Both the position numbers and the translations under genes were made by a program. This document shows, one piece after another, positions 1-64,000 of a stretch of DNA of 64,000 bases (the stretch's first letter is position 1; each line of letters starts with the position of its first letter). The notes below the pieces were generated by a model. The model was not told the DNA's origin, did no database searches, and saw only the letters and a list, made by a program, of their open reading frames with translations. The stretch is from an uncultured Desulfospira sp. (GTDB lineage: Bacteria > Desulfobacterota > Desulfobacteria > Desulfobacterales > Desulfobacteraceae): the NCBI GenBank assembly GCA_963663165.1, contig OY760175.1, positions 544,001 to 608,000 on the forward strand. The letters are read 5' to 3'.

Positions 1-597
1 GAAGAGCATCTGCTCACAGGCCTTTTGGAACCCACCAACGAACCCTACGCCCTGGCCAAAATCGCCGGCATCAAAATGTGCGAGTCCTACAACCGGCAGT
101 ACAACACCCGGTTTTTAGCGGTCATGCCCACCAACCTTTACGGCACCAACGATAACTTTGATCTTGAAAATTCCCATGTCCTGCCGGCATTAATCCGGAA
201 GTTTCATGAGGCCAAAGTGTCCGGGAAAAAGGAAGTCGTGATATGGGGCACCGGTTCTCCCTGCCGGGAATTCCTCCATGTGGATGACATGGCCCGGGCC
301 TGTGTCCATGTGATGAACCTTTCCAACGAAGTCGTGGATCAGCAGTTAACCCAATATCCATCGCCCTGTTTTGTCAACGTGGGCACCGGAACTGATCTGA
401 GCATCAAAGAACTGGCCATGATGGTCAAAGCTGCGGTTGGATTTGAAGGCGACCTTGTATTTGATACCACCAAACCCGACGGCACCTTTAAAAAACTGCT
501 CAATGTTGACCGTCTCTCCGAACTGGGCTGGACGGCTTCCATTTCCCTGGAACAGGGCATTGCCGATACCTATGAGTGGTACCGAACAAGAAACTAG
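1..597 (+). CDS. fcl: GDP-L-fucose synthase (5'-partial)
   Basis: LEPTNEPYALAKIAGIKMCESYNRQY, MPTNLYG, SHVLPALIRKFHEAK and KPDGT motifs; frame open from base 1. Confidence 0.95.
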   Translation, partial: EEHLLTGLLEPTNEPYALAKIAGIKMCESYNRQYNTRFLAVMPTNLYGTNDNFDLENSHVLPALIRKFHEAKVSGKKEVVIWGTGSPCREFLHVDDMARACVHVMNLSNEVVDQQLTQYPSPCFVNVGTGTDLSIKELAMMVKAAVGFEGDLVFDTTKPDGTFKKLLNVDRLSELGWTASISLEQGIADTYEWYRTRN

Positions 598-600
598 AGA

Positions 601-758
601 CTGGAAACAAGAGACAGGAAAGACCTGGTAGGGTGGGCAAAAGCATAGCGTTGCCCACCATTGACGTATAACCCGCTGTTTCTAAATTATAACCCGGTTG
701 AAACGGTGGGCACAAAAAGCGTGCCCACCCTACCGGCTGGAAACAAGAGACAGGAAAG
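601..758. repeat. Inverted GTAG-REP pair (628-659 and 705-733) flanked by a 22-bp direct repeat
   Basis: GTAGGGTGGGCA..TGCCCACC and inverted GGTGGGCAC..GTGCCCACCCTAC; CTGGAAACAAGAGACAGGAAAG at 601-622 and 737-758. Confidence 0.85.
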
Positions 759-795
759 GACATCCAACAAGTCTTGAAACCAATTTCAATTTCGG

Positions 796-818
796 GTAGG
801 AGCGGGCCATGCCCGCGA
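796..818 (+). repeat. GTAG-REP, second family (GTAGGAGCGGGCCATGCCCGCGA)
   Basis: Exact reverse complement at 37989-38011; partial copies near 39825-39841 and 50570-50586. Confidence 0.85.
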
Positions 819-915
819 TCCGAGGGCTCAAACGGTCTCATGACGCCCGTCTTCAGGTCTGAATTTGATCAGCGGCTGACCGGTTAAAAAAATGAAAAAA
901 TTAATGTCAGACCCC

Positions 916-1794
916 ATGCGAAAAGGCATCATCCTGGCTGGCGGATCCGGTACCCGGTTATATCCGCTCACCCTTTCAGTGAGCAAGCAGCTCATGCCGG
1001 TGTACGACAAGCCCATGATCTATTATCCCCTGTCGACTCTGATGCTGGCCGGCATTCATGATATTCTGATCATCACCACCCCTCAGGATGCGGATCAGTT
1101 CAAAAACGTCCTCAAAGACGGGTCCCAATGGGGAATCAACCTTTCCTATGAGATCCAGCCGTCTCCCGACGGCTTGGCCCAGGCCTTTATCATCGGGGAA
1201 AAATTCATCGGCGGCAATCCGGTCACCTTAATCCTGGGGGACAATATTTTCTATGGAGAAGGCCTTTCCAGGCGGCTTCAGGTCATCGCCAAACGACAGA
1301 CCGGAGCAACCGTTTTCGGTTATTATGTAAAAGACCCGGAACGATACGGGGTGGTTGAATTTGACGACAATGACCAGGTCATCAGTATTGAGGAAAAACC
1401 CAAAACCCCCAAATCCAACTATGCCGTCACCGGGCTGTATTTTTATGACCATACCGTGGTGGATATTGCCAGACAACTGACCCCTTCCCCCAGAGGTGAG
1501 CTTGAAATTACCGACCTCAATAAAGCTTACCTTGAAAAAAATGAACTGACCGTTGAAAGGTTCAGCCGGGGAACCGCCTGGCTGGACACCGGCACCCATG
1601 AATCTCTTCTGGATGCCGGCATGTTTATCAAGGTGGTGGGAGACCGGCAGGGCCTTAAAATCGCCTGCCTTGAAGAAATCGCTTTTCGAATGGGCCTGAT
1701 TGACATTGAAAAACTGGAACAGGCCGCATTGTCCATGAAGAAAAACGGATATGGAAAATACCTCATGGACATCATCAGACAGGAAACCAATTAG
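916..1794 (+). CDS. rfbA: Glucose-1-phosphate thymidylyltransferase
   Basis: [34 protein letters not shown]; start could be 892, 904 or 916. Confidence 0.96.
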
Positions 1795-1797
1795 GCA

Positions 1798-2346
1798 ATG
1801 AAACTGACCAGACTATCCATTCCCGATGTGGTCCTTATGGAACCGGACGTTTTCGGCGACCGCCGGGGATATTTTATGGAAACCTTCCGGGATAATTTTT
1901 TCAAAGAGAACATAGCCGATGCCTCTTTTGTCCAGGACAATCACAGCCGCTCTTCCCAGGGGATTTTAAGGGGACTGCATTACCAGATCCAAAAGGCCCA
2001 GGGAAAACTGGTCCGGGTGACCTTAGGAGAGGTTTTTGATGTAGCGGTGGACTTAAGAAGAACCTCCCCCACCTTCGGCCAATGGGTCGGGGAGACGCTC
2101 TCCATGGAAAACAAAAGACTGATGTGGATACCCCCTGGGTTTGCCCACGGATTTTACGTCCTGAGCAGCGAGGCCGAGTTTATATATAAATGTACCGAAT
2201 ACTATGCCCCTGAACATGAGCGGTCCATACGGTGGGATGATCCCGACATCAATATTCAATGGCACCTGATCTCCGGTAAACAACCGCTCTTATCTCAAAA
2301 GGATGAGGACGCAGTACCTTTTAAAGATGCACAGGTGTACGAATGA
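1798..2346 (+). CDS. rfbC: dTDP-4-dehydrorhamnose 3,5-epimerase
   Basis: FVQDNHSRS, LRGLHYQ, PPGFAHGF. Confidence 0.96.
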   Translation: MKLTRLSIPDVVLMEPDVFGDRRGYFMETFRDNFFKENIADASFVQDNHSRSSQGILRGLHYQIQKAQGKLVRVTLGEVFDVAVDLRRTSPTFGQWVGETLSMENKRLMWIPPGFAHGFYVLSSEAEFIYKCTEYYAPEHERSIRWDDPDINIQWHLISGKQPLLSQKDEDAVPFKDAQVYE

Positions 2347-3206
2347 AGATCCTTATTCTCGGATCAGGAGGGCAGCTGGGCTGGGAGCTTTTGCAAACCT
2401 GTCCAAAGGATGTGCATATTGAGGCTTGTGATTTTCCCAAAATAGATTTTTTTAAATCATCCAGTATCCAGGAATGTATATTCCCTTCCGATGCAGACTG
2501 GATCATTAACGCCGCCGCTTTTACTGCAGTAGACCTGGCGGAAACCGAACCGGAAAAAGCCCACCGGATCAATCATGAGGCCGTTGATGAAATCTCTCAG
2601 ATAGCGGCCCAAAAACAGATTCGCCTGGTTCACATCTCAACAGACTACGTTTTCAGCGGCAGACACTACAAACCCTTACAGCCCGATGACCCATTTGATC
2701 CCCAGTCCGTTTACGGCCTGTCCAAATTAAAAGGCGAAGAGGCGGTCCGCCATAATCTAAAGGACAAGGCACTGATTATCCGAACCGCATGGCTGTATTC
2801 CGCCCACGGAAAAAATTTTGTGAAAACCATGCTCAACCTCATGTCAGCCGGAAAAGACCTCAAGGTTATTGACGAACAGATCGGCACCCCGACCTGGGCC
2901 AAAGGCCTTGCTCAGGCCATCTGGGTATCCATTGAAAAATCCCTTTCAGGCACCTTTCACTGGACCGATGCCGGCGCGGCATCCTGGTATGATTTTGCTG
3001 TGGCCATCCAGGAAGAAGGGCTCCATCTCGGGATACTGAACAAACCGGTATCCATTACCCCGGTCCCGTCAGAGCAGTTTCCAACCCCGGCGGAACGGCC
3101 CTATTACAGCATACTGGATAAACAGTCCATGTGGCAGGCCACCCAAATCACCCCGGTCCACTGGCGGGTGAAGCTTCGATCCATGCTCAGGGAGTTGAAA
3201 TCATGA
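2343..3206 (+). CDS. rfbD: dTDP-4-dehydrorhamnose reductase
   Basis: GSGGQLG, HISTDYVF, YGLSKLKGE, RTAWLYS. Confidence 0.95.
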   Translation: MKILILGSGGQLGWELLQTCPKDVHIEACDFPKIDFFKSSSIQECIFPSDADWIINAAAFTAVDLAETEPEKAHRINHEAVDEISQIAAQKQIRLVHISTDYVFSGRHYKPLQPDDPFDPQSVYGLSKLKGEEAVRHNLKDKALIIRTAWLYSAHGKNFVKTMLNLMSAGKDLKVIDEQIGTPTWAKGLAQAIWVSIEKSLSGTFHWTDAGAASWYDFAVAIQEEGLHLGILNKPVSITPVPSEQFPTPAERPYYSILDKQSMWQATQITPVHWRVKLRSMLRELKS

Positions 3207-4264
3207 CCACCTTACTGGTTACCGGCGGCGCAGGATTCATTGGCACCAACTTTGTGTATTACTGGCTGAACCAATACCCGGAAGACCGGGTCATTGTCCT
3301 GGATGCCCTGACCTATGCCGGCAATCCGGACAACCTGTCCGATGCGCTCAAACATGACCAGTTTCAATTTGTCCACGGTGATATCCTGGACCAGGGGCTT
3401 GTGGAAGACCTGCTGAATAAAAACAAGGTGGACATCCTGGTTCATTTTGCCGCCGAATCCCATGTGGACAGATCCATTGAAGGGCCGGATGCCTTTATTC
3501 AAACCAACATTGTCGGTACCCACAGCCTGCTCAAGGCCGCCAAGAAAGTCTGGCTGGACAACGGCCCGGTAAACCACCGGTTCCACCATATTTCCACCGA
3601 CGAAGTCTACGGCACCTTGGGCCCCAAAGACCCGGCATTTTCAGAAGACACCCCCTATGCCCCCAATTCCCCCTATGCGGCCAGCAAAGCCTCTTCGGAC
3701 CACCTGGTGCGGGCCTACCATGAGACCTATGGCCTTGAGGTCACCACCTCAAACTGTTCCAATAATTACGGACCCTTTCAGTTTCCCGAAAAACTGATCC
3801 CCCTTATGATCACCAACATTCTCAATAACAAGCCCATCCCGGTGTATGGGGACGGCATGCAGATCAGGGACTGGCTGTTTGTGGATGACCATAATCTCGG
3901 GGTGGACCTGATTTTAAAACGGGGGCAAATCGGGGAAACCTACAACATCGGCGGAAACAACGAGCAGGTCAACCTGGATATTGTAAAATTGGTCTGCACG
4001 GTAATGGATGAACTGTTTGGGTCACAGGAAACCCTTGCCCGGCAGTTTCCAAAGGCCCCGCCCGCAATGGGACAGCCCTCATCAACCCTGATCACCCATG
4101 TAACGGACCGGGCCGGCCATGACCGCCGGTATGCCATTAATGCGGATAAAATCACCGCCGAGCTCGGATACAAACCCAGATATTCCTTTGAAAACGGAAT
4201 AAAAAAGACCATCGAATGGTACCTTAACCAGGAAACCTGGTGGACTCCCTTAATAAACGATTAA
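3203..4264 (+). CDS. rfbB: dTDP-glucose 4,6-dehydratase
   Basis: VTGGAGFIG, HFAAESHVDRSI, HISTDEVYG, DRAGHDRRYA; ATG overlaps rfbD stop (ATGA). Confidence 0.96.
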   Translation: MTTLLVTGGAGFIGTNFVYYWLNQYPEDRVIVLDALTYAGNPDNLSDALKHDQFQFVHGDILDQGLVEDLLNKNKVDILVHFAAESHVDRSIEGPDAFIQTNIVGTHSLLKAAKKVWLDNGPVNHRFHHISTDEVYGTLGPKDPAFSEDTPYAPNSPYAASKASSDHLVRAYHETYGLEVTTSNCSNNYGPFQFPEKLIPLMITNILNNKPIPVYGDGMQIRDWLFVDDHNLGVDLILKRGQIGETYNIGGNNEQVNLDIVKLVCTVMDELFGSQETLARQFPKAPPAMGQPSSTLITHVTDRAGHDRRYAINADKITAELGYKPRYSFENGIKKTIEWYLNQETWWTPLIND

Positions 4265-4284
4265 CTGCAGAAAGGATTAGACAA

Positions 4285-5574
4285 TTGGATAAAAACACCA
4301 AAATTGCCGTTGTCGGCTTAGGGTATGTCGGTCTTCCCCTTGCGGTACACTTTGGAACCAAATTCAACACCATCGGCTTTGACTTAAAACAGTCCATTAC
4401 AGACAACAGCAAAGCCCATAAAGATCCCACCGGAGAAGTCTCCAAAGCGGAATTTGAACAGGCGGTACATTTCACCCCGACCACAGACCCCAGCCTCATG
4501 TCCGATGCCGACATCATTGTCGTGGCCGTCCCAACCCCCATCGACAAAGCCCGGCGCCCGGACCTTTATCCTGTGGAAAGCGCCTCCCGGACCGTTGGGA
4601 AAGTAATGAAAAAAGGGTGCATCGTGGTGTTTGAATCCACGGTGTATCCCGGCGTGACCGAAGACATCTGTGTGCCGCTGCTGGAAAAAGAATCCGGCAT
4701 GACATGGAAAACAGATTTTCATGTGGGCTATTCACCGGAAAGAATCAATCCCGGGGACAAAGAACATACCCTGACCAAGATTACCAAAGTGGTCTCCGGC
4801 GATGACGAAGCCACCCTTGAAACCGTGGCCGCCCTGTATGAATCCATTGTAACGGCCGGGGTACACCGGACCCGGACCATCAAAGAGGCGGAAGCGGCAA
4901 AGGTCATCGAAAACACCCAGCGGGATCTAAACATTGCATTGATGAACGAACTGTCCCTGATATTCGACCTGCTCGGCATTGACACCAAAAACGTCCTGGA
5001 AGCCGCCGGCTCCAAATGGAATTTTTTAAAATTTTCCCCGGGTCTGGTCGGCGGGCACTGCATCGGGGTTGATCCTTATTATCTGACCTTTAAAGCCCAA
5101 AGCGAAGGATACCATCCTGAAGTTATCCTGGCCGGCCGGAGAATCAACGACGGAATGGGAAAATTTGTGGCGGAAAAAGCCGTCAAAATGATGATCTCAT
5201 CTTCTCAACCGGTCAAAGGCACCCGGGTCGGTGTCCTGGGCCTGACCTTCAAAGAGGACTGCCCGGACTTAAGAAACACCCGGGTCATTGACATTATTCA
5301 TGAACTGGATTCATACGGGTGCGATGTGCTGGTGCATGACCCCATGGCCGATCCTGAAGAGGCAAGGCAGTATTACAATGTTGACCTCAAACCCTGGGAA
5401 GAATTGAAAGACCTCGGCGCTTTGATTGTCGCGGTTCCCCATGCCTGGTACAAAGATCAGCCCTTAAGCGCATTTACTGAGAAACTGGCCCCTAAAGGCT
5501 GCCTTGTGGATGTTAAATGCATGCTGGATGTGAATGAAGTGGAAAAAACAGGCCATCCCTTCTGGCGCCTGTAA
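4285..5574 (+). CDS. Nucleotide-sugar (UDP-HexNAc) dehydrogenase, WbpO/TviB-like
   Basis: GLGYVGLPLA, ESTVYPG, YSPERINPGD, GGHCIGVDPYYL; TTG start after AAAGGA is inferred. Confidence 0.92.
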   Translation: MDKNTKIAVVGLGYVGLPLAVHFGTKFNTIGFDLKQSITDNSKAHKDPTGEVSKAEFEQAVHFTPTTDPSLMSDADIIVVAVPTPIDKARRPDLYPVESASRTVGKVMKKGCIVVFESTVYPGVTEDICVPLLEKESGMTWKTDFHVGYSPERINPGDKEHTLTKITKVVSGDDEATLETVAALYESIVTAGVHRTRTIKEAEAAKVIENTQRDLNIALMNELSLIFDLLGIDTKNVLEAAGSKWNFLKFSPGLVGGHCIGVDPYYLTFKAQSEGYHPEVILAGRRINDGMGKFVAEKAVKMMISSSQPVKGTRVGVLGLTFKEDCPDLRNTRVIDIIHELDSYGCDVLVHDPMADPEEARQYYNVDLKPWEELKDLGALIVAVPHAWYKDQPLSAFTEKLAPKGCLVDVKCMLDVNEVEKTGHPFWRL

Positions 5575-5583
5575 GGAAGTCTT

Positions 5584-6669
5584 ATGAAAAAAATCATGCT
5601 CATTGCCGGGGCCCGGCCCAATTTTATGAAAATCGCCCCCATTGCCCGGGCCCTTGACCTTCACGCAGATCAGTTCTCCTATAAAATCGTCCATACCGGC
5701 CAGCATTATGACCAGAATATGAGCGATATATTCTTTGAGGAACTCGGCATCCGCAAGCCTGATTACCACCTGGGCGCCGGAGGGGGAACCCACTCTCAGC
5801 AGACCGCCAAAATTATGGTCGGCTTTGAAGACATCTGTGAAACAGATCCCCCCGATCTGATCATGGTGGTGGGCGATGTGAATTCCACCCTGGCCTGCTC
5901 CATTGTGGCCAAAAAGATGCACATCAAAGTCGCCCATGTAGAGGCGGGGTTAAGAAGCTTTGACCTGGATATGCCCGAAGAGATCAACCGCATGGTCACC
6001 GACGCCATCTCCGATATCTTTTTTGTGACCGAAGAGCAGGGCATGGTCAATCTTAAAAATGAGGGAAAACCCGGCGCCAGTATCCATTTTGTCGGCCATG
6101 TCATGATCGACAACCTGTACTACCAGCTCTCACAACTGGAACAGATGGACCCGGCCACCCTGAAATTCAACGACTACAAAGCCGGCCGCAGCCAATACGG
6201 CGTGGTCACCCTCCACCGCCCCTCAAACGTGGATGACAAACTAACCCTGGAACGGATTTTCAAAACCCTTGGCCGGATTTCCCAAACGCTTCCCCTGATT
6301 TTCCCCATTCACCCCAGAACCCGGAAAAACATGGAAGCCTTCGGCATTCAGCCGCCCGAAACCATCACCTTGACCCAGCCGCTGTCCTACATGGAATTCT
6401 TAAATTTGTGGAAGGACGCCAAACTTGCCCTGACCGACTCAGGCGGCCTCCAGGAAGAGACAACGGCATTAGGCATTCCCTGCCTGACCATCCGGGAAAA
6501 CACCGAAAGGCCCATCACCGTCACCCAGGGAACCAACGAGCTGGTGGGCAATTCAGAAGAGAAAATCCTCAACGCCTATGACCAGATCATGGCCGGAATC
6601 TGGAAAACAGGCCAAAAACCCAAATTCTGGGACGGCCACGCCGCTGAAAGAATTGTTGATATTATCTAA
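5584..6669 (+). CDS. wecB: UDP-N-acetylglucosamine 2-epimerase (non-hydrolysing)
   Basis: GARPNFMKIAP, HTGQHYD, HVEAGLRS, TDSGGLQEE, RENTERP. Confidence 0.94.
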   Translation: MKKIMLIAGARPNFMKIAPIARALDLHADQFSYKIVHTGQHYDQNMSDIFFEELGIRKPDYHLGAGGGTHSQQTAKIMVGFEDICETDPPDLIMVVGDVNSTLACSIVAKKMHIKVAHVEAGLRSFDLDMPEEINRMVTDAISDIFFVTEEQGMVNLKNEGKPGASIHFVGHVMIDNLYYQLSQLEQMDPATLKFNDYKAGRSQYGVVTLHRPSNVDDKLTLERIFKTLGRISQTLPLIFPIHPRTRKNMEAFGIQPPETITLTQPLSYMEFLNLWKDAKLALTDSGGLQEETTALGIPCLTIRENTERPITVTQGTNELVGNSEEKILNAYDQIMAGIWKTGQKPKFWDGHAAERIVDII

Positions 6670-6686
6670 GGCTACAAACAATTGAC

Positions 6687-6838
6687 GTAACTGTTCAGCA
6701 GTGCCCCATCTTCGCTCATTCAGGCCTTCTCACATAGCAAAAGTATGCTACGAAGTCCTGACTAAACAAATATGAAGCACTGATAAACAGTTACGGACCC
6801 TGGTTTTGCTTAGTTTTCAGCATTAGCTGAATAGTTAC
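6687..6838. mobile_element. 152-bp MITE with IS66-like ends and 8-bp TSD CAATTGAC
   Basis: Ends GTAACTGTTCAGC / GCTGAATAGTTAC; CAATTGAC at 6679-6686 and 6839-6846; near-identical inverted copy at 7594-7746. Confidence 0.88.
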
Positions 6839-6841
6839 CAA

Positions 6842-6870
6842 TTGACAATCTTTTTTTCTTGGCCTATGCT
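6842..6870 (+). promoter_or_regulatory. Putative sigma70 promoter of vapBC
   Basis: TTGACA-N17-TATGCT, 36 nt upstream of ATG 6907. Confidence 0.6.
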
Positions 6871-6906
6871 TTGGCATATGATTGAATTAAACAGAAGGTG
6901 CTTACT

Positions 6907-7146
6907 ATGCCAATAGAGCGACATGTGCGGTTGTTTCGGAACGGGCGTAACCAGGCGATAAGAATCCCTCGGGAGTTTGAGCTGGAAGGAAATGAAGCCA
7001 TAATCCGCAAGGAAAAAAACAGGCTTATTGTGGAACCGGTGAAAAAGGCCGGTTTGTTGCATGTTCTTTCAAAATTAAAACCGATTCGTGATGAATTCCC
7101 CAATGTTGATGATAACCTGAAACCATTAGATGATATTGATCTATGA
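6907..7146 (+). CDS. vapB: AbrB/VagC-type antitoxin
   Basis: LFRNGRNQAIRIPREFEL motif; ATGA overlap with the PIN gene. Confidence 0.88.
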   Translation: MPIERHVRLFRNGRNQAIRIPREFELEGNEAIIRKEKNRLIVEPVKKAGLLHVLSKLKPIRDEFPNVDDNLKPLDDIDL

Positions 7147-7553
7147 CTGAAAATCTGTCTTACCTTCTGGACACCAATATCATTTCCGAATTGATTAGAA
7201 ATCCACAGGGCAAATTAACAGATATCATTGCCCTCAAAGGTGAAGACCGAATCTGTACAAGTATTATCGTCGCCTCTGAACTGCGGTTTGGGGCTGAAAA
7301 GAAAGGCTCAGCCCCTCTCACCAGGCAGTTGGAAACGGTGCTTTCGGCAATAAAAATAATGTCTTTGAGAGAACCGGCTGATCGGGCCTATGCAAAATTG
7401 CGAACCCATCTGGAAAAAACAGGCAAACCGATTGGTCCCAATGACATGTTGATTGCAGCCCATGCACTTTCCCTGGGATTAACCCTGGTAACAGCCAATG
7501 AGCGGGAGTTCTTACGTGTACCGGAACTGGCTGTCGAAAACTGGTTAAAATAG
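7143..7553 (+). CDS. vapC: PIN-domain toxin
   Basis: YLLDTNIISE, IGPNDMLIAAHA, LVTANEREF, VENW. Confidence 0.92.
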   Translation: MTENLSYLLDTNIISELIRNPQGKLTDIIALKGEDRICTSIIVASELRFGAEKKGSAPLTRQLETVLSAIKIMSLREPADRAYAKLRTHLEKTGKPIGPNDMLIAAHALSLGLTLVTANEREFLRVPELAVENWLK

Positions 7554-7597
7554 GGGAGGTCGGTGATATACCGCTGCATTTGTTAGAAACAAAGTAA
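7553..7597 (+). pseudogene. Rpn C-terminal tail remnant
   Basis: Translates GEVGDIPLHLLETK*, matching the Rpn end GEVVDIPLHLLEPNR*. Confidence 0.75.
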
Positions 7598-7746
7598 CTA
7601 TTCAGCTAATGCTGAAAACTAAGCAACAACAGGGTCCGTAACTGTTTATCAGTGCTTCATATTTGTTTAGTCAGGACTTCGTAGCATACTTTTGCTATGT
7701 GAGAAGGCCTTAAATGAGCGAAGATGGGGCACTGCACAACAGTTAC
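7594..7746. mobile_element. 153-bp MITE (inverted copy) with 8-bp TSD GAAACAAA
   Basis: Reverse complement of 6687-6838 with a few differences; GAAACAAA at 7586-7593 and 7747-7754. Confidence 0.88.
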
Positions 7747-7788
7747 GAAACAAATAACTGATCCAAAGCAGCAAGGGCATATAAAAAA

Positions 7789-8205
7789 ATGAACGAAAAA
7801 GATATCCGCTGGAAACAGCGGTTTCAAAATTTTAAAAAAGCCCTGGGCCGGCTGACAGAGGCGGTTAATTTGTCTCACCAAAAACAGCTGTCAAATATTG
7901 AACAGCAGGGATTTATAAAGGCCTTTGAATTTACCCACGAACTGGCCTGGAAGGTCATGAAAGATTTTTTTGTTTACCAGGGAAATACCCGGATAACAGG
8001 ATCAAGGGACGCCACAAGAGAAGCATTTCAAAATCAGCTGATTAAAGACGGTGACAACTGGATGGAAATGATCCAGGCCAGAAACAAAGCCGTCCATACT
8101 TATGATGAATCAACCGCCAGTGAAATAATCAGGAAAGTAAACCATACATACCACTCTTTGTTCCTCGAGTTTGAAAAAATGATGCAGGAACGGCATGACG
8201 GATAA
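7789..8205 (+). CDS. HEPN nucleotidyltransferase substrate-binding protein (HI0074 family)
   Basis: DIRWKQRFQNFKKAL, IKAFEFTHELAWKVMKD, RNKAVHTYDE (RX4H). Confidence 0.9.
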   Translation: MNEKDIRWKQRFQNFKKALGRLTEAVNLSHQKQLSNIEQQGFIKAFEFTHELAWKVMKDFFVYQGNTRITGSRDATREAFQNQLIKDGDNWMEMIQARNKAVHTYDESTASEIIRKVNHTYHSLFLEFEKMMQERHDG

Positions 8206-8518
8206 TTCCATCGGCCCGTCTGGATTGTCTCCTGAAACAATTCATAAAATTCATAGTGTGTTTTCCCGTTTTCCCGACATTTACCAGGTTTATCTTTACG
8301 GCTCACGGGCAAAAGGCAATTACCAGCCCGGCTCAGATATTGACCTGGCCATCCAGGGCGAAGCCGTAACACCATCACAATTATACAAAATTGAATCTGA
8401 ACTGGATGACCTGCTGCTGCCATATAAAATAGATCTTTCCTTGTTCAGGCTTATTGAAAACGAGGCGCTTGTACGCCATATCCAACGTGTCGGCAAGATT
8501 TTCTATACCCGCAAATGA
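8195..8518 (+). CDS. Minimal nucleotidyltransferase (MNT) antitoxin
   Basis: LYGSRAKGNYQPGSDIDLA, LDDLLLPYKIDL. Confidence 0.9.
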   Translation: MTDNSIGPSGLSPETIHKIHSVFSRFPDIYQVYLYGSRAKGNYQPGSDIDLAIQGEAVTPSQLYKIESELDDLLLPYKIDLSLFRLIENEALVRHIQRVGKIFYTRK

Positions 8519-8613
8519 CTTCGGCCCCGGGAATATCGGAACTATTTATCATTGATTGCCACCGAAATAGGCATTATTATATGTATAATTCACTATAAAA
8601 TAAGGATATTATT

Positions 8614-8883
8614 ATGCCTATAAAAAATTATGTTTCATCCACCCTGTTATCAAAACATACGGCAGCGACGCTTAATTCAATAGAATCCGGTGAAACGGAT
8701 AAAATGGTCATTTTAAAGAACAACACCCCTAAGGCGATTCTGATGTCTTTTGAGTCTTATGAAGCCATGGAAGAAGAAATTGAGGATTTGAGGCTCACAG
8801 CGCTGGCGCTGTCCAGAATGCAGACGTTTGATTCAGCTAAAACAATTTCCCATAAAGAAATGATGGAAAAATTTGCGAAATGA
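8614..8883 (+). CDS. Phd/YefM-type antitoxin
   Basis: VILKNNTPKAILMSFESYE; overlaps the downstream RelE gene. Confidence 0.82.
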   Translation: MPIKNYVSSTLLSKHTAATLNSIESGETDKMVILKNNTPKAILMSFESYEAMEEEIEDLRLTALALSRMQTFDSAKTISHKEMMEKFAK

Positions 8884-9164
8884 CCTGGGAGGTTTTTTAT
8901 CACAAAGATGTCGAGGATGATTTAAAAAGCGTCGGCCCCTCCGCTGCCCGCCGGATCATCCGGACAATTGATAAAAAATTGACAACCGCGCCGGACCGGT
9001 ATGGTTTGCCGCTGGCCCATAATCTGAAAGATTTCTGGAAACTGCGAATCGGTGATTACAGGGTTGTTTACAGACTCATCGACCAGCAAGTGATTGTCTA
9101 TGTTCTCGCCGTCGGCCCCCGGAGAGACAAGGAAATCTACAAAACCGCATCAGAAAGAATCTAA
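8880..9164 (+). CDS. relE: RelE/ParE-family toxin
   Basis: WKLRIGDYRVVY, VLAVGPRRDKEIY. Confidence 0.88.
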   Translation: MTWEVFYHKDVEDDLKSVGPSAARRIIRTIDKKLTTAPDRYGLPLAHNLKDFWKLRIGDYRVVYRLIDQQVIVYVLAVGPRRDKEIYKTASERI

Positions 9165-9288
9165 ACCGCAATCGGCCACCAGGGGGCTTTTTGATAAATA
9201 TGTGGATTTTATTGATGTGTATTCAGAAATAAGCGACCAAGAGCAGCAACAACTTTATGAAACCATCATTCAAAATAAGGAAACGGCT

Positions 9289-9540
9289 ATGTTATCACAA
9301 TATATAAAAGAAAAAGGACGTCAGGAAGGCCGTCAGGAAGGACGCCAGGAAGGCCGCCAGGAAGGCCGCCAGGAAGCAGGGTATGGATTATACTTTAACA
9401 TTATTCATACCATGAAAAAAAACAACCTTCCGGATGACGAGATTGCAAGACTGACAAACCTGGATATCGAAATTATTAAAAAGATAATAGACGGAGAGGT
9501 GGTGGATATTCCGCTGCATCTGCTGGAACCGAACAGGTAG
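9289..9540 (+). CDS. Orphan Rpn C-terminal ORF (RpnS-like putative antitoxin, 83 aa)
   Basis: 9173-9540 is a near-exact copy of the 3' part of 11664-12674; keeps TAAGGA-N7-ATG; 5 versus 12 RQEG repeats. Confidence 0.7.
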   Translation: MLSQYIKEKGRQEGRQEGRQEGRQEGRQEAGYGLYFNIIHTMKKNNLPDDEIARLTNLDIEIIKKIIDGEVVDIPLHLLEPNR

Positions 9541-9543
9541 GGG

Positions 9544-9638
9544 GGGGCAGGATTGCCCTTCTAAATTTAAAATCCTTTGCGCCCTTGCGCCTTTGCGTGA
9601 GAACATAAAAACCGGCTTTCAGCCGTTGATTGAAGCTT
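9544..9638 (+). repeat. About 95-bp inter-module repeat (R-box), copy 1
   Basis: GGGGCAGG..TTCTAAATTYAAAAYCCTTTGCGCCYTTGCGCCTTTGYGTGAGAACATAAAAA..CGGCTTTCAGCCGTTGATTG; other copies at 12675, 13818 (partial), 14616 and 16357. Confidence 0.88.
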
Positions 9639-9811
9639 GCTGCTCCGGTCTCTTCACCATATCAGACACAGTAATACAACCGAAAGCCTCATTGATAATT
9701 CTAAGAAGTATAAAGATTCACCGTATATTAAAATCCGCCACTTGTGATATCTTAATTCTTTAATTATAATGAAACAATGATTAGTGTTCTGATTTAATAC
9801 AAGGACTTATT

Positions 9812-10003
9812 ATGGAAAAGAAAAAATATATATATTTCTTTGATAATGATATGTGGCTTGGCTACTGGGAAGAGTTTCCTGATTATATGACTCAGGGAAA
9901 AACTTTGGAAGAACTCAAATTGAATCTGAAAGATATTCACCATGATATATCCGGTAACCATATACCCTGTGTACGCCATGTTGGAGAAATGGAAATTGCA
10001 TGA
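9812..10003 (+). CDS. hicB: Short HicB-family antitoxin
   Basis: WLGYWEEFPDYMTQGKTLEELKLNLKD. Confidence 0.85.
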   Translation: MEKKKYIYFFDNDMWLGYWEEFPDYMTQGKTLEELKLNLKDIHHDISGNHIPCVRHVGEMEIA

Positions 10004-10176
10004 AAAGAAAAGATCTGATTAGAGATCTTGAACGTATGGGGTGTACCTTTATCCGGCATGGTGGAAAGCATGACTGGTATCAAAATCCTTCTACAAAAGC
10101 CTGTCAACCTGTTCCAAGACATCGTGAAATTAACGAGCTTTTAGCGAAAAATATCCTTAAAAAATTAAGCAAATAA
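10000..10176 (+). CDS. hicA: HicA-family toxin (58 aa, not in the ORF track)
   Basis: Hand translation MKRKDLIRDLERMGCTFIRHGGKHDWYQNPSTKACQPVPRHREINELLAKNILKKLSK*; ATGA overlap with hicB. Confidence 0.9.
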   Translation: MKRKDLIRDLERMGCTFIRHGGKHDWYQNPSTKACQPVPRHREINELLAKNILKKLSK

Positions 10177-10206
10177 GAATCCTTCACCGCTTAATAGAGG
10201 TGATAA

Positions 10207-10293
10207 ATGATGATACGCGAAATTATAAGTCTGAAAACAAATCAAATAACAATTAACATACCCGCCAATATGGTAAATCAAGAGCTTGAATAA
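10207..10293 (+). pseudogene. Truncated copy of the 12901-13164 antitoxin-like gene
   Basis: 10195-10290 nearly identical to 12889-12984; MMIREIISLKTNQITINIPANMVNQELE*. Confidence 0.7.
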
Positions 10294-10420
10294 CCCATGT
10301 GTAATTGGTAAGTGAAAGGACCATACGTAAATAATGGGGGATCATCTATATCATCCCAAGACAAAGAAAAAACATCTGTCTCAAAAAATATAATCAAAAA
10401 ATTACTATGGAGATAGCCAT

Positions 10421-10501
10421 CTTGAAAAAGGTGAAACCAGAATTTATGCCGTCATTGACTGTAGAAAGAATCCCGCTTGGATAAGAGAAAGATTGCAATA
10501 A
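10421..10501 (+). pseudogene. ParE/RelE-type toxin C-terminal remnant
   Basis: LEKGETRIYAVIDCRKNPAWIRERLQ*. Confidence 0.6.
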
Positions 10502-10569
10502 GAATGATGGTCTTCTGGTCACTTGTGTGGTCTCTTGCAGGAAAGTGAGGTTATACGTCAGGAACTGTG

Positions 10570-10712
10570 ACCATATTTGTTCGCAATGCCGGCAAAAAGG
10601 GGCTCTTCGAAGAAATGATAGCCCAGATTGATCAACCTGGAACTTAGCATAGTTCAAAAAATAGCCAACAATGAAAAGGTTGATATCCCGATACATCTAC
10701 TGGAGCCGAAAG
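10570..10712 (+). pseudogene. Divergent, frameshifted Rpn C-terminal remnant
   Basis: TIFVRNAGKKGLFEEMIAQI / NLELSIVQKIANNEKVDIPIHLLEPK aligns to the Rpn tail. Confidence 0.7.
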
Positions 10713-10822
10713 GGTGGTTTACAGACTCGTCGACCAACAAGTGATTGTCTATGTTCTCGCCGTCGGCCCTCGAAGAGACAAAGAAATCTACAAAACCGCA
10801 TCAGAAAGAATCTAAACCGCAA
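10712..10822 (+). pseudogene. Duplicated 3' end of relE (about 9060-9171)
   Basis: Near-identical nucleotide copy ending GAAAGAATCTAAACCGCAA. Confidence 0.85.
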
Positions 10823-10853
10823 ATGACAGGGTTGAAAAGATGGGTCCACAAAA

Positions 10854-11660
10854 TTGAGTTATAAAGATACTTATTACAATTTGGTCACTCATGAGAATAC
10901 AGAAGGGATCAAAAAAATTATCAAAAATGCAGGTTATTACGATTCGGAGACCATTAATAAAATTCAGTATAATGAACTGTACGGCCTACCTCATTTATTT
11001 GTAATTGTTGATTCTGATGATTATACCCATGGCCGTTATGCTTTGCTTGATGGTATTTTTGTAGAAATCGATTCGATTATCCCTCAATGGCATGGGAAGT
11101 TTTATCTTGGGATAATGATACTCAGAAAGCCCAAGAACGAAAAAATCAAACAATTTATCGATCCTGATAAAGATGTTAAACATGAGTTGCATCATTTGCA
11201 TCTTTTGATACAGCACATTGACACTCACACTGATTATATCGAAAGTTCAATGAAATACAACGCAGGATATTGTGAAACCCAAGACCTGGATAAAAGTATC
11301 GAATTCGAAATAAACAAAATTTTTTCATTGGAAGTCCCAGCCCTGATTTCAGATTTCAATATGGGAGAACAGGACTTATTATCTTATGAAAATGGAATTG
11401 TTACAAAAATAACCGTCGACAATGAAAATGAATTTTTACGATACAAAGTGGGGGGATATTTAACTGCATTAAGCAGCTGTTATGCTAAGAGGTTCCCCAA
11501 AAAAGAGAATCAAATCAAACATACAATTGAAATGGAAGTCAACAAACAAGGAGAATTTCTTTTCGGCACTAACTGTATGGTATTATTGTTAAGATCTCAG
11601 ATAGAATGTTTTTTTCTATTAAAGATTAAAGGCACCTGTTATGAGGTTGGGAATGTTTAA
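10854..11660 (+). CDS. Hypothetical protein with an HExxH motif
   Basis: 268-aa AT-rich ORF with KHELHHL; ends 3 nt before the Rpn gene; start uncertain. Confidence 0.65.
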   Translation: MSYKDTYYNLVTHENTEGIKKIIKNAGYYDSETINKIQYNELYGLPHLFVIVDSDDYTHGRYALLDGIFVEIDSIIPQWHGKFYLGIMILRKPKNEKIKQFIDPDKDVKHELHHLHLLIQHIDTHTDYIESSMKYNAGYCETQDLDKSIEFEINKIFSLEVPALISDFNMGEQDLLSYENGIVTKITVDNENEFLRYKVGGYLTALSSCYAKRFPKKENQIKHTIEMEVNKQGEFLFGTNCMVLLLRSQIECFFLLKIKGTCYEVGNV

Positions 11661-11663
11661 CAA

Positions 11664-12674
11664 ATGATAACCCACGACGGTAACTTTAAAAATTTATTTC
11701 AAGATTTTCCCAAAGAAACACTCCGGTGGCTGCTCCCCAGTGCGGAACAAAACTGGGGCAAAATTATTGCCATTGATTTCACACGTCAGGAGCCTAAAAA
11801 ACACCACCTCTCAGATGCGGGGCTGGTACTGGACCTTCCGATACTGTTCCATTTTGAAAATCAACAATTGCTATTGTGGCTGGTGGAGTTCCAGGAAGAC
11901 AAATCAAAATTTTCCATATACAAACTGCTCCGGTACACCACCGACATGATGGAGGCCCATCCTGATGCATTGGTAGTTCCGACCGTGTTGTTCACCGATA
12001 GAAAAAAATGGCATAAATCTGTACTCACTGAACTTCACGCACAAATCAACGACCGCTTGTTTCTTCACTTTGAATATGTGTTTCATAAGCTGTTTGACTT
12101 GAATGCAAGGGATTATTACAATGTGGATAATCCGGTGGTAAAAATTCTTTTGCCTAAGATGAACTATAAAAAGGAAGAGCGAATTGAGGTTATCCACCAG
12201 GCATACAAAGGGCTTTTTCAATTGGCCACCAGGGGGCTTTTTGATAAATATGTGGATTTTATTGATGTGTATTCAGAAATAAGCGACCAAGAGCAGCAAC
12301 AACTTTATGAAACCATCATTCAAAATAAGGAAACGGCTATGTTATCACAATATATAAAAGAAAAAGGACGCCAGGAAGGTCGCCAGGAAGGACGCCAGGA
12401 AGGTCGCCAGGAAGGACGTCAGGAAGGACGCCAGGAAGGACGCCAGGAAGGACGCCAGGAAGGACGCCAGGAAGGACGCCAGGAAGGACGCCAGGAAGGA
12501 CGCCAGGAAGCAGGGTATGGATTATACTTTAACATTATTCATACCATGAAAAAAAACAACCTTCCGGATGACGAGATTGCAAGACTGACAAACCTGGATA
12601 TCGAAATTATTAAAAAGATAATAGACGGAGAGGTGGTGGATATTCCGCTGCATCTGCTGGAACCGAACAGGTAG
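11664..12674 (+). CDS. Rpn/YhgA-like PD-(D/E)XK nuclease (putative anti-phage)
   Basis: HDGNFKNLF, VEFQ, LLRY, VVPTVLF and (RQEG)n C-terminal repeat; internal SD-ATG at 12339. Confidence 0.82.
   Translation: MITHDGNFKNLFQDFPKETLRWLLPSAEQNWGKIIAIDFTRQEPKKHHLSDAGLVLDLPILFHFENQQLLLWLVEFQEDKSKFSIYKLLRYTTDMMEAHPDALVVPTVLFTDRKKWHKSVLTELHAQINDRLFLHFEYVFHKLFDLNARDYYNVDNPVVKILLPKMNYKKEERIEVIHQAYKGLFQLATRGLFDKYVDFIDVYSEISDQEQQQLYETIIQNKETAMLSQYIKEKGRQEGRQEGRQEGRQEGRQEGRQEGRQEGRQEGRQEGRQEGRQEGRQEAGYGLYFNIIHTMKKNNLPDDEIARLTNLDIEIIKKIIDGEVVDIPLHLLEPNR
12369..12512 (+). repeat. 12 x 12-bp coding tandem repeat (RQEG)
   Basis: CGCCAGGAAGGA units; 5 units at 9319-9378. Confidence 0.95.
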
Positions 12675-12769
12675 GGGGCAGGATTGCCCTTCTAAATTCA
12701 AAACCCTTTGCGCCTTAGCGCCTTTGTGTGAGAATATATCAAACAGCCTTCAGCCGTTGATTGAAGCTT
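12675..12769 (+). repeat. R-box copy 2
   Basis: Directly follows the Rpn stop codon, as in copy 1. Confidence 0.88.
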
Positions 12770-12900
12770 CGCTGTGCCCGGCAGCTCAAGCCTTTTCATA
12801 ATATCTGATACAGTAATACAACCAAAAGCCTCATTGAAACAGAAAACAATTTGAGCTATAGTTATTGACAACATGGGAATACACTTCATAGAGGTGATAA

Positions 12901-13164
12901 ATACTGATACGCGAAATTATAAGTCCGAAAACTAATCAAATAACAATTAACATACCCGCCAATATGGTAAATCAAGAGCTTGAATTATTGGTTTTCCGAG
13001 TCGGAAAAAAACAGGCGGAGAAAGAAAAGACTAAATTATTAATGGAAAAGGCCTTTAATGAAGACGGTCCATCAACACAGGCATTTTTAGGGACGCTTCC
13101 AGGCGTAGGCAAGACAGTTGGAGATCTTTTAGAACCATTTGATGATAAATGGGAATGCGATTAA
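12901..13164 (+). CDS. Putative antitoxin; start codon appears mutated
   Basis: ATACTG here versus ATGATG in the paralogous copy at 10207, both after GAGGTG; precedes a PIN fragment. Confidence 0.45.
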   Translation: MLIREIISPKTNQITINIPANMVNQELELLVFRVGKKQAEKEKTKLLMEKAFNEDGPSTQAFLGTLPGVGKTVGDLLEPFDDKWECD

Positions 13165-13167
13165 TCC

Positions 13168-13350
13168 ATGATTTTAATGGATACACATACCTGGTGGTGG
13201 GTATTAAGCGAACCTGAAAATCTTTCAGAACTGGCTCGAAAACAGATTGAAGAAACCCCTTTTGGCCAACGGTGTGTTGCATCAATTTCTCTGTGGGAAT
13301 TTGCTATGATGGCCTGCCGGGGCCGGATTATATGCCAAACAATGGGGTAA
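13168..13350 (+). pseudogene. PIN toxin N-terminal half
   Basis: MILMDTHTWWW..VASISLWEFAM, stops at 60 aa. Confidence 0.75.
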
Positions 13351-13355
13351 GCATT

Positions 13356-13649
13356 ATGGAAGCAATAGAATTCAACACCATAATTAAGAATGGAATGATA
13401 CATGTTCCAGATAAACTTAACTATCCAACGGATACGTCAGTTAAGGTGATAATAGTAAGAGAGAGAAAAGCGGATAAACCAACAGAAGGTTTTAGAAAAA
13501 CGGATGGGCCATCAAGAATTAATTTTGGTGTGCTGAAAGGCCGGGTTGCAATTTCCGATGATTTCAATGACCCGATGCCGGATAATATTCTTTCCAATTT
13601 CAGTGTCCCATGGTGTGGCGGTACATCAGCTGCCCTTGCATCATCGTGA
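13356..13649 (+). CDS. Chimeric antitoxin-like ORF
   Basis: MEAIEFNTIIKNGMIHVP N-terminus fused to RINFGVLKGRVAISDDFNDPMP, a C-terminus typical of PIN-associated antitoxins. Confidence 0.5.
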   Translation: MEAIEFNTIIKNGMIHVPDKLNYPTDTSVKVIIVRERKADKPTEGFRKTDGPSRINFGVLKGRVAISDDFNDPMPDNILSNFSVPWCGGTSAALASS

Positions 13650-13755
13650 TCCATTTGATCGGATGCTGATAGCCCAAGCCGTTTCTGAATCTCTCTCATT
13701 TTTAACGGCAGACCATGTTCTTGGTCAATATTCCGACTTGGTGATTCAGGTATAA
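13600..13755 (+). pseudogene. PIN toxin C-terminal half
   Basis: LPLHHRDPFDRMLIAQAVSESLSFLTAD. Confidence 0.78.
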
Positions 13756-13760
13756 CCCCG

Positions 13761-13788
13761 GTAGGCTGGGCACGCGGTTTGTGCCCAC
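13761..13788 (+). repeat. GTAG-REP (first family)
   Basis: GTAGGCTGGGCACGCGGTTTGTGCCCAC. Confidence 0.75.
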
Positions 13789-13976
13789 TATTCGTCAACG
13801 AAATCAAGCCCATCCGGATTTAAAACCCTTAGTGACTTAGCGTGAGAACATAAAAAAACGGCTTTCAGCCGTCTGGTTAAGCCTCCATCACGCAGAGGTC
13901 GCACCACCCTCTCTGTGATAATAAAAAATATCGGAAGGGCAAAGCTTTCAAGTAAAACCCAAAAGGTAAGTTTGTA

Positions 13977-14276
13977 ATGTTGACAAAAGAAACCATAATA
14001 GATTTCATAAGAAAAAACCGGGATCATATTGGTTCTAATTACCGGATTTCCAAAATCGGCCTGATCGGGTCTTATGCCAGAGGCGACCAAAGTGAGGACA
14101 GTGATATAGATTTGTTAGTTGAATTTGAACCGGGCACTGAGGATCTTTTTCAGTTGAAATTTGAACTTAAACAATATTTTAAAAAACATTTCAACCGGGA
14201 TATAGACGTTTGCAGAGAAAAATATATTAAGCCATATATCAAAGAACACATTTTAAAAGAGGCCTTTTATGCCTGA
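13977..14276 (+). CDS. MNT nucleotidyltransferase antitoxin
   Basis: IGSYARGDQSEDSDIDLLVEF. Confidence 0.9.
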   Translation: MLTKETIIDFIRKNRDHIGSNYRISKIGLIGSYARGDQSEDSDIDLLVEFEPGTEDLFQLKFELKQYFKKHFNRDIDVCREKYIKPYIKEHILKEAFYA

Positions 14277-14610
14277 CACGGACAGGCTGAATATTCTATC
14301 CATTCAAGACTCAATAGAGAAAATTTTGGTTTACACGAAATCCTATTCAAGTGCTGACGAGTTATACCAAAACCAAAGAGACTTTGATGCAGTTTTAATG
14401 AATTTTATTGTTATCGGTGAGATGGTTTCAAGACTGAGCGAAAGATTCATTGAAGAGAATACACAGACAGATTGGTTCAAAATTAAAGGTTTCAGAAATA
14501 TTGTTGCCCATAATTATTTTGGAATTGATGCTGAAGAGGTTTGGCAGATCATTAAAACTCATATTCCTATATTACAAGCTGATGTTAAAAATATTTTGAA
14601 AAGCTTATGA
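14269..14610 (+). CDS. HEPN/DUF86 toxin
   Basis: DAVLMNFIVIGE, WFKIKGFRNIVAHNYFGID (RX4HXY). Confidence 0.9.
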   Translation: MPDTDRLNILSIQDSIEKILVYTKSYSSADELYQNQRDFDAVLMNFIVIGEMVSRLSERFIEENTQTDWFKIKGFRNIVAHNYFGIDAEEVWQIIKTHIPILQADVKNILKSL

Positions 14611-14615
14611 TAAGA

Positions 14616-14750
14616 GGGGCAGGGCCACGTTTCTAAATTCAAAACCCTTTGCGCCCTTGCGCCTTTGTGTGAGAACATAAAAAACGGCTTTCAGCCGTTG
14701 ATTGCGGCTTAGCCGCTCTGTGTCCCTCCAAACCCTCTGTGGTTTAAAAA
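14616..14750 (+). repeat. R-box copy 4 plus leader shared with 16357-16489
   Basis: Near-identical to 16357-16489 up to the ATG of the YdcF paralogues. Confidence 0.88.
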
Positions 14751-15299
14751 ATGAACCGATTCAAAATTACAGCCATTTTAATATGCTACCGCTATTTAAA
14801 TTTCAGCGAAGCCCCTGAAAAATCAGATGTTGTTGTTCTCTTTGTAGGCCCGGATCAAGACCAAAGACTGAAAGAGGCGCATCAACTCAAGTATGAAGGG
14901 TATGCCGATACCCTGATCATACCGGCTTACCAGCAGGTGTTTGTTATGTCGGAAGGCCAGATTGTTAAAGCACCTGGTTCCAGGCTAAGGCCGTTTCCCT
15001 TAAATGCATATCCTGATTATTATGAAAATACCCATGTTGAGGCTCTTCTGGCCGGAAAAATGACGGAAGAACTGGGATTCCGGTTTGCCATTATGGTCAG
15101 TGCCCCTTACCACATGAGAAGAATCAAAATCATCTCTTCACGGGTTTTTGATCCGGAAAAGTTCCAGATTCAATACATCGGAAGCCGGTATCTCCAGCCG
15201 GGAAGTCTGGTATCTGTTTTTACGCCGAAGAACTTGAAGTTGACCATCGTCGAAGCAGCGAAGATCGTTTCGTTCCTTGCTTATAAGAATGTTGTTTAA
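14751..15299 (+). CDS. YdcF/DUF218 protein, copy lacking most of the N-terminal hydrophobic segment
   Basis: ENTHVEA, VSAPYHMRR; two in-frame deletions relative to the 16490 copy. Confidence 0.7.
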   Translation: MNRFKITAILICYRYLNFSEAPEKSDVVVLFVGPDQDQRLKEAHQLKYEGYADTLIIPAYQQVFVMSEGQIVKAPGSRLRPFPLNAYPDYYENTHVEALLAGKMTEELGFRFAIMVSAPYHMRRIKIISSRVFDPEKFQIQYIGSRYLQPGSLVSVFTPKNLKLTIVEAAKIVSFLAYKNVV

Positions 15300-15626
15300 A
15301 TAAATCATTTGCAATTCTATTATAAAAAACAGTGACTGCTGATGAATTCTTAAATGGTACTTTTCAGCATCAAAAAAGTGGAATTAAAGGCTAAAAACAG
15401 TTTGGAAACGAGCATTTTATCCAAAATCTCAATGGATTGGCGTGGCCCGACCCCAAAAGAACAGGTCTCATCACCATATCTGACACAGCAATACAACCAA
15501 AAGCCTCATTGAAACAGAAAATAATTTGGGCTATATTTATCGACAACATGGGAATACACTTCATTATTTATCTCTCAAGAAATGAAAGGGATAAAACAAA
15601 CCCAAAAATAGAGGAGGGGCGATATT

Positions 15627-15935
15627 ATGCTTAATTTACAATTAAATATTCAAGCTGATACGGCCCATCGGCTAAAAAAAATCCTTTCGACTCTTCAAGA
15701 TCAGGAAGCTTTTGCCCAAAATATTATTGACTATCAAGTTAGTGAGTTGAGAAAAGGGCTGCTTAATCTTCGGCTCGATTTAAAGCAGTTTGAGGAGACT
15801 TATCAAATCACGTCCCAGGAATTTTATAGCAGATTTGAAGCCGGCGGTTATGACGATCAAGAAGATTATATGGTTTGGGCCGGGCTTTATGAAATGTTCT
15901 GCGATGATGAAAAAAGACTTCAGGAACTCACGTGA
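15627..15935 (+). CDS. Putative antitoxin (partner of DUF6516-like toxin)
   Basis: LKQFEETYQITSQEFYSRFEAG..DYMVWAGLY; GTGA overlap with the next gene. Confidence 0.65.
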   Translation: MLNLQLNIQADTAHRLKKILSTLQDQEAFAQNIIDYQVSELRKGLLNLRLDLKQFEETYQITSQEFYSRFEAGGYDDQEDYMVWAGLYEMFCDDEKRLQELT

Positions 15936-16303
15936 TTGAGAATTATTTTTCAAGATTGGAAAATTTGCTGCTCCAGTTCCCGAATATTCAATCACATACA
16001 ATAAAGAAACGAATTTACAACATACGGCAAGGGTACATTCAGGGCTCAATTATTTTCGAAAATGGATACCGGTTAGATTTTGTCAAAGTAAAACAGACTG
16101 ACAGGCATTCGAAGATTAAATATCGTTATCAGTATATGAACTCGGGGAACCAGCTTATTTTTAGATATGATAATGCTCCCCATCATTCCGATTTGTCAAC
16201 TTTCCCTCACCATAAACACGTTGGTGAAGAAGCGATTAAAAGCAATGAGCCTTCGTTGGAGGATGTATTGCTTGAAATTGCACACCTGCAAAGAGCGGGA
16301 TAA
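15932..16303 (+). CDS. DUF6516/TumE-like putative toxin
   Basis: KYRYQYM..LIFRYDNAPHH..TFPHHKH. Confidence 0.78.
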   Translation: MIENYFSRLENLLLQFPNIQSHTIKKRIYNIRQGYIQGSIIFENGYRLDFVKVKQTDRHSKIKYRYQYMNSGNQLIFRYDNAPHHSDLSTFPHHKHVGEEAIKSNEPSLEDVLLEIAHLQRAG

Positions 16304-16330
16304 ACCAAACATAGCAGCGATAGCATCTAA

Positions 16331-16450
16331 CATCTACTGGAGTCGAACCGGCAAAGGAGCAGGGACACGGTTCTAAATTCCAAACCCTTTGTGCCTTAGC
16401 GCCTTTGCGTGAGAACATAAAAAACGGCTTTCAGCCGTTGATTGCGGCTT
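16331..16450 (+). repeat. Rpn tail remnant (HLLESNR) followed by R-box copy 5
   Basis: CATCTACTGGAGTCGAACCGG, then GGAGCAGGG..TTCTAAATTCCAAACCCTTTG. Confidence 0.75.
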
Positions 16451-16489
16451 AGCCGCTCTGTGCCCCTCCAACCCTCTGTGGTTTAAAAA

Positions 16490-17071
16490 ATGAAACGATT
16501 CAAAATTACAGCCATTTCAATTACCATTTTAATATGCTGCCTGGCCGGATATGCCCTGACATACCGCTATTTAAATTTCAGCGAAGCCCCTGAAAAATCA
16601 GATGCCATTGTTCTCTTTGTAGGTCCGGATCAGGAGCAAAGACTGAAAGAAGCGCATCAACTCATGTATGAAGGGTATGCCGACACCCTGATTATACCGG
16701 CTTACCAGCAGGTGTTTGTTATGTCGGAAGGGCAGATCATTAAAACCCGGGTCTCCGGATTAAAGCCGTTTGCTCCAAAGACCTATCCGGATTATTATGA
16801 AAACACCCATATTGAGATCCTTGAAGCCGGGAAAATAATGGAACAACTAGGATTCCAGTCTGTCATCCTGGTTAGCGCTCCCTATCACATGCGAAGAATC
16901 AAGATCATTTCTTCTCAGGTTTTTGACCCAAAAAGGTTCCAGATCCGATGCATCGGGAGCCGGTATCTCCGATCGGAAAGCCTTCTGTCCGCATATGGCC
17001 TTGATAATTTGAAATTTGCTGTCACAGAGGCAGCGAAGATTCTCTCTTTTATAGCCTATGAGACTGTTTGA
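16490..17071 (+). CDS. YdcF/DUF218 membrane-anchored protein
   Basis: N-terminal TM segment, ENTHIE, LVSAPYHMRRI. Confidence 0.82.
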   Translation: MKRFKITAISITILICCLAGYALTYRYLNFSEAPEKSDAIVLFVGPDQEQRLKEAHQLMYEGYADTLIIPAYQQVFVMSEGQIIKTRVSGLKPFAPKTYPDYYENTHIEILEAGKIMEQLGFQSVILVSAPYHMRRIKIISSQVFDPKRFQIRCIGSRYLRSESLLSAYGLDNLKFAVTEAAKILSFIAYETV

Positions 17072-17293
17072 AACGAAATAAAAAACGGTGGACGCTGATA
17101 AGCTCTTAAACTGTTTCTTTTGATGTTAAAAAGGTGGGGTTAAGGACTAAAAACGGCATGAAATCAGGCCTTTTCATCGAAATTTCAATGAATTAGCGCG
17201 GCCCGATCCCTAAAATCCCTAAGATAACCCTAAAACTAAAAACTAAACCAATAAAAAATCAAACTGGATTACTATACAGCAGGAGTTGATGCG

Positions 17294-18706
17294 ATGATTA
17301 TGCCTGTAATACTGGCCGGGGGGGCAGGTACCAGACTTTGGCCTCTTTCAAGGGAACTTTTTCCCAAGCAGTTGATTGATCTGTATAATGAAAATACAAT
17401 GCTCCAGAATACCATGTTAAGGGTTGAGAAACTTGATGACGTTGCTCAACCCATAGTTGTATGCAATGAAGAACACCGGTTTATGACGGCAGAGCAACTT
17501 AGGGTGATCGGGGTGAACGCTGATGAAATCATACTTGAACCGATTGGAAAAAACACCGCGCCTGCCATTGCGGTGGCCGCCCTGAAAGCCATAAAGAGGG
17601 ATGACGATCCTGTACTTCTTGTGCTGCCGGCTGATCATGTTGTTGAAAAGGTGGATGATTTTTATCAGGCTGTTCAATCTGGACTTGAATATGCGGAACA
17701 AGGTGACCTGATCACTTTTGGTATTGTTCCAAATTCACCGGAGACTGGTTATGGGTACATTAAAAAAGGACACATCCTGTCAGAAAAAACAGGTATCGCA
17801 AAAATAGAGAAGTTTGTTGAAAAACCCGATGCGGATACGGCCGTGAAATATGTCGAATCAGGGCTTTTCTGCTGGAATTCCGGCATGTTTATGTTTAAGG
17901 CCTCATCAATTATTCAGGAACTTGAAATTCATACCCCTGAAATTCTAAGACTTTGCCGGGAAGTGGTTGAAGAAGGGACAAAGGATCTTGATTTTTTTCG
18001 TCTGGGGCCTGAAAAGTTTGCTGAAGTTCCTTCAGATTCCATTGATTACGCAGTGATGGAAAAAACCTTAAAAGGAGTAATGATTCCCTTGGATGTGGGC
18101 TGGAACGATCTTGGTTCATTTGACGCGCTCTGGCAAACCGGAGAAAAAGACGAAAATCTTAATGTATTCAGGGGGGATGTTCTGGCTCAGGATGTTAAAG
18201 AATCCTTTATTAACTCTGAATCCAGGCTTGTGGCTGCGGTAGGTGTCGAGAAATTTGTTATTGTCGAAACCAAAGATGCCGTTCTGGTTTCCCCCAGAGA
18301 AAGGGTCCAGGAGGTGAAAAAAATAGTTGCCCGGCTTAAGGCGAAAGCCCGCAGTGAATCCGTCTCTCACAGCAAAGTTTACCGCCCTTGGGGGAATTAT
18401 GAAACCATTGATATGGCACCTCGCTATCAGGTTAAAAGAATAACGGTTAAACCCGGTGCCAAGCTGTCTTTGCAAAAGCATTATCACCGGGCGGAACATT
18501 GGACTGTTGTTGCAGGTTCAGCCATTGTAACCAAAGGAGAAGAAGAAATTTTACTGAAAGAAGATGAGTCCATATATATACCTTTAGGAACAATGCATAG
18601 ACTTGAAAATCCCGGAAAGATTCCCCTTGACCTGATCGAAGTGCAGTCCGGCTCTTATCTTGGCGAGGATGATATCGTACGTTTTGAGGATGTTTACGGG
18701 AGATAA
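17294..18706 (+). CDS. manC: Mannose-1-phosphate guanylyltransferase / mannose-6-phosphate isomerase
   Basis: PVILAGGAGTRLWPLSR, FVEKPD, SIDYAVME, cupin RPWG..SLQKHYHRAEHW. Confidence 0.96.
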   Translation: MIMPVILAGGAGTRLWPLSRELFPKQLIDLYNENTMLQNTMLRVEKLDDVAQPIVVCNEEHRFMTAEQLRVIGVNADEIILEPIGKNTAPAIAVAALKAIKRDDDPVLLVLPADHVVEKVDDFYQAVQSGLEYAEQGDLITFGIVPNSPETGYGYIKKGHILSEKTGIAKIEKFVEKPDADTAVKYVESGLFCWNSGMFMFKASSIIQELEIHTPEILRLCREVVEEGTKDLDFFRLGPEKFAEVPSDSIDYAVMEKTLKGVMIPLDVGWNDLGSFDALWQTGEKDENLNVFRGDVLAQDVKESFINSESRLVAAVGVEKFVIVETKDAVLVSPRERVQEVKKIVARLKAKARSESVSHSKVYRPWGNYETIDMAPRYQVKRITVKPGAKLSLQKHYHRAEHWTVVAGSAIVTKGEEEILLKEDESIYIPLGTMHRLENPGKIPLDLIEVQSGSYLGEDDIVRFEDVYGR

Positions 18707-18736
18707 TTGTTTCGAACAATCTATTTGAGGACAAAA

Positions 18737-19522
18737 ATGGCCTTTATAAATACTTTAATTAATTCGATCAAAACGGTTAAAAATATTGTGACAAATAAGC
18801 ATTTCGGTGCTTCAAAAGAAAAAAAAATAAATATTGGGTATGCGATAAACGGGTTGTTGCCTTTTGGGTCTAAGGCAGAAATACAGTGTATCCTATGCGG
18901 GTATCCGCGTAGTGGAACTCATTGGATAAGAAGCGTGATTGAAAAAAGTTCTGACTATAAAACATATGACTTATTCGAAAATAAACCAAACATAAATGAA
19001 AAAAAAATACTTGCAATAAAAATACATGCCCGAAATAAATTGATAGCTCGGGCAAAGGCATTATTGAGGTTGCCGCCCCACAAATTTTCAGGTCAATATA
19101 TCTATACCTATCGGGATCCTAGAGATACGCTTATTTCTCTTTTTGAAATGTATAAAAAAGCAAAGGATGTACCTAATCTTGATGCGGAGGAATTTATCAG
19201 GTTTTATGATCCGATAAGGCAGTATCGTTGGGAGATTCACTCTTGGGTTTTTCCAAAACATGATAATGTGCTTTTAGTACGATTTGAAGATTTGAAATTA
19301 AACTCCATTGCCGAGTTTGAACGAATATTTAGTTTTTTAAAAATTGATGCCCCTGTAAACGAAGAGGCTATAGGAATTAAAGTGGGTCTTATGGATGGGA
19401 CAAATCGACCTCGTGCTACAGTTTTCGGATGGAAAAATGCCCCCGAAGAATACAAAAGCCTTATTAACCATACTAATTTTGCATTAAAACAAGAGATTAA
19501 AATGCTCGGATATGAATTTTGA
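18737..19522 (+). CDS. Sulfotransferase-domain protein
   Basis: GYPRSGTHW (5'-PSB), YRDPRDTLIS (3'-PB), RFEDL. Confidence 0.85.
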   Translation: MAFINTLINSIKTVKNIVTNKHFGASKEKKINIGYAINGLLPFGSKAEIQCILCGYPRSGTHWIRSVIEKSSDYKTYDLFENKPNINEKKILAIKIHARNKLIARAKALLRLPPHKFSGQYIYTYRDPRDTLISLFEMYKKAKDVPNLDAEEFIRFYDPIRQYRWEIHSWVFPKHDNVLLVRFEDLKLNSIAEFERIFSFLKIDAPVNEEAIGIKVGLMDGTNRPRATVFGWKNAPEEYKSLINHTNFALKQEIKMLGYEF

Positions 19523-19589
19523 TATCATACTCTTGTATACAGAAAACAGAATATAAAATGCTAACCTATTTTTCAATAGTAATGTTGCT

Positions 19590-20999
19590 TTGTTTAATAT
19601 GATCGTTAGATCCAACTTTATCAAATCCCTATTAAGTGTTGGTGGGGGCCACCTTTCCCTAACAGCTTCAAAGTTTATTACAATTGTAATCGCTACTAGG
19701 TGTGTAAGTATAAAAGAAATGGGTGTTTATTTTTTAGTCATGGCGACATCTGGCGTTATTACAGATATTGCCGGATGCGGAACCAACGTGGCATTAGTCA
19801 AATACTTAGCCGAAGAAGAGGATGAAAAGATAAGACAATCAAACGTTTTTGTTACAACCCTTTTCTTTTTTCTCAACCTTACAACTGTGATTATTATCTG
19901 CATTATAGTAAATAACATTTGGGGATTTATAAAGTTTGAACCTTTATATGTATTGTTTTGTGGTTCTGTAGCTGTTTTTACATATTTGAATTTTCCTCTC
20001 CAAGGATTTAAAAAATTTAAAAAAATAGCAATAGCAAATTTTTTAAATGGCATAGTGAAAATCGTTTCAGCATTGATACTAATGATTTATCTAGATAAAG
20101 GCTTTATCGGTCTTCTTTGGACAATTACTATATCAAATTTAATAGGTATATTATTTCAAATATATTCGTTAGATATGAAGCTATGGGTTCAGAAAATATC
20201 TTTTTCTCATCTTACATTTCTAAGCCAATTATTAAAATTCAGTCTCCCTATATATATAAACCAGCTGTACTCAAATCTGTATGATCGGGGTTATACTTTT
20301 TTGATTGCTGCATTGTTGAATCCAACATCGGTTGCCTATTTTAATATTGCAACAAGGCTATCTGTTTTTATTGATCAACTGCGAAGGGTGTATAATTCAG
20401 TATATTTCCCGAAAATTGTTGAACTAGTAAAGTATAGAAAAAATAAAGCAGAAAAATTATTGCAGATATCGATCGAAATAATATTTATATCAATCGCCAT
20501 TGGCTCGTTTCTCTTTTTTACATTTAAAAATCAAATTATTATACTTGTTTTTTCGTCGGAGTATCAATCAGCATCAACTGCAGCATTTATTATGATTGCG
20601 AGATGTGCGTTTTCATTTTGTTCCGTTGTTATGGGATTTACTCTTGTAGGCTCTGGTTATAACATCGCACCATTAATAATAAATATCATTGTTACATCGT
20701 TATCTTTTATTGCTAGCTATTTCTGCATTCCCTATTACGGATATCAGGGAGTTGTATATATAGCATTTATCTGTTCAATTATAGGATTTATATTTAACTA
20801 TTATTATTTGCGTTATGTTGGATTAAAGTTGAGATTCAATATATTGAATTGGGGTTATATAATGTCATTTATCGCTATTGTTTTCAGCGTCACTGTACAA
20901 CACTATTTAATTGCTGCCTGTCTTTTATTGCTATTTATAGTATTCGCTGTTATTTCACTGTATAGATTTCAAAACAATTCTAAATATATGACAACCTAA
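19590..20999 (+). CDS. Wzx-type oligosaccharide flippase
   Basis: Many hydrophobic segments, QLLKFSLP, VAYFNIATRL; EPS context. Confidence 0.82.
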   Translation: MFNMIVRSNFIKSLLSVGGGHLSLTASKFITIVIATRCVSIKEMGVYFLVMATSGVITDIAGCGTNVALVKYLAEEEDEKIRQSNVFVTTLFFFLNLTTVIIICIIVNNIWGFIKFEPLYVLFCGSVAVFTYLNFPLQGFKKFKKIAIANFLNGIVKIVSALILMIYLDKGFIGLLWTITISNLIGILFQIYSLDMKLWVQKISFSHLTFLSQLLKFSLPIYINQLYSNLYDRGYTFLIAALLNPTSVAYFNIATRLSVFIDQLRRVYNSVYFPKIVELVKYRKNKAEKLLQISIEIIFISIAIGSFLFFTFKNQIIILVFSSEYQSASTAAFIMIARCAFSFCSVVMGFTLVGSGYNIAPLIINIIVTSLSFIASYFCIPYYGYQGVVYIAFICSIIGFIFNYYYLRYVGLKLRFNILNWGYIMSFIAIVFSVTVQHYLIAACLLLLFIVFAVISLYRFQNNSKYMTT

Positions 21000-21255
21000 A
21001 CCCCAAAAAAGCGTGTTTCCAGAAAAAAATCTCATGAGTAAACGGCTGGTTGATTTATTATTTTCAGCATCCGTCTTCATCCAGCGGCCACACTGCTCTA
21101 TGGGATATTAATCCGGTAATTTAACTCCAAAATAAGTAATAAGAATAAAAAAAGTCTCGAAACGCCTATCAATAAAGAGTATAATGAGATTTCTACAACG
21201 AACTATACCAAATTGAAAGGACGTTTCAAGCGAATAAGAATATCAACAAAAAATT

Positions 21256-22765
21256 CAATGTCATTAACTTAACGAAGGGACTTATAACAGCAATGGAAAC
21301 GACCGCTTCGATTATTGAAATTCCTTGGAAATTTTCTGCCCGGTCTTACCGGTTCTATAGTCCTGACAATAATGTCTTGTATAGCTGATATCAACTCAAC
21401 AACCTTTTCACCTGAGCGAACGAACAATAGCGAAAGAACGTCCTTCATTTTTGATAAAGCCTGTGCAAAATTCGGCTTATATTTATACATCCGATCCTCA
21501 GTATTTTTGTCAATGATGGTCTGAGTGGGAAAAGCTAATATTGATGTCAGATTCTTTGAGAACACTCTCGCATGGAAATCCTGGTAAACGGACAGGACTG
21601 ATTTTCCGGTGAAATTTTCTATTTCTATCCATTGTTTCATAGTCTTGTAGTCTTCTTCTACAGGCCACCTCAAATGATAAAGTTCAGAAAACTGATTATG
21701 CGTAAAGGTTTGTTTGTCAATGATGGATGTAATGAGGATTTCAGCTTCGCCTGTCTCTAACTCAATCCGAATCAATCGTAGTTTTAATGGCTTTAAATCA
21801 AGCCCCATTTCTTTGCATTGTTTTATTGAACTGGGGAATGGCGTCAAAGATATGATTTTTTCCTTCTTGCCTGAATTATAAAATTGCCGGACTATTTTCC
21901 ATCTTTTTAGCTGAATCCGGGCGCAAAAATCGGCACCTTGATTGAGAATGAGATTAAACAGCCAATATGCTGGATAGCCCCTGTCCAGAAGTATAAGGTC
22001 ACCTGGTACCATTTTTAAACAATGGAAGGCGGCCAGTTCACGTTCTCCAGTTTCTTTGGGGACAATTTGAGCGTCAACAGTTATTTTGTTGAGTGGATCG
22101 AACATCTGAGAAATGCGGGCCATGGGGCATTTTTCTCCCTGGCGTGGATTCCATGCTCCAAAATGTTTTAATATTGATTCAATCCGGGGCAGTTGAGCTG
22201 TCGACCCGTCTATAGCAAGCAGATTAAAACCCTCCCATCTCAAGGGGGCAAAATTCTGATAGAAAAAATCTATCTGCTGATCATTAAGCTCGGAGAATGC
22301 CTCGTATTTTAATTTCATCCTGGCTTTGGTCAAGGCTGGCTTGGAGATAAATCGCCTTATAACATCAAACCCGAATATGGCTTTAAAGAAATTGGTCGAG
22401 TTCATCCTGATATGAACCCTTGACCAAATTCATCAGGAAAAATATAAGTATTGAAAAGGACAGTTTTCTGTTACGGGTGAAATTTGTTGGACTTTGGCGG
22501 TGTTGATTGATAAAATTTGAAGAATTGATAATTTTTTTAAGAAAATCAATTAGTTTGGCACATATATTGGAAAGCAGATTCCGTGCCAACCGGTGTGAAA
22601 TTGTTATCAGATTTCGACATGATATGCTCCTTTTTTTTATGATAATTGGCTGTTATTATTAGAATTGAGTATATCATGTCGACCTCATTTTTTTCAATGA
22701 TTTTATCATTAATATCATTAATATCAGTGAGTTAAATGCAAAACCCTCTTAAGTTAATGACATTG
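21256..22765 (-). mobile_element. IS4-family insertion sequence
   Basis: 17-bp terminal IR CAATGTCATTAACTTAA at both ends; DDE transposase inside; no TSD seen. Confidence 0.9.
21269..22589 (-). pseudogene. IS4-family transposase split by a frameshift near 22385
   Basis: N-part FTRNRKLSF..YQDELDQFL*; C-part LAIDGS, LDRGYP, YHLRWPVEEDYK in the +1 frame. Confidence 0.82.
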
Positions 22766-23197
22766 ATCCAGACATTTATAAACATCCCCTGTTTAATTTT
22801 GAAATCCTGCAGGGCCATAAAATATCGAATCATTGGCTATAACGATCGGCTCCAAAGCATGTTCAAATATTTTGATTTTATAAAGACCGTCCGGGTTACA
22901 TGATGCCAATGCTCCCCGGATAGTTATTGCAAACGGGTTGCAATGCCGAGTCCAAACCTTGCAGTCTCAAAAAAGGAATGACAAAAACATGAAACACAAC
23001 ACAACTGGCAATACAAAAAAACTGGGGACTCGTGTTTCTAGTGGATGGCAAGTTGGCGGCGAAAATAATACCTCAAACGGCGGGTTGTTCATGAATATAT
23101 CTTTTTTGAAAACGCGCTTGTTTTGGGCCTAAACTTAAAGGTAATAATATCCAAGCGATTCACGAAATTATAAAATATTTTTTTAAAAGTTACTTTT

Positions 23198-24559
23198 ATG
23201 AATAAAACAGAAAATGCTATAAAAAGTTCTAAGTTGGACACGATTATAATTTACCTTATTGCGATTCAGATTTTTTTAAAAGCGTCTTTTTTTAATATGG
23301 CGCTTATACCAGGTATTGACTTGGTTGGATCTAGTAGTTTTGGGATACATGATCTTTTCTTTTTTTTATTACTTTTAGCAATCTTTGTAAAACTAATTTC
23401 AGGTGATAGAAACGGCTTATCAATTACCACACCAGTTGTATTTTTACTCCTTTTTTTAGTTTTCGGGGCATTTGGTATTATAAATGCCGTTATGGGTGAA
23501 ACTAGTTTTCACTTGGCAGCAAAAGAGGCTAGAGGCTTTTTCTTATATTTAATATTTTATGGGATTTTGTCACTAATACCCAATAAGTCTAATTTTCATA
23601 AAATTATTTTTTTAACTACTATAATTGCTTCCTTAACGTCAGTTATTAGCTTTTTGCAAGTTATATTGCCAACTCAATTAGAATTCCTGTCTGGTAAGAC
23701 CCTAACGTTAAGGACAATGGGGCACGACATTGAAGGTGTGACTAGAATCGGAACTAATGGAATGCCGACAATAACGTTCCTATTTTTTTATTGGTTGATC
23801 AATCTTTTTCAAAAGATTAATTTAAAAAATATCTTCTTTACTATCTTGTTGAGTATTGGCATATTCATCTCTTTTAGCCGCGGAACTTGGTTGGCTATAA
23901 TATTATCCATATTAAGCGTCTTTCCTTTTGTTGGTGGAAGTGTAAGAAAAAGCTTTATTGTTTTTTTCTCTGTCTCGTTTTTACTTGGAATTTTAGTATT
24001 ACCTGTTGCATTATATGGCTTTTTAGGTACCAAAATTCAAACCTATGTAACAAGTGGAGTTGACAGGTTTACCTCTTTAACTCCAACTAATTTAGCGAAT
24101 GATGGATCTACACAAGGAAGAATAAAGGAGTCGAAGTTGATTTTTGAGAAAGCTTTATCAAGGCCTATAATTGGTCACGGATTAGGTGCAGTTACTCAGA
24201 AAAATTTTATGTCGCTTAATGACAAAACAGGATATCATGAAAAAATTCAGAGTTGGGGCTATGTCCATAACGGCTATCTTTATATATTTTTTAAACTTGG
24301 ATTAACAGGTCTTTTTTTATTTTTGGTTTACATCTTTTCAATTTTAATCAGATCAATAAAAATGTTGAAACACATCAAAGATATAGAAATAAAACCAGCA
24401 TATTTAGGGTCATCTCTTTTCCTTCTTGCAATGATTCCTGCCTCAATAACAAATGCAAGAATAATGGAGGATAACTATATTATTATTATAGCTGTAACGA
24501 GTGGGTTGATGGAGTTATCAAGAAAACTTGATATTATGGGAGGAGACCTGAAAAAATGA
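23198..24559 (+). CDS. O-antigen ligase / Wzy polymerase family
   Basis: Polytopic membrane protein; SFSRGTW, PIIGHGLG, HNGYL..LGLTG. Confidence 0.85.
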   Translation: MNKTENAIKSSKLDTIIIYLIAIQIFLKASFFNMALIPGIDLVGSSSFGIHDLFFFLLLLAIFVKLISGDRNGLSITTPVVFLLLFLVFGAFGIINAVMGETSFHLAAKEARGFFLYLIFYGILSLIPNKSNFHKIIFLTTIIASLTSVISFLQVILPTQLEFLSGKTLTLRTMGHDIEGVTRIGTNGMPTITFLFFYWLINLFQKINLKNIFFTILLSIGIFISFSRGTWLAIILSILSVFPFVGGSVRKSFIVFFSVSFLLGILVLPVALYGFLGTKIQTYVTSGVDRFTSLTPTNLANDGSTQGRIKESKLIFEKALSRPIIGHGLGAVTQKNFMSLNDKTGYHEKIQSWGYVHNGYLYIFFKLGLTGLFLFLVYIFSILIRSIKMLKHIKDIEIKPAYLGSSLFLLAMIPASITNARIMEDNYIIIIAVTSGLMELSRKLDIMGGDLKK

Positions 24560-25359
24560 CCCTTTTCTTTTCGCATATTCCGAAATCTGCCGGGACAACT
24601 TTTAGGAATATTTTAATCAATAATTATTCAATAAGGCATATAGACTGGTATCATAAAAAGATAAAAACTAAAGCATCTCCAAAAGTTTTTCCGTTTAATT
24701 CAGGAAAAGTAATGAGGCAATTGAAAAGTATTTCAGGACATTGGTTAAGGTATGATACTGAGTTACACTTCTTTTTCCCGAAGGTGAAATACATAACTTT
24801 TGTACGAGATCCAGTAAGTCGGTTTATCTCTTTATATTTTCATATTATTAGAACTTGGGATCCTGAACTGAAATTTAACGAATGGACCTTAGGTGCTGGA
24901 AGACCGGAGTTAAATAATTTTCAAACACATTTTATTGCAGGCTCTGAAGACCTCGAAACTGCAAAAAAAATACTTAAAAACAACTTTTTTTTTGTAGGTA
25001 AAGCTGAAAGATTTGATGAATCCCTATGCCTGTTAAAAAACATGATTGATGGACCTTTTGACATTAGATATGAACCTTTACGGGTTAGCAAGCACAACAA
25101 AGAGGAGTTTTTGAACAACGAAAAAAATTTTAAGGCTTTCAATCGTCTTAGGGCAAATAATACCTTGGATCTAAAATTGAACGACTTTATTGAGGAAGAA
25201 TTGTTTCCACTTTATAAAAAAAAGTATGGGTATATACAACCTGACTTTTTGAAATTACAGCGGGATAATGTCAATTTTAAATTCAACCGATTGAAAAAAG
25301 GGCTTTTCGTGGCCGAGAAAAAAATTTTTATTAATCCTTTGCTTCATAGAAATAATTAA
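24556..25359 (+). CDS. Sulfotransferase family 2 protein
   Basis: HIPKSAGTTF, TFVRDPVSRFISLY. Confidence 0.85.
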   Translation: MTLFFSHIPKSAGTTFRNILINNYSIRHIDWYHKKIKTKASPKVFPFNSGKVMRQLKSISGHWLRYDTELHFFFPKVKYITFVRDPVSRFISLYFHIIRTWDPELKFNEWTLGAGRPELNNFQTHFIAGSEDLETAKKILKNNFFFVGKAERFDESLCLLKNMIDGPFDIRYEPLRVSKHNKEEFLNNEKNFKAFNRLRANNTLDLKLNDFIEEELFPLYKKKYGYIQPDFLKLQRDNVNFKFNRLKKGLFVAEKKIFINPLLHRNN

Positions 25360-25377
25360 AATGCAGAAGGAAATAAT

Positions 25378-27282
25378 GTGAATCGTTTCTATCCACTTAT
25401 AGGTATTTATATATTAATTTTCAATGTACTATGCAGTAACGATTTTTGTCAATGTTCAGAGCTATTTTCGTCTTCTGATATAGCGGTTATGTATGATGAA
25501 GACAATTATGAAAAATTAGCTCAATATCATGTAGATCACATTACATGGGGAGATCAACTTTCTTCCTGGGGAAAACACTTATCTTCTCGAAAAAAGTTAT
25601 TCGAAATCTACCCAAAAATCGGGCTTAAACTGTTCAGCGTCGATATCGCCCTTATTCAGGAGGGGGGTAAATACGTTGTTTGTGATGCAAAAGAAGATGG
25701 AAAATGCAATAAGCTTTATTGGAAATTAAGGAATGGAAGCGATCCCAAATTAAAAAGAGATGCAATACTGCTTAACCGGATAAAAAAAAGAGCGATTTTA
25801 GATCAATCTGGGAAAATAGTTAGCCTTCCAAGGCTAGCCCGGCGTGGCATATTGTGCCCAATGGCGTGCGTAAATGATCCTGAATATAAAAAATGGTTAT
25901 TTAGAAAAATTGATTACGTGCTTAAGAGTAAGCCGTCAGCCATTCATTTTGATGAACCAGTGATGAGTTCAAAATTAATTGAAAAAGATGTAGGCTCTTT
26001 TTCAAAATACAGTATGGAAAGTTTTTCAGATTACCTAAGGCAAAAGTCTTATAGCCCGTTGGTGAATAATAAAAACATAGACATTGATCGTTTTAATTTT
26101 CAGACATACCTGACAAATGGAACCAGAACCCCTGCTTTGGATAAATTCCTTTTTGAGGAGTTTAAGACATTTACAGTGAAGTCAACATTAAAACTTTTTC
26201 AGGAACTATGTGAATATGCAAGATCAAAAAATGGTGACCGTATTCTGATCTCCGCAAATGCCACGCCTTGGGATTGGAAAAGAATTCCATTGTATGAGGC
26301 CATTGATTTCTCCGCACCCGAGATTGTGCATAATGCCTCGGCCCTAAAAATATCTAATATCCCTTTGTTCTGTTATAAAATGGCCGAGGCAATCGGAAAA
26401 CCTATTTTTGCCACAGCACTAGGTGTGGATTGGGCAATCATTAAAAAAGAGAGACATCAACTTTTAGTTTGTAATTGGATCGCGCAGGCATATGCTCTGG
26501 GGCAATTTTTTAATTTTCCTTTAAAATCCTGGATACCAGGATCATGGTATTATCCTGAAGCAAAAATATATCCTGCCCTTGCAGAATGGATTAAACTGAA
26601 CAGTCATCTCTTTGATGATTATAAAGCAGTGTCTGAACATCATTTAATTTTGTCCAAAGATATTCTTAAATATCCGGAAATAAGAAGAAAAGCTATAAAA
26701 CTGGTAGACATGTTGATTAAAAGAGGTGTTCTTTTTAAAATTGTTTTGGTTGATGGATTGCAAAAAACAAAATTACAAATAGCCCAACTCGATAATTTTG
26801 ATTCAATTTTTACTTTTCTACCGAAATATTATTCTTCTGACACGCTGAAGGAGCTGAATAATAACCCCACTAACAAAAATATTATTAATCTTGATACTGG
26901 ACTGGTTAGTAAAGAAAATTTTTTTGATAAGTTCTGCAGCATTAGAGCCACGGGAGATACGGAAATATATTGTCTTTTAAGGCAGAAAGATACGAATAAA
27001 ATCAATAAAATGGTTATTCATCTGTTAAATAGGGAGTATCTTCCGAATAAAAGAATGATGAAATCGACCGGGGCTTTTACGATAAATATTTTAAAAAATA
27101 GGTTCCCAAAAATAGATTGTAAAAAGGCTGTGCTCCATCAGTTCCTGTTCAATGGAAAAACTGGGGTAAACTCTTTGAAAGCTGAAAAGGAATTAACGAT
27201 ATATGAGTCTGAGAAATATTATCATATAGATATACCGGGAATTAATTTTTGGGGGATTGTGGAGCTGAATATCCCGGTGTAA
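25378..27282 (+). CDS. Secreted hypothetical protein, possibly glycoside-hydrolase-like
   Basis: Hydrophobic N-terminus; AIHFDEP; 634 aa in the EPS operon. Confidence 0.6.
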   Translation: MNRFYPLIGIYILIFNVLCSNDFCQCSELFSSSDIAVMYDEDNYEKLAQYHVDHITWGDQLSSWGKHLSSRKKLFEIYPKIGLKLFSVDIALIQEGGKYVVCDAKEDGKCNKLYWKLRNGSDPKLKRDAILLNRIKKRAILDQSGKIVSLPRLARRGILCPMACVNDPEYKKWLFRKIDYVLKSKPSAIHFDEPVMSSKLIEKDVGSFSKYSMESFSDYLRQKSYSPLVNNKNIDIDRFNFQTYLTNGTRTPALDKFLFEEFKTFTVKSTLKLFQELCEYARSKNGDRILISANATPWDWKRIPLYEAIDFSAPEIVHNASALKISNIPLFCYKMAEAIGKPIFATALGVDWAIIKKERHQLLVCNWIAQAYALGQFFNFPLKSWIPGSWYYPEAKIYPALAEWIKLNSHLFDDYKAVSEHHLILSKDILKYPEIRRKAIKLVDMLIKRGVLFKIVLVDGLQKTKLQIAQLDNFDSIFTFLPKYYSSDTLKELNNNPTNKNIINLDTGLVSKENFFDKFCSIRATGDTEIYCLLRQKDTNKINKMVIHLLNREYLPNKRMMKSTGAFTINILKNRFPKIDCKKAVLHQFLFNGKTGVNSLKAEKELTIYESEKYYHIDIPGINFWGIVELNIPV

Positions 27283-27314
27283 TTATTATTTGGTTGGACG
27301 TTTAATGAGAAAAT

Positions 27315-28541
27315 ATGAAAATTTTATTAATAGCTAGAACCTGCCCTTACCCTGCCAATGATGGGGAAAAAATTCGGGTATTTAATCTTATCAAAAGTTT
27401 ATCCCACCATGATATAACTCTGGTTTGCAGGGCAATGTCAGAAGAAGATCTTAACGGTGTTGCAGAACTGGAGAGATACTGCTCCACAGTTCGTGCTTTT
27501 CATATACCTAGCCCGGTCACTTTTTGGGAGAGATTAAAATGGGTAATGCCTTTCCTGTTTTCCAAATATCCCATCAGCCTTTCTACTGTATATTTTCTTG
27601 AAATATCTCAATACTTACAAAAAATATGTAGAGAAAATAAGTTTGATATTATACAGGTAGAACATTCTTCCCTGACGATTTATCTTGATCATATAAAAAT
27701 GGAAGCTATGACGGCGTCAATTGTTATCATGCATAACATAGACTATATTCGGAATGAGCGGGTTATAAAAAATCTGCCCTTTGGGCTGAAAAAAATATTT
27801 CATCTATTCAACCAGTCAAAGTTTAAAAAATGGGAGATTCGTGCACTGCATCAGTATAACTGTATAGCAACAATGTCGGATATAGATAAGTCTATTTTGG
27901 AAAAAGACACCATGGGCTTGAATTTTCAAGTACTTCCCAACGGAGTTGATACAAAAACAATCAAATTTAAGTTTAATGATACAGATAAGGCCAACAACCA
28001 TATCGTTTTCGTCGCCTCAATGGATTCGGACGCAAATCATGACGGGGCTATTTTTTTTATAGAAAAAATTTTTGGAATAATAAAAAAGCAGGTCCCTGAG
28101 GCAAATATCAGTTTTGTAGGTCGGAATCCCAGAAAAGGACTTTTAGAAAAGCATAACGGGAGGGACATCATTGTCACTGGGATGGTTGAAAGCGTTCTTG
28201 AGTACTATGAGCAGGCTACAGTGGTCGTGGTACCCCTCAGATCGGGCGGGGGAACGAGGTTAAAAATTCTTGAAGCCGTGGCAGCAGGTGTGCCAGTGGT
28301 ATCAACCTCAGTGGGAGCTGAAGGATTGAACTTGATTGACAAAAAAGAAATTTTGATCGCAGATACTCCCCAGGATTTTGCTAATTGTGTCCTGCAGCTT
28401 TTGGGTTCCGGGCCATTGAGAAAACAAATTGCCTTGAACGGGAGGAAAAAGGTTGAGAACGAATATGACTGGTCGATTATTGCTCAAAAAAGCGATATAA
28501 TCTATCACTCTATCAACCCTGAGGCAGAGCCCAGAATATGA
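27315..28541 (+). CDS. Glycosyltransferase family 4
   Basis: PYPANDGEKIR, PNGVD, PLRSGGGTRLKILEA. Confidence 0.9.
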   Translation: MKILLIARTCPYPANDGEKIRVFNLIKSLSHHDITLVCRAMSEEDLNGVAELERYCSTVRAFHIPSPVTFWERLKWVMPFLFSKYPISLSTVYFLEISQYLQKICRENKFDIIQVEHSSLTIYLDHIKMEAMTASIVIMHNIDYIRNERVIKNLPFGLKKIFHLFNQSKFKKWEIRALHQYNCIATMSDIDKSILEKDTMGLNFQVLPNGVDTKTIKFKFNDTDKANNHIVFVASMDSDANHDGAIFFIEKIFGIIKKQVPEANISFVGRNPRKGLLEKHNGRDIIVTGMVESVLEYYEQATVVVVPLRSGGGTRLKILEAVAAGVPVVSTSVGAEGLNLIDKKEILIADTPQDFANCVLQLLGSGPLRKQIALNGRKKVENEYDWSIIAQKSDIIYHSINPEAEPRI

Positions 28542-29461
28542 AACCCTATATATCTATTATCACAACATGTTATAACTGTGAATCTTATATTGAACAAACT
28601 CTTCAATCAATTCATTGCCAGAAAAAAGGTGATTACAAGCATATTGTTGTTGATGCCGTTTCTACAGATGGTACGCAAGATATTTTAAAACAATATAAAG
28701 ACAGGCTTGACCGCCTGATAATTGAACCGGACGATGGGATGTACTATGGTATCAACAGGGGATATCAATATGTCGATACAGAGGTCATGGCTTGGTTAAA
28801 CGCAGATGATGTATATTATCCATGGACCTTTTCGGTAGTTAAGGATATTTTCAAAGCCTTTCCCCAAGTGGACTGGATTATAGGGTTGCCATCCTATATC
28901 AACGAAAAAAGTCAGTGTATAAAAGTGGCGTCCAATGCAGGGACTGTATATCCTAAGAATTATATCAAAAATGGATGGTTTCAACCTTTATACGCTGGAC
29001 ACTTACAACAAGAGAGCATGTTCTGGCGAAAAACCCTCTGGGACAAGGTGGGTGGTTTAGATTTATCGTTAAAATATGCTGCCGATTTTGATCTCTGGAC
29101 TAGATTTGCACGATACACTGATTTGTACAGTGTATCAGTTCCTTTAGCAGGATTCAGAAAGCATGGTAAAGAGCAAACATCAATTGTAAATTCTATAAAG
29201 TATTATGAAGAAACAGTCAAAACATGCAGTAAGCTAAAAAAACCCCCAAAAATCTGGTCTTTTTTAAGTTCGAAAAGCAATATTTTAAGAATTTTTTTAA
29301 GGCTTATGATTTGGAAAACTGGAAAAATAATCACCTATTCAACTAATGAAAATAGATGGGGCCTTCGTAAGATGTACCGCCCGATTTCAAGATATTCTCT
29401 TAGTGAAGTCTTGATGGAAAGAGGGCTGAGAAGTCCCAAAACTACTTTCAAAAAAAAATGA
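28538..29461 (+). CDS. Glycosyltransferase family 2
   Basis: STDGT, EPDDGMY, WLNADD, ADFDLW. Confidence 0.9.
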   Translation: MKPYISIITTCYNCESYIEQTLQSIHCQKKGDYKHIVVDAVSTDGTQDILKQYKDRLDRLIIEPDDGMYYGINRGYQYVDTEVMAWLNADDVYYPWTFSVVKDIFKAFPQVDWIIGLPSYINEKSQCIKVASNAGTVYPKNYIKNGWFQPLYAGHLQQESMFWRKTLWDKVGGLDLSLKYAADFDLWTRFARYTDLYSVSVPLAGFRKHGKEQTSIVNSIKYYEETVKTCSKLKKPPKIWSFLSSKSNILRIFLRLMIWKTGKIITYSTNENRWGLRKMYRPISRYSLSEVLMERGLRSPKTTFKKK

Positions 29462-29566
29462 AAATCATATATTCCTATCACATATCCTTATCGCAAGAAT
29501 TGAAAATCAAAATTCAAAAAATGGTAAAAGAGCATTGAAAAATTTTGATTATTGGAAGGCTATAGT

Positions 29567-30526
29567 ATGAAAAATATTGAATTGCCACGTAATAAAAAAT
29601 TTGTTTTCACCATCATTGATGATGCCGATGACGGCACTTATTCAAATACAAAGCCGATTTATGATTTTCTATATGAAAAAGGGCTTAGAATTACCAAAAC
29701 AGTATGGGTGTATCCCCCAAGGGATGAAACTTCCAATGGAGACTGCCTCCAGAGTCCTGAATATCTTGATTTTATATTGAATCTGAAAGAAAAAGGATTT
29801 GAAATCGGCCTTCATAATGTGGGAAGTGGGACCTATTATAGGGAAGAAATTTTAAAAGGTCTGGAAGAGTACAAAAATTTACTTGGAGCGTATCCAAAGA
29901 TTCATATCAATCATTCTTATAACGTTGACAGTATTTACGGCGGGTATAAGCGATTCAGTTTTCCGTTCAACTGGGTAATAAAAAAATTCTATCCCCAATA
30001 CAGTAAGGCGTTTCAGGGAGAGATTCACGGGAGTCCTCATTTCTGGGGAAATGAGCATAAGCAGACTATCAAATTCAGCCGAAACTATGAGATTGATCAA
30101 TTAAATACTATAAAATTTAATCCCAAAATGCCCTATATTGATCCGGATAAAACCCGTTATGCCAACTACTGGTTTTCCGCTACTTTTGCTCCAAATCAGT
30201 GGCTTTTTAATCATCTTGTTACTAAAAAAGCCATAGACCGGCTGGAAAAAGAAAAAGGTATTTGTATATTGTTTACCCATCTTGGATATTATATGCAGCA
30301 AGGGAGAATTGATCCTGGTTTCATGGAAGCAATAAACTATATTTCTCAAAAGGACGGATGGTTTGTCCCAGTTTCTACAGTGCTGGACTTTCTATTGGAA
30401 ACCCGTTCTGCAGATTTGAAAATTACAAGGTTAGAGAAACTTAAGCTTGAGTTTTTACATCTGTTAACTCGTCTGAAATACAGAAGATTTATTAAATTGG
30501 ATGATTATGCATTCAAAAAATTATAA
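29567..30526 (+). CDS. Polysaccharide deacetylase-like protein
   Basis: FTIIDDADD, GFEIGLH, FTHLG. Confidence 0.65.
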   Translation: MKNIELPRNKKFVFTIIDDADDGTYSNTKPIYDFLYEKGLRITKTVWVYPPRDETSNGDCLQSPEYLDFILNLKEKGFEIGLHNVGSGTYYREEILKGLEEYKNLLGAYPKIHINHSYNVDSIYGGYKRFSFPFNWVIKKFYPQYSKAFQGEIHGSPHFWGNEHKQTIKFSRNYEIDQLNTIKFNPKMPYIDPDKTRYANYWFSATFAPNQWLFNHLVTKKAIDRLEKEKGICILFTHLGYYMQQGRIDPGFMEAINYISQKDGWFVPVSTVLDFLLETRSADLKITRLEKLKLEFLHLLTRLKYRRFIKLDDYAFKKL

Positions 30527-30558
30527 TTTTTTGTTTTTCCGTCACTATAGGAGTTGCA

Positions 30559-31314
30559 ATGCAGCATAGGTTTTACATTGATGATGTTTCATTCAGTTGT
30601 ACCTGTTTATCAGATGCCATAGGCCAGCTCAGCAGGAAAGTTGATAAGAAAGAAAAAGGGTATATTTGTGTTTCTAATGTTAGAGCAACCTATATCGCTA
30701 ACCATGATAAAGAATATGCCCGGGTATTGAATAATTCATTTTTAACATTGCCGGATGGCAAGCCTATTGAATGGTACGCACACATTCTGGGCCATAAAAA
30801 CGTAAAAAAATGTTCAGGCCAGGATTTTTTTTATAAGGTATGTGAATTGTCAGAGAAAAAAAATTATACACATTTTTTTTATGGCAGCACACCTGAGATA
30901 GTAAAGATGCTTGAGATTAATCTAAGAAAAAAATTCCCTTCATTAAAGATAGTTGGGGCTGTCTCTCCTCCCTATAAATCTGCCAAAGAGTTGGCAGATT
31001 CTGATATCATCGATTGCATAAACCAATGCCAACCTGATTTCGTATGGGTTGGGCTTGGGGCGCCAAAACAGGAGTTTTTCATCAATTTAATTAAAGATAA
31101 AATCGGATCTTCTGTTTTAATAGGTATTGGGCTGGTTTTTGACTATGAAGCCGGGAAGGTGATGCGTGCACCAAGATGGATGCAAAATAATGGGTTAGAA
31201 TGGGCATTTGTTTGGTCTCAGCAACCTCAAAAAATAAAAAGGTCCTATAAATATTTTCTATATTTTATTAAAAAATTGGTCTTAAGGATTTATGAACAAT
31301 ATAGAAAAAATTAA
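30559..31314 (+). CDS. WecB/TagA/CpsF glycosyltransferase
   Basis: LPDGKP, VWVGLGAPKQE, RAPRWMQNNGLEW. Confidence 0.92.
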   Translation: MQHRFYIDDVSFSCTCLSDAIGQLSRKVDKKEKGYICVSNVRATYIANHDKEYARVLNNSFLTLPDGKPIEWYAHILGHKNVKKCSGQDFFYKVCELSEKKNYTHFFYGSTPEIVKMLEINLRKKFPSLKIVGAVSPPYKSAKELADSDIIDCINQCQPDFVWVGLGAPKQEFFINLIKDKIGSSVLIGIGLVFDYEAGKVMRAPRWMQNNGLEWAFVWSQQPQKIKRSYKYFLYFIKKLVLRIYEQYRKN

Positions 31315-31822
31315 AATTATATTTTCGTCAGTATTTTCTTTGGCTTTTATAAAGTCAATCATTGCATCGTTTTCTTATTTTCTTTTTGAACATGTTTATT
31401 GGCGGAAAAAAATTAATCAAAAAGGAAAATGTAGAATTCACCCTTCGGCTTCCATTCGAAATGCTAGAAATATCATAGTAGGTGCAAACTCTCATATAAA
31501 CATTAACTGTTTTATCTGGGCAGCTCCTGATTCAAAGATCATATTAGGTGATAACCTTTTGATGGGACCTTTGGTGCAATTGCACGCTTCAAATCATGGG
31601 AGTAAATTATCCGGAATCCCGATGACATTTCAGGAGAGCTTGGATGAAGACATTATAATAGGTAATGATGTATGGCTTGGTGCCGGAAGTATCATTACAG
31701 CAGGTGTTTCTATTGCAGACGGGATCATTGTTGCTGCCGGTTCCATTGTCACCAAATCATTTGATACACCTAACATTGTCATTGGAGGGATTCCGGCAAA
31801 ACAGATCGGTTCCCGAAAATAA
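31292..31822 (+). CDS. Hexapeptide-repeat acyltransferase
   Basis: IGNDVWLGAGSII..VAAGSIVTK..GGIPAK. Confidence 0.88.
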   Translation: MNNIEKIKIIFSSVFSLAFIKSIIASFSYFLFEHVYWRKKINQKGKCRIHPSASIRNARNIIVGANSHININCFIWAAPDSKIILGDNLLMGPLVQLHASNHGSKLSGIPMTFQESLDEDIIIGNDVWLGAGSIITAGVSIADGIIVAAGSIVTKSFDTPNIVIGGIPAKQIGSRK

Positions 31823-31878
31823 ATTATAAGCACTGATGTTCAGGTATAAGATATAAACAATAATATGGATATTAGGAT

Positions 31879-32895
31879 ATGAAAAAAGTTGCGTTGATCG
31901 GAGTCGGTAAAATGGGACTTTCCCATTTGGCCATTGCCAATTCGACACCAGGCATTGAAGTTGTGGCTGTTTGCGATCTTTCTGCACCGTTGATGTATTT
32001 TTTAGGGAAAAATACAGATAATACAACGTATAAAGATTATAAAAAGATGATCAAAAAAGAGGAACTGGATGCTGTTATCATCTGTGTTCCCAATGCGCTG
32101 CATTTTGATATTGCAAAATACTGCATGGAACAGCAGCTTGATGTGTTTATCGAAAAACCCTTTACCTTAAGCGTTGCAGAAAGTTTCGAATTATGTAAGA
32201 TCGCATCTAAAAATAATATTAAAGGGCAGGTCGGTTATGTAAACCGGTTTAATCCGGTTTTTCAGAAAGTAAAAACACTGCTTGAAGAAAAAGTGATCGG
32301 CGAACCGGTCAGTTATGTGAATAAGATGATCGGTGGTGTTATTTTAAAGAAAAACAGCAAAGGATGGAGAAACGACTATACACAGGGAGGAGGGTGCTTG
32401 TTCGATTATGGGCCTCACTGTTTTGATCTTTCAACATATTTTTTTGGTACAAAGGTGAAAGTTAGTTTTTCGTTCCTGGCAAAGGTTTTTTCAACAAATG
32501 TTGATGATATCGTTTCCGCTACCTTTTTGCATGAAGACAAGGTGGTTGGATATAATTACATCAATTGGTCTGATGCCTCTGCCAGGAAGGCCAGCAACAC
32601 CATTGAAATAGCAGGAACACAGGGAAAGATAGTCGCCAACAAACAGGAAATAAGCGTATTTGTCTCTCAGGGCGGTATTTCAGGCATGAAAGAAGGCTGG
32701 AACCAATGCTATATAACTGATGAAAATACTGATATTCCATATTATCTTAGGGGAGAAGATTTTTCAAACCAGATGATGGAGTTTTCTGACTTAATCAATG
32801 GAAAAATTGAATGTTCAATATCGCCTTTTGAAAGTGCATTGGTGACAGATCAATTGCTTGATGAGGTTTTTAAAAGAGCCGGAGGTGAAAAATAA
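31879..32895 (+). CDS. Gfo/Idh/MocA oxidoreductase
   Basis: IGVGKMG, FIEKP, GGGCLFDYGPH. Confidence 0.9.
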   Translation: MKKVALIGVGKMGLSHLAIANSTPGIEVVAVCDLSAPLMYFLGKNTDNTTYKDYKKMIKKEELDAVIICVPNALHFDIAKYCMEQQLDVFIEKPFTLSVAESFELCKIASKNNIKGQVGYVNRFNPVFQKVKTLLEEKVIGEPVSYVNKMIGGVILKKNSKGWRNDYTQGGGCLFDYGPHCFDLSTYFFGTKVKVSFSFLAKVFSTNVDDIVSATFLHEDKVVGYNYINWSDASARKASNTIEIAGTQGKIVANKQEISVFVSQGGISGMKEGWNQCYITDENTDIPYYLRGEDFSNQMMEFSDLINGKIECSISPFESALVTDQLLDEVFKRAGGEK

Positions 32896-33752
32896 TGGAC
32901 AGAATTATATTTGGCGATAACCAATTTTTTGGTGTAAACCACATGTCCGAACAGGCGTCAATCCGGCAGTCCCAAAAATACAGAACGCCGGGTGATATAT
33001 ATATGACCCTTGAATATGTGAATAAGATCGGCATCAAAACCTTTATGTTTACAACACATGATATGCTTGAACCTGTTTTTGACAAGATAAGAGAAAACGA
33101 GGAATTTTCTGATTTCAAGCTGGTTCCCTGTATGCCATATGCCCATAAATATGCAAATGCAATGGTTGAACAGGGAATTTTTGAGGCTGTGAATAAATTC
33201 GTACCGGGAAATAAGATCATTTCGGGTTTTAAAGGTTTGAAAGCAGCGGTATCATCAGATCCTGTACCGATTATGAAGTTGCTGGTAGATTCAGAGATGA
33301 AGCAGTTTAAAGGTTTGAATGTTGAGGCTGTTTTTTTACTCAATATTGTTACCGATCTTTTGATGGGTATGGGAATGCATAATATATTTTATGAATTTTC
33401 AAAATATGTTGAAGAACAATATGGAGTCAAAGCAGGTTTTTTTACAATGAACTATGTCATGCTCAAAGATATTCTGGTTAATAACTTGGGCATTGAAAAA
33501 CCATTGATTTGTTCAAATTTTAACAAAATTGGGTTCCGGATGAACCCCTCTAAAGCGGCGGTTGAAAAAAGCCTTAGAGAAAAGAACAGCTTCACCATTG
33601 CCATGTCCATTCTTGCATCAGGTGCAGTCAAACCAGAGGAAGCCGTAGAATATATCGGCAGTCTGGATGGGAATGTAGACGCAGTTTTATTCGGAGCTTC
33701 TTCCCCGGTGCACATCAAGGAAACCAAAGAGCTTTTAGAAAAAATGATATAG
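32895..33752 (+). CDS. Conserved hypothetical protein coupled to the oxidoreductase
   Basis: 285-aa ORF whose ATG overlaps the upstream stop; FGDNQFFGVNH, AMSILASG. Confidence 0.7.
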   Translation: MDRIIFGDNQFFGVNHMSEQASIRQSQKYRTPGDIYMTLEYVNKIGIKTFMFTTHDMLEPVFDKIRENEEFSDFKLVPCMPYAHKYANAMVEQGIFEAVNKFVPGNKIISGFKGLKAAVSSDPVPIMKLLVDSEMKQFKGLNVEAVFLLNIVTDLLMGMGMHNIFYEFSKYVEEQYGVKAGFFTMNYVMLKDILVNNLGIEKPLICSNFNKIGFRMNPSKAAVEKSLREKNSFTIAMSILASGAVKPEEAVEYIGSLDGNVDAVLFGASSPVHIKETKELLEKMI

Positions 33753-33862
33753 ATGTCACGATCCTTTTGGTCTCTATTATAGGCTAACTCACAACAAAAA
33801 TTGAAAGTCCCGGCCTTTTTTACAAGGACTTTCATATTTAAATTTAAGAAAAGTCTGTCTTT

Positions 33863-35416
33863 ATGAAATTTTCTGATTCAATAAAATCCGGATATGTCAT
33901 TGTGATTGGTATCTACACGGTGCTGTGTATATTCCTTTATCAGTCTGCAGCAGCTAATCTGCTCAAATGGTGGAAAAAGGATGATTATTCCTATTGCTAT
34001 CTAATACCTTTCATTGTTTTATATCTGCTCTGGGAAAAGAAGAATTCCTTTGCTGTTGAAACTATCCGGCCTCAGTGGCGGGGGATGATTCCATTTTTAT
34101 TGGGCATTGTGTTTTACTGGCTCGGAGAGTTGGGAGGGGAGTTTTATTCACTTTATTTATCCTTCTGGCTGGTCATCTTTGGCCTTTGCGTTATGCTAAT
34201 GGGAATGGATAAAGTCAAAACCATTATCTTCCCTTTATGTATGATCTTTACCATGTTTCCGCTTCCCAATTTCATTAATAACAGGATTACCCTGCAACTG
34301 AAGATCCTTTCAACGAAACTTGGCGTGTTAATGATGCAGGCCTATGGCATGAGCGCGTACCGGGAAGGCAATGTCATAGATCTTGGCTTTACTCAGCTTC
34401 AAGTGGTGGATGCCTGTTCGGGCCTGAGATATCTGTTTCCAATGATTGTGCTAAGTATTCTGGTTGCCTATTTTTATCCGGCCCGGTTTTGGAAACGGCT
34501 TATTGTTGTTGTATCTTCGCTTCCTTTAACTATTCTTAGCAACAGTCTCAGGATTGCATTGACAGGGATTTTATCTGAAAAATTTGGTGCAAAAGTGGTG
34601 GAAGGGTTTTTCCATGATTTTGAAGGTATCCTGATATTTATGTTCACCCTTGGGATATTGCTTTTAGAAATCTGGATTATTAGGCTGATATTCCCTGAGC
34701 CTAAGAAAATTCAAGATGACACCTCGATTGTGGAAACTGAATTAGTTGAGGCTGTTGGAAAAGAAAAAGGGACATCTTTAAAATCGCCTAAGTTTGTTGT
34801 TTCTGTCGTTTTGTTGGTCTTGACAATTGGCTTGTCCCAAGGAATTGAATTCAGGGAAGCTATCCCTATAAGTCAGTCTTTTGATAAGTTTCCAAAGACC
34901 ATCGGGGAATGGAGCGGAGAGCGGCAATTGATGGAGAAAAGGTTCATTGATGAACTGGACCTGAGTGACTATTTCATGGCCGATTACAAAACTGGAGATG
35001 GAAAGGCAGTCAATTTTTATGTGGCCTATTATGAAAGCCAGCGAAAAGGGGAGTCTATCCATTCTCCGGCGACCTGTCTTCGGGGCGGGGGTTGGGATTT
35101 TAAACAGGCCGGGAGCCGGAATATTACCCTGGAAGATGGAACGGTCATGCCGGCAAACCGGGCTTTGATTGAAAAGGCACCGGTTAAGCAATTGTCTTAC
35201 TACTGGTTTCCCTGCCGGGGACGGATTTTGACCAATGCATATCAGATGAAAATTTATAACTTCTGGGATGCCCTGACACGGCAGCGGACGGATGGGGCTT
35301 TGGTCCGGGTGATTACACTGGTGTATGAAGATGAAACGATAGAAGATGCTGAAAAACGGATACAGGGGTTTATTTCTGATGTTCAGCCGGTGTTGCGGAC
35401 TTTTTTGCCGGAGTGA
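33863..35416 (+). CDS. Exosortase fused to EpsI domain (XrtD-like)
   Basis: REGNVIDL, VVDACSGLR (catalytic Cys), NSLRI, FFHDFEG; EpsI HSPATCL.GGGW, RTDGALVRV. Confidence 0.9.
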   Translation: MKFSDSIKSGYVIVIGIYTVLCIFLYQSAAANLLKWWKKDDYSYCYLIPFIVLYLLWEKKNSFAVETIRPQWRGMIPFLLGIVFYWLGELGGEFYSLYLSFWLVIFGLCVMLMGMDKVKTIIFPLCMIFTMFPLPNFINNRITLQLKILSTKLGVLMMQAYGMSAYREGNVIDLGFTQLQVVDACSGLRYLFPMIVLSILVAYFYPARFWKRLIVVVSSLPLTILSNSLRIALTGILSEKFGAKVVEGFFHDFEGILIFMFTLGILLLEIWIIRLIFPEPKKIQDDTSIVETELVEAVGKEKGTSLKSPKFVVSVVLLVLTIGLSQGIEFREAIPISQSFDKFPKTIGEWSGERQLMEKRFIDELDLSDYFMADYKTGDGKAVNFYVAYYESQRKGESIHSPATCLRGGGWDFKQAGSRNITLEDGTVMPANRALIEKAPVKQLSYYWFPCRGRILTNAYQMKIYNFWDALTRQRTDGALVRVITLVYEDETIEDAEKRIQGFISDVQPVLRTFLPE

Positions 35417-35454
35417 GAAATGGGATATGAGACTTGGGATTTGGGGTATGGGGT

Positions 35455-35485
35455 GTTGGGTTTCGCTGCGCTCTACCCAACCTAC
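35455..35485 (-). repeat. GTAG-REP, third family
   Basis: Minus strand GTAGGTTGGGTAGAGCGCAGCGAAACCCAAC; degenerate copy near 37272-37302. Confidence 0.75.
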
Positions 35486-35575
35486 GGGTTGCGGTTATGT
35501 TACAAACAATATGCGCCATTGATTATTGAACAATGAGGCTGTCATCTGTATATTCAAATAAAAAAAGGAGATGAC

Positions 35576-35809
35576 ATGGAAGGCATATCAGAAAAAATAT
35601 ATGAACAAGCAATCAATCTTCCCATAGATGAACGGCTTATACTTATAGATAGGTTGCTGATTAGTACCAATTTACCGACTCAAAAAGATATTGATCTGGC
35701 ATGGTCAGCCGAAGTTGAACGCCGTTGCCAAGCACTTGACCGTGGAGAAGCAAGACTTATCTCCGGAGAGGAGGTCTTTGAAAAAATTCGGAAGCGATTT
35801 TCAAAATGA
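35576..35809 (+). CDS. Addiction-module antitoxin (TIGR02574-like)
   Basis: LPIDERLILIDRLL..AWSAEVERR..GEEVF. Confidence 0.85.
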   Translation: MEGISEKIYEQAINLPIDERLILIDRLLISTNLPTQKDIDLAWSAEVERRCQALDRGEARLISGEEVFEKIRKRFSK

Positions 35810-36093
35810 GATTCAGCTTTCATGAAATTGCTGAAAAAGAATTTATTGACGCCATTGAATATTACGAAGAATGCCAGGCCGGGTTAGGCTTGAGATTCTC
35901 TGAAGAAGTTTTCGCCACAATTGAACGAGTATGTGAGCATCCATATGCTTGGACAGGGATTGATGCAAAAACCAGGCGTTGCCTCACAAACAAGTTCCCG
36001 TACGGAATTCTTTATCGGATAGTTAACAACCACATCAGGATTATGGCGGTAATGCATCTGCATAGAAAGCCGGACTACTGGAAAAGTAGATAA
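35806..36093 (+). CDS. ParE/RelE-family toxin
   Basis: RRCLTNKFPYGILY, IMAVMHLHRKPDYWKSR. Confidence 0.88.
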   Translation: MRFSFHEIAEKEFIDAIEYYEECQAGLGLRFSEEVFATIERVCEHPYAWTGIDAKTRRCLTNKFPYGILYRIVNNHIRIMAVMHLHRKPDYWKSR

Positions 36094-36113
36094 AAAGTGG
36101 CGGTGTAAATGAG

Positions 36114-36280
36114 GTGCTTGAATATATTAAACTGAATCCTGGGAAAAATACACGGCAGATACAGCAGGCGTTAAATATTCCTCGAAGAACTTTGGAGCGG
36201 ATGCCAAAAGAACTGAGGGATAAGAAGTCGATTGAGTTTCGGGGAACCCCTAAAGTTGGTGGTTATTTCTTTGTTATTGA
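36114..36280 (+). pseudogene. Winged-HTH C-terminal remnant
   Basis: LEYIKLNPGKNTRQIQQALNIPRRTLER..IEFRGTPKVGGY resembles the terminal wHTH of Fic/ATP-binding proteins. Confidence 0.55.
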
Positions 36281-36285
36281 GGTAT

Positions 36286-36302
36286 CAATGTCATTAACTT
36301 AA
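36286..36302. mobile_element. Solo IS4 terminal inverted repeat
   Basis: CAATGTCATTAACTTAA, identical to the IRs at 21256 and 22749. Confidence 0.8.
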
Positions 36303-36337
36303 GCATCGAGGATGTTATTTGCAGGTCTCCTTTGAAT

Positions 36338-36493
36338 TTAGAAGATTTAAAAATGCCACCAGGAAATATGTTCGAGGCACTAAAGGGAGACCGAAAAGGG
36401 ACTTATAGTATACGAATCAATGATCAATATAGAGTCTGTTTTAAATGGTCAGAATCGGCCCCTGATTTTGTAGAGATAACCGACTATTATTAA
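36338..36493 (+). pseudogene. higB: HigB toxin, 5'-truncated
   Basis: LEDLKMPPGNMFEALKGDRKGTYSIRINDQYRVCFKW..VEITDYY*. Confidence 0.82.
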
Positions 36494-36496
36494 TTA

Positions 36497-36639
36497 GTGT
36501 TTGAACGAAAAGTCACCCATCTGCTGTGTTGCAGGAAAAGTTGCAATCCTCACAACCCCATGGTTGCTCCGGTTGCAACTTTTCCTGCGCCTTGCATCTG
36601 GGCAACTTTTCGTCCAAACACGGGTTTCCGTTCAGGCAC
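36497..36639. mobile_element. 143-bp MITE-like element between higB and higA
   Basis: Ends GTGTTTGAACGAAAA / TTTCCGTTCAGGCAC, flanked by TAATTA on both sides; nested internal inverted repeats. Confidence 0.78.
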
Positions 36640-36655
36640 TAATTATGAGGTGAGT

Positions 36656-36973
36656 ATGATTAGAATACCAACACATAGAGAGCCTACTCATCCAGGCGAA
36701 ATGCTAATTGAAGAGTTTTTAACCCCGATGGGAATAATCCAAAAGGAACTGGCAAATTCAATACATGTTCCATATCAAAGGGTTAATGAAATTGTAAAAG
36801 GTAAGAGAGGCATAACGCCGAGCACAGCCCTTCGATTGGCAAAATTTTTTGGAATCTCGGAAGATTTCTGGATGAATTTACAATTAAGATGGGATTTGTA
36901 TCAGGCAAAGTTAACTGAAAGTAATGAACTGAAAAATATTAAAACCTACTGCGTACCCGAGTTACAGTCATAA
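36656..36973 (+). CDS. higA: HigA antitoxin
   Basis: PTHPGEMLIEEFL, RVNEIVKGKRGIT, ALRLAKFFG, FWMNLQ; GAGGTG RBS. Confidence 0.92.
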   Translation: MIRIPTHREPTHPGEMLIEEFLTPMGIIQKELANSIHVPYQRVNEIVKGKRGITPSTALRLAKFFGISEDFWMNLQLRWDLYQAKLTESNELKNIKTYCVPELQS

Positions 36974-36981
36974 AATAATAT

Positions 36982-37092
36982 GCCCAACTACGCGATATAT
37001 CGATTATTGTTACCAGGAATGGCAATGATTTTAGAGGGTCTGAATTGGATGTTTATTCACCCGAAACGTTTGTTGAGCGTTATGGGAAGTGA
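36982..37092 (+). pseudogene. PIN-domain C-terminal remnant
   Basis: IIVTRNGNDFRGSELDVYSPETF. Confidence 0.6.
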
Positions 37093-37127
37093 GGTAATGG
37101 GGGCTCTTGATTTAGATTACTTGAACG

Positions 37128-37305
37128 ACAACCGACAGACTGAGCTTTGATCCGGGTGATTATCCTGGTGGAATCCACTGATGATGCTGAAAGAAGGGGG
37201 CAGGGGTTTATTTCTGATGTTCAGCCAGTGTTGCGGACTTTTTTGCCGGAGTGAGAAATGGGATATGGGGTGTTGGGTTTCGTTGCGCTCTACCTAACTT
37301 ACGGG
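37128..37305 (+). repeat. Degenerate duplicate of the exosortase 3' end and trailer (about 35277-35488)
   Basis: CAGGGGTTTATTTCTGATGTTCAGCC..GCCGGAGTGAGAAATGGGATATG..REP. Confidence 0.9.
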
Positions 37306-37429
37306 GTTACACAAAGTGGTCCGACTACATAGAGTGTGGTCATGTTGACAAAATGATCTATATTAATGATATATTAGGTATTGAAGGAATAGAAACCGTA
37401 ATGAACAATTTATTCTTGAGAGCTGATAC

Positions 37430-37705
37430 ATGCCCGAGCGAATAATACATATAAATTCCCCGGTAAAAGAAAATATTCTACTGTCAATAAAAGAAACAAA
37501 GGATGAATTCACAAAAAACGTTCTGTTTTTATCTGCGTTACATTTCTATAGGAATCGGCGTTTATCATTAGGGAAGGCGGCCGAGTTGGCAGGTTACACA
37601 AGAATTGAGTTTATCGAGAGACTCAAACAGGAGAAAGAATATATTTTTGATTATAGTGATGATGAAATGGATGAAATTTTTTCCGACGCAAAAAAGATAA
37701 AATGA
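37430..37705 (+). CDS. UPF0175-family antitoxin
   Basis: ALHFYRNRRLSLGKAAELAGYTRIEFIERL. Confidence 0.85.
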   Translation: MPERIIHINSPVKENILLSIKETKDEFTKNVLFLSALHFYRNRRLSLGKAAELAGYTRIEFIERLKQEKEYIFDYSDDEMDEIFSDAKKIK

Positions 37706-37896
37706 AGATTGTGTCGAATACCACGCCAATTATCTCTTTAGCCTCAATCGGGCAGCTTAATATATTTTTGTTAATTGCCAAAGAAAAGAATATAATCAAA
37801 TCCACAAAGCCATTGCTTGATGAGATGATTTCAAAGGGTCGATGGTATTCAAAAACGGTCTATCTACAATTTCTTGAACGGGCCGGCGAGATGTAG
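37702..37896 (+). pseudogene. DUF3368 PIN-like toxin with internal deletion
   Basis: N-terminal MKIVSNTTPIISL joined directly to C-terminal LLIAKEKNII..KPLLDEM..AGE; only 64 aa. Confidence 0.72.
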
Positions 37897-37967
37897 ATTT
37901 ATTCACTTTTTATGGGATTTCCTGTTTTAATATCAAAAAAACCAAGAGCATGAAACATATCTTGCTC

Positions 37968-38011
37968 GGAGCGGGCTATGTCCGCGAATCGCGGGCATGG
38001 CCCGCTCCTAC
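37968..38011. repeat. Inverted REP doublet (second family)
   Basis: GGAGCGGGCTATGTCCGCGA A TCGCGGGCATGGCCCGCTCCTAC. Confidence 0.82.
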
Positions 38012-38044
38012 CCAAATTGGTGTTTATTTTTCTGTTATTGAGAT

Positions 38045-38310
38045 AGATGGGAAGCCGGAATGAGAACCGGGACATGGGACTTGGGGCTTGGATTCAACCC
38101 CTTCGGGATTTCATGGTTTTAAACTACAGAGGGCACGGAAGGTTTGGCTTGCGCTAAACTGCACAGAGGGTGGGGCCGGCGTCGATAGTCCGGCTACAAG
38201 AGGGTGTTCATGATGATAAAGGGAACGGATAGATATCAGGGCATTAAGATGCTTTGTTTACAAAAGTGTCCGACTGGCGCATCTTGGTGTGTATAGGGAG
38301 GTGTATGATG
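38045..38310 (+). repeat. Shared cassette leader, copy 1
   Basis: Highly similar to 39079-39310 up to and including the start codon. Confidence 0.9.
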
Positions 38311-38661
38311 AAAACAGGCATTGCCGATTCCGTCAAAATAAATGACAAATACGCTCAGATTTTATCAACCTTTGACGTTGATTTGCAATCTGCGGTTGAT
38401 GATGCGCTACAAAAGTATTTGATTGAGCAGATAAGAATAAAAATCGTTACCTTGAAACAAAAAGTCAGCGTTTTTAAAAAAAAATATGGATGTGATTATG
38501 AAACATTCCATAAAAAAATATCAGAGGATGAAGCATATGTGAATCAAGTTGAATGCAACATTGATAAAATGTGGGAAACCGATCTGTTTGAGTGGGAATT
38601 ATGCCATAAAGGGATTAAGGATTGGACAGATCAACTTCAGAATGTTTTGATAATGTTGTAA
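38308..38661 (+). CDS. Putative antitoxin
   Basis: FKKKYGCDYETF..DLFEWE; same pattern as the 15627 ORF. Confidence 0.65.
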   Translation: MKTGIADSVKINDKYAQILSTFDVDLQSAVDDALQKYLIEQIRIKIVTLKQKVSVFKKKYGCDYETFHKKISEDEAYVNQVECNIDKMWETDLFEWELCHKGIKDWTDQLQNVLIML

Positions 38662-39014
38662 AAGCTGCGCACCAAATTTTTCAAGAACTTGATTATGATC
38701 TGGATGTGACACCTGTCCGGTCAATATTAAATATCAAGTGCCGGTATGGGGCATATACGGTTTTTATTTCAGAATTGTTCAGCGACAATACACGAAAATA
38801 CAGTTATTATGTGTTACATGAAAATTGGGTTGAAGCCGGCTTTGACAATGCGCCGGATCCCAGGGCTATTCGGCTCAAATATGGTAGAATTGGTAAAGAG
38901 CATGCCGGACAGAATATTTCCCATTTACATCTGGAAAATAAAACAAAAATTGAGTTAACTCCTGAAATATCATTTTTTGATTTCGTTGAGTGGATTCAAA
39001 ATAACCTTTCTTAA
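38622..39014 (+). CDS. DUF6516/TumE-like putative toxin
   Basis: RKYSYYVL..GFDNAPD..HLH; start uncertain. Confidence 0.6.
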   Translation: MDRSTSECFDNVVKAAHQIFQELDYDLDVTPVRSILNIKCRYGAYTVFISELFSDNTRKYSYYVLHENWVEAGFDNAPDPRAIRLKYGRIGKEHAGQNISHLHLENKTKIELTPEISFFDFVEWIQNNLS

Positions 39015-39078
39015 GATAGCTGTTCAATCTAAAGTTCTTGGGCTTGCAAAGGCAGAGACTGCTGACCACCGCAGAGCC

Positions 39079-39310
39079 AGATGGGAAGCCGGAATGAGAA
39101 CCGGAACATGGGACTTGGGCTTGGATTCAATCCCCTTTGGTATTTCATGGTTTTAAACCACAGAGGACACCGAGGTTTGGCTGTCGCCAAACTGCACAGG
39201 AGGGTGTTCATGATGATAAAGGGAAGGGACAGATATCAGGGCATTAAGATGCTTTGTTGACAAAAGTGCTTGAGTGGCGCATCTTGGTGTGTATGGGGAG
39301 GTGTATTATG
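39079..39310 (+). repeat. Shared cassette leader, copy 2 (TTGACA at 39257, GGAGG RBS)
   Basis: Matches 38045-38310. Confidence 0.9.
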
Positions 39311-39508
39311 AGAACCAATGTAGTATTAGATGACCGGTTGATTCAGGAGGCCCTGGCCTTAAGCGGATTAAAAACTAAAAAAGATATTATTTCAATGGCA
39401 CTGCAGGAATTTGTTGATTCCCGGAAAAGGAAAAACTTGCTGGAACTTTCGGGGAAAATTGAATTCCGCCATGATTATGATTATAAAGCCCTCCGACAGG
39501 ACAAATGA
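39308..39508 (+). CDS. vapB: VapB-type antitoxin
   Basis: MRTNVVLDDRLIQEAL..KTKKDII..YDYKALR. Confidence 0.88.
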   Translation: MRTNVVLDDRLIQEALALSGLKTKKDIISMALQEFVDSRKRKNLLELSGKIEFRHDYDYKALRQDK

Positions 39509-39891
39509 TACTTGTCGATACGTCAGTTCTGATCGATTTCTTTAAAGGTGTTTCAAACCCCTCAACCGATAGCTTAAGAAGGATTATTGAACAGCAGATT
39601 CCCTTTGGGATTACCTCTGTCATTTATCAGGAAATTTTGCAGGGGGCCAAAGATCGAAAAGAATATAATCTCTTGAATGAATACCTGGAATGCCAAAAAT
39701 TTTTTCATCCTTTAGACCTGATAGGCTCTTATGCGCAAGCCGCTATAATATATTTTTCCTGCAGAAAAAAAGGAATCACCATTAGAAGCACAATTGACTG
39801 CCTGATTGCTCAAGTTGCTATTGAGCATGGCCCGCTCCTACCCAAAATCAAAATCGGTTTCAAGATTCGTTACAAATTGTGCATAGGATAA
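39505..39891 (+). pseudogene. vapC: VapC PIN toxin with its C-terminus replaced by REP-derived sequence
   Basis: MILVDTSVLIDF..TIDCLIAQVAIEH, then REP sequence; last acidic motif absent. Confidence 0.75.
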
Positions 39892-39918
39892 GGGAGATTG
39901 GTCCGGCGTTGCTGAACC

Positions 39919-40314
39919 TTATTCCCAGTCTTCAAGAATGAGGCCGGATATCCGGATGAATTCCCGGGTATTATGGGTAACGAGGACCGCATCATGGGCG
40001 CGGGCAATTGCGGCAATAAGCATATCATTGGGGCCGATCAGGTTGCCCTGGGCTGTCAGATCGGCTCTGATAAGACCGTATTCATCCGCACATTGATCAT
40101 CAAAGGGCAGGCTTTGCAAAGGGGCGAAGAACAATCTTAAGGCTTGAAGGTTGGCATCTACCCGGTTGCTGTTTCTTGCACCGAAAAGCAGCTCAGCTTT
40201 AACAATACTACAGACCGCAATTTCGGAAGGGGAGCTGGTGCGAAAATGGTGTTCAACAGATTGAGATGTGCCGTTAAGAAAATTGATGCAGACGTTGGTA
40301 TCCAGAAGAAACAT
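39919..40314 (-). CDS. vapC: VapC PIN toxin
   Basis: FLLDTNVCI, IGPNDMLIAAIA, LVTHNTREF, LEDW. Confidence 0.92.
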   Translation of the reverse strand: MFLLDTNVCINFLNGTSQSVEHHFRTSSPSEIAVCSIVKAELLFGARNSNRVDANLQALRLFFAPLQSLPFDDQCADEYGLIRADLTAQGNLIGPNDMLIAAIARAHDAVLVTHNTREFIRISGLILEDWE

Positions 40315-40315
40315 T

Positions 40316-40540
40316 TTATTCAAACCCTGTTCTTTGTTCTATATCTAATTGATCCGGTCGGACGAGGGGCTCTCCCTGCCATGATCCGGCCAGGTCAAAA
40401 TAATTTTCCGGCCAGTCATTGATGGTCTCTTTTTTTACGAGATAGGCCAAATATTTTGAGGTGGACAATCCGGCCTCCTTGGCTTTTTGTTTAAACAGGA
40501 TCGCCAGATTGTCCGGTATGTAACAGTGTAATTGCGCCAT
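40316..40540 (-). CDS. Ribbon-helix-helix-type antitoxin
   Basis: MAQLHCYIPD..AKEAGLSTSKYL..WPENYF..GSWQGEPL; GGAGG RBS. Confidence 0.78.
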   Translation of the reverse strand: MAQLHCYIPDNLAILFKQKAKEAGLSTSKYLAYLVKKETINDWPENYFDLAGSWQGEPLVRPDQLDIEQRTGFE

Positions 40541-40696
40541 GTATTCCTCCAAATATATTTATTGTATGTGTTTTTTATGGTAATGAAATGTTCAGGGTGT
40601 GTCAAGTCTGGTGAGCATGCTTTTTGTGGCCGTGGTCTGTTAGCGAATTTTGGCTTATTTAATTTGTCGTTCAGGCCGGTGGATTGGCCGTTAGAT

Positions 40697-40728
40697 GGTG
40701 GGCAGCGCTTCGCTTTTGCCCACCCTAC
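40697..40728 (-). repeat. GTAG-REP (first family)
   Basis: GGTGGGCAGCGCTTCGCTTTTGCCCACCCTAC. Confidence 0.82.
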
Positions 40729-40762
40729 GGCGCCAACAATAACTATAAAATATAGATCATAG

Positions 40763-42403
40763 ATGAATCTGTTTACTGTTTTTATCCTGTCGTTGTTTTT
40801 GACCATCGCCCTGGTGCCGGTGTTTAAGCGCCTGGCATTCAGAATGAATATTGTGGATGTGCCCAATGCCCGAAAGGTCCATGCGGTTCCCATGCCCAAG
40901 ACCGGGGGGATATCCATGGCCCTGGGGGCCTTTATCCCCATGCTGCTCTGGCTTCCCCGGGACCCTTTTGTCAGTTCTCTGTTTATCGGGGCCGGCATTA
41001 TTGTTGTTTTCGGGGTGATTGATGATATCAAAACCCTGGGAGCCATACAGAAATTTGTCCCCCAGATTGCCGCCACCGTGATTGTGGTTGTTTTCGGGGG
41101 GGTGAGGTTTACCTGTTTCGGGGATCTGCTGCCCGCATCCTGTACGCTGCCGGCATATCTTTCCATTCCCTTTACCGTGTTTGCCATTCTCGGGGTAACC
41201 AATGCCATTAATTTGGCGGACGGACTGGACGGCCTTGCCGGCGGGATATCCATGCTCAGCTATATTCTGATTGTTTTTCTGGCATTGAACTGCGGCAATC
41301 ATAGTGTGGCCATTATTGCCGTTGCCATGGCAGGCGGGATTGCCGGGTTTTTAAGGTTCAATACCCATCCGGCGGTGTTGTTTATGGGCGATGCCGGCAG
41401 CCAGCTGCTCGGATTCGTTTTGGCCGTGCTGGTGGTGGCCCTGACCCAGGCCAATACGCCGTATGCCAAGATTCTGGGCCTGCCGCTGATCGGGTTTCCG
41501 ATTCTGGACACCCTGACGGTGATGTCCGAACGGGTCATAAAGGGAAAATCTCCCTTTGCAGCCGACAAAAACCATTTTCATCACCGGCTGCTCCGGTTTG
41601 GTTTTTTTCATACCGAAGCCGTACTGCTGATCTATATCACCCAGGCCCTGTTTATGATCATGGCGTTGATCTTCCGGTTTTATTCGGACTGGTTTTCCTT
41701 TTTGGGCTTTGTGTCCCTGTCCCTGTTGATTCTCCTGGTTTTCTTTATAGGGGGCAGGGTGAAGTGGAAATTTCGGAGGGAGGGCACTTTTGACTCCGTG
41801 GTGAAACGGCGGCTGAAAACCCTGAAAGACCAGAAGCTGTTTATCCGGACTTTTTTTGGGGGGATACGGTTTGGGTTTCCCCTGGTATTCGGATGCCAGG
41901 CCCTGGTGCCGGTTAAAATTTCCATGCTGGTTTCTGCAATTGCCGCCGGGTTAATGGCTGCCACCGGTATTACCTATTTTTTTGACTGGTCAAGATACCG
42001 GCCCGTTTTATTGCGATTTTCGGTTTATATTTTGGCGCCGCTGACCTTGTACGCCGCTGAAAACGACGCCGGGATCTGGATGACCGAATTTTGGTTAACC
42101 GTGAATAATCTCGGGTTTATTGCCTTGATTTTATTTGTGATCATGACCATGAACCTGACACGGCGGCGGCAGGGATTCAAGGTAACGCCCATGGATATCC
42201 TGGTGTTTATCGTTATCCTGGTATTTCCCAATTTGCCGTCTGTTCATTTTGAAGCCTACCATGCCGGTATGGTGTTGGCCAAGGTGCTGGTGATTTTGTA
42301 CAGCTATGATGTGTTGATGGGAGAGCTTCGCCATGATACAGAACGGATGGTTTTGCCCATGATGATCGCTTTAGGGGCGTTTGTGGTTCGGGCATTGGTG
42401 TAA
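40763..42403 (+). CDS. WecA/MraY-family undecaprenyl-phosphate HexNAc-1-P transferase with extra C-terminal TM domain
   Basis: DVPNARKVH, GVIDD, NAINLADGLDGLA, FMGDAGS, DKNHFHHRL. Confidence 0.92.
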   Translation: MNLFTVFILSLFLTIALVPVFKRLAFRMNIVDVPNARKVHAVPMPKTGGISMALGAFIPMLLWLPRDPFVSSLFIGAGIIVVFGVIDDIKTLGAIQKFVPQIAATVIVVVFGGVRFTCFGDLLPASCTLPAYLSIPFTVFAILGVTNAINLADGLDGLAGGISMLSYILIVFLALNCGNHSVAIIAVAMAGGIAGFLRFNTHPAVLFMGDAGSQLLGFVLAVLVVALTQANTPYAKILGLPLIGFPILDTLTVMSERVIKGKSPFAADKNHFHHRLLRFGFFHTEAVLLIYITQALFMIMALIFRFYSDWFSFLGFVSLSLLILLVFFIGGRVKWKFRREGTFDSVVKRRLKTLKDQKLFIRTFFGGIRFGFPLVFGCQALVPVKISMLVSAIAAGLMAATGITYFFDWSRYRPVLLRFSVYILAPLTLYAAENDAGIWMTEFWLTVNNLGFIALILFVIMTMNLTRRRQGFKVTPMDILVFIVILVFPNLPSVHFEAYHAGMVLAKVLVILYSYDVLMGELRHDTERMVLPMMIALGAFVVRALV

Positions 42404-42447
42404 GGTTTCAGGCTGAAGGTTTTTAGACTGAAGGTGATTAGATAGGT

Positions 42448-42563
42448 GGTGGGCACAAACAGCGTGCCCACCCTACGGCTCATGCGAAGGCGCAAAGGCA
42501 CAAAGCTTCATTGCATAAGCGTTATTAATCTTTGCGGCTTTGTGTCTTTGTGTGAGAACATAA
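42448..42563. repeat. REP followed by an inverted pair of GCGCAAAG-type short repeats
   Basis: GGTGGGCAC..GTGCCCACCCTAC, then GCGAAGGCGCAAAGGCACAAAG..CTTTGCGGCTTTGTGTCTTTGTGTGAGAACATAAA (R-box core). Confidence 0.75.
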
Positions 42564-42605
42564 AGATATGATAACTCGTTGATAAAAAACTTAAAGGAGC
42601 ATTTG

Positions 42606-45011
42606 ATGAAGGCTATTCTTTCAAAAAATTCGATTTTTCTTCTTGTCATTATGCTGTTTGTGTCCGTTCTTAACGGCTGCGGCAGCCCCGATGATAAAAA
42701 ACAGGCCTTTCTTGACAAGGGGAACGCATTATTTGAGGAAAAAGATTTTGTAAAAGCCAAGCTTGAATATAAAAATGCCATCCAGATTGACCAGAATTAT
42801 GCCCAGGCATATTTCATGCTGGGCAAAACCGAACTGGAACTTAAGAATTTCAAGCAGGCGTTCGGCATGCTGTCCAAGTCCGTTGAGCTGGCCCCGGACA
42901 ACATTGAGGCCAGAACCATTCTGGGCAAGCTGCTGCTGGCCGGAAGGGCGCCGGACCAGGCCCTGGAACAGGCTGAGGCCATTCTGGCCGTAGATAAGGA
43001 GAACCTGGACGGCAACCTGTTAAAGGCATCGGTCCTTTTTGCCCAAAAAGAGTACCTCCGGGGTGAGGAAATTCTCATGGGCCTGTATAAGTCCGGCGCG
43101 ACCTCGCCTGAATTATACGCCCTGCTGTCTTCCGTGGCCCGCCTTCACCAGGACCCGGAACAAATGCGGGCCTATCTGAGTGAAGGAATTGAAAAGAATC
43201 CGGACAATGTTCCGCTCAGGCTGGGGCTTGCCCAGCTTGAGGCCAATGAAAAGCATTTTGATGCCGTGGAGGAAAATCTCTTGAAGGTGATCGAACTTAA
43301 GCCCGATCAGGTTTCCCACCGGCTTAACCTGGCCAAGCTGTACATTAATCAGAACCAGATGGACAAGGCCGAAGAGCTGTTTAATCAGATTCTGGAACAG
43401 GACAGTGAAGATGAAAAAACCAGGATCAAAATTGCAGCGCTCTGGATCGCGTCTAAAAATCTTGAAAAAGCGGAAAAGCTGATTAAGGACGGATTGAAAT
43501 CCCATTCCGACAGTTTTGAATACCGGCTGTTTCTGGCCGAGGTGTATGCCAAAACCCGGCGGCTTGACGAATCCGAATCCATATTGAAAGAAGCCTTGGG
43601 GCTGAATCCTGATCCGGCAAATCCGGGCATCATCCGGACCAAGGTGGCCCTTTCCAGGGTATGCCTGGCCCGGGCCAAAGTGGCTGAAGGGGAAAAGCTC
43701 ATTGACGAGGTTATTGAGAATGACCCCAAAAATGTGGATGCCCATTTTATCAAGGGCAGAATTTACCTGTCCAGAAAAGACGGCGCCAATGCCGTGCCTG
43801 AGCTGAGGCTGGTCACCGAAGACCGTCCTGAAATGGTTCAGGGCTATTTAAGCCTTGCCCAGGCCCACTTACTGAATAAGGATGTCGATCTGGCCATGAA
43901 TGTCCTGGAAAATGCCCATATCAAACTCCCCAAAGAGGCCGCCCTTCTCAAGGCAATGGCCCGGTTAAACCTGGTTTTGAAAAAACCTGAAGCTGCAGAG
44001 AAAAACCTGCAGGCCGCCATTGAAGCCAACCCGGATAACCTTCAGTCCTACATTGACATGGGCGATTTTTACCTGGCCAGAAAATCATATGACAAGGCCC
44101 TTGCCCAGTACAACCTGGTCAAGGAGAAAAAGCCCGACAATGCAAGGGGATGGCTTAAAGCGGCATCGGTTTACACCGCCCAGGAGGATAACGCCTCCGC
44201 CATCAAAGAGCTCAAAGCCGGCTATGCGGCCAATCCGGATGCGGCATTGATTTTGGCCGGGCTTGCCAACCTGTATATTAAGGAAAAGCATTTTGATGCG
44301 GCCATGAAGCTGTGTACGGACCGGCTGGATAAGAACAACGAAGAAGCCTTTACCTGGAACCTTAAGGGGGGAATTCACCTGGCCAAAAAAGAGTTTGAGC
44401 TGGCCCAGACCGGATTTGAAAAGGCCACTGAACTGGCCCCGGAATGGGGAAAGCCCTATGAGAACCTGGCCCGGATTTATCTGATCCGCGGGCAGAAAGA
44501 TGCGGCCATTGAAAAATTCTCATCTGCCCTGGAAAAAAATCCCAAAAACCGGTCTGCCTGGATGATCCTTGGCAGTATTTATGAAAAAGACAAGGATTAT
44601 GAAAAGGCGGCCCGTACCTATGAAGATGCGTTTAAAAACAATCCGCAGCTGTGGCCGGCAGCCAATAATTTTGCGTTTATCCGGTCTGAATCCGCGGCTT
44701 CGGAACATGACCTGCAATATGCCATGGAGTTTGCAACCAAGGCCGAAGCGCTTAAACCCGGGGCCGGGGTGATTCTGGATACCGTGGGATGGCTTCATTT
44801 TAAACTCGGCGATCTGGACGAAGCCTATGCCAAGGTCAGCCAGGCCCTTGAGGAACATCCGGACAACAATATCATCAATTACCATATGGGAATGATCCTG
44901 GATAAGCAGGGAAAGACCGAAGAGGCAAAAATTTACCTTGAAAAATCCCTGTCGTCTGATAAAGACTTTCTTGGAGCTGAAGACGCCGAAAAACGACTCA
45001 AAGAACTTTAA
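42606..45011 (+). CDS. TPR-repeat lipoprotein (PrsT-like, PEP-CTERM system)
   Basis: Lipobox LNGC, many TPRs, ILDTVGW..YHMG. Confidence 0.85.
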   Translation: MKAILSKNSIFLLVIMLFVSVLNGCGSPDDKKQAFLDKGNALFEEKDFVKAKLEYKNAIQIDQNYAQAYFMLGKTELELKNFKQAFGMLSKSVELAPDNIEARTILGKLLLAGRAPDQALEQAEAILAVDKENLDGNLLKASVLFAQKEYLRGEEILMGLYKSGATSPELYALLSSVARLHQDPEQMRAYLSEGIEKNPDNVPLRLGLAQLEANEKHFDAVEENLLKVIELKPDQVSHRLNLAKLYINQNQMDKAEELFNQILEQDSEDEKTRIKIAALWIASKNLEKAEKLIKDGLKSHSDSFEYRLFLAEVYAKTRRLDESESILKEALGLNPDPANPGIIRTKVALSRVCLARAKVAEGEKLIDEVIENDPKNVDAHFIKGRIYLSRKDGANAVPELRLVTEDRPEMVQGYLSLAQAHLLNKDVDLAMNVLENAHIKLPKEAALLKAMARLNLVLKKPEAAEKNLQAAIEANPDNLQSYIDMGDFYLARKSYDKALAQYNLVKEKKPDNARGWLKAASVYTAQEDNASAIKELKAGYAANPDAALILAGLANLYIKEKHFDAAMKLCTDRLDKNNEEAFTWNLKGGIHLAKKEFELAQTGFEKATELAPEWGKPYENLARIYLIRGQKDAAIEKFSSALEKNPKNRSAWMILGSIYEKDKDYEKAARTYEDAFKNNPQLWPAANNFAFIRSESAASEHDLQYAMEFATKAEALKPGAGVILDTVGWLHFKLGDLDEAYAKVSQALEEHPDNNIINYHMGMILDKQGKTEEAKIYLEKSLSSDKDFLGAEDAEKRLKEL

Positions 45012-45061
45012 CATTTAAGACCCAAATAGCGTTAACCTTTAAAATGAATTTCAGGAGGCAT

Positions 45062-45616
45062 ATGAAACTGAAAAAACTAATGTTGGCTTTGGCAGTAATG
45101 GGGATCGCCGCGGTTGTACCGGCGGCCCATGCTCAGGATTACCGGATCGGCCCGGGCGATGTTCTTGAAATCGGTGTCTGGCAGAATCCGGATCTTCAAA
45201 AACAGCTGGCGGTTCTGCCTGACGGAAAAATTCATTTTCCTCTGGTTAAGGAAATTCAGGCGGCGGGGCTGACTGTCACGGAACTTGAAACGGTGTTTAT
45301 GGAGAAACTCGAAAAGTTTATACCGGAACCGGATTTGTCCATCAGCCTTATCCAGGTTAATTCTTACATGGTTTATGTGATCGGCAAGGTAAACCATCCG
45401 GGCCGGTTTCTTTTAAACTCCGATATTGACGTCCTTCAGGCCTTAGCCCTGGCCGGCGGGCTCAATGCCTTTGCCAAGGAAAAGGAAGTGGCTATTTTCC
45501 GGAAAGGGACCCAGGAGACCCAGATCATAAAGTTCAATTATGACGAAGTGTCCACCGGTGAAAATCTTGAACAAAACATCATGCTTCAACGGGGTGATGT
45601 TATTGTGGTCCGATAG
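45062..45616 (+). CDS. Polysaccharide export protein (Wza/OPX)
   Basis: YRIGPGDVLEI, PDGKIHFPL, VIGKVNHPG, ALALAGG. Confidence 0.92.
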   Translation: MKLKKLMLALAVMGIAAVVPAAHAQDYRIGPGDVLEIGVWQNPDLQKQLAVLPDGKIHFPLVKEIQAAGLTVTELETVFMEKLEKFIPEPDLSISLIQVNSYMVYVIGKVNHPGRFLLNSDIDVLQALALAGGLNAFAKEKEVAIFRKGTQETQIIKFNYDEVSTGENLEQNIMLQRGDVIVVR

Positions 45617-45624
45617 GAGCGGCC

Positions 45625-46875
45625 ATGGATAGAATCAGGATTCTACCGGTGCTGATCCTTCTGGGCTGCCTGGCGGTGCCTTCATTTGGTCTCCGGGCAG
45701 AGCCGGGAGAGTTTGTTCCTTATCTTTCTGTCCGTCAGGAGTATTCGGATAACATCTATTTTGACAGCAGCGATGAAGAAGAAAGCTACCTGACCACAGC
45801 CACGGGCGGCCTGATTTACGACCATAAGTCCGAACGGGTCACGGCCAAGGTGGACGGCAGGGTCAACCGGCTGATTTATTGGAAACATGATGATCTCAAT
45901 GACACAGAGGGCAGGGCCTTTGCCAGTATTGACTATCTGGTGACGGAACGGGCCGGTATTGGCGGGTCTGTGGAATACCGGCAGGATTCCAGGAAAGACC
46001 AGGACTCCGATGATTCCGGCCTGATGAGAGACAGCTTAGGCGAACAGGAAGTCAAAAAAGGCGATCTTTCGGCCAGCTATATGTTTTCCGAGATCACCCG
46101 GGGCGAAATCAGTGTCGGGTATGAAAACACCACCCTTGAGGATATGGATCAGGATGAAGAAGATGACACCATTTCTGTCAGCCTGGCCCTGACCCGGAAT
46201 ATATCTGAGATTTGGGAAAATACCACGGCGCTGCTGAATTTTTCCTATATGCATTATAGTTCGGATGAGGAGCAGGACATAACCTATATAATTTATCCCG
46301 CCCTCAGCTGCCAGGATTATGAGGCTGATGTATTCCAGCTTTATGCCGGTTTTTCCAGGCAGGCCACAGAGCTGTTTTCTTATTATTTTCAGGTCGGAGT
46401 AAGCTATACCGATTCCACCCAGGAAATTGAATATGTACACCGGGATTACGATGTCACCTTTTATGAGGACGATTACAGTGACGACACCTATGGCACTGTT
46501 CTGATATCGGGTCTGGATTACAAAGGGCTTTATACCGATGCCGGTATCTCCCTGTCCCATGATGTCCGGGGCGGGACCGGAACCACAGGTACGGTTGAGC
46601 GAACCCGCGCGTCAATCAATATCAGCCGCCGGATCACCGAAGATTTCTCCCTTACCCTGGCCACTTCGGTTTCCCTGAATACCAGTGAGCGGGAAATCGG
46701 GTCAGATGTGGACAACCTGACCCTTCATTTCATGCCCGGTTTCCGGTATAAATTTTCGGATACCTGGCTGCTGACCGGCGCATACCGGTATACCAATGAA
46801 GATGACCGTGAGGCGGATGAGACTTCGGAAAGAAATCTTTTTTATTTTACCATCAGAAAAGAGTTTGAACTGTAA
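45625..46875 (+). CDS. Outer-membrane beta-barrel of EPS export
   Basis: Signal peptide, QEYSDNI, alternating strands, aromatic C-terminus; located after wza. Confidence 0.75.
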   Translation: MDRIRILPVLILLGCLAVPSFGLRAEPGEFVPYLSVRQEYSDNIYFDSSDEEESYLTTATGGLIYDHKSERVTAKVDGRVNRLIYWKHDDLNDTEGRAFASIDYLVTERAGIGGSVEYRQDSRKDQDSDDSGLMRDSLGEQEVKKGDLSASYMFSEITRGEISVGYENTTLEDMDQDEEDDTISVSLALTRNISEIWENTTALLNFSYMHYSSDEEQDITYIIYPALSCQDYEADVFQLYAGFSRQATELFSYYFQVGVSYTDSTQEIEYVHRDYDVTFYEDDYSDDTYGTVLISGLDYKGLYTDAGISLSHDVRGGTGTTGTVERTRASINISRRITEDFSLTLATSVSLNTSEREIGSDVDNLTLHFMPGFRYKFSDTWLLTGAYRYTNEDDREADETSERNLFYFTIRKEFEL

Positions 46876-46940
46876 CAGTATTTGATGTAGCAGTTGAAGT
46901 CCAATTACCCATAACTATAAATGTTAATTGAGGCAAATGA

Positions 46941-48548
46941 ATGGAAGAAAATGTTCTATCCCCAAATGATTATCTGGCTATTTTAAATCGGCGCAAGTGG
47001 GCCATTATCATCCCTTTTCTTTTGATTGTGTTGATTGCCGGGGCCTTTGCGCTGCTGCTGCCGCCGATATACAAGTCAACCTCTACCATTTTGATTGAAC
47101 AGCGGGAAATTCCCGCTGAGTATGTTACTTCCAGCATGACCACTTACGCGGAGCAGCGGATTCAGAGCATCAACCAGCGGGTCCTGACATCGGCAAGGCT
47201 CATGGAGTTAATTGAGCAGTTTGACCTTTATCCGGATTTGAAGAAAAAGAAAACCGCGGATGAAATTATTGCCAAAATGCAGGAAGATGTTGTCCTTGAA
47301 CCCATCAATGTTGAGGTGGCGGACCGGCGGTCCGGACGGACGGCCACGGCCACCATTGCTTTCAGCCTTTCCTATGAAGGGGAAGATCCCAAAAAAGTCC
47401 AGCAGGTGGCCAACACCATCACCTCTTTGTTTTTAAAAGAGGACATCAAGGTCAGAAAAGACCAGGCCTCTTCAACGTTTGAGTTTTTAAAAAGTGAAAA
47501 GGAACGGGTGGCCCAGAAAGCCGCTGAGCTTGAAAAGGAAATGGCTGATTTTAAACAGGCCAATGTTCATTCCCTGCCCGAGATTTTCCAGGTGAATATG
47601 CAGACCCTGGATAACCTGCAGCGCAGCATTGATGCCCGCCGGGAGAGCCTGCGAGCTTTGATGGAACAGGAAAGCGAATTTCAGGAACAGCTGGCCAATA
47701 CCCCTGAGGATATTGAAGATGCCATGGCGGACCAGAAACCCAAAGAGGATGATGAACGCCGCCTTGAAGCCCTGAAAATGGAGCTGATTAACCTGAAGAC
47801 AAAATACTCCGATCTGTACCCGGATGTTAAGAAACTCAAACAGGAAATCGAAGACCTGACGGTCAAAGTCGAAACTTCCAAACAGGAAAGAAAAGAAGAA
47901 AAAGAAGCCAGCGGCAGCAATGCCGGCAAGAACCCGGCGTATGTCACCCTTTCCGTTCGCCTGGCCGGTATCCGTTCGGATATTACCTCAACCAAATACA
48001 ATATTCAAAAGCTTGAAGATCAGGCCGATGATTACCGCGAGCGGCTGGCCGCCACCCCCGGGGTTGAAGAAAAATACAATTCGATCTTAACGGAAAAAAG
48101 TTTTCAGACCAGAAAACTTGCCGACCTTCAGGCCAAGATGATGGAAGCCAGGGTGGCTGAAGAACTCGAATCCAAACAGAAAGGTGAGCGGTTCACCCTG
48201 GTTGAATCGGCAAGGCTGCCGGAAAAACCTTATAAACCCAACCGTCTGGCCATTCTGCTGATCGGGGTTGTCCTCGGCCTTGGTGCCGGCGTCGGGCTGG
48301 CCTCTTTGATTGAATTTTCAGATACCTCGTTCAGGGATGCCGAGGCCCTTACCCGGGCTACGGGATTCACCGTGCTGACTGAAGTTCCCCGGATTATCAC
48401 CATAGAAGACAAGTCCAAACGAAATGTCCGCAGGCTTGTGACCATCGGTGTTATTATTGCGGCCATTATTTTGGGGATTTACCTGTTTGATACCTTTGTC
48501 ATGGATCTTGATGTCCTCCAGGCCAAGATCATGCGAAGATTTGCTTAA
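46941..48548 (+). CDS. Polysaccharide chain-length determinant (GumC/Wzc N-terminal part)
   Basis: RRKW, PPIYKSTSTILIE, coiled coil, LPEKPYKPNR. Confidence 0.9.
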   Translation: MEENVLSPNDYLAILNRRKWAIIIPFLLIVLIAGAFALLLPPIYKSTSTILIEQREIPAEYVTSSMTTYAEQRIQSINQRVLTSARLMELIEQFDLYPDLKKKKTADEIIAKMQEDVVLEPINVEVADRRSGRTATATIAFSLSYEGEDPKKVQQVANTITSLFLKEDIKVRKDQASSTFEFLKSEKERVAQKAAELEKEMADFKQANVHSLPEIFQVNMQTLDNLQRSIDARRESLRALMEQESEFQEQLANTPEDIEDAMADQKPKEDDERRLEALKMELINLKTKYSDLYPDVKKLKQEIEDLTVKVETSKQERKEEKEASGSNAGKNPAYVTLSVRLAGIRSDITSTKYNIQKLEDQADDYRERLAATPGVEEKYNSILTEKSFQTRKLADLQAKMMEARVAEELESKQKGERFTLVESARLPEKPYKPNRLAILLIGVVLGLGAGVGLASLIEFSDTSFRDAEALTRATGFTVLTEVPRIITIEDKSKRNVRRLVTIGVIIAAIILGIYLFDTFVMDLDVLQAKIMRRFA

Positions 48549-48579
48549 CCGGACCTGGAACTTTGAGGAGATAAACATT

Positions 48580-49401
48580 ATGAAACTAAGAAAAGCGCTT
48601 GATAAGGCTAAAGAAGATAGAGGCGATGTCCAGGCTCCGGAAATGGAACCCCAGGTTCAGACCAGTGCGCCTGCCCCGACGGCAGGCCCTGCCGTCCCCC
48701 AGAAAAACGGTGACGCCTGGAAATCGCCGACCTATTCGGATTCCATTCAACACCGGATTGACCTTGGGGTGGTGGAAAAAAACCGCGGGGTCAGCATTAA
48801 TCCGGATTCCAAAGAGATTGAACGGTATAAGATCTTAAGGACCCGGATCCATCATCAGGCCAAGAACCGGAAACTGAATACCATCATGGTTACCAGTCCC
48901 CACCCCAATGAGGGGAAAACCGTGACCACCATCAACATGGGGCTGGCCTTTGCCAAGGATTTAAAGCAGACCGTCCTTCTGGTGGACTGTGATTTCAAAG
49001 GCCAGGATATTCATAAATACTTAGGGATTGAGAGCAAGTACAGTCTTATAGATTATTTTCTGGATGATGTGCCCATGAACCGGCTGATCATCTGGCCGGG
49101 GATTGATAAACTGACCCTGATTTCAGGGGACCGGACAGTCCAGGATTCTTCCGAGCTGCTGTCTTCTGAAATGATGGAATCCCTGGTCAAAGAAATGGGG
49201 GATCGGTATGATGACCGGTATGTGTTTTTTGATGCGCCGCCGGTGCTGGAACGTTCAGAAGCCATTTCATTGGCCCCCATGATGGACGGGATCATCATGG
49301 TTGTTGAAGCGGGACAGACCTCCAAAAAGGATGTCAACAAAGCCCTTTCCATGATCCCTCAAGACAAATTGCTTGGGTTCGTTTTAAACAAGCAGGAATA
49401 A
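48580..49401 (+). CDS. CpsD/CapB-family BY-kinase-like ATPase domain
   Basis: TSPHPNEGKT, LLVDCD, FDAPP, LGFVLN. Confidence 0.88.
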   Translation: MKLRKALDKAKEDRGDVQAPEMEPQVQTSAPAPTAGPAVPQKNGDAWKSPTYSDSIQHRIDLGVVEKNRGVSINPDSKEIERYKILRTRIHHQAKNRKLNTIMVTSPHPNEGKTVTTINMGLAFAKDLKQTVLLVDCDFKGQDIHKYLGIESKYSLIDYFLDDVPMNRLIIWPGIDKLTLISGDRTVQDSSELLSSEMMESLVKEMGDRYDDRYVFFDAPPVLERSEAISLAPMMDGIIMVVEAGQTSKKDVNKALSMIPQDKLLGFVLNKQE

Positions 49402-49407
49402 CATCCC

Positions 49408-50532
49408 ATGTATAAAGAACATTTCGGGTTCAGGGAAAAACCCTTTAACCTGGTCCCCAATCCGGCATACCTGTTTCTTTCTTCAAAACATGCCAATGCG
49501 CTGACCTTTCTTGAGTACGGCCTGACTGAAAAGGTGGGGTTTGTCATGCTGACCGGTGAAATCGGAATCGGTAAAACCACCCTGGTCAGGCACCTGCTCA
49601 ACCAGGTTGAAAAAGAAATGGATGTGGCGGTTATTTTTAATACCAATGTCCTGTCCGATGACCTGATCAATATGATCTTAACGGAATTCGAAATTGAGTA
49701 TGAGGATGGGATCGGCAAGGCCAAAGCCCTGGAGATACTGTATAATTTTTTAATTCAGCGGTACAGCCAGGGCAGAAATGTTCTGTTGATCATTGATGAG
49801 GCCCAGAACCTGACCCAGGAGGTTCTCGAAGAGATCCGGATGCTGTCCAATCTTCAGACCGATGAGGACATGCTGCTTCAGATCATGATCGTCGGACAGC
49901 CGGAACTTCGGGATAAAATCCAGGACCCGAGGCTTGAGCAGTTTGCCCAGAGGATTGCGGTCAGTTACCATTTATCGGCCATGACTCTGGAGGAGACCTG
50001 CGAATATATCGCCTATCGGGTGGAAAAGGCCGGGGGACGGCCGGACCTTTTCCTGCCGGAGGCGGTGGAGATTATTTTTGAGGCTTCGGCCGGGATCCCC
50101 AGAACCATTAACCTGCTCTGTGATGCTGCTCTGGTCTACGGATATGCCGATGAAAAACATGAAATTGATTCGGCGGTCGTGGATCAGGTTATTGAAGATA
50201 AGGGCGGTATCGGGGTATTTATCCGGGAGCGGCAGATTCTAAAGCCCGATCTTGGCGGGGTTGCCGCCCCCGCCGTGGCAGCGCCCAACGCATCTGCAGA
50301 TATTCTGGACCGGATCACCCGGGTGGAAGATGCGTTTGCCCAGCTTAAATCCTGTTATCAGGCCTGTTATTCTGAAATGGATGCCAGGGCAACATTCTGC
50401 CGGGATGAGATGGTGGACGGCCTTAAAAATGCCCTGTCCCTTGAGCGGGAAAAAAACCAGGAATTGGCCGTTCAATATGGACGGATCAAAGAACGGTATA
50501 ATCTGCTGGTAAGGCAGATCAACAAAGCCTGA
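49408..50532 (+). CDS. ExeA-like AAA ATPase, PEP-CTERM/exosortase-associated
   Basis: FGFREKPF, GEIGIGKTT, IIDEAQNL, GQPEL, GIPRTINLLCD. Confidence 0.9.
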   Translation: MYKEHFGFREKPFNLVPNPAYLFLSSKHANALTFLEYGLTEKVGFVMLTGEIGIGKTTLVRHLLNQVEKEMDVAVIFNTNVLSDDLINMILTEFEIEYEDGIGKAKALEILYNFLIQRYSQGRNVLLIIDEAQNLTQEVLEEIRMLSNLQTDEDMLLQIMIVGQPELRDKIQDPRLEQFAQRIAVSYHLSAMTLEETCEYIAYRVEKAGGRPDLFLPEAVEIIFEASAGIPRTINLLCDAALVYGYADEKHEIDSAVVDQVIEDKGGIGVFIRERQILKPDLGGVAAPAVAAPNASADILDRITRVEDAFAQLKSCYQACYSEMDARATFCRDEMVDGLKNALSLEREKNQELAVQYGRIKERYNLLVRQINKA

Positions 50533-50644
50533 ATCATCACAGGCAAACCCATATACCTTGCCTATCGTTGCATGGCCCGCTCCTACCCTACCGCTCAAAC
50601 CAGGGAACTTGACATATTCGGCCTCCCGTCTCCATTCTTTATCC

Positions 50645-52393
50645 TTAGTCCCCGGCAAGCCTGCGGTCATACATGGAGCCCACTCCATATTCATCCCGCC
50701 GCATGAACTTGTCCGTATCCGGTCCGATGAGCTGCATTTCCGGATTTTTCTGCAACACATCCCTTGCAATTCTCATTTCTTTTGTGCAGCCTGTGCTGTA
50801 GGTTGCATCCTTTCCGATCCATTCCGGCGGTATCTTTTTATCCATAAGCGCGAAACTTTGTTCAATATCATCAGCGGTCTGGAACCGCCAGATGTCAATG
50901 TAGGAACTTCTCTGAACGATTTCCCACATGTACATCAGATCGTCTGCATCCATTCCCGGTTCATAGTATAACGACGGGTTGATAATAAACAGGTTGCTTG
51001 ACCGGCTTTGCAGGTGGTCAATAAATACGGTCATGATTTTTTTTGCCACGTCAATTTTTCCGGGGAGGGAACCAATAATGCCGCTGTAAAACATCACGGT
51101 CATGTTTCTGGCTTTGGCCGCCTTCATCTGATCGATAATGGCCCCGGCCTTTTCTTCAAGGTCCTGGTGGGAAAAGTTTATAAAATCAGGATGCCTTGGC
51201 TTATAAATGATGAAAAGCCCTTTGCCGGCTTCCGGGCTGATATTGATAATGTCTCTTGTAAATTTAAAATTGGTATTGATCAGGCGGTTTTTCTGGTTTT
51301 CCCCCCTTGAAACAATGAGATCCGATTCTTTGAAAACCCTTGCAAAGGTGGTGGATGCCAGCAGAAGGTTAAGATCTTCCCTTGTCCCGTCAGACACCAC
51401 GTAAATATTGGCTTCCTGCTTAAGGCATTGGACCAACCGGTTTTTGGAAATGGTTTTGTCGTGGATGAAATGGACATTTTCAAGCTCATTGATCAGGGTC
51501 GGGTCCGTCCGGGTATCCCTAAGGCAGACATGCTTATAAAAAGAGCCTTCCTTAACCACTATAATCACCGTATGGCCGAGATTGGCAAGAAATTTGGCAA
51601 TTCTTATATCCACCACAAAAGAGCCTGAATCATCGGACAGCCAGAGGATCTTGCTTTTTCGTTCCCGGATCAGCTCAATTAAAATTTGAAGCCCCTCCCC
51701 ATGAATGTTGGTGTTGAAAATATTATGAAATTCCCGGAGACCTGGAATTTTCATATTTTTTTCTTTCCAGAGATCCGAACGGGTATACAGGCTTAACAAC
51801 CGCTTAAGCTCAATTTCTTTTATTTTTTCCTTTAATTCCTCCAGGCACAGGTTCTTAATGTCGGTCAGGGCCCCGTCAATTTTATTTAACGCCTTTTTAA
51901 AGGTTTCTGAATTGAACAGCCGTGCCGCTTGCCTGTTCTCCTGCTGTTTTTCCCGGGAATAGGGGTCTTCAATATGGGTCCTGCTCAAAAAAATTTTATA
52001 CAGCCTTTTTTCAAGTCTTGAGGGAATGATCAGGCCCGATTCTACCTCATGGTCATATTTGATCTTGATTAAGGCCTTTAAAAATTTACGGTCATATTCC
52101 TGCTCAATAAATTCATCCACAAGGGATATGACCCGGTTATAGACTTGCTGGTACGCCCGCATTAAATATTCCGGCCTTTTCCTGGACATTATGGCGTCAA
52201 AGGTCTTATCAGAACAAGGATAATAGATTGAGCCCTCATCGGAGTAGACCATAAATTCAGTCTGTTCCGGTGTGCCCACCTTGGTGGGATAGGCAAAGGG
52301 GTCAATGTGGTTTTCCAGGAAAAATGCGGTCAGCCATGCATCATGATCGGGGTTTCGGGTGATTTTAGAAGGTTTGGCAGGTTTTTTCGGCAT
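50645..52393 (-). CDS. Conserved protein with ARMT1/DUF89-like domain
   Basis: 582 aa; LWLSDDSG..VVD..VVKEG resembles the DUF89 core. Confidence 0.6.
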   Translation of the reverse strand: MPKKPAKPSKITRNPDHDAWLTAFFLENHIDPFAYPTKVGTPEQTEFMVYSDEGSIYYPCSDKTFDAIMSRKRPEYLMRAYQQVYNRVISLVDEFIEQEYDRKFLKALIKIKYDHEVESGLIIPSRLEKRLYKIFLSRTHIEDPYSREKQQENRQAARLFNSETFKKALNKIDGALTDIKNLCLEELKEKIKEIELKRLLSLYTRSDLWKEKNMKIPGLREFHNIFNTNIHGEGLQILIELIRERKSKILWLSDDSGSFVVDIRIAKFLANLGHTVIIVVKEGSFYKHVCLRDTRTDPTLINELENVHFIHDKTISKNRLVQCLKQEANIYVVSDGTREDLNLLLASTTFARVFKESDLIVSRGENQKNRLINTNFKFTRDIINISPEAGKGLFIIYKPRHPDFINFSHQDLEEKAGAIIDQMKAAKARNMTVMFYSGIIGSLPGKIDVAKKIMTVFIDHLQSRSSNLFIINPSLYYEPGMDADDLMYMWEIVQRSSYIDIWRFQTADDIEQSFALMDKKIPPEWIGKDATYSTGCTKEMRIARDVLQKNPEMQLIGPDTDKFMRRDEYGVGSMYDRRLAGD

Positions 52394-52410
52394 TGGCGGT
52401 CCTTTGGTTA

Positions 52411-52485
52411 ATAAGATAATGGGGTCAAACCTTGATTATGGCCTTTTCTAAAGGCCATAATCAAGGTTTGACCCCATTATCTTAT
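52411..52485. repeat. Perfect palindrome, 36-bp arms
   Basis: ATAAGATAATGGGGTCAAACCTTGATTATGGCCTTT-TCT-reverse complement. Confidence 0.92.
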
Positions 52486-52617
52486 CTGTTGACGTATCCG
52501 GATATGGAATTTATGCTGAATCAAAATATATACCTAAATGTATTCAATTAGAATCGAAAGTATGGACAATGGCTGCTTATTTGTCAACGGCAGAAGCACC
52601 GTGAAACAGGAAATTTA

Positions 52618-53256
52618 ATGGATGAGAAGACCGCATTAGAGGTGTTGGGGCTGACCAGGCCGGTGGGGGCAGATGAGCTGAAAAAGGTTTTCCGGGCCAT
52701 GGCCAAACGGTATCATCCTGATTTTTCGGTTGCCTCAGGCCTTGATGTTGAAAAAGCCGATGCCCGGATGAAGCAGATTAATATGGCATTCGGGGTTCTG
52801 GCTTGCCGGTGTCCGGCCCAGCCTGTCAGCAAACCTGAAGCCTCAGGCGGCCCGGAGGGGAAAAGGCCGGGAAAGTCGTTTTTTTCAAAAATGGTTAAAA
52901 ATTTCAAACAACGGGCCAAGATCAAGCCGGTCCAACAAGACAGATTTTCTCCAAACAAGCCGCCTGTCAGAGAGCCAAAGGATTTCAGAACAAATAAGGG
53001 CCGCCGGATTAAAGGGTTTGATCAGGTGCTGGTGCAAAGTTTCCGGCAGGCAGGCATTTCAGGCCGCAACGAACCTGCCGGCCCAAGCCGTATCCGGGTT
53101 AAGTCATGTGGTTCCCCCTATGAGAATTACATGAAGCATATGGCGCTGAAAGATAGGGTTGAAACAAGAAAAAGAATATTGAAGCAGGATCTGCCGGACA
53201 GGATTGAAAAAATATCACCGGTCAGGAAAGTCTCGCCAATGAGTAATGGTGAGTAA
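52618..53256 (+). CDS. J-domain protein
   Basis: ALEVLGL..LKKVFRAMAKRYHPD..MKQINMAFGVL. Confidence 0.85.
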   Translation: MDEKTALEVLGLTRPVGADELKKVFRAMAKRYHPDFSVASGLDVEKADARMKQINMAFGVLACRCPAQPVSKPEASGGPEGKRPGKSFFSKMVKNFKQRAKIKPVQQDRFSPNKPPVREPKDFRTNKGRRIKGFDQVLVQSFRQAGISGRNEPAGPSRIRVKSCGSPYENYMKHMALKDRVETRKRILKQDLPDRIEKISPVRKVSPMSNGE

Positions 53257-53321
53257 TGGGGTCAAACCTTGATTATGGTCTTTTTTAAAGACCATAATCA
53301 AGGTTTGACCCCATTACTCAC
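53249..53321. repeat. Perfect palindrome, 35-bp arms; possible bidirectional terminator
   Basis: Same core as 52411; contains the stop codons of both convergent genes. Confidence 0.9.
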
Positions 53322-53813
53322 TGCTTGCCCTGTGTTTAATTCAATGAGCCGGATACCGGTTTTGTCCACAATGGCGTAAGATGCCACCCGGTCTCTGGGG
53401 CGGGCAATGGAACCGGGATTGAGGTAAATGCGGCCGTCTTTTTGCGTAAGCCAGCTCGAATGGGTATGGCCCTGGACAATGATCTGTGCATTATCCGGTA
53501 TCCGGGGGATGGCATGGCCATGGTGAAGAAAAAAACAGCGGCCTGCGGCAGTGAATTCGAGCTGATAATCATATCCCGGGGAAAACGATGGTTCATCACA
53601 GTTGCCGTACACATAATAAAACGGCAGGCTGAGGTCAGACACCGCATTTTTAATGGATTCCGGGCTGTAATCGGGATCGGCAAAACTGCCGTACCGGGTG
53701 TCAAAAAGATCCCCGGCCACCACCAATCCGTCTCCAGGGGCCATCAGTGCCCTTATGGTCAGCCAGGCTGAGAAATTGCCGTGAATATCTCCTGTGATCA
53801 ATAACCGTTCCAT
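53298..53813 (-). CDS. YfcE-family metallophosphoesterase
   Basis: GDIHGN, AGD, GNCD, HHGH, GHTH, NPGS. Confidence 0.9.
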   Translation of the reverse strand: MERLLITGDIHGNFSAWLTIRALMAPGDGLVVAGDLFDTRYGSFADPDYSPESIKNAVSDLSLPFYYVYGNCDEPSFSPGYDYQLEFTAAGRCFFLHHGHAIPRIPDNAQIIVQGHTHSSWLTQKDGRIYLNPGSIARPRDRVASYAIVDKTGIRLIELNTGQAVSNGVKP

Positions 53814-53857
53814 AAACAGGCCTCCTTGCCGGATTTGCGCCCCATTGATACAGCGGG

Positions 53858-55111
53858 TCAGCTATAGGGCTTTAATGCGGCGATTCTCGCCAGAACCGGT
53901 GGATGGGAATAGTTCAAAAACACATAAAACGGATGGGGGGTCAGGTTGGACAGGTTGTGGGCGGACAGTTTTTTTAAGGCGTCCGCCAGGGGGGCGCCGG
54001 ATGAGGTAGTCTCAGCGGCAAACCGGTCGGCCTCATATTCGTATTTTCTGGAAAATATCTGGGTTAAAAGGGAGATCACCATGTCAATGGGGGAAAACAG
54101 CATGGCAAAGAAAATAAGCCCGGCATAGACCGATGGTTCTTGAACATAAAACGCCTTAAACAGGGGTGGGTGGCTGATAAAAATGGACAACAAAAAAAAG
54201 ATTACCCCCATTTGAAGGATGCCCAGGGCCATCTGCCGGATAATATGCTTTTTCTTGAAATGCCCCATTTCATGGGCCAGAACCGCCACGAGTTCTTCAA
54301 CCGTATGCTGGCGGATCAGGGTGTCATAAAGAACAATCCGTTTGTTTTTACCAAAGCCTGTGAAAAACGCATTGGACTTGGTACTCCGCCTGGACCCGTC
54401 CATGACAAAAATGTTGGTAAGGGAAAAAGAAATGGAATTGGCATAATCATGGATAGCCTGTTTTAAAGGCCCCTGTTCCAGTGGCGTGAATTTGTTGAAA
54501 AGGGGCATGATCCACGTGGGCACAATATACTGGACAGCCAGAATAAAGATGGTGGCCGCGGCCCAGCAGTATATCCAGGCCAAACCGCCGAAAGATTCCA
54601 GAAACCAGAGGATCAGCGACAGGATCGGGGCACCGATGATCACAGTCAGGGCCGTGGACCGTAAAATGTCCAGGAAAAATAAAGGTTTTGTGGTTTTATT
54701 AAAGCCGAATTTTTCTTCAATCACAAAGGTGGAATAAAAATTAAACGGGATTGAAATGACCAGTTTGAGCAGGATCAGGATGCCGATAAAAATTAACCCG
54801 CTCAATATGGAGTTGCAGCCCAGTCCTCTGACAAGGGTGTCCAGATACCGGAACCCGCCCAGAAACCAGAATCCGAGAACCAGGACAAGATCAATAGATT
54901 CGGACATAATGCCGAATCCCGTGGTTGCCTTGAGGTACTGTTGAGACTTTAAATACTTCTCGTGGTCGTATACCCCTTGAAATTCCGGGGGAAGCCCCTG
55001 GTCAAGGCAGCTGAGGTTAAGGATGTCGGCAACCATGTTCAGCAAATAGCCGGCAATCAAGGCGGTTAGAATGATGCCGGCAATCAGCTGTTCGGAAAAA
55101 AGAAAATGCAT
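53858..55111 (-). CDS. M48 (Ste24/CAAX-type) metallopeptidase
   Basis: NAFFTGFG, LAHEMGH, EYEADRFA, YSHPP. Confidence 0.92.
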   Translation of the reverse strand: MHFLFSEQLIAGIILTALIAGYLLNMVADILNLSCLDQGLPPEFQGVYDHEKYLKSQQYLKATTGFGIMSESIDLVLVLGFWFLGGFRYLDTLVRGLGCNSILSGLIFIGILILLKLVISIPFNFYSTFVIEEKFGFNKTTKPLFFLDILRSTALTVIIGAPILSLILWFLESFGGLAWIYCWAAATIFILAVQYIVPTWIMPLFNKFTPLEQGPLKQAIHDYANSISFSLTNIFVMDGSRRSTKSNAFFTGFGKNKRIVLYDTLIRQHTVEELVAVLAHEMGHFKKKHIIRQMALGILQMGVIFFLLSIFISHPPLFKAFYVQEPSVYAGLIFFAMLFSPIDMVISLLTQIFSRKYEYEADRFAAETTSSGAPLADALKKLSAHNLSNLTPHPFYVFLNYSHPPVLARIAALKPYS

Positions 55112-55121
55112 TGAATGGAAA

Positions 55122-55403
55122 TTATGAGTTGATCTGTTCCCTGAGTTTACCCGAGCATTTAAATGTTACCACGCGTCTGGCAGGCAGGGTCATTTCTTCG
55201 TCTGTGGCAGGGTTTCGTCCTTTTCTGGCCTTTTTTTCATTTACACAGAATTTTCCGAATCCGCTGATCATGATGTCTTCGCCGTTTTCGATGGTTTCTT
55301 TTATGATTTCAAGAAATTCTTCCATGATTTCATAGGTGGTTGTCCTTGACAGCTGCAGCTGATCCTGTATTTTTTCTGCAATCAGGGTTTTTGTTAATGC
55401 CAT
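55122..55403 (-). CDS. ihfA: Integration host factor alpha-like subunit
   Basis: MALTK, ISGFGKF, RKGRNPAT, ARRVVTFK.SGKLR. Confidence 0.88.
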   Translation of the reverse strand: MALTKTLIAEKIQDQLQLSRTTTYEIMEEFLEIIKETIENGEDIMISGFGKFCVNEKKARKGRNPATDEEMTLPARRVVTFKCSGKLREQINS

Positions 55404-55747
55404 GAAATTTACTCCTGCAATGTAATCCGTAATTTACCAACTCGTTTAAGCAAAATGAAAGCTAAAATACTTTAAAAACAATGGGCTTGTCAAGCCGGTT
55501 GATGGACTTAATCAGTAAAAAATATTTAAAATCACCAGAAATTTAGACGCATTTAATATAAGTGAATCTCTTTGGGATTGTTTATTTACAGATGGTTTGC
55601 TATTTTGTCTTGATTGACCGTTAGATTAGTTTTAAAGGAAAAATTTTTTAAAGTCAAACAATTTTAATATGTTAAGTTTCTATCCGGCGGCGGGCCACAC
55701 CAGGACCAAACAGTTTATTCTGCCCGTTGCCATTCAGCGGGGGGACC

Positions 55748-57121
55748 ATGGACCATATCAGGGCAATCAGCCCTTTGGACGGGCGGTATCACAGCCTGAC
55801 CGAAGCACTTGGTGAAATTTTCAGTGAATACGGGCTTATTCGCCACAGGGTGATGGTTGAGGCCCAGTGGCTTAAATTTATATTAAATGATTTAGAGCTG
55901 GCCGGTGACCATGGCCTTGACCTTTCGCCGGTGGATGCCATTGCCCACGACTTTACCCCTGAGCATGCCCTGGAAATAAAGGCCATTGAAAAAAAGACCA
56001 ACCATGACGTTAAGGCCGTTGAATATTTTATTAAGGACCGGCTGGACAGGGCAGGGCTCTCCGGTATCCGGGAATGGGTTCATTTTGCCTGTACATCGGA
56101 TGATATCAACAATACCGCTTACGCCCTGATGCTGGATGAGGGCCGAAAGGTGGTCCTGACCCAGTTGGAAGACTGTCTCAATAAGATTGAAGAAAAGGCC
56201 CTGGCCTATAAATCCATTCCCATGATGTCACGGACCCATGGCCAGCCCGCAAGCCCCACAACCGCCGGAAAGGAATTTGTCAATTTTGCCTGGCGGCTGC
56301 GTCAGGAATTTAATCTGCTGGCGCAAAAAAAAGTCCAGGCCAAAATCAACGGGGCAACCGGCAACTATAATGCCCATTATTTTGTTTTTCCGGAGGTTGA
56401 CTGGATCAAGGCGTCAGAGCAGTTTGTATCCCAATATCTTCACCTTGAGCCGGTATTGTTTACCACCCAGATCAATCCCAATGCGGCCTTATCCTTTATT
56501 CTGCATTCACTGGTCAGAACAGCGGCCATTTTCATTGACCTGGACCGGGACATGTGGGGGTATATCAGCCTTGGGTATTTCAAACAGCAGGTTAAAGAAG
56601 GCGAGACCGGTTCTTCCACCATGCCCCATAAGGTGAATCCCATTGATTTTGAAAACAGTGAGGGGAATATGGGGCTGGCCATCTCAATGATGGAACATCT
56701 GGCCGTTAAACTTCAAAATTCCAGATTTCAGAGGGATTTAACAGACTCCACCGTGCTCAGGAGCCTGGGGTCCGCCTTTGGATATTTTTATATTGGGATG
56801 AAAAACTGCCTTAAAGGCCTTGGAAAGGTGGATATCAATCCGGAAGTAACGGCCCGGGATCTTGACAACAACCCTGAGCTTTTGGCCGAGCCCTTCCAGA
56901 CCGCCATGAGGGTGTTTGGTGAGAGCAACCCCTATGAGCGCCTCAAGGAACTGACCCGGGGCCGAAAAATCGGGAACAAAGAGCTGATCGCTTTTGTCGA
57001 CAACCTTGAAAAAGTCCCTGAAGATTACAAAGACAGAATGAAAAACCTGTCTTCAAAAACCTATGTGGGGCTTGCCCAAAAACTGGTTGGCCTGTATTTT
57101 GAACAGAAAAAAAGCCTTTAA
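55748..57121 (+). CDS. purB: Adenylosuccinate lyase
   Basis: SPLDGRY, TNHDVKAVEY, RTHGQPA, GSSTMPHKVNPIDFENSEGN. Confidence 0.96.
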   Translation: MDHIRAISPLDGRYHSLTEALGEIFSEYGLIRHRVMVEAQWLKFILNDLELAGDHGLDLSPVDAIAHDFTPEHALEIKAIEKKTNHDVKAVEYFIKDRLDRAGLSGIREWVHFACTSDDINNTAYALMLDEGRKVVLTQLEDCLNKIEEKALAYKSIPMMSRTHGQPASPTTAGKEFVNFAWRLRQEFNLLAQKKVQAKINGATGNYNAHYFVFPEVDWIKASEQFVSQYLHLEPVLFTTQINPNAALSFILHSLVRTAAIFIDLDRDMWGYISLGYFKQQVKEGETGSSTMPHKVNPIDFENSEGNMGLAISMMEHLAVKLQNSRFQRDLTDSTVLRSLGSAFGYFYIGMKNCLKGLGKVDINPEVTARDLDNNPELLAEPFQTAMRVFGESNPYERLKELTRGRKIGNKELIAFVDNLEKVPEDYKDRMKNLSSKTYVGLAQKLVGLYFEQKKSL

Positions 57122-57135
57122 TAAGGGGGCGACGC

Positions 57136-57471
57136 TTACTGAACCAAATGGGGGACTTTGGCGTTGAAGCTGCTCAGATACCAGGGGGCTGATTTATATT
57201 GCAGCCGGCTCAGTCCCTTGGTTTCAAAAGAGGTGATGGCAAGCTGAAAGGTGTGGTAATCAATTTCAATATCGTCCCATCCAAGGTATTTCAAGCGTTT
57301 GTTTGCCTGGTAATGGGACATGTCCGGGTTGATCAGAAAGGCGTTGGCAAGGCTTCGTATAAACCCTGGAATTAAAGAGGCTTCCACCCCGTTTTCGATT
57401 AATTTGTTGATGAGTTTCTGGTCTACGATCGTCATTTTGTTTGAATCTTTTTTTAGCTTGGATTTTGCCAT
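57136..57471 (-). CDS. Hypothetical protein
   Basis: Plausible ORF (IPGFIRSL..RLKYLGWDD); start uncertain. Confidence 0.55.
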   Translation of the reverse strand: MAKSKLKKDSNKMTIVDQKLINKLIENGVEASLIPGFIRSLANAFLINPDMSHYQANKRLKYLGWDDIEIDYHTFQLAITSFETKGLSRLQYKSAPWYLSSFNAKVPHLVQ

Positions 57472-57788
57472 AATGCCATCAATACTATTAAAGTTTAATA
57501 CCAGGGTCAATCCGGATTAAAAAGGTTTCTTATATCGGCCCAATGTCAATATTCAGGAATCTGAACAGTTCCACGGACGAAAGGCAGATTTATCAAAAAA
57601 AAATCCCTGTTTTCCTTTGATTTTGTGACAAAAACTCAATATTTTTAAGAAAACAGACCGGCTATGGGTTGTGTTTTGTTCCATGGTACTTTAAAACTTA
57701 AGGCAGGGCGGCGGTTATCCGGGAAGCAGACCGGCACCACGTTCGTTAAAGCCCACAGACGATAATTGTAAAACAAAGCAGGATCACC

Positions 57789-58064
57789 ATGACCGTTGAC
57801 CAAGACTTACTAGAAGTGATTTTATCCATAGATAATACCAAAGACCTGGACGGGTTCTTTAAAGATATATTTACCCCCGCAGAAAGGGATGATATTTCCC
57901 TTAGGTGGAAATTGCTAAAGGATCTGTATCAGGGCATGACCCAGAGAAAGATTGCAGAAAAATACGGCATCAGCCTGTGCAAGATAACAAGGGGCTCCAA
58001 GGTCCTTAAACAGGATGGGTCCACGGCCTTAAAAGTATTGGACCGGTTATCTGGGAAAAAATAA
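57789..58064 (+). CDS. TrpR/YerC-family repressor
   Basis: IFTPAERDDISLRW, TQRKIAEKYGISLCKITRGS. Confidence 0.85.
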   Translation: MTVDQDLLEVILSIDNTKDLDGFFKDIFTPAERDDISLRWKLLKDLYQGMTQRKIAEKYGISLCKITRGSKVLKQDGSTALKVLDRLSGKK

Positions 58065-58655
58065 AAGCGCTAAAGCCAGTTCCGACCACAGTTCCATGTT
58101 CAACTCTTTCAAGGACCTGGTTTCAACCCACTGAAATTGGGACAGCTCCTCCCCCGGGCGATACTGTTCCGGCTGGCCGGTCAGTATCCGGAACACAGCA
58201 CCCGTATGGACACTGCCCACATCGGTGATTTCTTCGTTAATAAGGCCTTTAAATTCAAGGCGGTCCTCTAAAGGCCTTTGGGCAAGCTCTTCGGTAAGCT
58301 CTCTGTTCATGCCGGCCAGCAGTATGTCTTTAAAAGAGGGGTCTGCTGACGCCTGGTCTTCAGGATTAATATGGCCGCCGATGCCAAGGGACCACAGATC
58401 ATGGAGCCGTTGTTCGCTGCCCTGGCGCTTGTAAACGGCGGTTTGTGATGCATCCTGTGTCTGAAGAACGATATAGGGAATAATTTGTTTTAAGGTGTTG
58501 TCATTTTCAGCTTCAGGCCGGTTGACAAATAAGTATCCTGCCTGGGTGCAAACACGAATAAACTCATCAAACGCCACAGGGGTGACGCTTCTTTCTCCTA
58601 CCCATGGTGCTGGCAGATTTTTTCGGGGAATGCATAAAATTTTTTCTTTGGCCAC
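58047..58655 (-). CDS. NUDIX-like phosphoesterase
   Basis: KQIIPYIV, SLGIGGHIN, RELTEEL, VHTG. Confidence 0.8.
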   Translation of the reverse strand: MAKEKILCIPRKNLPAPWVGERSVTPVAFDEFIRVCTQAGYLFVNRPEAENDNTLKQIIPYIVLQTQDASQTAVYKRQGSEQRLHDLWSLGIGGHINPEDQASADPSFKDILLAGMNRELTEELAQRPLEDRLEFKGLINEEITDVGSVHTGAVFRILTGQPEQYRPGEELSQFQWVETRSLKELNMELWSELALALLFFPR

Positions 58656-58974
58656 AATAAATCCCTATATATTTAACAGCGCTTTGTTTTTTGTTTTTCC
58701 GCAACCGGCAGACAGCTGACGGCCGATCAATACATCGGCTTTTCATATCACATTTATTATGGTAAGGGAAACGAGTGTAAGCATCAGGGAGATGGCACGT
58801 GGTCTGCCCTGTGACGATTTAATTTTGATGATAAGGATAAAGAAGGGAGACCGGAAGAAGGGAGACGGGAAATCGGATTTGCAGTTCCCTTAGGCTGAGG
58901 CCGATTTCCAGAATCCGGCTATCCGGTCTGCGGTCTCCTTTCCTCCGATCTCCTTGCATTATGAAAGGAAGTTC

Positions 58975-59943
58975 ATGCTGTTTTTAAATAAAGAACATAT
59001 TCGAAATACAGATCAGGGAACCATTCAGAACGCAGTAAGACAGGCCTACAACCTTGTCCTGGATGACGCATTTAACATGCCGGACAGGATGCACGTGGCG
59101 GACAGGGACAACATGCTGCTGTTAATGCCCTGTTTTTCTGAAAAATATATGGCCACCAAGCTGGTATCCGTGTTCCCGGACGCGGGAAAATTCAATCAGC
59201 CGGCGGTGAACGGGACCCTGTCCCTTTGTGATAACCAGAGCGGGGCGCCCCTGGCATTTATGAATGGTGCGGCATTAACCGCCGAAAGAACCGGGGCGGT
59301 CGGCGGCCTGGCCGTTGATCTGCTGGCCCCGGAATCGGTGGAAAAAGCCGGGATTTTCGGTGCCGGTGTCCAGGGGTTCAGTCAGGTTCGGTATCTGCTT
59401 TATAACCGGCAGGTAAAGCAGCTCTGGATTTATGACATGTATCCAAAGTCTTCTGAAAAAATGGCCCAGGCCCTGGGAAAGGCCTATCCGGAATTGGAAC
59501 TTCATATTGCCGCAGATCCCCTGGATCTGGTGAAAGAATCTGAAGTGATCATTGCCGCCACCACCACCAAAACCCCCTTGTTTACCCTGCCAGATGACCG
59601 GGTTTCAGACCATATCAAGTCCAAGACCTTTATTTCCATCGGGTCTTTCAGACCGGATATGAAAGAATTTCCCGACCAGGTAATTGAAACGGCAGATGAG
59701 GTTTACGTGGATACCCCCTTTGCCGCAAAGGAGTCCGGTGACATTGAAGGACCCCTGTCCCGGAATATTATTAAAAAAGAAAAAATACAGCCCTTTGCCC
59801 CTCTGGTAAGAACACCTGTAGACAAGAATGGTCAAACCCGGTTTTTTAAATCCGTGGGCATGGCGTTATTTGATCTCACGGTTGCCGCTGCCGTTTATGA
59901 GCAGGCCTTGAAATTGGGATTCGGCATACCATTGGAGTTGTAG
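58975..59943 (+). CDS. Ornithine cyclodeaminase / mu-crystallin family
   Basis: KLVSVFP, LTAERTGA, GAGVQG, FKSVGMALFDL. Confidence 0.9.
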   Translation: MLFLNKEHIRNTDQGTIQNAVRQAYNLVLDDAFNMPDRMHVADRDNMLLLMPCFSEKYMATKLVSVFPDAGKFNQPAVNGTLSLCDNQSGAPLAFMNGAALTAERTGAVGGLAVDLLAPESVEKAGIFGAGVQGFSQVRYLLYNRQVKQLWIYDMYPKSSEKMAQALGKAYPELELHIAADPLDLVKESEVIIAATTTKTPLFTLPDDRVSDHIKSKTFISIGSFRPDMKEFPDQVIETADEVYVDTPFAAKESGDIEGPLSRNIIKKEKIQPFAPLVRTPVDKNGQTRFFKSVGMALFDLTVAAAVYEQALKLGFGIPLEL

Positions 59944-59988
59944 GTACTAAATTAGAAAATGAGGATTAAAGGATTGCTTTAGAAGAAG

Positions 59989-60063
59989 TGGAGCGGGAAA
60001 CGGGATTTGAACCCGCGACTTCGACCTTGGCAAGGTCGCACTCTACCACTGAGTTATTCCCGC
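59989..60063 (-). tRNA. tRNA-Gly (GCC)
   Basis: GCGGGAATAACTCAGTGGTAGAGTGCGACCTTGCCAAGGTCGAAGTCGCGGGTTCAAATCCCGTTTCCCGCTCCA; cloverleaf with encoded CCA. Confidence 0.97.
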
Positions 60064-60271
60064 TCAGCCAAAAAGCAGACCCTTTCTACTGTATAATGCT
60101 GGCTTTGTCAAGGGCTTTTGGTTGGCAATTTAAACCCCATGCTGCCGTACCATAAGTTTGAGGAGAGTGGAAATTTTTTAATGTATAAAATGGGGACTTG
60201 GGAGATAATACTTAATTCACACTTTCGGGGCATTGATTATTTTACATGGGTTTAACAGCTAAGGAGACAGG

Positions 60272-61267
60272 ATGGAAAATGTTCTCGTGACCGGGGGCGG
60301 CGGCTTCCTTGGAAAGGCCATTGTCAAGAGACTGATGGAAAAAAAGCTGAATGTCAGTTCATTTTCCAGAAAAGCCTATGCCGGCCTTGATGAGATGGGG
60401 GTCAGGCAGATCAAGGGGGATCTGGGTGATATTGAGTCTGTTACCCGTGCGGTCAGGGGAATGGACACGGTCTTTCATGTGGCGGCCAAACCCGGGATCT
60501 GGGGAAAATATAAGGATTTTTACCATACCAACGTCACCGGCACACGGAACATTCTTTCGGCCTGCCGCCATAACCAGGTGGCCGGCCTGATTTATACCAG
60601 CTCTCCAAGTGTGGTCTTTGATGAATCTGAAATGGAAAATCAGGATGAATCCGCTCCGTATCCGTCCCGTTACCTGGCCCCTTACCCTGAGACCAAGGCC
60701 ATGGCTGAAAAGCAGGTTATAAAGGCTGCTGAACAAGGGCTTCCCTGCATTATTCTTCGCCCCCACCTGATCTGGGGCCCTGAAGACAACCACCTGGTGC
60801 CCGGCATTATCGGCCGGGCCAGCCGGCTTAAAAAAATCGGCAGGACCGACGACCTGGTGGACACCATATATGTGGACAATGCCGCCCATGCCCATATTCT
60901 GGCGGCCATTGCCCTTGAAAAAAATCCCGGGCTTTCCGGGAATGTTTATTTTATCAGCCAGGATGAACCGGTTTCCAAATGGGCCATGGCCGATGCGTTC
61001 CTTGAAGCGGCCGGGCTTCCTCCTGTAAAGGGACATATTTCAGCCCAGACCGCTTATGCGGCCGGTTGTTTGTTTGAATTTGCCTATAAGCTGCTGGGGA
61101 TTAAAAGAGACCCGCCCCTGACACGGTTTGCGGCAAGAGAGCTTGCCACATCCCACTGGTTTAACATATCAAGGGCCAAAAAAGATTTGGGATATGTACC
61201 TGAGGTTTCCATCAAGGAAGGGCTTGAACGGCTCAAAGAATGGATGAAAGAGCCGGATATCTCATAA
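60272..61267 (+). CDS. NAD-dependent epimerase / 3-beta-HSD family (OleD-like)
   Basis: VTGGGGFLG, YTSSPSV, YPETK, LRPHLIWGP. Confidence 0.88.
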   Translation: MENVLVTGGGGFLGKAIVKRLMEKKLNVSSFSRKAYAGLDEMGVRQIKGDLGDIESVTRAVRGMDTVFHVAAKPGIWGKYKDFYHTNVTGTRNILSACRHNQVAGLIYTSSPSVVFDESEMENQDESAPYPSRYLAPYPETKAMAEKQVIKAAEQGLPCIILRPHLIWGPEDNHLVPGIIGRASRLKKIGRTDDLVDTIYVDNAAHAHILAAIALEKNPGLSGNVYFISQDEPVSKWAMADAFLEAAGLPPVKGHISAQTAYAAGCLFEFAYKLLGIKRDPPLTRFAARELATSHWFNISRAKKDLGYVPEVSIKEGLERLKEWMKEPDIS

Positions 61268-61303
61268 TCATAGATGGTTGGGACACCAGGTCTCCGGAGC
61301 TTG

Positions 61304-62170
61304 TCAGGCTTCGGTGGTGATGATAAAGAAATCCTTGATTTCCTTTTCTTTTCGTTTGAGCTGGTCCAGATTCATTTTGAGTACCGCGTCGGCAAGCCCG
61401 ATTTTCTGGGCCGCATTCTTAACCGTGACCGGGATCGGATTGCCGCTGTGGCCAATGCCGGCTTTCTGGGTCAGGTAGTCGGCTAAATTCAGAATCATGG
61501 CCTGGTGCCGGTAGGCGGTGGGGCAGGACTCTGGACTGTGGTGGAAGCGGCATGGAATCATGATGGACTCAGGAAACTGCCACCGTTTCATGAGCAGGGA
61601 CAGCAACGCCGCATGATCGATTTCAAATATGGTATTTTCCGTCTGATACAGGGTTTTTTTGGTCTCAATGGCCGCATGCCTGACTTTTATGTAGTCTTCC
61701 TTGAATTTAAAGGACAAAATGACCTTGCCCATATCATGGAGAAGGGCCGGGATAAAAATTTTACCGGCAATTCCCGGGTTGGACCGCATGGCCAGGGATT
61801 TGGACATGGTGGCCACGCCAATGCTGTGAATCCAGAGGGCCTTCATATCAAGTCCCATCCCGGATTTATCCGTAAACGAAGACAATATGCCGATACTCAG
61901 TGCAATCCCGATGACCTCATCAAATCCAATGGCGGAAATGGACCGTTTAAGGGTTTCCACCTTGGTTTTCTGGGCATAATATCCCGAATTGGCCAGTTTG
62001 ATTAATTTGGCGGAAATGTCCGGGTCTTTGGCAATAATGTCTGCAAGGGCGTCTGTGGTGGTTTTTTCCTTGGAAGCGGCACTGAGAATTTCTTTGATAA
62101 CACCGGACAGGGAGGGGAGGCGACTGTCCCGTTTGGTGACCATTGCAAGAATGTCTTGTTTGATTCCCAT
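61304..62170 (-). CDS. HDOD-domain protein
   Basis: LPSL, DP..SAKLIKLANS, LWIHS, LLHDMGK, WQFP..HH. Confidence 0.9.
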   Translation of the reverse strand: MGIKQDILAMVTKRDSRLPSLSGVIKEILSAASKEKTTTDALADIIAKDPDISAKLIKLANSGYYAQKTKVETLKRSISAIGFDEVIGIALSIGILSSFTDKSGMGLDMKALWIHSIGVATMSKSLAMRSNPGIAGKIFIPALLHDMGKVILSFKFKEDYIKVRHAAIETKKTLYQTENTIFEIDHAALLSLLMKRWQFPESIMIPCRFHHSPESCPTAYRHQAMILNLADYLTQKAGIGHSGNPIPVTVKNAAQKIGLADAVLKMNLDQLKRKEKEIKDFFIITTEA

Positions 62171-62187
62171 TGGCGAACCTGTCCGGA

Positions 62188-62583
62188 TTAATGAAATTTT
62201 GTGATGTTAATGCTGCCCTGGGCCCTCATGTCATCAAATTTTTTTCTTAAAAACCGTTTGAACCGGTTCCGGGTCACGGGCCAGAGCAGCATCAGACCGA
62301 AACAATCGGTGATCAGCCCCGGTGTGATCAGCACCAGGCCGGCAATAAAAATAATCAGCGCATCAATGAGCTCTTCGGCGGGCATGATATTATTCTGAAG
62401 GTTCATTCTGACCTTCATCATGGTGTTCATGCCCTCCATACGGGCAAGCCATGCGCCGATAAACCCGGTTAAAATAACCAGAAGTATGGTATTCACCCCG
62501 CCGATCACCGTGCCGACTTTAATTAACAGGTATAGTTCAATGACAGGAATAAGTGTAAAACAAAGAAACAGACGAAACAACAT
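62188..62583 (-). CDS. fxsA: FxsA membrane protein
   Basis: PVIELYLLIKVG, LITPGLITD. Confidence 0.9.
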   Translation of the reverse strand: MLFRLFLCFTLIPVIELYLLIKVGTVIGGVNTILLVILTGFIGAWLARMEGMNTMMKVRMNLQNNIMPAEELIDALIIFIAGLVLITPGLITDCFGLMLLWPVTRNRFKRFLRKKFDDMRAQGSINITKFH

Positions 62584-62594
62584 GATTTTTCCTT

Positions 62595-63329
62595 TTAAAG
62601 GTTCAGTGCAACCGTATCCTGATCTGGTAATAGGGCTGACAGGATATGGTTGGGGTTCCAGACATCGGTCAATACTTCAGTCTGTATGGCTTCACTAAGC
62701 AAGTTGAGAAAAGAGTGGCGGGAAATTTCCACAGCCCCCATATTGATCAGATGACTGGAGCTGACCTGGCAGTCAATGAAGGAGAATCGGTGGCACCGCA
62801 AATGGTTGGCCAGGGCAACCAGGGCAACTTTTGAGGCATCATTTTCCAGGCTGAACATGGACTCCCCGAAAAATGAATGGCCCAGGCACACCCCGTAAAG
62901 ACCGCCCACCAACCGGTCTTCATGCCAGGCTTCAACCGAATGGGCAATGCCCATTTCATGAAGCCGGATATAGGCATCGATCATTTCAGAAACCAGCCAT
63001 GTGCCCTCGTTGGGTTTTCCCCGGGGCCGTGAGCAGGAGGCGATGACCGATTCAAATGCATTGTCGATGGTGATGGTAAAAAAATTTTTCCGGATCTTTT
63101 TTTTCAGGCTTCTGGATACCTTTATCTGCTTGGGAAACAGGATGAGCCGGGGGTCCGGGGACCACCAGAGAATAGGTTCGGTTTCCGAATACCAGGGGAA
63201 AATACCCTTCTGGTAGGCCAGGATCAACCGGTCAGGACTTAAATCTCCACCGATGCACAGCAGTCCGTCGGCCCGGGCGAGCCAGGCCGGCGGAAACTCA
63301 AGATGTTCTGAAAGTCTGAAGATCGGCAT
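62595..63329 (-). CDS. aat: Leucyl/phenylalanyl-tRNA-protein transferase
   Basis: GGDL, GIFPW, WWSPDPR, AHSVE, FFGESMFS, ASKVA. Confidence 0.95.
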   Translation of the reverse strand: MPIFRLSEHLEFPPAWLARADGLLCIGGDLSPDRLILAYQKGIFPWYSETEPILWWSPDPRLILFPKQIKVSRSLKKKIRKNFFTITIDNAFESVIASCSRPRGKPNEGTWLVSEMIDAYIRLHEMGIAHSVEAWHEDRLVGGLYGVCLGHSFFGESMFSLENDASKVALVALANHLRCHRFSFIDCQVSSSHLINMGAVEISRHSFLNLLSEAIQTEVLTDVWNPNHILSALLPDQDTVALNL

Positions 63330-64000
63330 TTACGCCTTGACGCTATAAGTTAGTTCACCATTTTTAAGGCTGATGGAAAGCTTTCCGCCGTTTTCAAGTT
63401 TTCCGAAAAGGATTTCATCGGTGATTTTATCCTTGATTTCGGTCTGGATAAACCGGGCTAAGGGGCGTGCCCCGAATTTGGGATCATACCCCTTTTTGGC
63501 CATAAATGACCGGGCTTTGGCCGAATAGCTCAAAGAGACGTTCTGGGCTTTGAGCAGGATTTTCAGCTCTTTCATATTTTTATCCACGATCATTTCCATG
63601 ACCTGTTCGGATAAATGATTGAACTGGACAATGCCGTCGAGCCGGTTTCTAAATTCCGGGCTGAAGGTCCGCTCAACGGCCTTGCGTCCTTTGCCGCCGG
63701 TTTCCTGAACCGTTGCCCCGAAGCCGATACTGTTGGCGTTCATCTCCCTTGCCCCGGCATTGGAGGTCATGATGATGACCACATTCCTGAAATCAGCTGA
63801 TTTTCCGTTGTTGTCGGTGAGGGTGGCATAGTCCATGACCTGCAAAAGGATATTATAAAGGTCCATGTGGGCCTTTTCAATTTCATCCAGAAGAAGAACG
63901 GCATGGGGGTGTTTTCGGATACTGTCCGTGAGGATGCCGCCCTGGTCAAAACCGACATATCCGGGAGGCGCTCCGATGAGCCTTGAAACCGCATGCTTTT
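63330..64000 (-). CDS. clpA: ClpA ATP-binding subunit (3' part; 5' lies outside the window)
   Basis: HAVSRLIGAPPGYVGFDQGG, LLQVMD, MTSNAGA, FSPEFRNRLD, GARPL; adjacent to aat. Confidence 0.92.
   Translation of the reverse strand, partial: KHAVSRLIGAPPGYVGFDQGGILTDSIRKHPHAVLLLDEIEKAHMDLYNILLQVMDYATLTDNNGKSADFRNVVIIMTSNAGAREMNANSIGFGATVQETGGKGRKAVERTFSPEFRNRLDGIVQFNHLSEQVMEMIVDKNMKELKILLKAQNVSLSYSAKARSFMAKKGYDPKFGARPLARFIQTEIKDKITDEILFGKLENGGKLSISLKNGELTYSVKA

Follow-up and report, generated by a model that had tools for sequence, protein, structure and literature searches.

Among described systems, the arrays reported here, which we read as recombination scars, would belong with the known MGE-free hotspot as a variant of it. 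They lie in a window of 64,000 nucleotides, the whole stretch of DNA that was analysed, and consist of toxin–antitoxin (TA) and defence modules in two groups, array A (6.7–17.2 kb) and array B (35.4–40.7 kb). We put a probability of roughly 0.6 on the reading that both are integrase-free scar zones bordering an EPS cluster of XrtD/PEP-CTERM type that can be replaced horizontally, and that they arose through illegitimate joins combined with homologous crossovers, the latter in linkers and border genes.

The genome carrying the window (G000) was compared with one of the same genus (G001) and with an outgroup (G002), i.e., one informative pair plus one outgroup, on which basis most events are unpolarised. 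Array A is preceded by fcl, rmlACDB, a tviB-like gene and its conserved left anchor wecB (5584–6669, + strand; TIGR00236, 312.8 bits; 94% amino acid identity in G001). It is followed by the variable EPS core (17294–33752, + strand; Pfam, NCBIfam), comprising manC (17294–18706) and further low-GC EPS genes, namely sulfotransferases, a flippase, a Wzy-like gene and glycosyltransferases, with an IS4 transposase in between (21269–22405, − strand). An XrtD exosortase with a fused EpsI domain (xrtD; 33863–35416, + strand; TIGR04152, 601 bits; Pfam) anchors array B, after which come wecA as the conserved right flank (40763–42403, + strand; TIGR02380; 96% amino acid identity in G001) and PrsT. The left flank (762–6668) and the right flank block (39918–43812) are 91.5% and 92.3% identical to G001 at the nucleotide level, whereas the nucleotide comparison yields no HSP to the G001 locus from 17068 to 34561, and GC drops from ~0.50 to 0.29–0.42 in the core. 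Between DUF218b and xrtD, two species of one genus with conserved flanks have unrelated EPS cores, and the arrays are positioned exactly at both borders of the EPS cluster (17.1–35.3 kb), i.e., at the transitions between conserved and variable DNA. Array content differs between the two genomes as well, in line with the variability expected by the initial annotation.

Its count of about ten intact and ten fragmentary modules was borne out closely: the arrays hold ~11 intact and 10–12 broken ones, nearly all on the + strand. At E ≤ 0.01, Pfam matches were obtained for 13 of the 28 ORFs in array A (MazE/PIN, HepT/MNT, Phd/ParE, HicA, Rpn-like, MNT/HepT, TumE and two DUF218; TumA was identified by NCBIfam) and for 10 of the 19 in array B (Unstab_antitox/ParE, a HigB fragment with an HTH protein, UPF0175/DUF3368, VapB/PIN and a − strand PIN, besides a weak TumE-like match). 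Co-orientation also holds, the exceptions among annotated modules being the ORFs at 10394–10696 and 13421–13813 and the pair at 39919–40552. That most fragments are 3′ ends is right for the majority, i.e., for the Rpn tails (9169–9540, 10561–10710 and a last 25 nt at 16330–16354), the ParE tail (10711–10822) and, in array B, tails of a MarR-like gene (36096–36296), HigB (36314–36490), a 165-aa ORF (36986–37124) and xrtD (37125–37254); however, 5′ heads and internal pieces occur too (10210–10290, a PIN head at 13168–13350, 13338–13487 and a cut-down DUF3368). As a whole, the arrays have a mosaic make-up of TA cassettes that G001 shares in a different order, its locus containing ten trailers and a 118-nt wecB tail.

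Array A opens with a 153-bp MITE (6686–6838, + strand; BLAST), which together with a second, inverted copy (7594–7747) brackets a MazE/PIN (VapC-type) pair (6898–7553, +; Pfam), the ancestral neighbour of wecB. The MITE has 137 BLAST matches in the genome, with 95–100% identity among the 40 matches listed; the copy at 6686–6838 is not found at the corresponding G001 site and has AATTGAC repeated on either side. MazE/PIN comes immediately after wecB in G000 and G002. In G001, a ~3.9-kb block is inserted behind wecB, and the 118-nt wecB tail, its stop codon mutated, precedes MazE/PIN; this tail marks an insertion ahead of the ancestral wecB–MazE/PIN junction, which is the very layout of intact anchor, new DNA and old tail that had been proposed. 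The next pairs are HepT-like/MNT (7789–8518, +; Pfam), with a HepT 96.4% identical at the nucleotide level to that of G001, where no MNT gene accompanies it, and Phd/ParE (8614–9164, +; Pfam). To the ParE stop region is joined an orphan Rpn C-terminal tail with five GRQE repeats (9169–9540, +), which matches 12219–12674 and the C-terminal part of TIGR01784. The junction, which shows CAA(T) microhomology and whose two parental sequences persist in the array, is a microhomology deletion, the mark of an illegitimate join. Behind trailer copy 1 (class b; 9543–9695, +; nhmmer E 1e-36), a 63-aa ORF with a HicA toxin (9812–10176, +; Pfam HicA_toxin) forms a cassette confined to G000, and 9696–10189 has no match in G001.

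Three pieces follow on the + strand: a 95% identical copy (10190–10291; blastx) of 12884–12985, carrying the 5′ head (residues 1–27) of a 76-aa ORF cassette; a second-type Rpn tail remnant (...DIPIHLLEP) with the first ~40 nt of a trailer truncated at 10710 (10561–10710), which matches three G001 tail-plus-trailer units and is 100% identical over 10670–10710; and, from 10711 to 10822, a ParE 3′ tail (95% identity to 9060–9171), whose copies are only local within the genome. A 268-aa ORF with no assigned family and a divergent Rpn-like gene (336 aa, 12 GRQE repeats) occupy 10854–12674 (+), a segment with weak matches to TIGR01784 and Transposase_31, both below cut-off, and 88.9% nucleotide identity to G001. 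Trailer copy 2 (class b; 12674–12889, +; nhmmer) has an extension with a promoter-like TTGAAA-N17-TATAGT at 12834–12862. The 76-aa ORF cassette and the PIN N-terminal fragment, which covers positions 1–47 of the 120 of the Pfam profile, extend over 12904–13350 (+; blastx, Pfam). Then comes, on the − strand, a 130-aa ORF (13421–13813) with no Pfam match, which is conserved in G001 (84% amino acid identity to a 131-aa ORF). Between a partial trailer (class c; 13812–13873, +; nhmmer E 7e-11) and trailer copy 3 lies an MNT/HepT pair (13977–14610, +; Pfam); 13824–14726 is 91.6% identical to G001 22990–23905, where trailers likewise flank the copy. Trailer copy 3, DUF218a and an intergenic tail (14615–15458, +) represent the left border unit in an older, 76%-diverged version that has no close G001 allele (75–78%). 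A class-b extension copy (15464–15564, +; 93% identity to 12801–12889) with a promoter-like TTGAAA-N17-TATATT (15509–15537) precedes TumA/TumE (15627–16303, +; Pfam, NCBIfam, PADLOC). The current left border unit closes the array with the last 25 nt of the Rpn tail, trailer copy 4 and DUF218b (16331–17214, +); identity to G001 is 94.1% over 15561–16723 and falls from 94% to 80% inside DUF218b at ~16723.

Array B begins within the intact xrtD unit, where the last 139 nt of the gene and the 72-nt junction J form copy 1 (35278–35488, +), and 35267–36285 is 95.3% identical to a scar unit of G001. The Unstab_antitox/ParE pair (35576–36093, +; Pfam) shares 99–100% amino acid identity with G001. The MarR-like and HigB 3′ fragments and a HigA-like HTH gene (together 36096–36973, +; blastx, Pfam) are interrupted by a dispersed repeat (36479–36654; 107 copies by repeat mask). 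At 36986–37305 (+), the 165-aa ORF 3′ end is followed by copy 2, made up of the xrtD tail scar and J (37255–37305); against copy 1, the tail of copy 2 is 84% and its J 94% identical, and its left junction (TGA followed by ACGACAACCGAC) is identical in the G001 scar. A UPF0175 antitoxin with a DUF3368 cut down to 64 aa (37430–37896, +; Pfam), matching positions 120–161 of 162 of the PADLOC PDC-S70 profile, is present in G000 only. A local repeat of ~270 nt (38045–38315, +; second copy 39079–39315) contains a dispersed repeat of ~79 nt. Next are a 135-aa ORF and a TumE-like gene (38254–39014, +; weak TumE match, E 0.0078; 92–98% amino acid identity to G001). In the following VapB/PIN pair (39254–39891, +; Pfam), a dispersed repeat takes the place of the PIN 3′ end from ~39825 on (mask 39822–39871), and blastx spans residues 1–112 of a 133-aa G001 ORF. 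Adjoining wecA is a PIN gene with a 78-aa partner (39919–40552, −; Pfam), common to G001 at 93–100% amino acid identity and lying within the conserved flank block.

The local repeats punctuating the arrays are the Rpn tails, the ~190-nt trailer, the ParE tail, the two DUF218 copies and xrtD tail plus J. In self-comparison they are far above chance level (E 0 for 9169–9695 vs. 12219–12837; E 0 for 14615–15458 vs. 16355–17214, at 76% identity; E 3e-38 for 35278–35488 vs. 37125–37305). Border and neighbour genes (wecB, Rpn, ParE, DUF218 and xrtD) contribute tails, heads or complete copies to the repeated pieces, which also include two intergenic linkers, namely the trailer between Rpn stop and next ATG in array A and xrtD tail plus J in array B. 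The repeats of the initial annotation are real, but they mark only a minority of module boundaries: array A has five trailers (four full, one partial), array B none, and xrtD tail plus J occurs there in only two copies. As to the Rpn tail and R-box, taken initially as the anchor-gene repeat of array A, Rpn is no conserved flank gene, and the core of the R-box corresponds to one arm of a palindrome that is repeated in ~25 copies genome-wide. Several punctuating repeats are dispersed MITE-like elements, and dispersed repeats also cover 37943–38024 and parts of 38045–38315 and 39079–39315.

At the right border, xrtD and wecA are adjacent, which is read as the ancestral state, in two other genomes (G004, G018) and lie ~133 bp or less apart in 17 of the 20 metagenome loci showing both genes (a scan that turned up no close relative, amino acid identity being 53% at best), while the inserts measure 5.3 kb in G000, 6.6 kb in G001 and 4.8 kb in G003. 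The xrtD 3′ tails at this border are 139 nt long in the two scars and 42 nt in the J1 copy of G001. The same tail plus J is linked to three different downstream cassettes; together with Unstab/ParE it belongs to the intact xrtD in G000 and, at 95% identity, a scar in G001, the left junction of which is shared with the second scar of G000. Hence, at least one crossover used the tail. Left-border scars include DUF218 5′ heads in G001 (local 12961–13242 and 20673–21035) and the whole older DUF218a in G000, so that a good number of the “anchor copies” were left as scars by locus swaps rather than by cassette capture. Of the proposed coupling between a homologous anchor and an illegitimate joint, tail re-use and the CAA(T) junction stand. 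Breakpoints are related to repeats, as had been suggested: of the 25 ends of shared unique blocks, 16 are ≤30 bp from a repeated segment, where 38% would be expected (binomial P 0.008, computed on ends that are not independent). The enrichment is moderate, and MITEs may simply favour the same intergenic gaps. Among the listed short-read contigs, unique segments are covered and contig ends fall at repeats, so the reads do not confirm the order of repeat-bounded blocks.

In the mechanism we favour, DNA of a related strain would enter, and a RecA-type crossover would occur on one side in a border gene or linker copy; closure on the other side would be homologous or would come about through an illegitimate join at a microhomology, the whole being homology-facilitated illegitimate recombination. 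Where such a join fell inside a resident anchor gene, donor DNA would restore the gene, and the old end would stay as a scar. Later crossovers, unequal exchange and duplication would find added homology in these scars and linkers, and the arrays could thereby grow and shuffle, with dispersed MITE-like and palindromic repeats supplying more breakpoints; no dedicated recombinase or attC-like site would take part. Being small and self-stabilising, and tolerated as long as they point the same way as the operon, TA modules may accumulate here. Selection against polar or antisense effects would lead to co-orientation in a single-strand operon just as readily as a dedicated system.

A site-specific process would give sharp shared edges, and such edges exist: J ends on the right at the same nucleotide (...CCTACGGG) in four of four copies ahead of three different downstream sequences, and the trailer classes are alignable as far as the next start codon. 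Under general recombination, these edges are explicable only via common descent of the linkers or selection on regulatory linkers. The integron-like accumulation system proposed initially is not supported; the window contains no recombinase gene or attC site, nothing points to dedicated machinery, the arrays coincide with both borders of a wholly replaced EPS cluster, and the R-box, like several other repeats that punctuate the arrays, is a dispersed genome repeat. None of the 97 tyrosine recombinase hits of the genome falls in the window and none of 35 in the G001 locus, nor do either of the two serine recombinase hits of G000 in the window or any of five in either locus. The absence of integrase and attC asserted initially is accordingly true of the window but not of the genome, which has an integron 3.65 Mb away with an IntI of 456 bits (G000:4194663–4195604) and 55 attC-like sites (nhmmer), all outside the window; a covariance model from these sites reaches at best 13.7 bits (E 0.06) in the window. 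Array sequence beyond the listed repeats has no second copy in the genome, so that arrays A and B have no cassette in common with the integron arrays.

For some duplicates, a purely intragenomic origin could apply: some are local and 95–98% identical, one being a deletion derivative. Re-use of homology is also seen in G001, which holds a 916-nt trailer–HEPN/MNT unit twice (98.4% identity), spanning one trailer to the next. ComEC and DprA, which bear on DNA uptake, are present in the genome, but their families occur also in 10/14 and 11/14 control genomes. Overall, the initial observation is partly confirmed and its interpretation partly supported; ordinary recombination, rather than a new integron-like machine, seems to have produced the duplicated gene ends, which resemble scars and landing pads put to use again.

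Taken together, the results place the two arrays of toxin-antitoxin (TA) modules at the junctions of an EPS cluster that is open to replacement, one array at either end. The window is part of a single 6.74-Mb contig (G000:C1:544001-608000), and its left flank is formed, read along the plus strand, by fcl, rmlA, rmlC, rmlD, rmlB, a gene for a TviB-like dehydrogenase and wecB (5584-6669). Array A (6.7-17.2 kb), with nearly all modules on the plus strand, lies 3' of wecB and is followed by manC (17294-18706, plus strand), the start of a low-GC EPS block that continues on the same strand with genes for sulfotransferases, a flippase, a Wzy-like protein and glycosyltransferases and that houses an IS4-family transposase gene on the minus strand (21269-22405). 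The xrtD gene (33863-35416, plus strand), encoding a VPLPA-CTERM-type exosortase with a fused EpsI domain, is separated by array B (35.4-40.7 kb) from wecA (40763-42403), which, together with the subsequent prsT and polysaccharide export genes, makes up the right flank. GC content drops from ~0.50 in the flanks to 0.37-0.45 across the arrays and to 0.29-0.42 within the EPS core. Our main reading, held with a probability of about 0.6, is that the arrays are integrase-free accumulations of recombination scars at the borders of the EPS cluster, produced by homologous crossovers in combination with illegitimate joins.

The TA content which the initial annotation had attributed to the arrays was borne out by Pfam searches, with matches at E<=0.01 for 13 of the 28 ORFs in array A and 10 of the 19 ORFs in array B. 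By Pfam, array A comprises MazE/PIN, HepT-like/MNT, Phd/ParE, HicA, a divergent Rpn-like gene, a PIN N-terminal fragment, MNT/HepT, TumE (accompanied by TumA according to NCBIfam) and two DUF218 genes, while array B comprises the pairs Unstab_antitox/ParE, UPF0175/DUF3368 and VapB/PIN, along with a HigB fragment accompanied by an HTH protein, an ORF with a weak match to TumE and a PIN gene on the opposite strand. The modules show the adjacent small antitoxin and toxin genes of TA families that are typical of type II systems; pairs above the Pfam cut-offs are MazE/PIN, HepT/MNT (twice), Phd/ParE, Unstab_antitox/ParE, VapB/PIN and UPF0175/DUF3368. In the TumA/TumE pair, TumE scores above its Pfam cut-off and TumA below that of NCBIfam (32 vs 100 bits), with a match to PADLOC PDC-M44A. 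Several modules match PADLOC candidate defence families (PDC-S09, PDC-M44A/B, PDC-S70), and three of the 30 PIN genes of the genome lie within these 16 kb. A 268-aa ORF (10854-11660) belongs to no Pfam, NCBIfam or PADLOC family and has no similarity to the adjoining Rpn-like gene.

To define gene fragments, both arrays were compared by blastx with the complete ORF set of the genome (arrays excluded) and with the ORFs of the corresponding locus in G001, a genome of the same genus. As claimed previously, 3' ends predominate, namely tails of Rpn, ParE, a MarR-like gene, HigB, a 165-aa ORF and xrtD; 5' heads or internal pieces also occur (10210-10290, 13168-13350 and 13338-13487). The reiterated repeats are likewise real: self-comparison of the window yielded the Rpn tail with its trailer (9169-9695 vs 12219-12837), the ParE tail (9060-9171 vs 10711-10822), the pairs 10190-10291 vs 12884-12985 and 12801-12889 vs 15476-15564, the trailer with DUF218 and an intergenic tail (14615-15458 vs 16355-17214, 76%), the xrtD tail with the junction J (35278-35488 vs 37125-37305), and 38045-38315 vs 39079-39315. 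All seven pairs are local when compared with the whole genome. Additional punctuating elements are dispersed, i.e., the ~38-nt core of the R-box, 36479-36654 (107 copies), 37943-38024 and a ~79-nt part of the 38.1/39.1 kb repeat. The copies of the element at 36479-36654 were counted by BLAST mask; its insertion here separates the HigB fragment from HigA, and the 158-aa "HTH" ORF (36497-36973) takes its N-terminal part from it. A palindromic MITE of 153 bp (6686-6838 and 7594-7747) is highly active, with 137 matches in the genome, the 40 matches listed being 95-100% identical; its two inverted copies enclose the MazE/PIN pair in the manner of a composite element, and AATTGAC is repeated at both sides of the copy at 6686-6838.

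Comparison with G001 delimits the exchanged segment. The wecB and wecA products of the two genomes are 94% and 96% identical (aa), the two genes being 53 kb apart in G001, and the flanks are 91.5% and 92.3% identical at the nucleotide level, while no similarity to G001 exists from 17068 to 34561. In DUF218b, the current left border gene, identity falls from 94% to 80% at ~16723 and nothing is matched after 17067, placing the left limit of the replaced EPS segment inside a gene with alleles in both genomes. The arrays share many segments (88-96%) in changed order, next to genome-specific ones; aligning the orthologous intervals, the check proposed with the initial annotation, thus revealed shuffled rather than identical array content. 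Located between conserved core genes, the content of the locus differs between close relatives. The ~20-kb array A of G001 contains 10 trailers, four Rpn-type tails, two whole DUF218 genes, two DUF218 5' heads and a DDE transposase fragment, and includes a 916-nt [trailer-HEPN/MNT] unit that is present twice at 98.4% identity and spans from trailer to next trailer.

In G002, a third species of the genus, wecB is directly followed by MazE/PIN and then by sugar genes, on which basis we regard the wecB-MazE/PIN junction as ancestral. The genome under study (G000) retains it with a MITE inserted, and G001 carries an insert of ~3.9 kb (HepT, truncated Phd, 291-aa ORF, Rpn and more) at this very junction, behind which a 118-nt wecB tail with a mutated stop codon is found. 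In G003, from another genus, the order is wecB, an Rpn mid-fragment, a DUF5615 toxin-like gene, an Rpn tail, DUF218, gmd, a full Rpn gene, an fcl-like epimerase gene and DUF218; the Rpn-DUF218 unit, duplicated there too, is accordingly an old resident of the left border. The MNT gene at 8222-8515, beside a 96%-identical HepT-like gene, is absent from G001 and from the sequencing runs of "organism B"; this clean difference of ~295 bp deprives a toxin-type gene of its usual partner.

At the right border, xrtD and wecA are adjacent in two further comparison genomes (G004 and G018). A metagenome search with wecA returned 43 loci (best 53% aa identity), which provide no strain-level variants, include the probable same-organism pairs L054/L064, L058/L059 and L050/L060, and were used for xrtD-wecA spacing only. 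Both genes are present in 20 of them and lie within ~133 bp of each other in 17; the remaining three have a gap of 585-700 bp with a single 23S_rRNA_IVP (four-helix bundle) gene (L047:9511-9879, L051:9448-9819, L074:9483-9845), indicating that this spot takes up small genes in other, distant lineages as well. Since the two genes are adjacent or tightly spaced elsewhere, the fillings of 5.3 kb in G000, 6.6 kb in G001 and 4.8 kb in G003 are derived. That of G003 (L025:5296-10133) carries three tandem AAA-ATPase_like/PDDEXK_9 genes in the place of the TA cassettes of G000 and G001.

The exosortase at the G001 locus is only 33% identical to that of G000, and it is followed by a 42-nt xrtD-type tail with J (the 72-nt junction after the xrtD stop), ORFs of 85 and 165 aa, a 139-nt xrtD tail with J, and Unstab_antitox/ParE. 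The latter tail, J and ParE unit shares 95% identity with the region linked to the intact xrtD of G000, and the second xrtD tail of G000 has the same left junction as in G001, i.e., the stop of the 165-aa ORF followed by ACGACAACCGAC. All four J copies end at the identical base, after which three different cassettes follow; this common edge and the mixed relationships between intact genes and scars require at least one crossover within the tail or J, and, judged from these alignments, tail plus J behaves as a re-used linker. J contains a hairpin, GTTGGGT-N13-ACCCAAC, followed by CTAC (35455-35488, 37259-37305 and G000:1994075), which, despite its REP-like form, occurs only three times in the genome, twice in array B; assignment to a REP family was, therefore, rejected. 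A further part of J, GGGATATGGGACTTGGG, is a widely dispersed motif with ~290 short BLAST matches.

The counterpart in array A is the trailer, a linker of ~190 nt after the Rpn stop that includes the R-box. A nhmmer profile recovered five copies in array A (one partial) and ten in the equivalent G001 array, all on the plus strand, and none in array B. In a sample of 121 family genomes, trailer matches were found in four, with multiple copies in G000 and G001 only and matches of merely 31-35 nt in the other two. Aligned with their flanks, the copies have their left edge at the end of the Rpn reading frame (...DIPLHLLEPNR*), which is kept to differing lengths, and form four right-hand classes leading into DUF218, a 76-aa ORF, MNT/HepT and, in G001, HEPN/MNT; by our reading, the classes are alignable nearly up to the next start codon. 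The trailer is thus an intergenic linker, "Rpn stop to next ATG", re-used before different genes. A genome-wide comparison identifies the R-box as the right-hand arm of a palindromic repeat with a small hairpin behind it, and the trailers of array A are degenerate copies of this dispersed repeat. The trailer hairpin is terminator-like on the minus strand only, at four copies, and the extension of class b contains a promoter-like site (10/12 match) at 12834-12862 and 15509-15537. Members of the palindromic repeat family, with the arms CTCACGCAAAGGCGCAA... / ...CTTTGCGCC...GCGTGAGA and then the hairpin, occur as a full copy just 5' of prsT (42479-42565) and at ~25 other genome sites; runs of A and of T border this hairpin in the majority of the dispersed copies.

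Individual joints and block ends are informative about the mode of rearrangement. At 9168/9169, the ParE stop region is joined to Rpn at codon ~186 with a microhomology of 3-4 nt, CAA(T), as seen by comparison with both parental sequences, which persist in the downstream copy; this join is, therefore, an illegitimate deletion. Of 25 in-array ends of 13 shared, mostly unique G000/G001 blocks, 16 are near (<=30 bp) a segment repeated in G000, compared with 38% expected (P 0.008, the ends not being independent of each other).

The scars can be arranged into a mechanism in which related DNA would recombine repeatedly with the locus, one end being homologous and the other either homologous or illegitimate. 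Exchanges at the right border would leave 3' tails of the last cluster gene, xrtD; those at the left border would leave scars among which are 5' heads and entire copies of DUF218, the gene that opens the cluster, together with the linker upstream of each; and events from the wecB side would leave 3' tails of wecB, ParE and Rpn. Once in place, scars and linkers would offer extra homology for unequal exchange. Selection acting inside an operon read from one strand can account for the co-orientation of the modules. If our reading is correct, the locus documents with unusual clarity the construction of an integrase-free hotspot, each swap of the polysaccharide cluster leaving the outer end of the previous border gene as homology for the next event, and two layers of phage resistance, surface-glycan change and TA/abortive-infection modules, would be physically tied on one recombining segment. 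As a link between EPS switching and TA/defence content, it is an unusually legible example. Regarding the cassette-exchange hotspot of the initial annotation, recombination through a homologous anchor on one side and an illegitimate joint on the other is largely plausible in view of scar types and junctions. Its extension to a dedicated, integron-like "system" found no support: neither a site nor an enzyme is implicated, linkers stand at some boundaries only, and dispersed repeats as well as local deletions contribute.

The absence of an integrase and of attC sites, noted from the sequence at the outset, holds for the window and for the attC class of this genome. An integron integrase is, however, encoded elsewhere in the genome (TIGR02249, 456 bits vs a cut-off of 265; G000:4194663-4195604), 3.65 Mb from the window, and G001 has one as well (460 bits). 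An nhmmer profile built from eight of the ~130-nt reiterated elements beside IntI matched 55 genome sites, mostly in arrays at 4.18-4.19, 1.86-1.92 and 5.54-5.61 Mb with a few scattered singles; none of the 55 is in the window, the nearest being 21 kb upstream of it. Twenty of these attC-like sites fold into the long, imperfect hairpin expected of attC, which AAC...GTT closes and in which 6 of 20 pairs show compensatory changes, and a covariance model of these sites reached a window maximum of 13.7 bits (E 0.06, filters off). This match (16341-16419) was rejected as an attC, consisting of two degenerate palindromic-repeat arms paired within a trailer. A structural attC search (R''/R' cores and folding), set aside because it recovered only 0 and 2 candidates in the known attC arrays of the genome, matched only palindromic MITE copies in arrays A and B. 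Tyrosine or serine recombinase genes were found neither in the window nor in the G001 locus, and Pfam searches of the array ORFs gave no recombinase domains. Outside the window, G000:C1:4178000-4195604, together with the arrays at 1.86-1.92 and 5.54-5.61 Mb, represents a complete chromosomal integron. Competence genes are present and were set aside as uninformative, control genomes matching too.

Other origins of the arrays have to be weighed against repeated recombination at the cluster borders. It is very improbable that tails and trailers were created by repeat mis-assembly: although contigs of a source-like run (X1) end at repeats among the matches listed, and one of them joins trailer 12738 to trailer 14682, at least eight X1 contig pieces agree, with 0 differences, with unique segments and with several junctions between repeats and unique sequence, the window sits within one contig, and the copies are diverged (76-98%) rather than identical repeats that had been collapsed or expanded. 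G001 was assembled separately and has the same kinds of repeats, and its joints are reproduced by the "organism B" runs X3 and X5, which may include G001's own source; run X6 gave scattered pieces only, stretches lacking read cover were given no weight as evidence, and an X1 joint 7820->16819 was disregarded, one side being only 25 nt long. Islands targeting tRNA genes or icd bring a replacement gene end at integration, and an intact gene, foreign DNA and a displaced 3' end constitute the classical footprint of 3'-end integration. The G001 wecB tail and the xrtD tails have this layout, as would be left if small integrative elements with integrases of their own had entered wecB and xrtD at the 3' end time and again, each supplying a replacement end, and had later lost their integrase genes. 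Such decayed islands are nevertheless quite improbable, considering that neither locus contains an integrase or remnant, that the repeats (42-139 nt at 84-92%) are extended and divergent, with 84-92% identity over 139 nt and 86% over 118 nt, rather than short near-identical att cores, that tail lengths differ, that the inserted units are TA cassettes of 0.5-2 kb, and that left-border scars are 5' heads and whole genes. Moreover, ARAGORN and Rfam (gathering thresholds) place the only tRNA of the window, tRNA-Gly, at 59989-60063 and none in the arrays or J; J was likewise rejected as a tRNA-gene remnant. Purely intragenomic turnover of an old resident TA island, by duplication, deletion and MITE or repeat rearrangement and with no incoming DNA, would fit the ParE tail, Rpn tail and 10190-10291 repeats, which are local only and 95-98% identical, one copy being a microhomology deletion derivative of its neighbour, as well as the MITEs and dispersed repeats at many block ends. 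We consider it unlikely as a full account, however, because the EPS core was replaced outright, several cassettes are 94-96% identical between G000 and G001 and thus exceed the flanks (91.5-92.3%), and the duplicates of DUF218 (DUF218a, the older border gene, and DUF218b) and of the xrtD tail (74-84%) diverge beyond the 8-9% flank divergence between species, as alleles from separate lineages would.

In a dedicated cassette system of the integron type, the linkers would be true recombination sites, served in trans by IntI, the array-encoded Rpn-type PD-(D/E)XK nuclease or another enzyme, with cassettes captured or excised singly. The sharp right edges shared within the J and trailer classes are the best argument for something more specific of this sort, which we still hold to be rather unlikely: J has the same base before three cassettes in 4/4 copies, the four trailer classes precede different genes, and G001 has two copies of a [trailer-cassette] unit at 98.4% identity. 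In addition, an Rpn-like gene and three to four Rpn tails are present in array A and a full Rpn in the equivalent G003 locus, IntI is encoded in the genome, and in the part of the Rpn study consulted (PMC10400941) a role of RpnL in initiating tail-generating recombination is speculated upon. On the other hand, attC sites of the genome's own class are absent from the window, the trailer is a degenerate dispersed palindromic repeat restricted to array A of G000 and G001, the left edges of the tails vary (Rpn 25, ~150 and ~370 nt; xrtD 42 and 139 nt), a linker stands at a minority of cassette boundaries only, the Rpn-like protein is a putative nuclease under the family cut-offs, and scars comprising whole genes and 5' heads are not predicted by site-specific cassettes; overall, such a system is improbable. 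A related and similarly doubtful possibility is that the linkers are portable landing pads of a homology-driven system, an integron analogue working by general recombination and possibly triggered by an Rpn-type nuclease. In array A, the pads would be the Rpn tail and its trailer of ~190 nt; in array B, they would be the xrtD tail and the J hairpin. Homology boxes of ~150-300 nt would replace attC and IntI, and TA/defence cassettes would be excised, duplicated and re-inserted as units and co-transferred with every switch of the EPS, which would act as a phage receptor.

The tail-duplication signature recalls the orphan modules of rhs and cdiA as well as homology-facilitated illegitimate recombination. 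The latter was reportedly defined in the laboratory in transformable bacteria by de Vries and Wackernagel in 2002. Its combination of one homologous anchor with one microhomology join would explain both the order of intact anchor, new DNA and old anchor tail and the CAA(T) junction, although here the mechanism is deduced from end products only. Arrays of orphan, displaced C-terminal tips with immunity genes are said to lie downstream of rhs and cdiA (Koskiniemi et al. 2014). Both kinds of arrays have tandem toxin/antidote modules behind a main gene, with 3' fragments of it in between that are re-usable by homologous recombination. In contrast, the anchors described here (wecB, xrtD, DUF218) are not toxins and the cassettes are free-standing, unfused type II TA pairs; xrtD and wecB tails precede separate, complete TA operons with their own starts rather than being fused to modules as a 3' core, and Pfam searches of the array ORFs revealed no Rhs/CdiA domains. 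Sedentary chromosomal integrons and CALINs contain co-oriented, small, TA-rich cassettes with a reiterated element of ~100-200 nt between them. The arrays share this appearance, but they lack attC sites of the genome's own class and a nearby IntI, and their elements are gene tails and linkers with variable left edges. Surface-polysaccharide loci are said to be switched by recombination in conserved flanks (Holt et al. 2020), comparable to the exchange of a whole low-GC sugar-gene cluster between conserved flanking genes in our case, where, unlike there, TA arrays and stacked border-gene scars occupy both junctions. Literature searches on TA genes at polysaccharide loci and on homology-facilitated illegitimate recombination with toxin-antitoxin retrieved no description of this arrangement; the TA genes of a pneumococcal capsule-locus paper were discarded as a precedent, belonging, in the sections of it considered, to an ICE and not to the cps locus (PMC4986459).

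The closest relation concerns hotspots of horizontal transfer free of mobile elements as outlined in 2017 (PMC5635113, drawn on in part), which are situated between conserved core genes, turn over their content among close relatives without an integrase and use their flanks for homology. Compared with that part of the account, the present hotspot is double, one per EPS-cluster border, and is filled almost exclusively with co-oriented TA modules, and its duplicated border-gene ends and re-used linkers record past events, whereas the double-crossover model predicts none. Although devoid of tyrosine and serine recombinases, the locus contains the IS4 transposase gene of the EPS core and MITE copies, and array A of G001 contains the DDE transposase fragment.

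The Rpn-like gene encodes 336 aa with 12 GRQE repeats, a Met being located 9 residues upstream of the repeats, and an orphan tail has five repeats. Its protein scores below the family cut-offs for PF04754 (Transposase_31, PD-(D/E)XK; 16.8 vs 21 bits) and TIGR01784 (39 vs 52 bits), whereas tblastn relates it to a bona fide Rpn of G003 (E 5e-13, 25% identity); with the N-terminal domain under these cut-offs, membership in the Rpn family is only partly shown. According to the portions of Zhong et al. 2023 drawn on here (PMC10400941), RpnL and RpnS are genes-within-genes with 4-aa repeats that start 8-20 residues after an internal Met and vary in number between strains, only a repeat-matched RpnS blocking its RpnL, and RpnL may, as the authors speculate, initiate recombination that generates small tail homologues and duplicated rpn genes. 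The gene in array A conforms in its variable 4-aa-repeat tail, internal Met and separate small tail homologue; it departs from the system, as far as that source describes it, in its N-terminal domain and in an orphan tail that lies 5' of the full gene and was joined to the ParE stop region by deletion. Given this fit of architecture, the orphan Rpn tails may be retained antitoxin-like genes rather than mere debris. In the right flank, two near-perfect 63-nt palindromes (52417-52479 and 53254-53316), 95% alike, lie either side of a DnaJ-domain gene (52618-53256).
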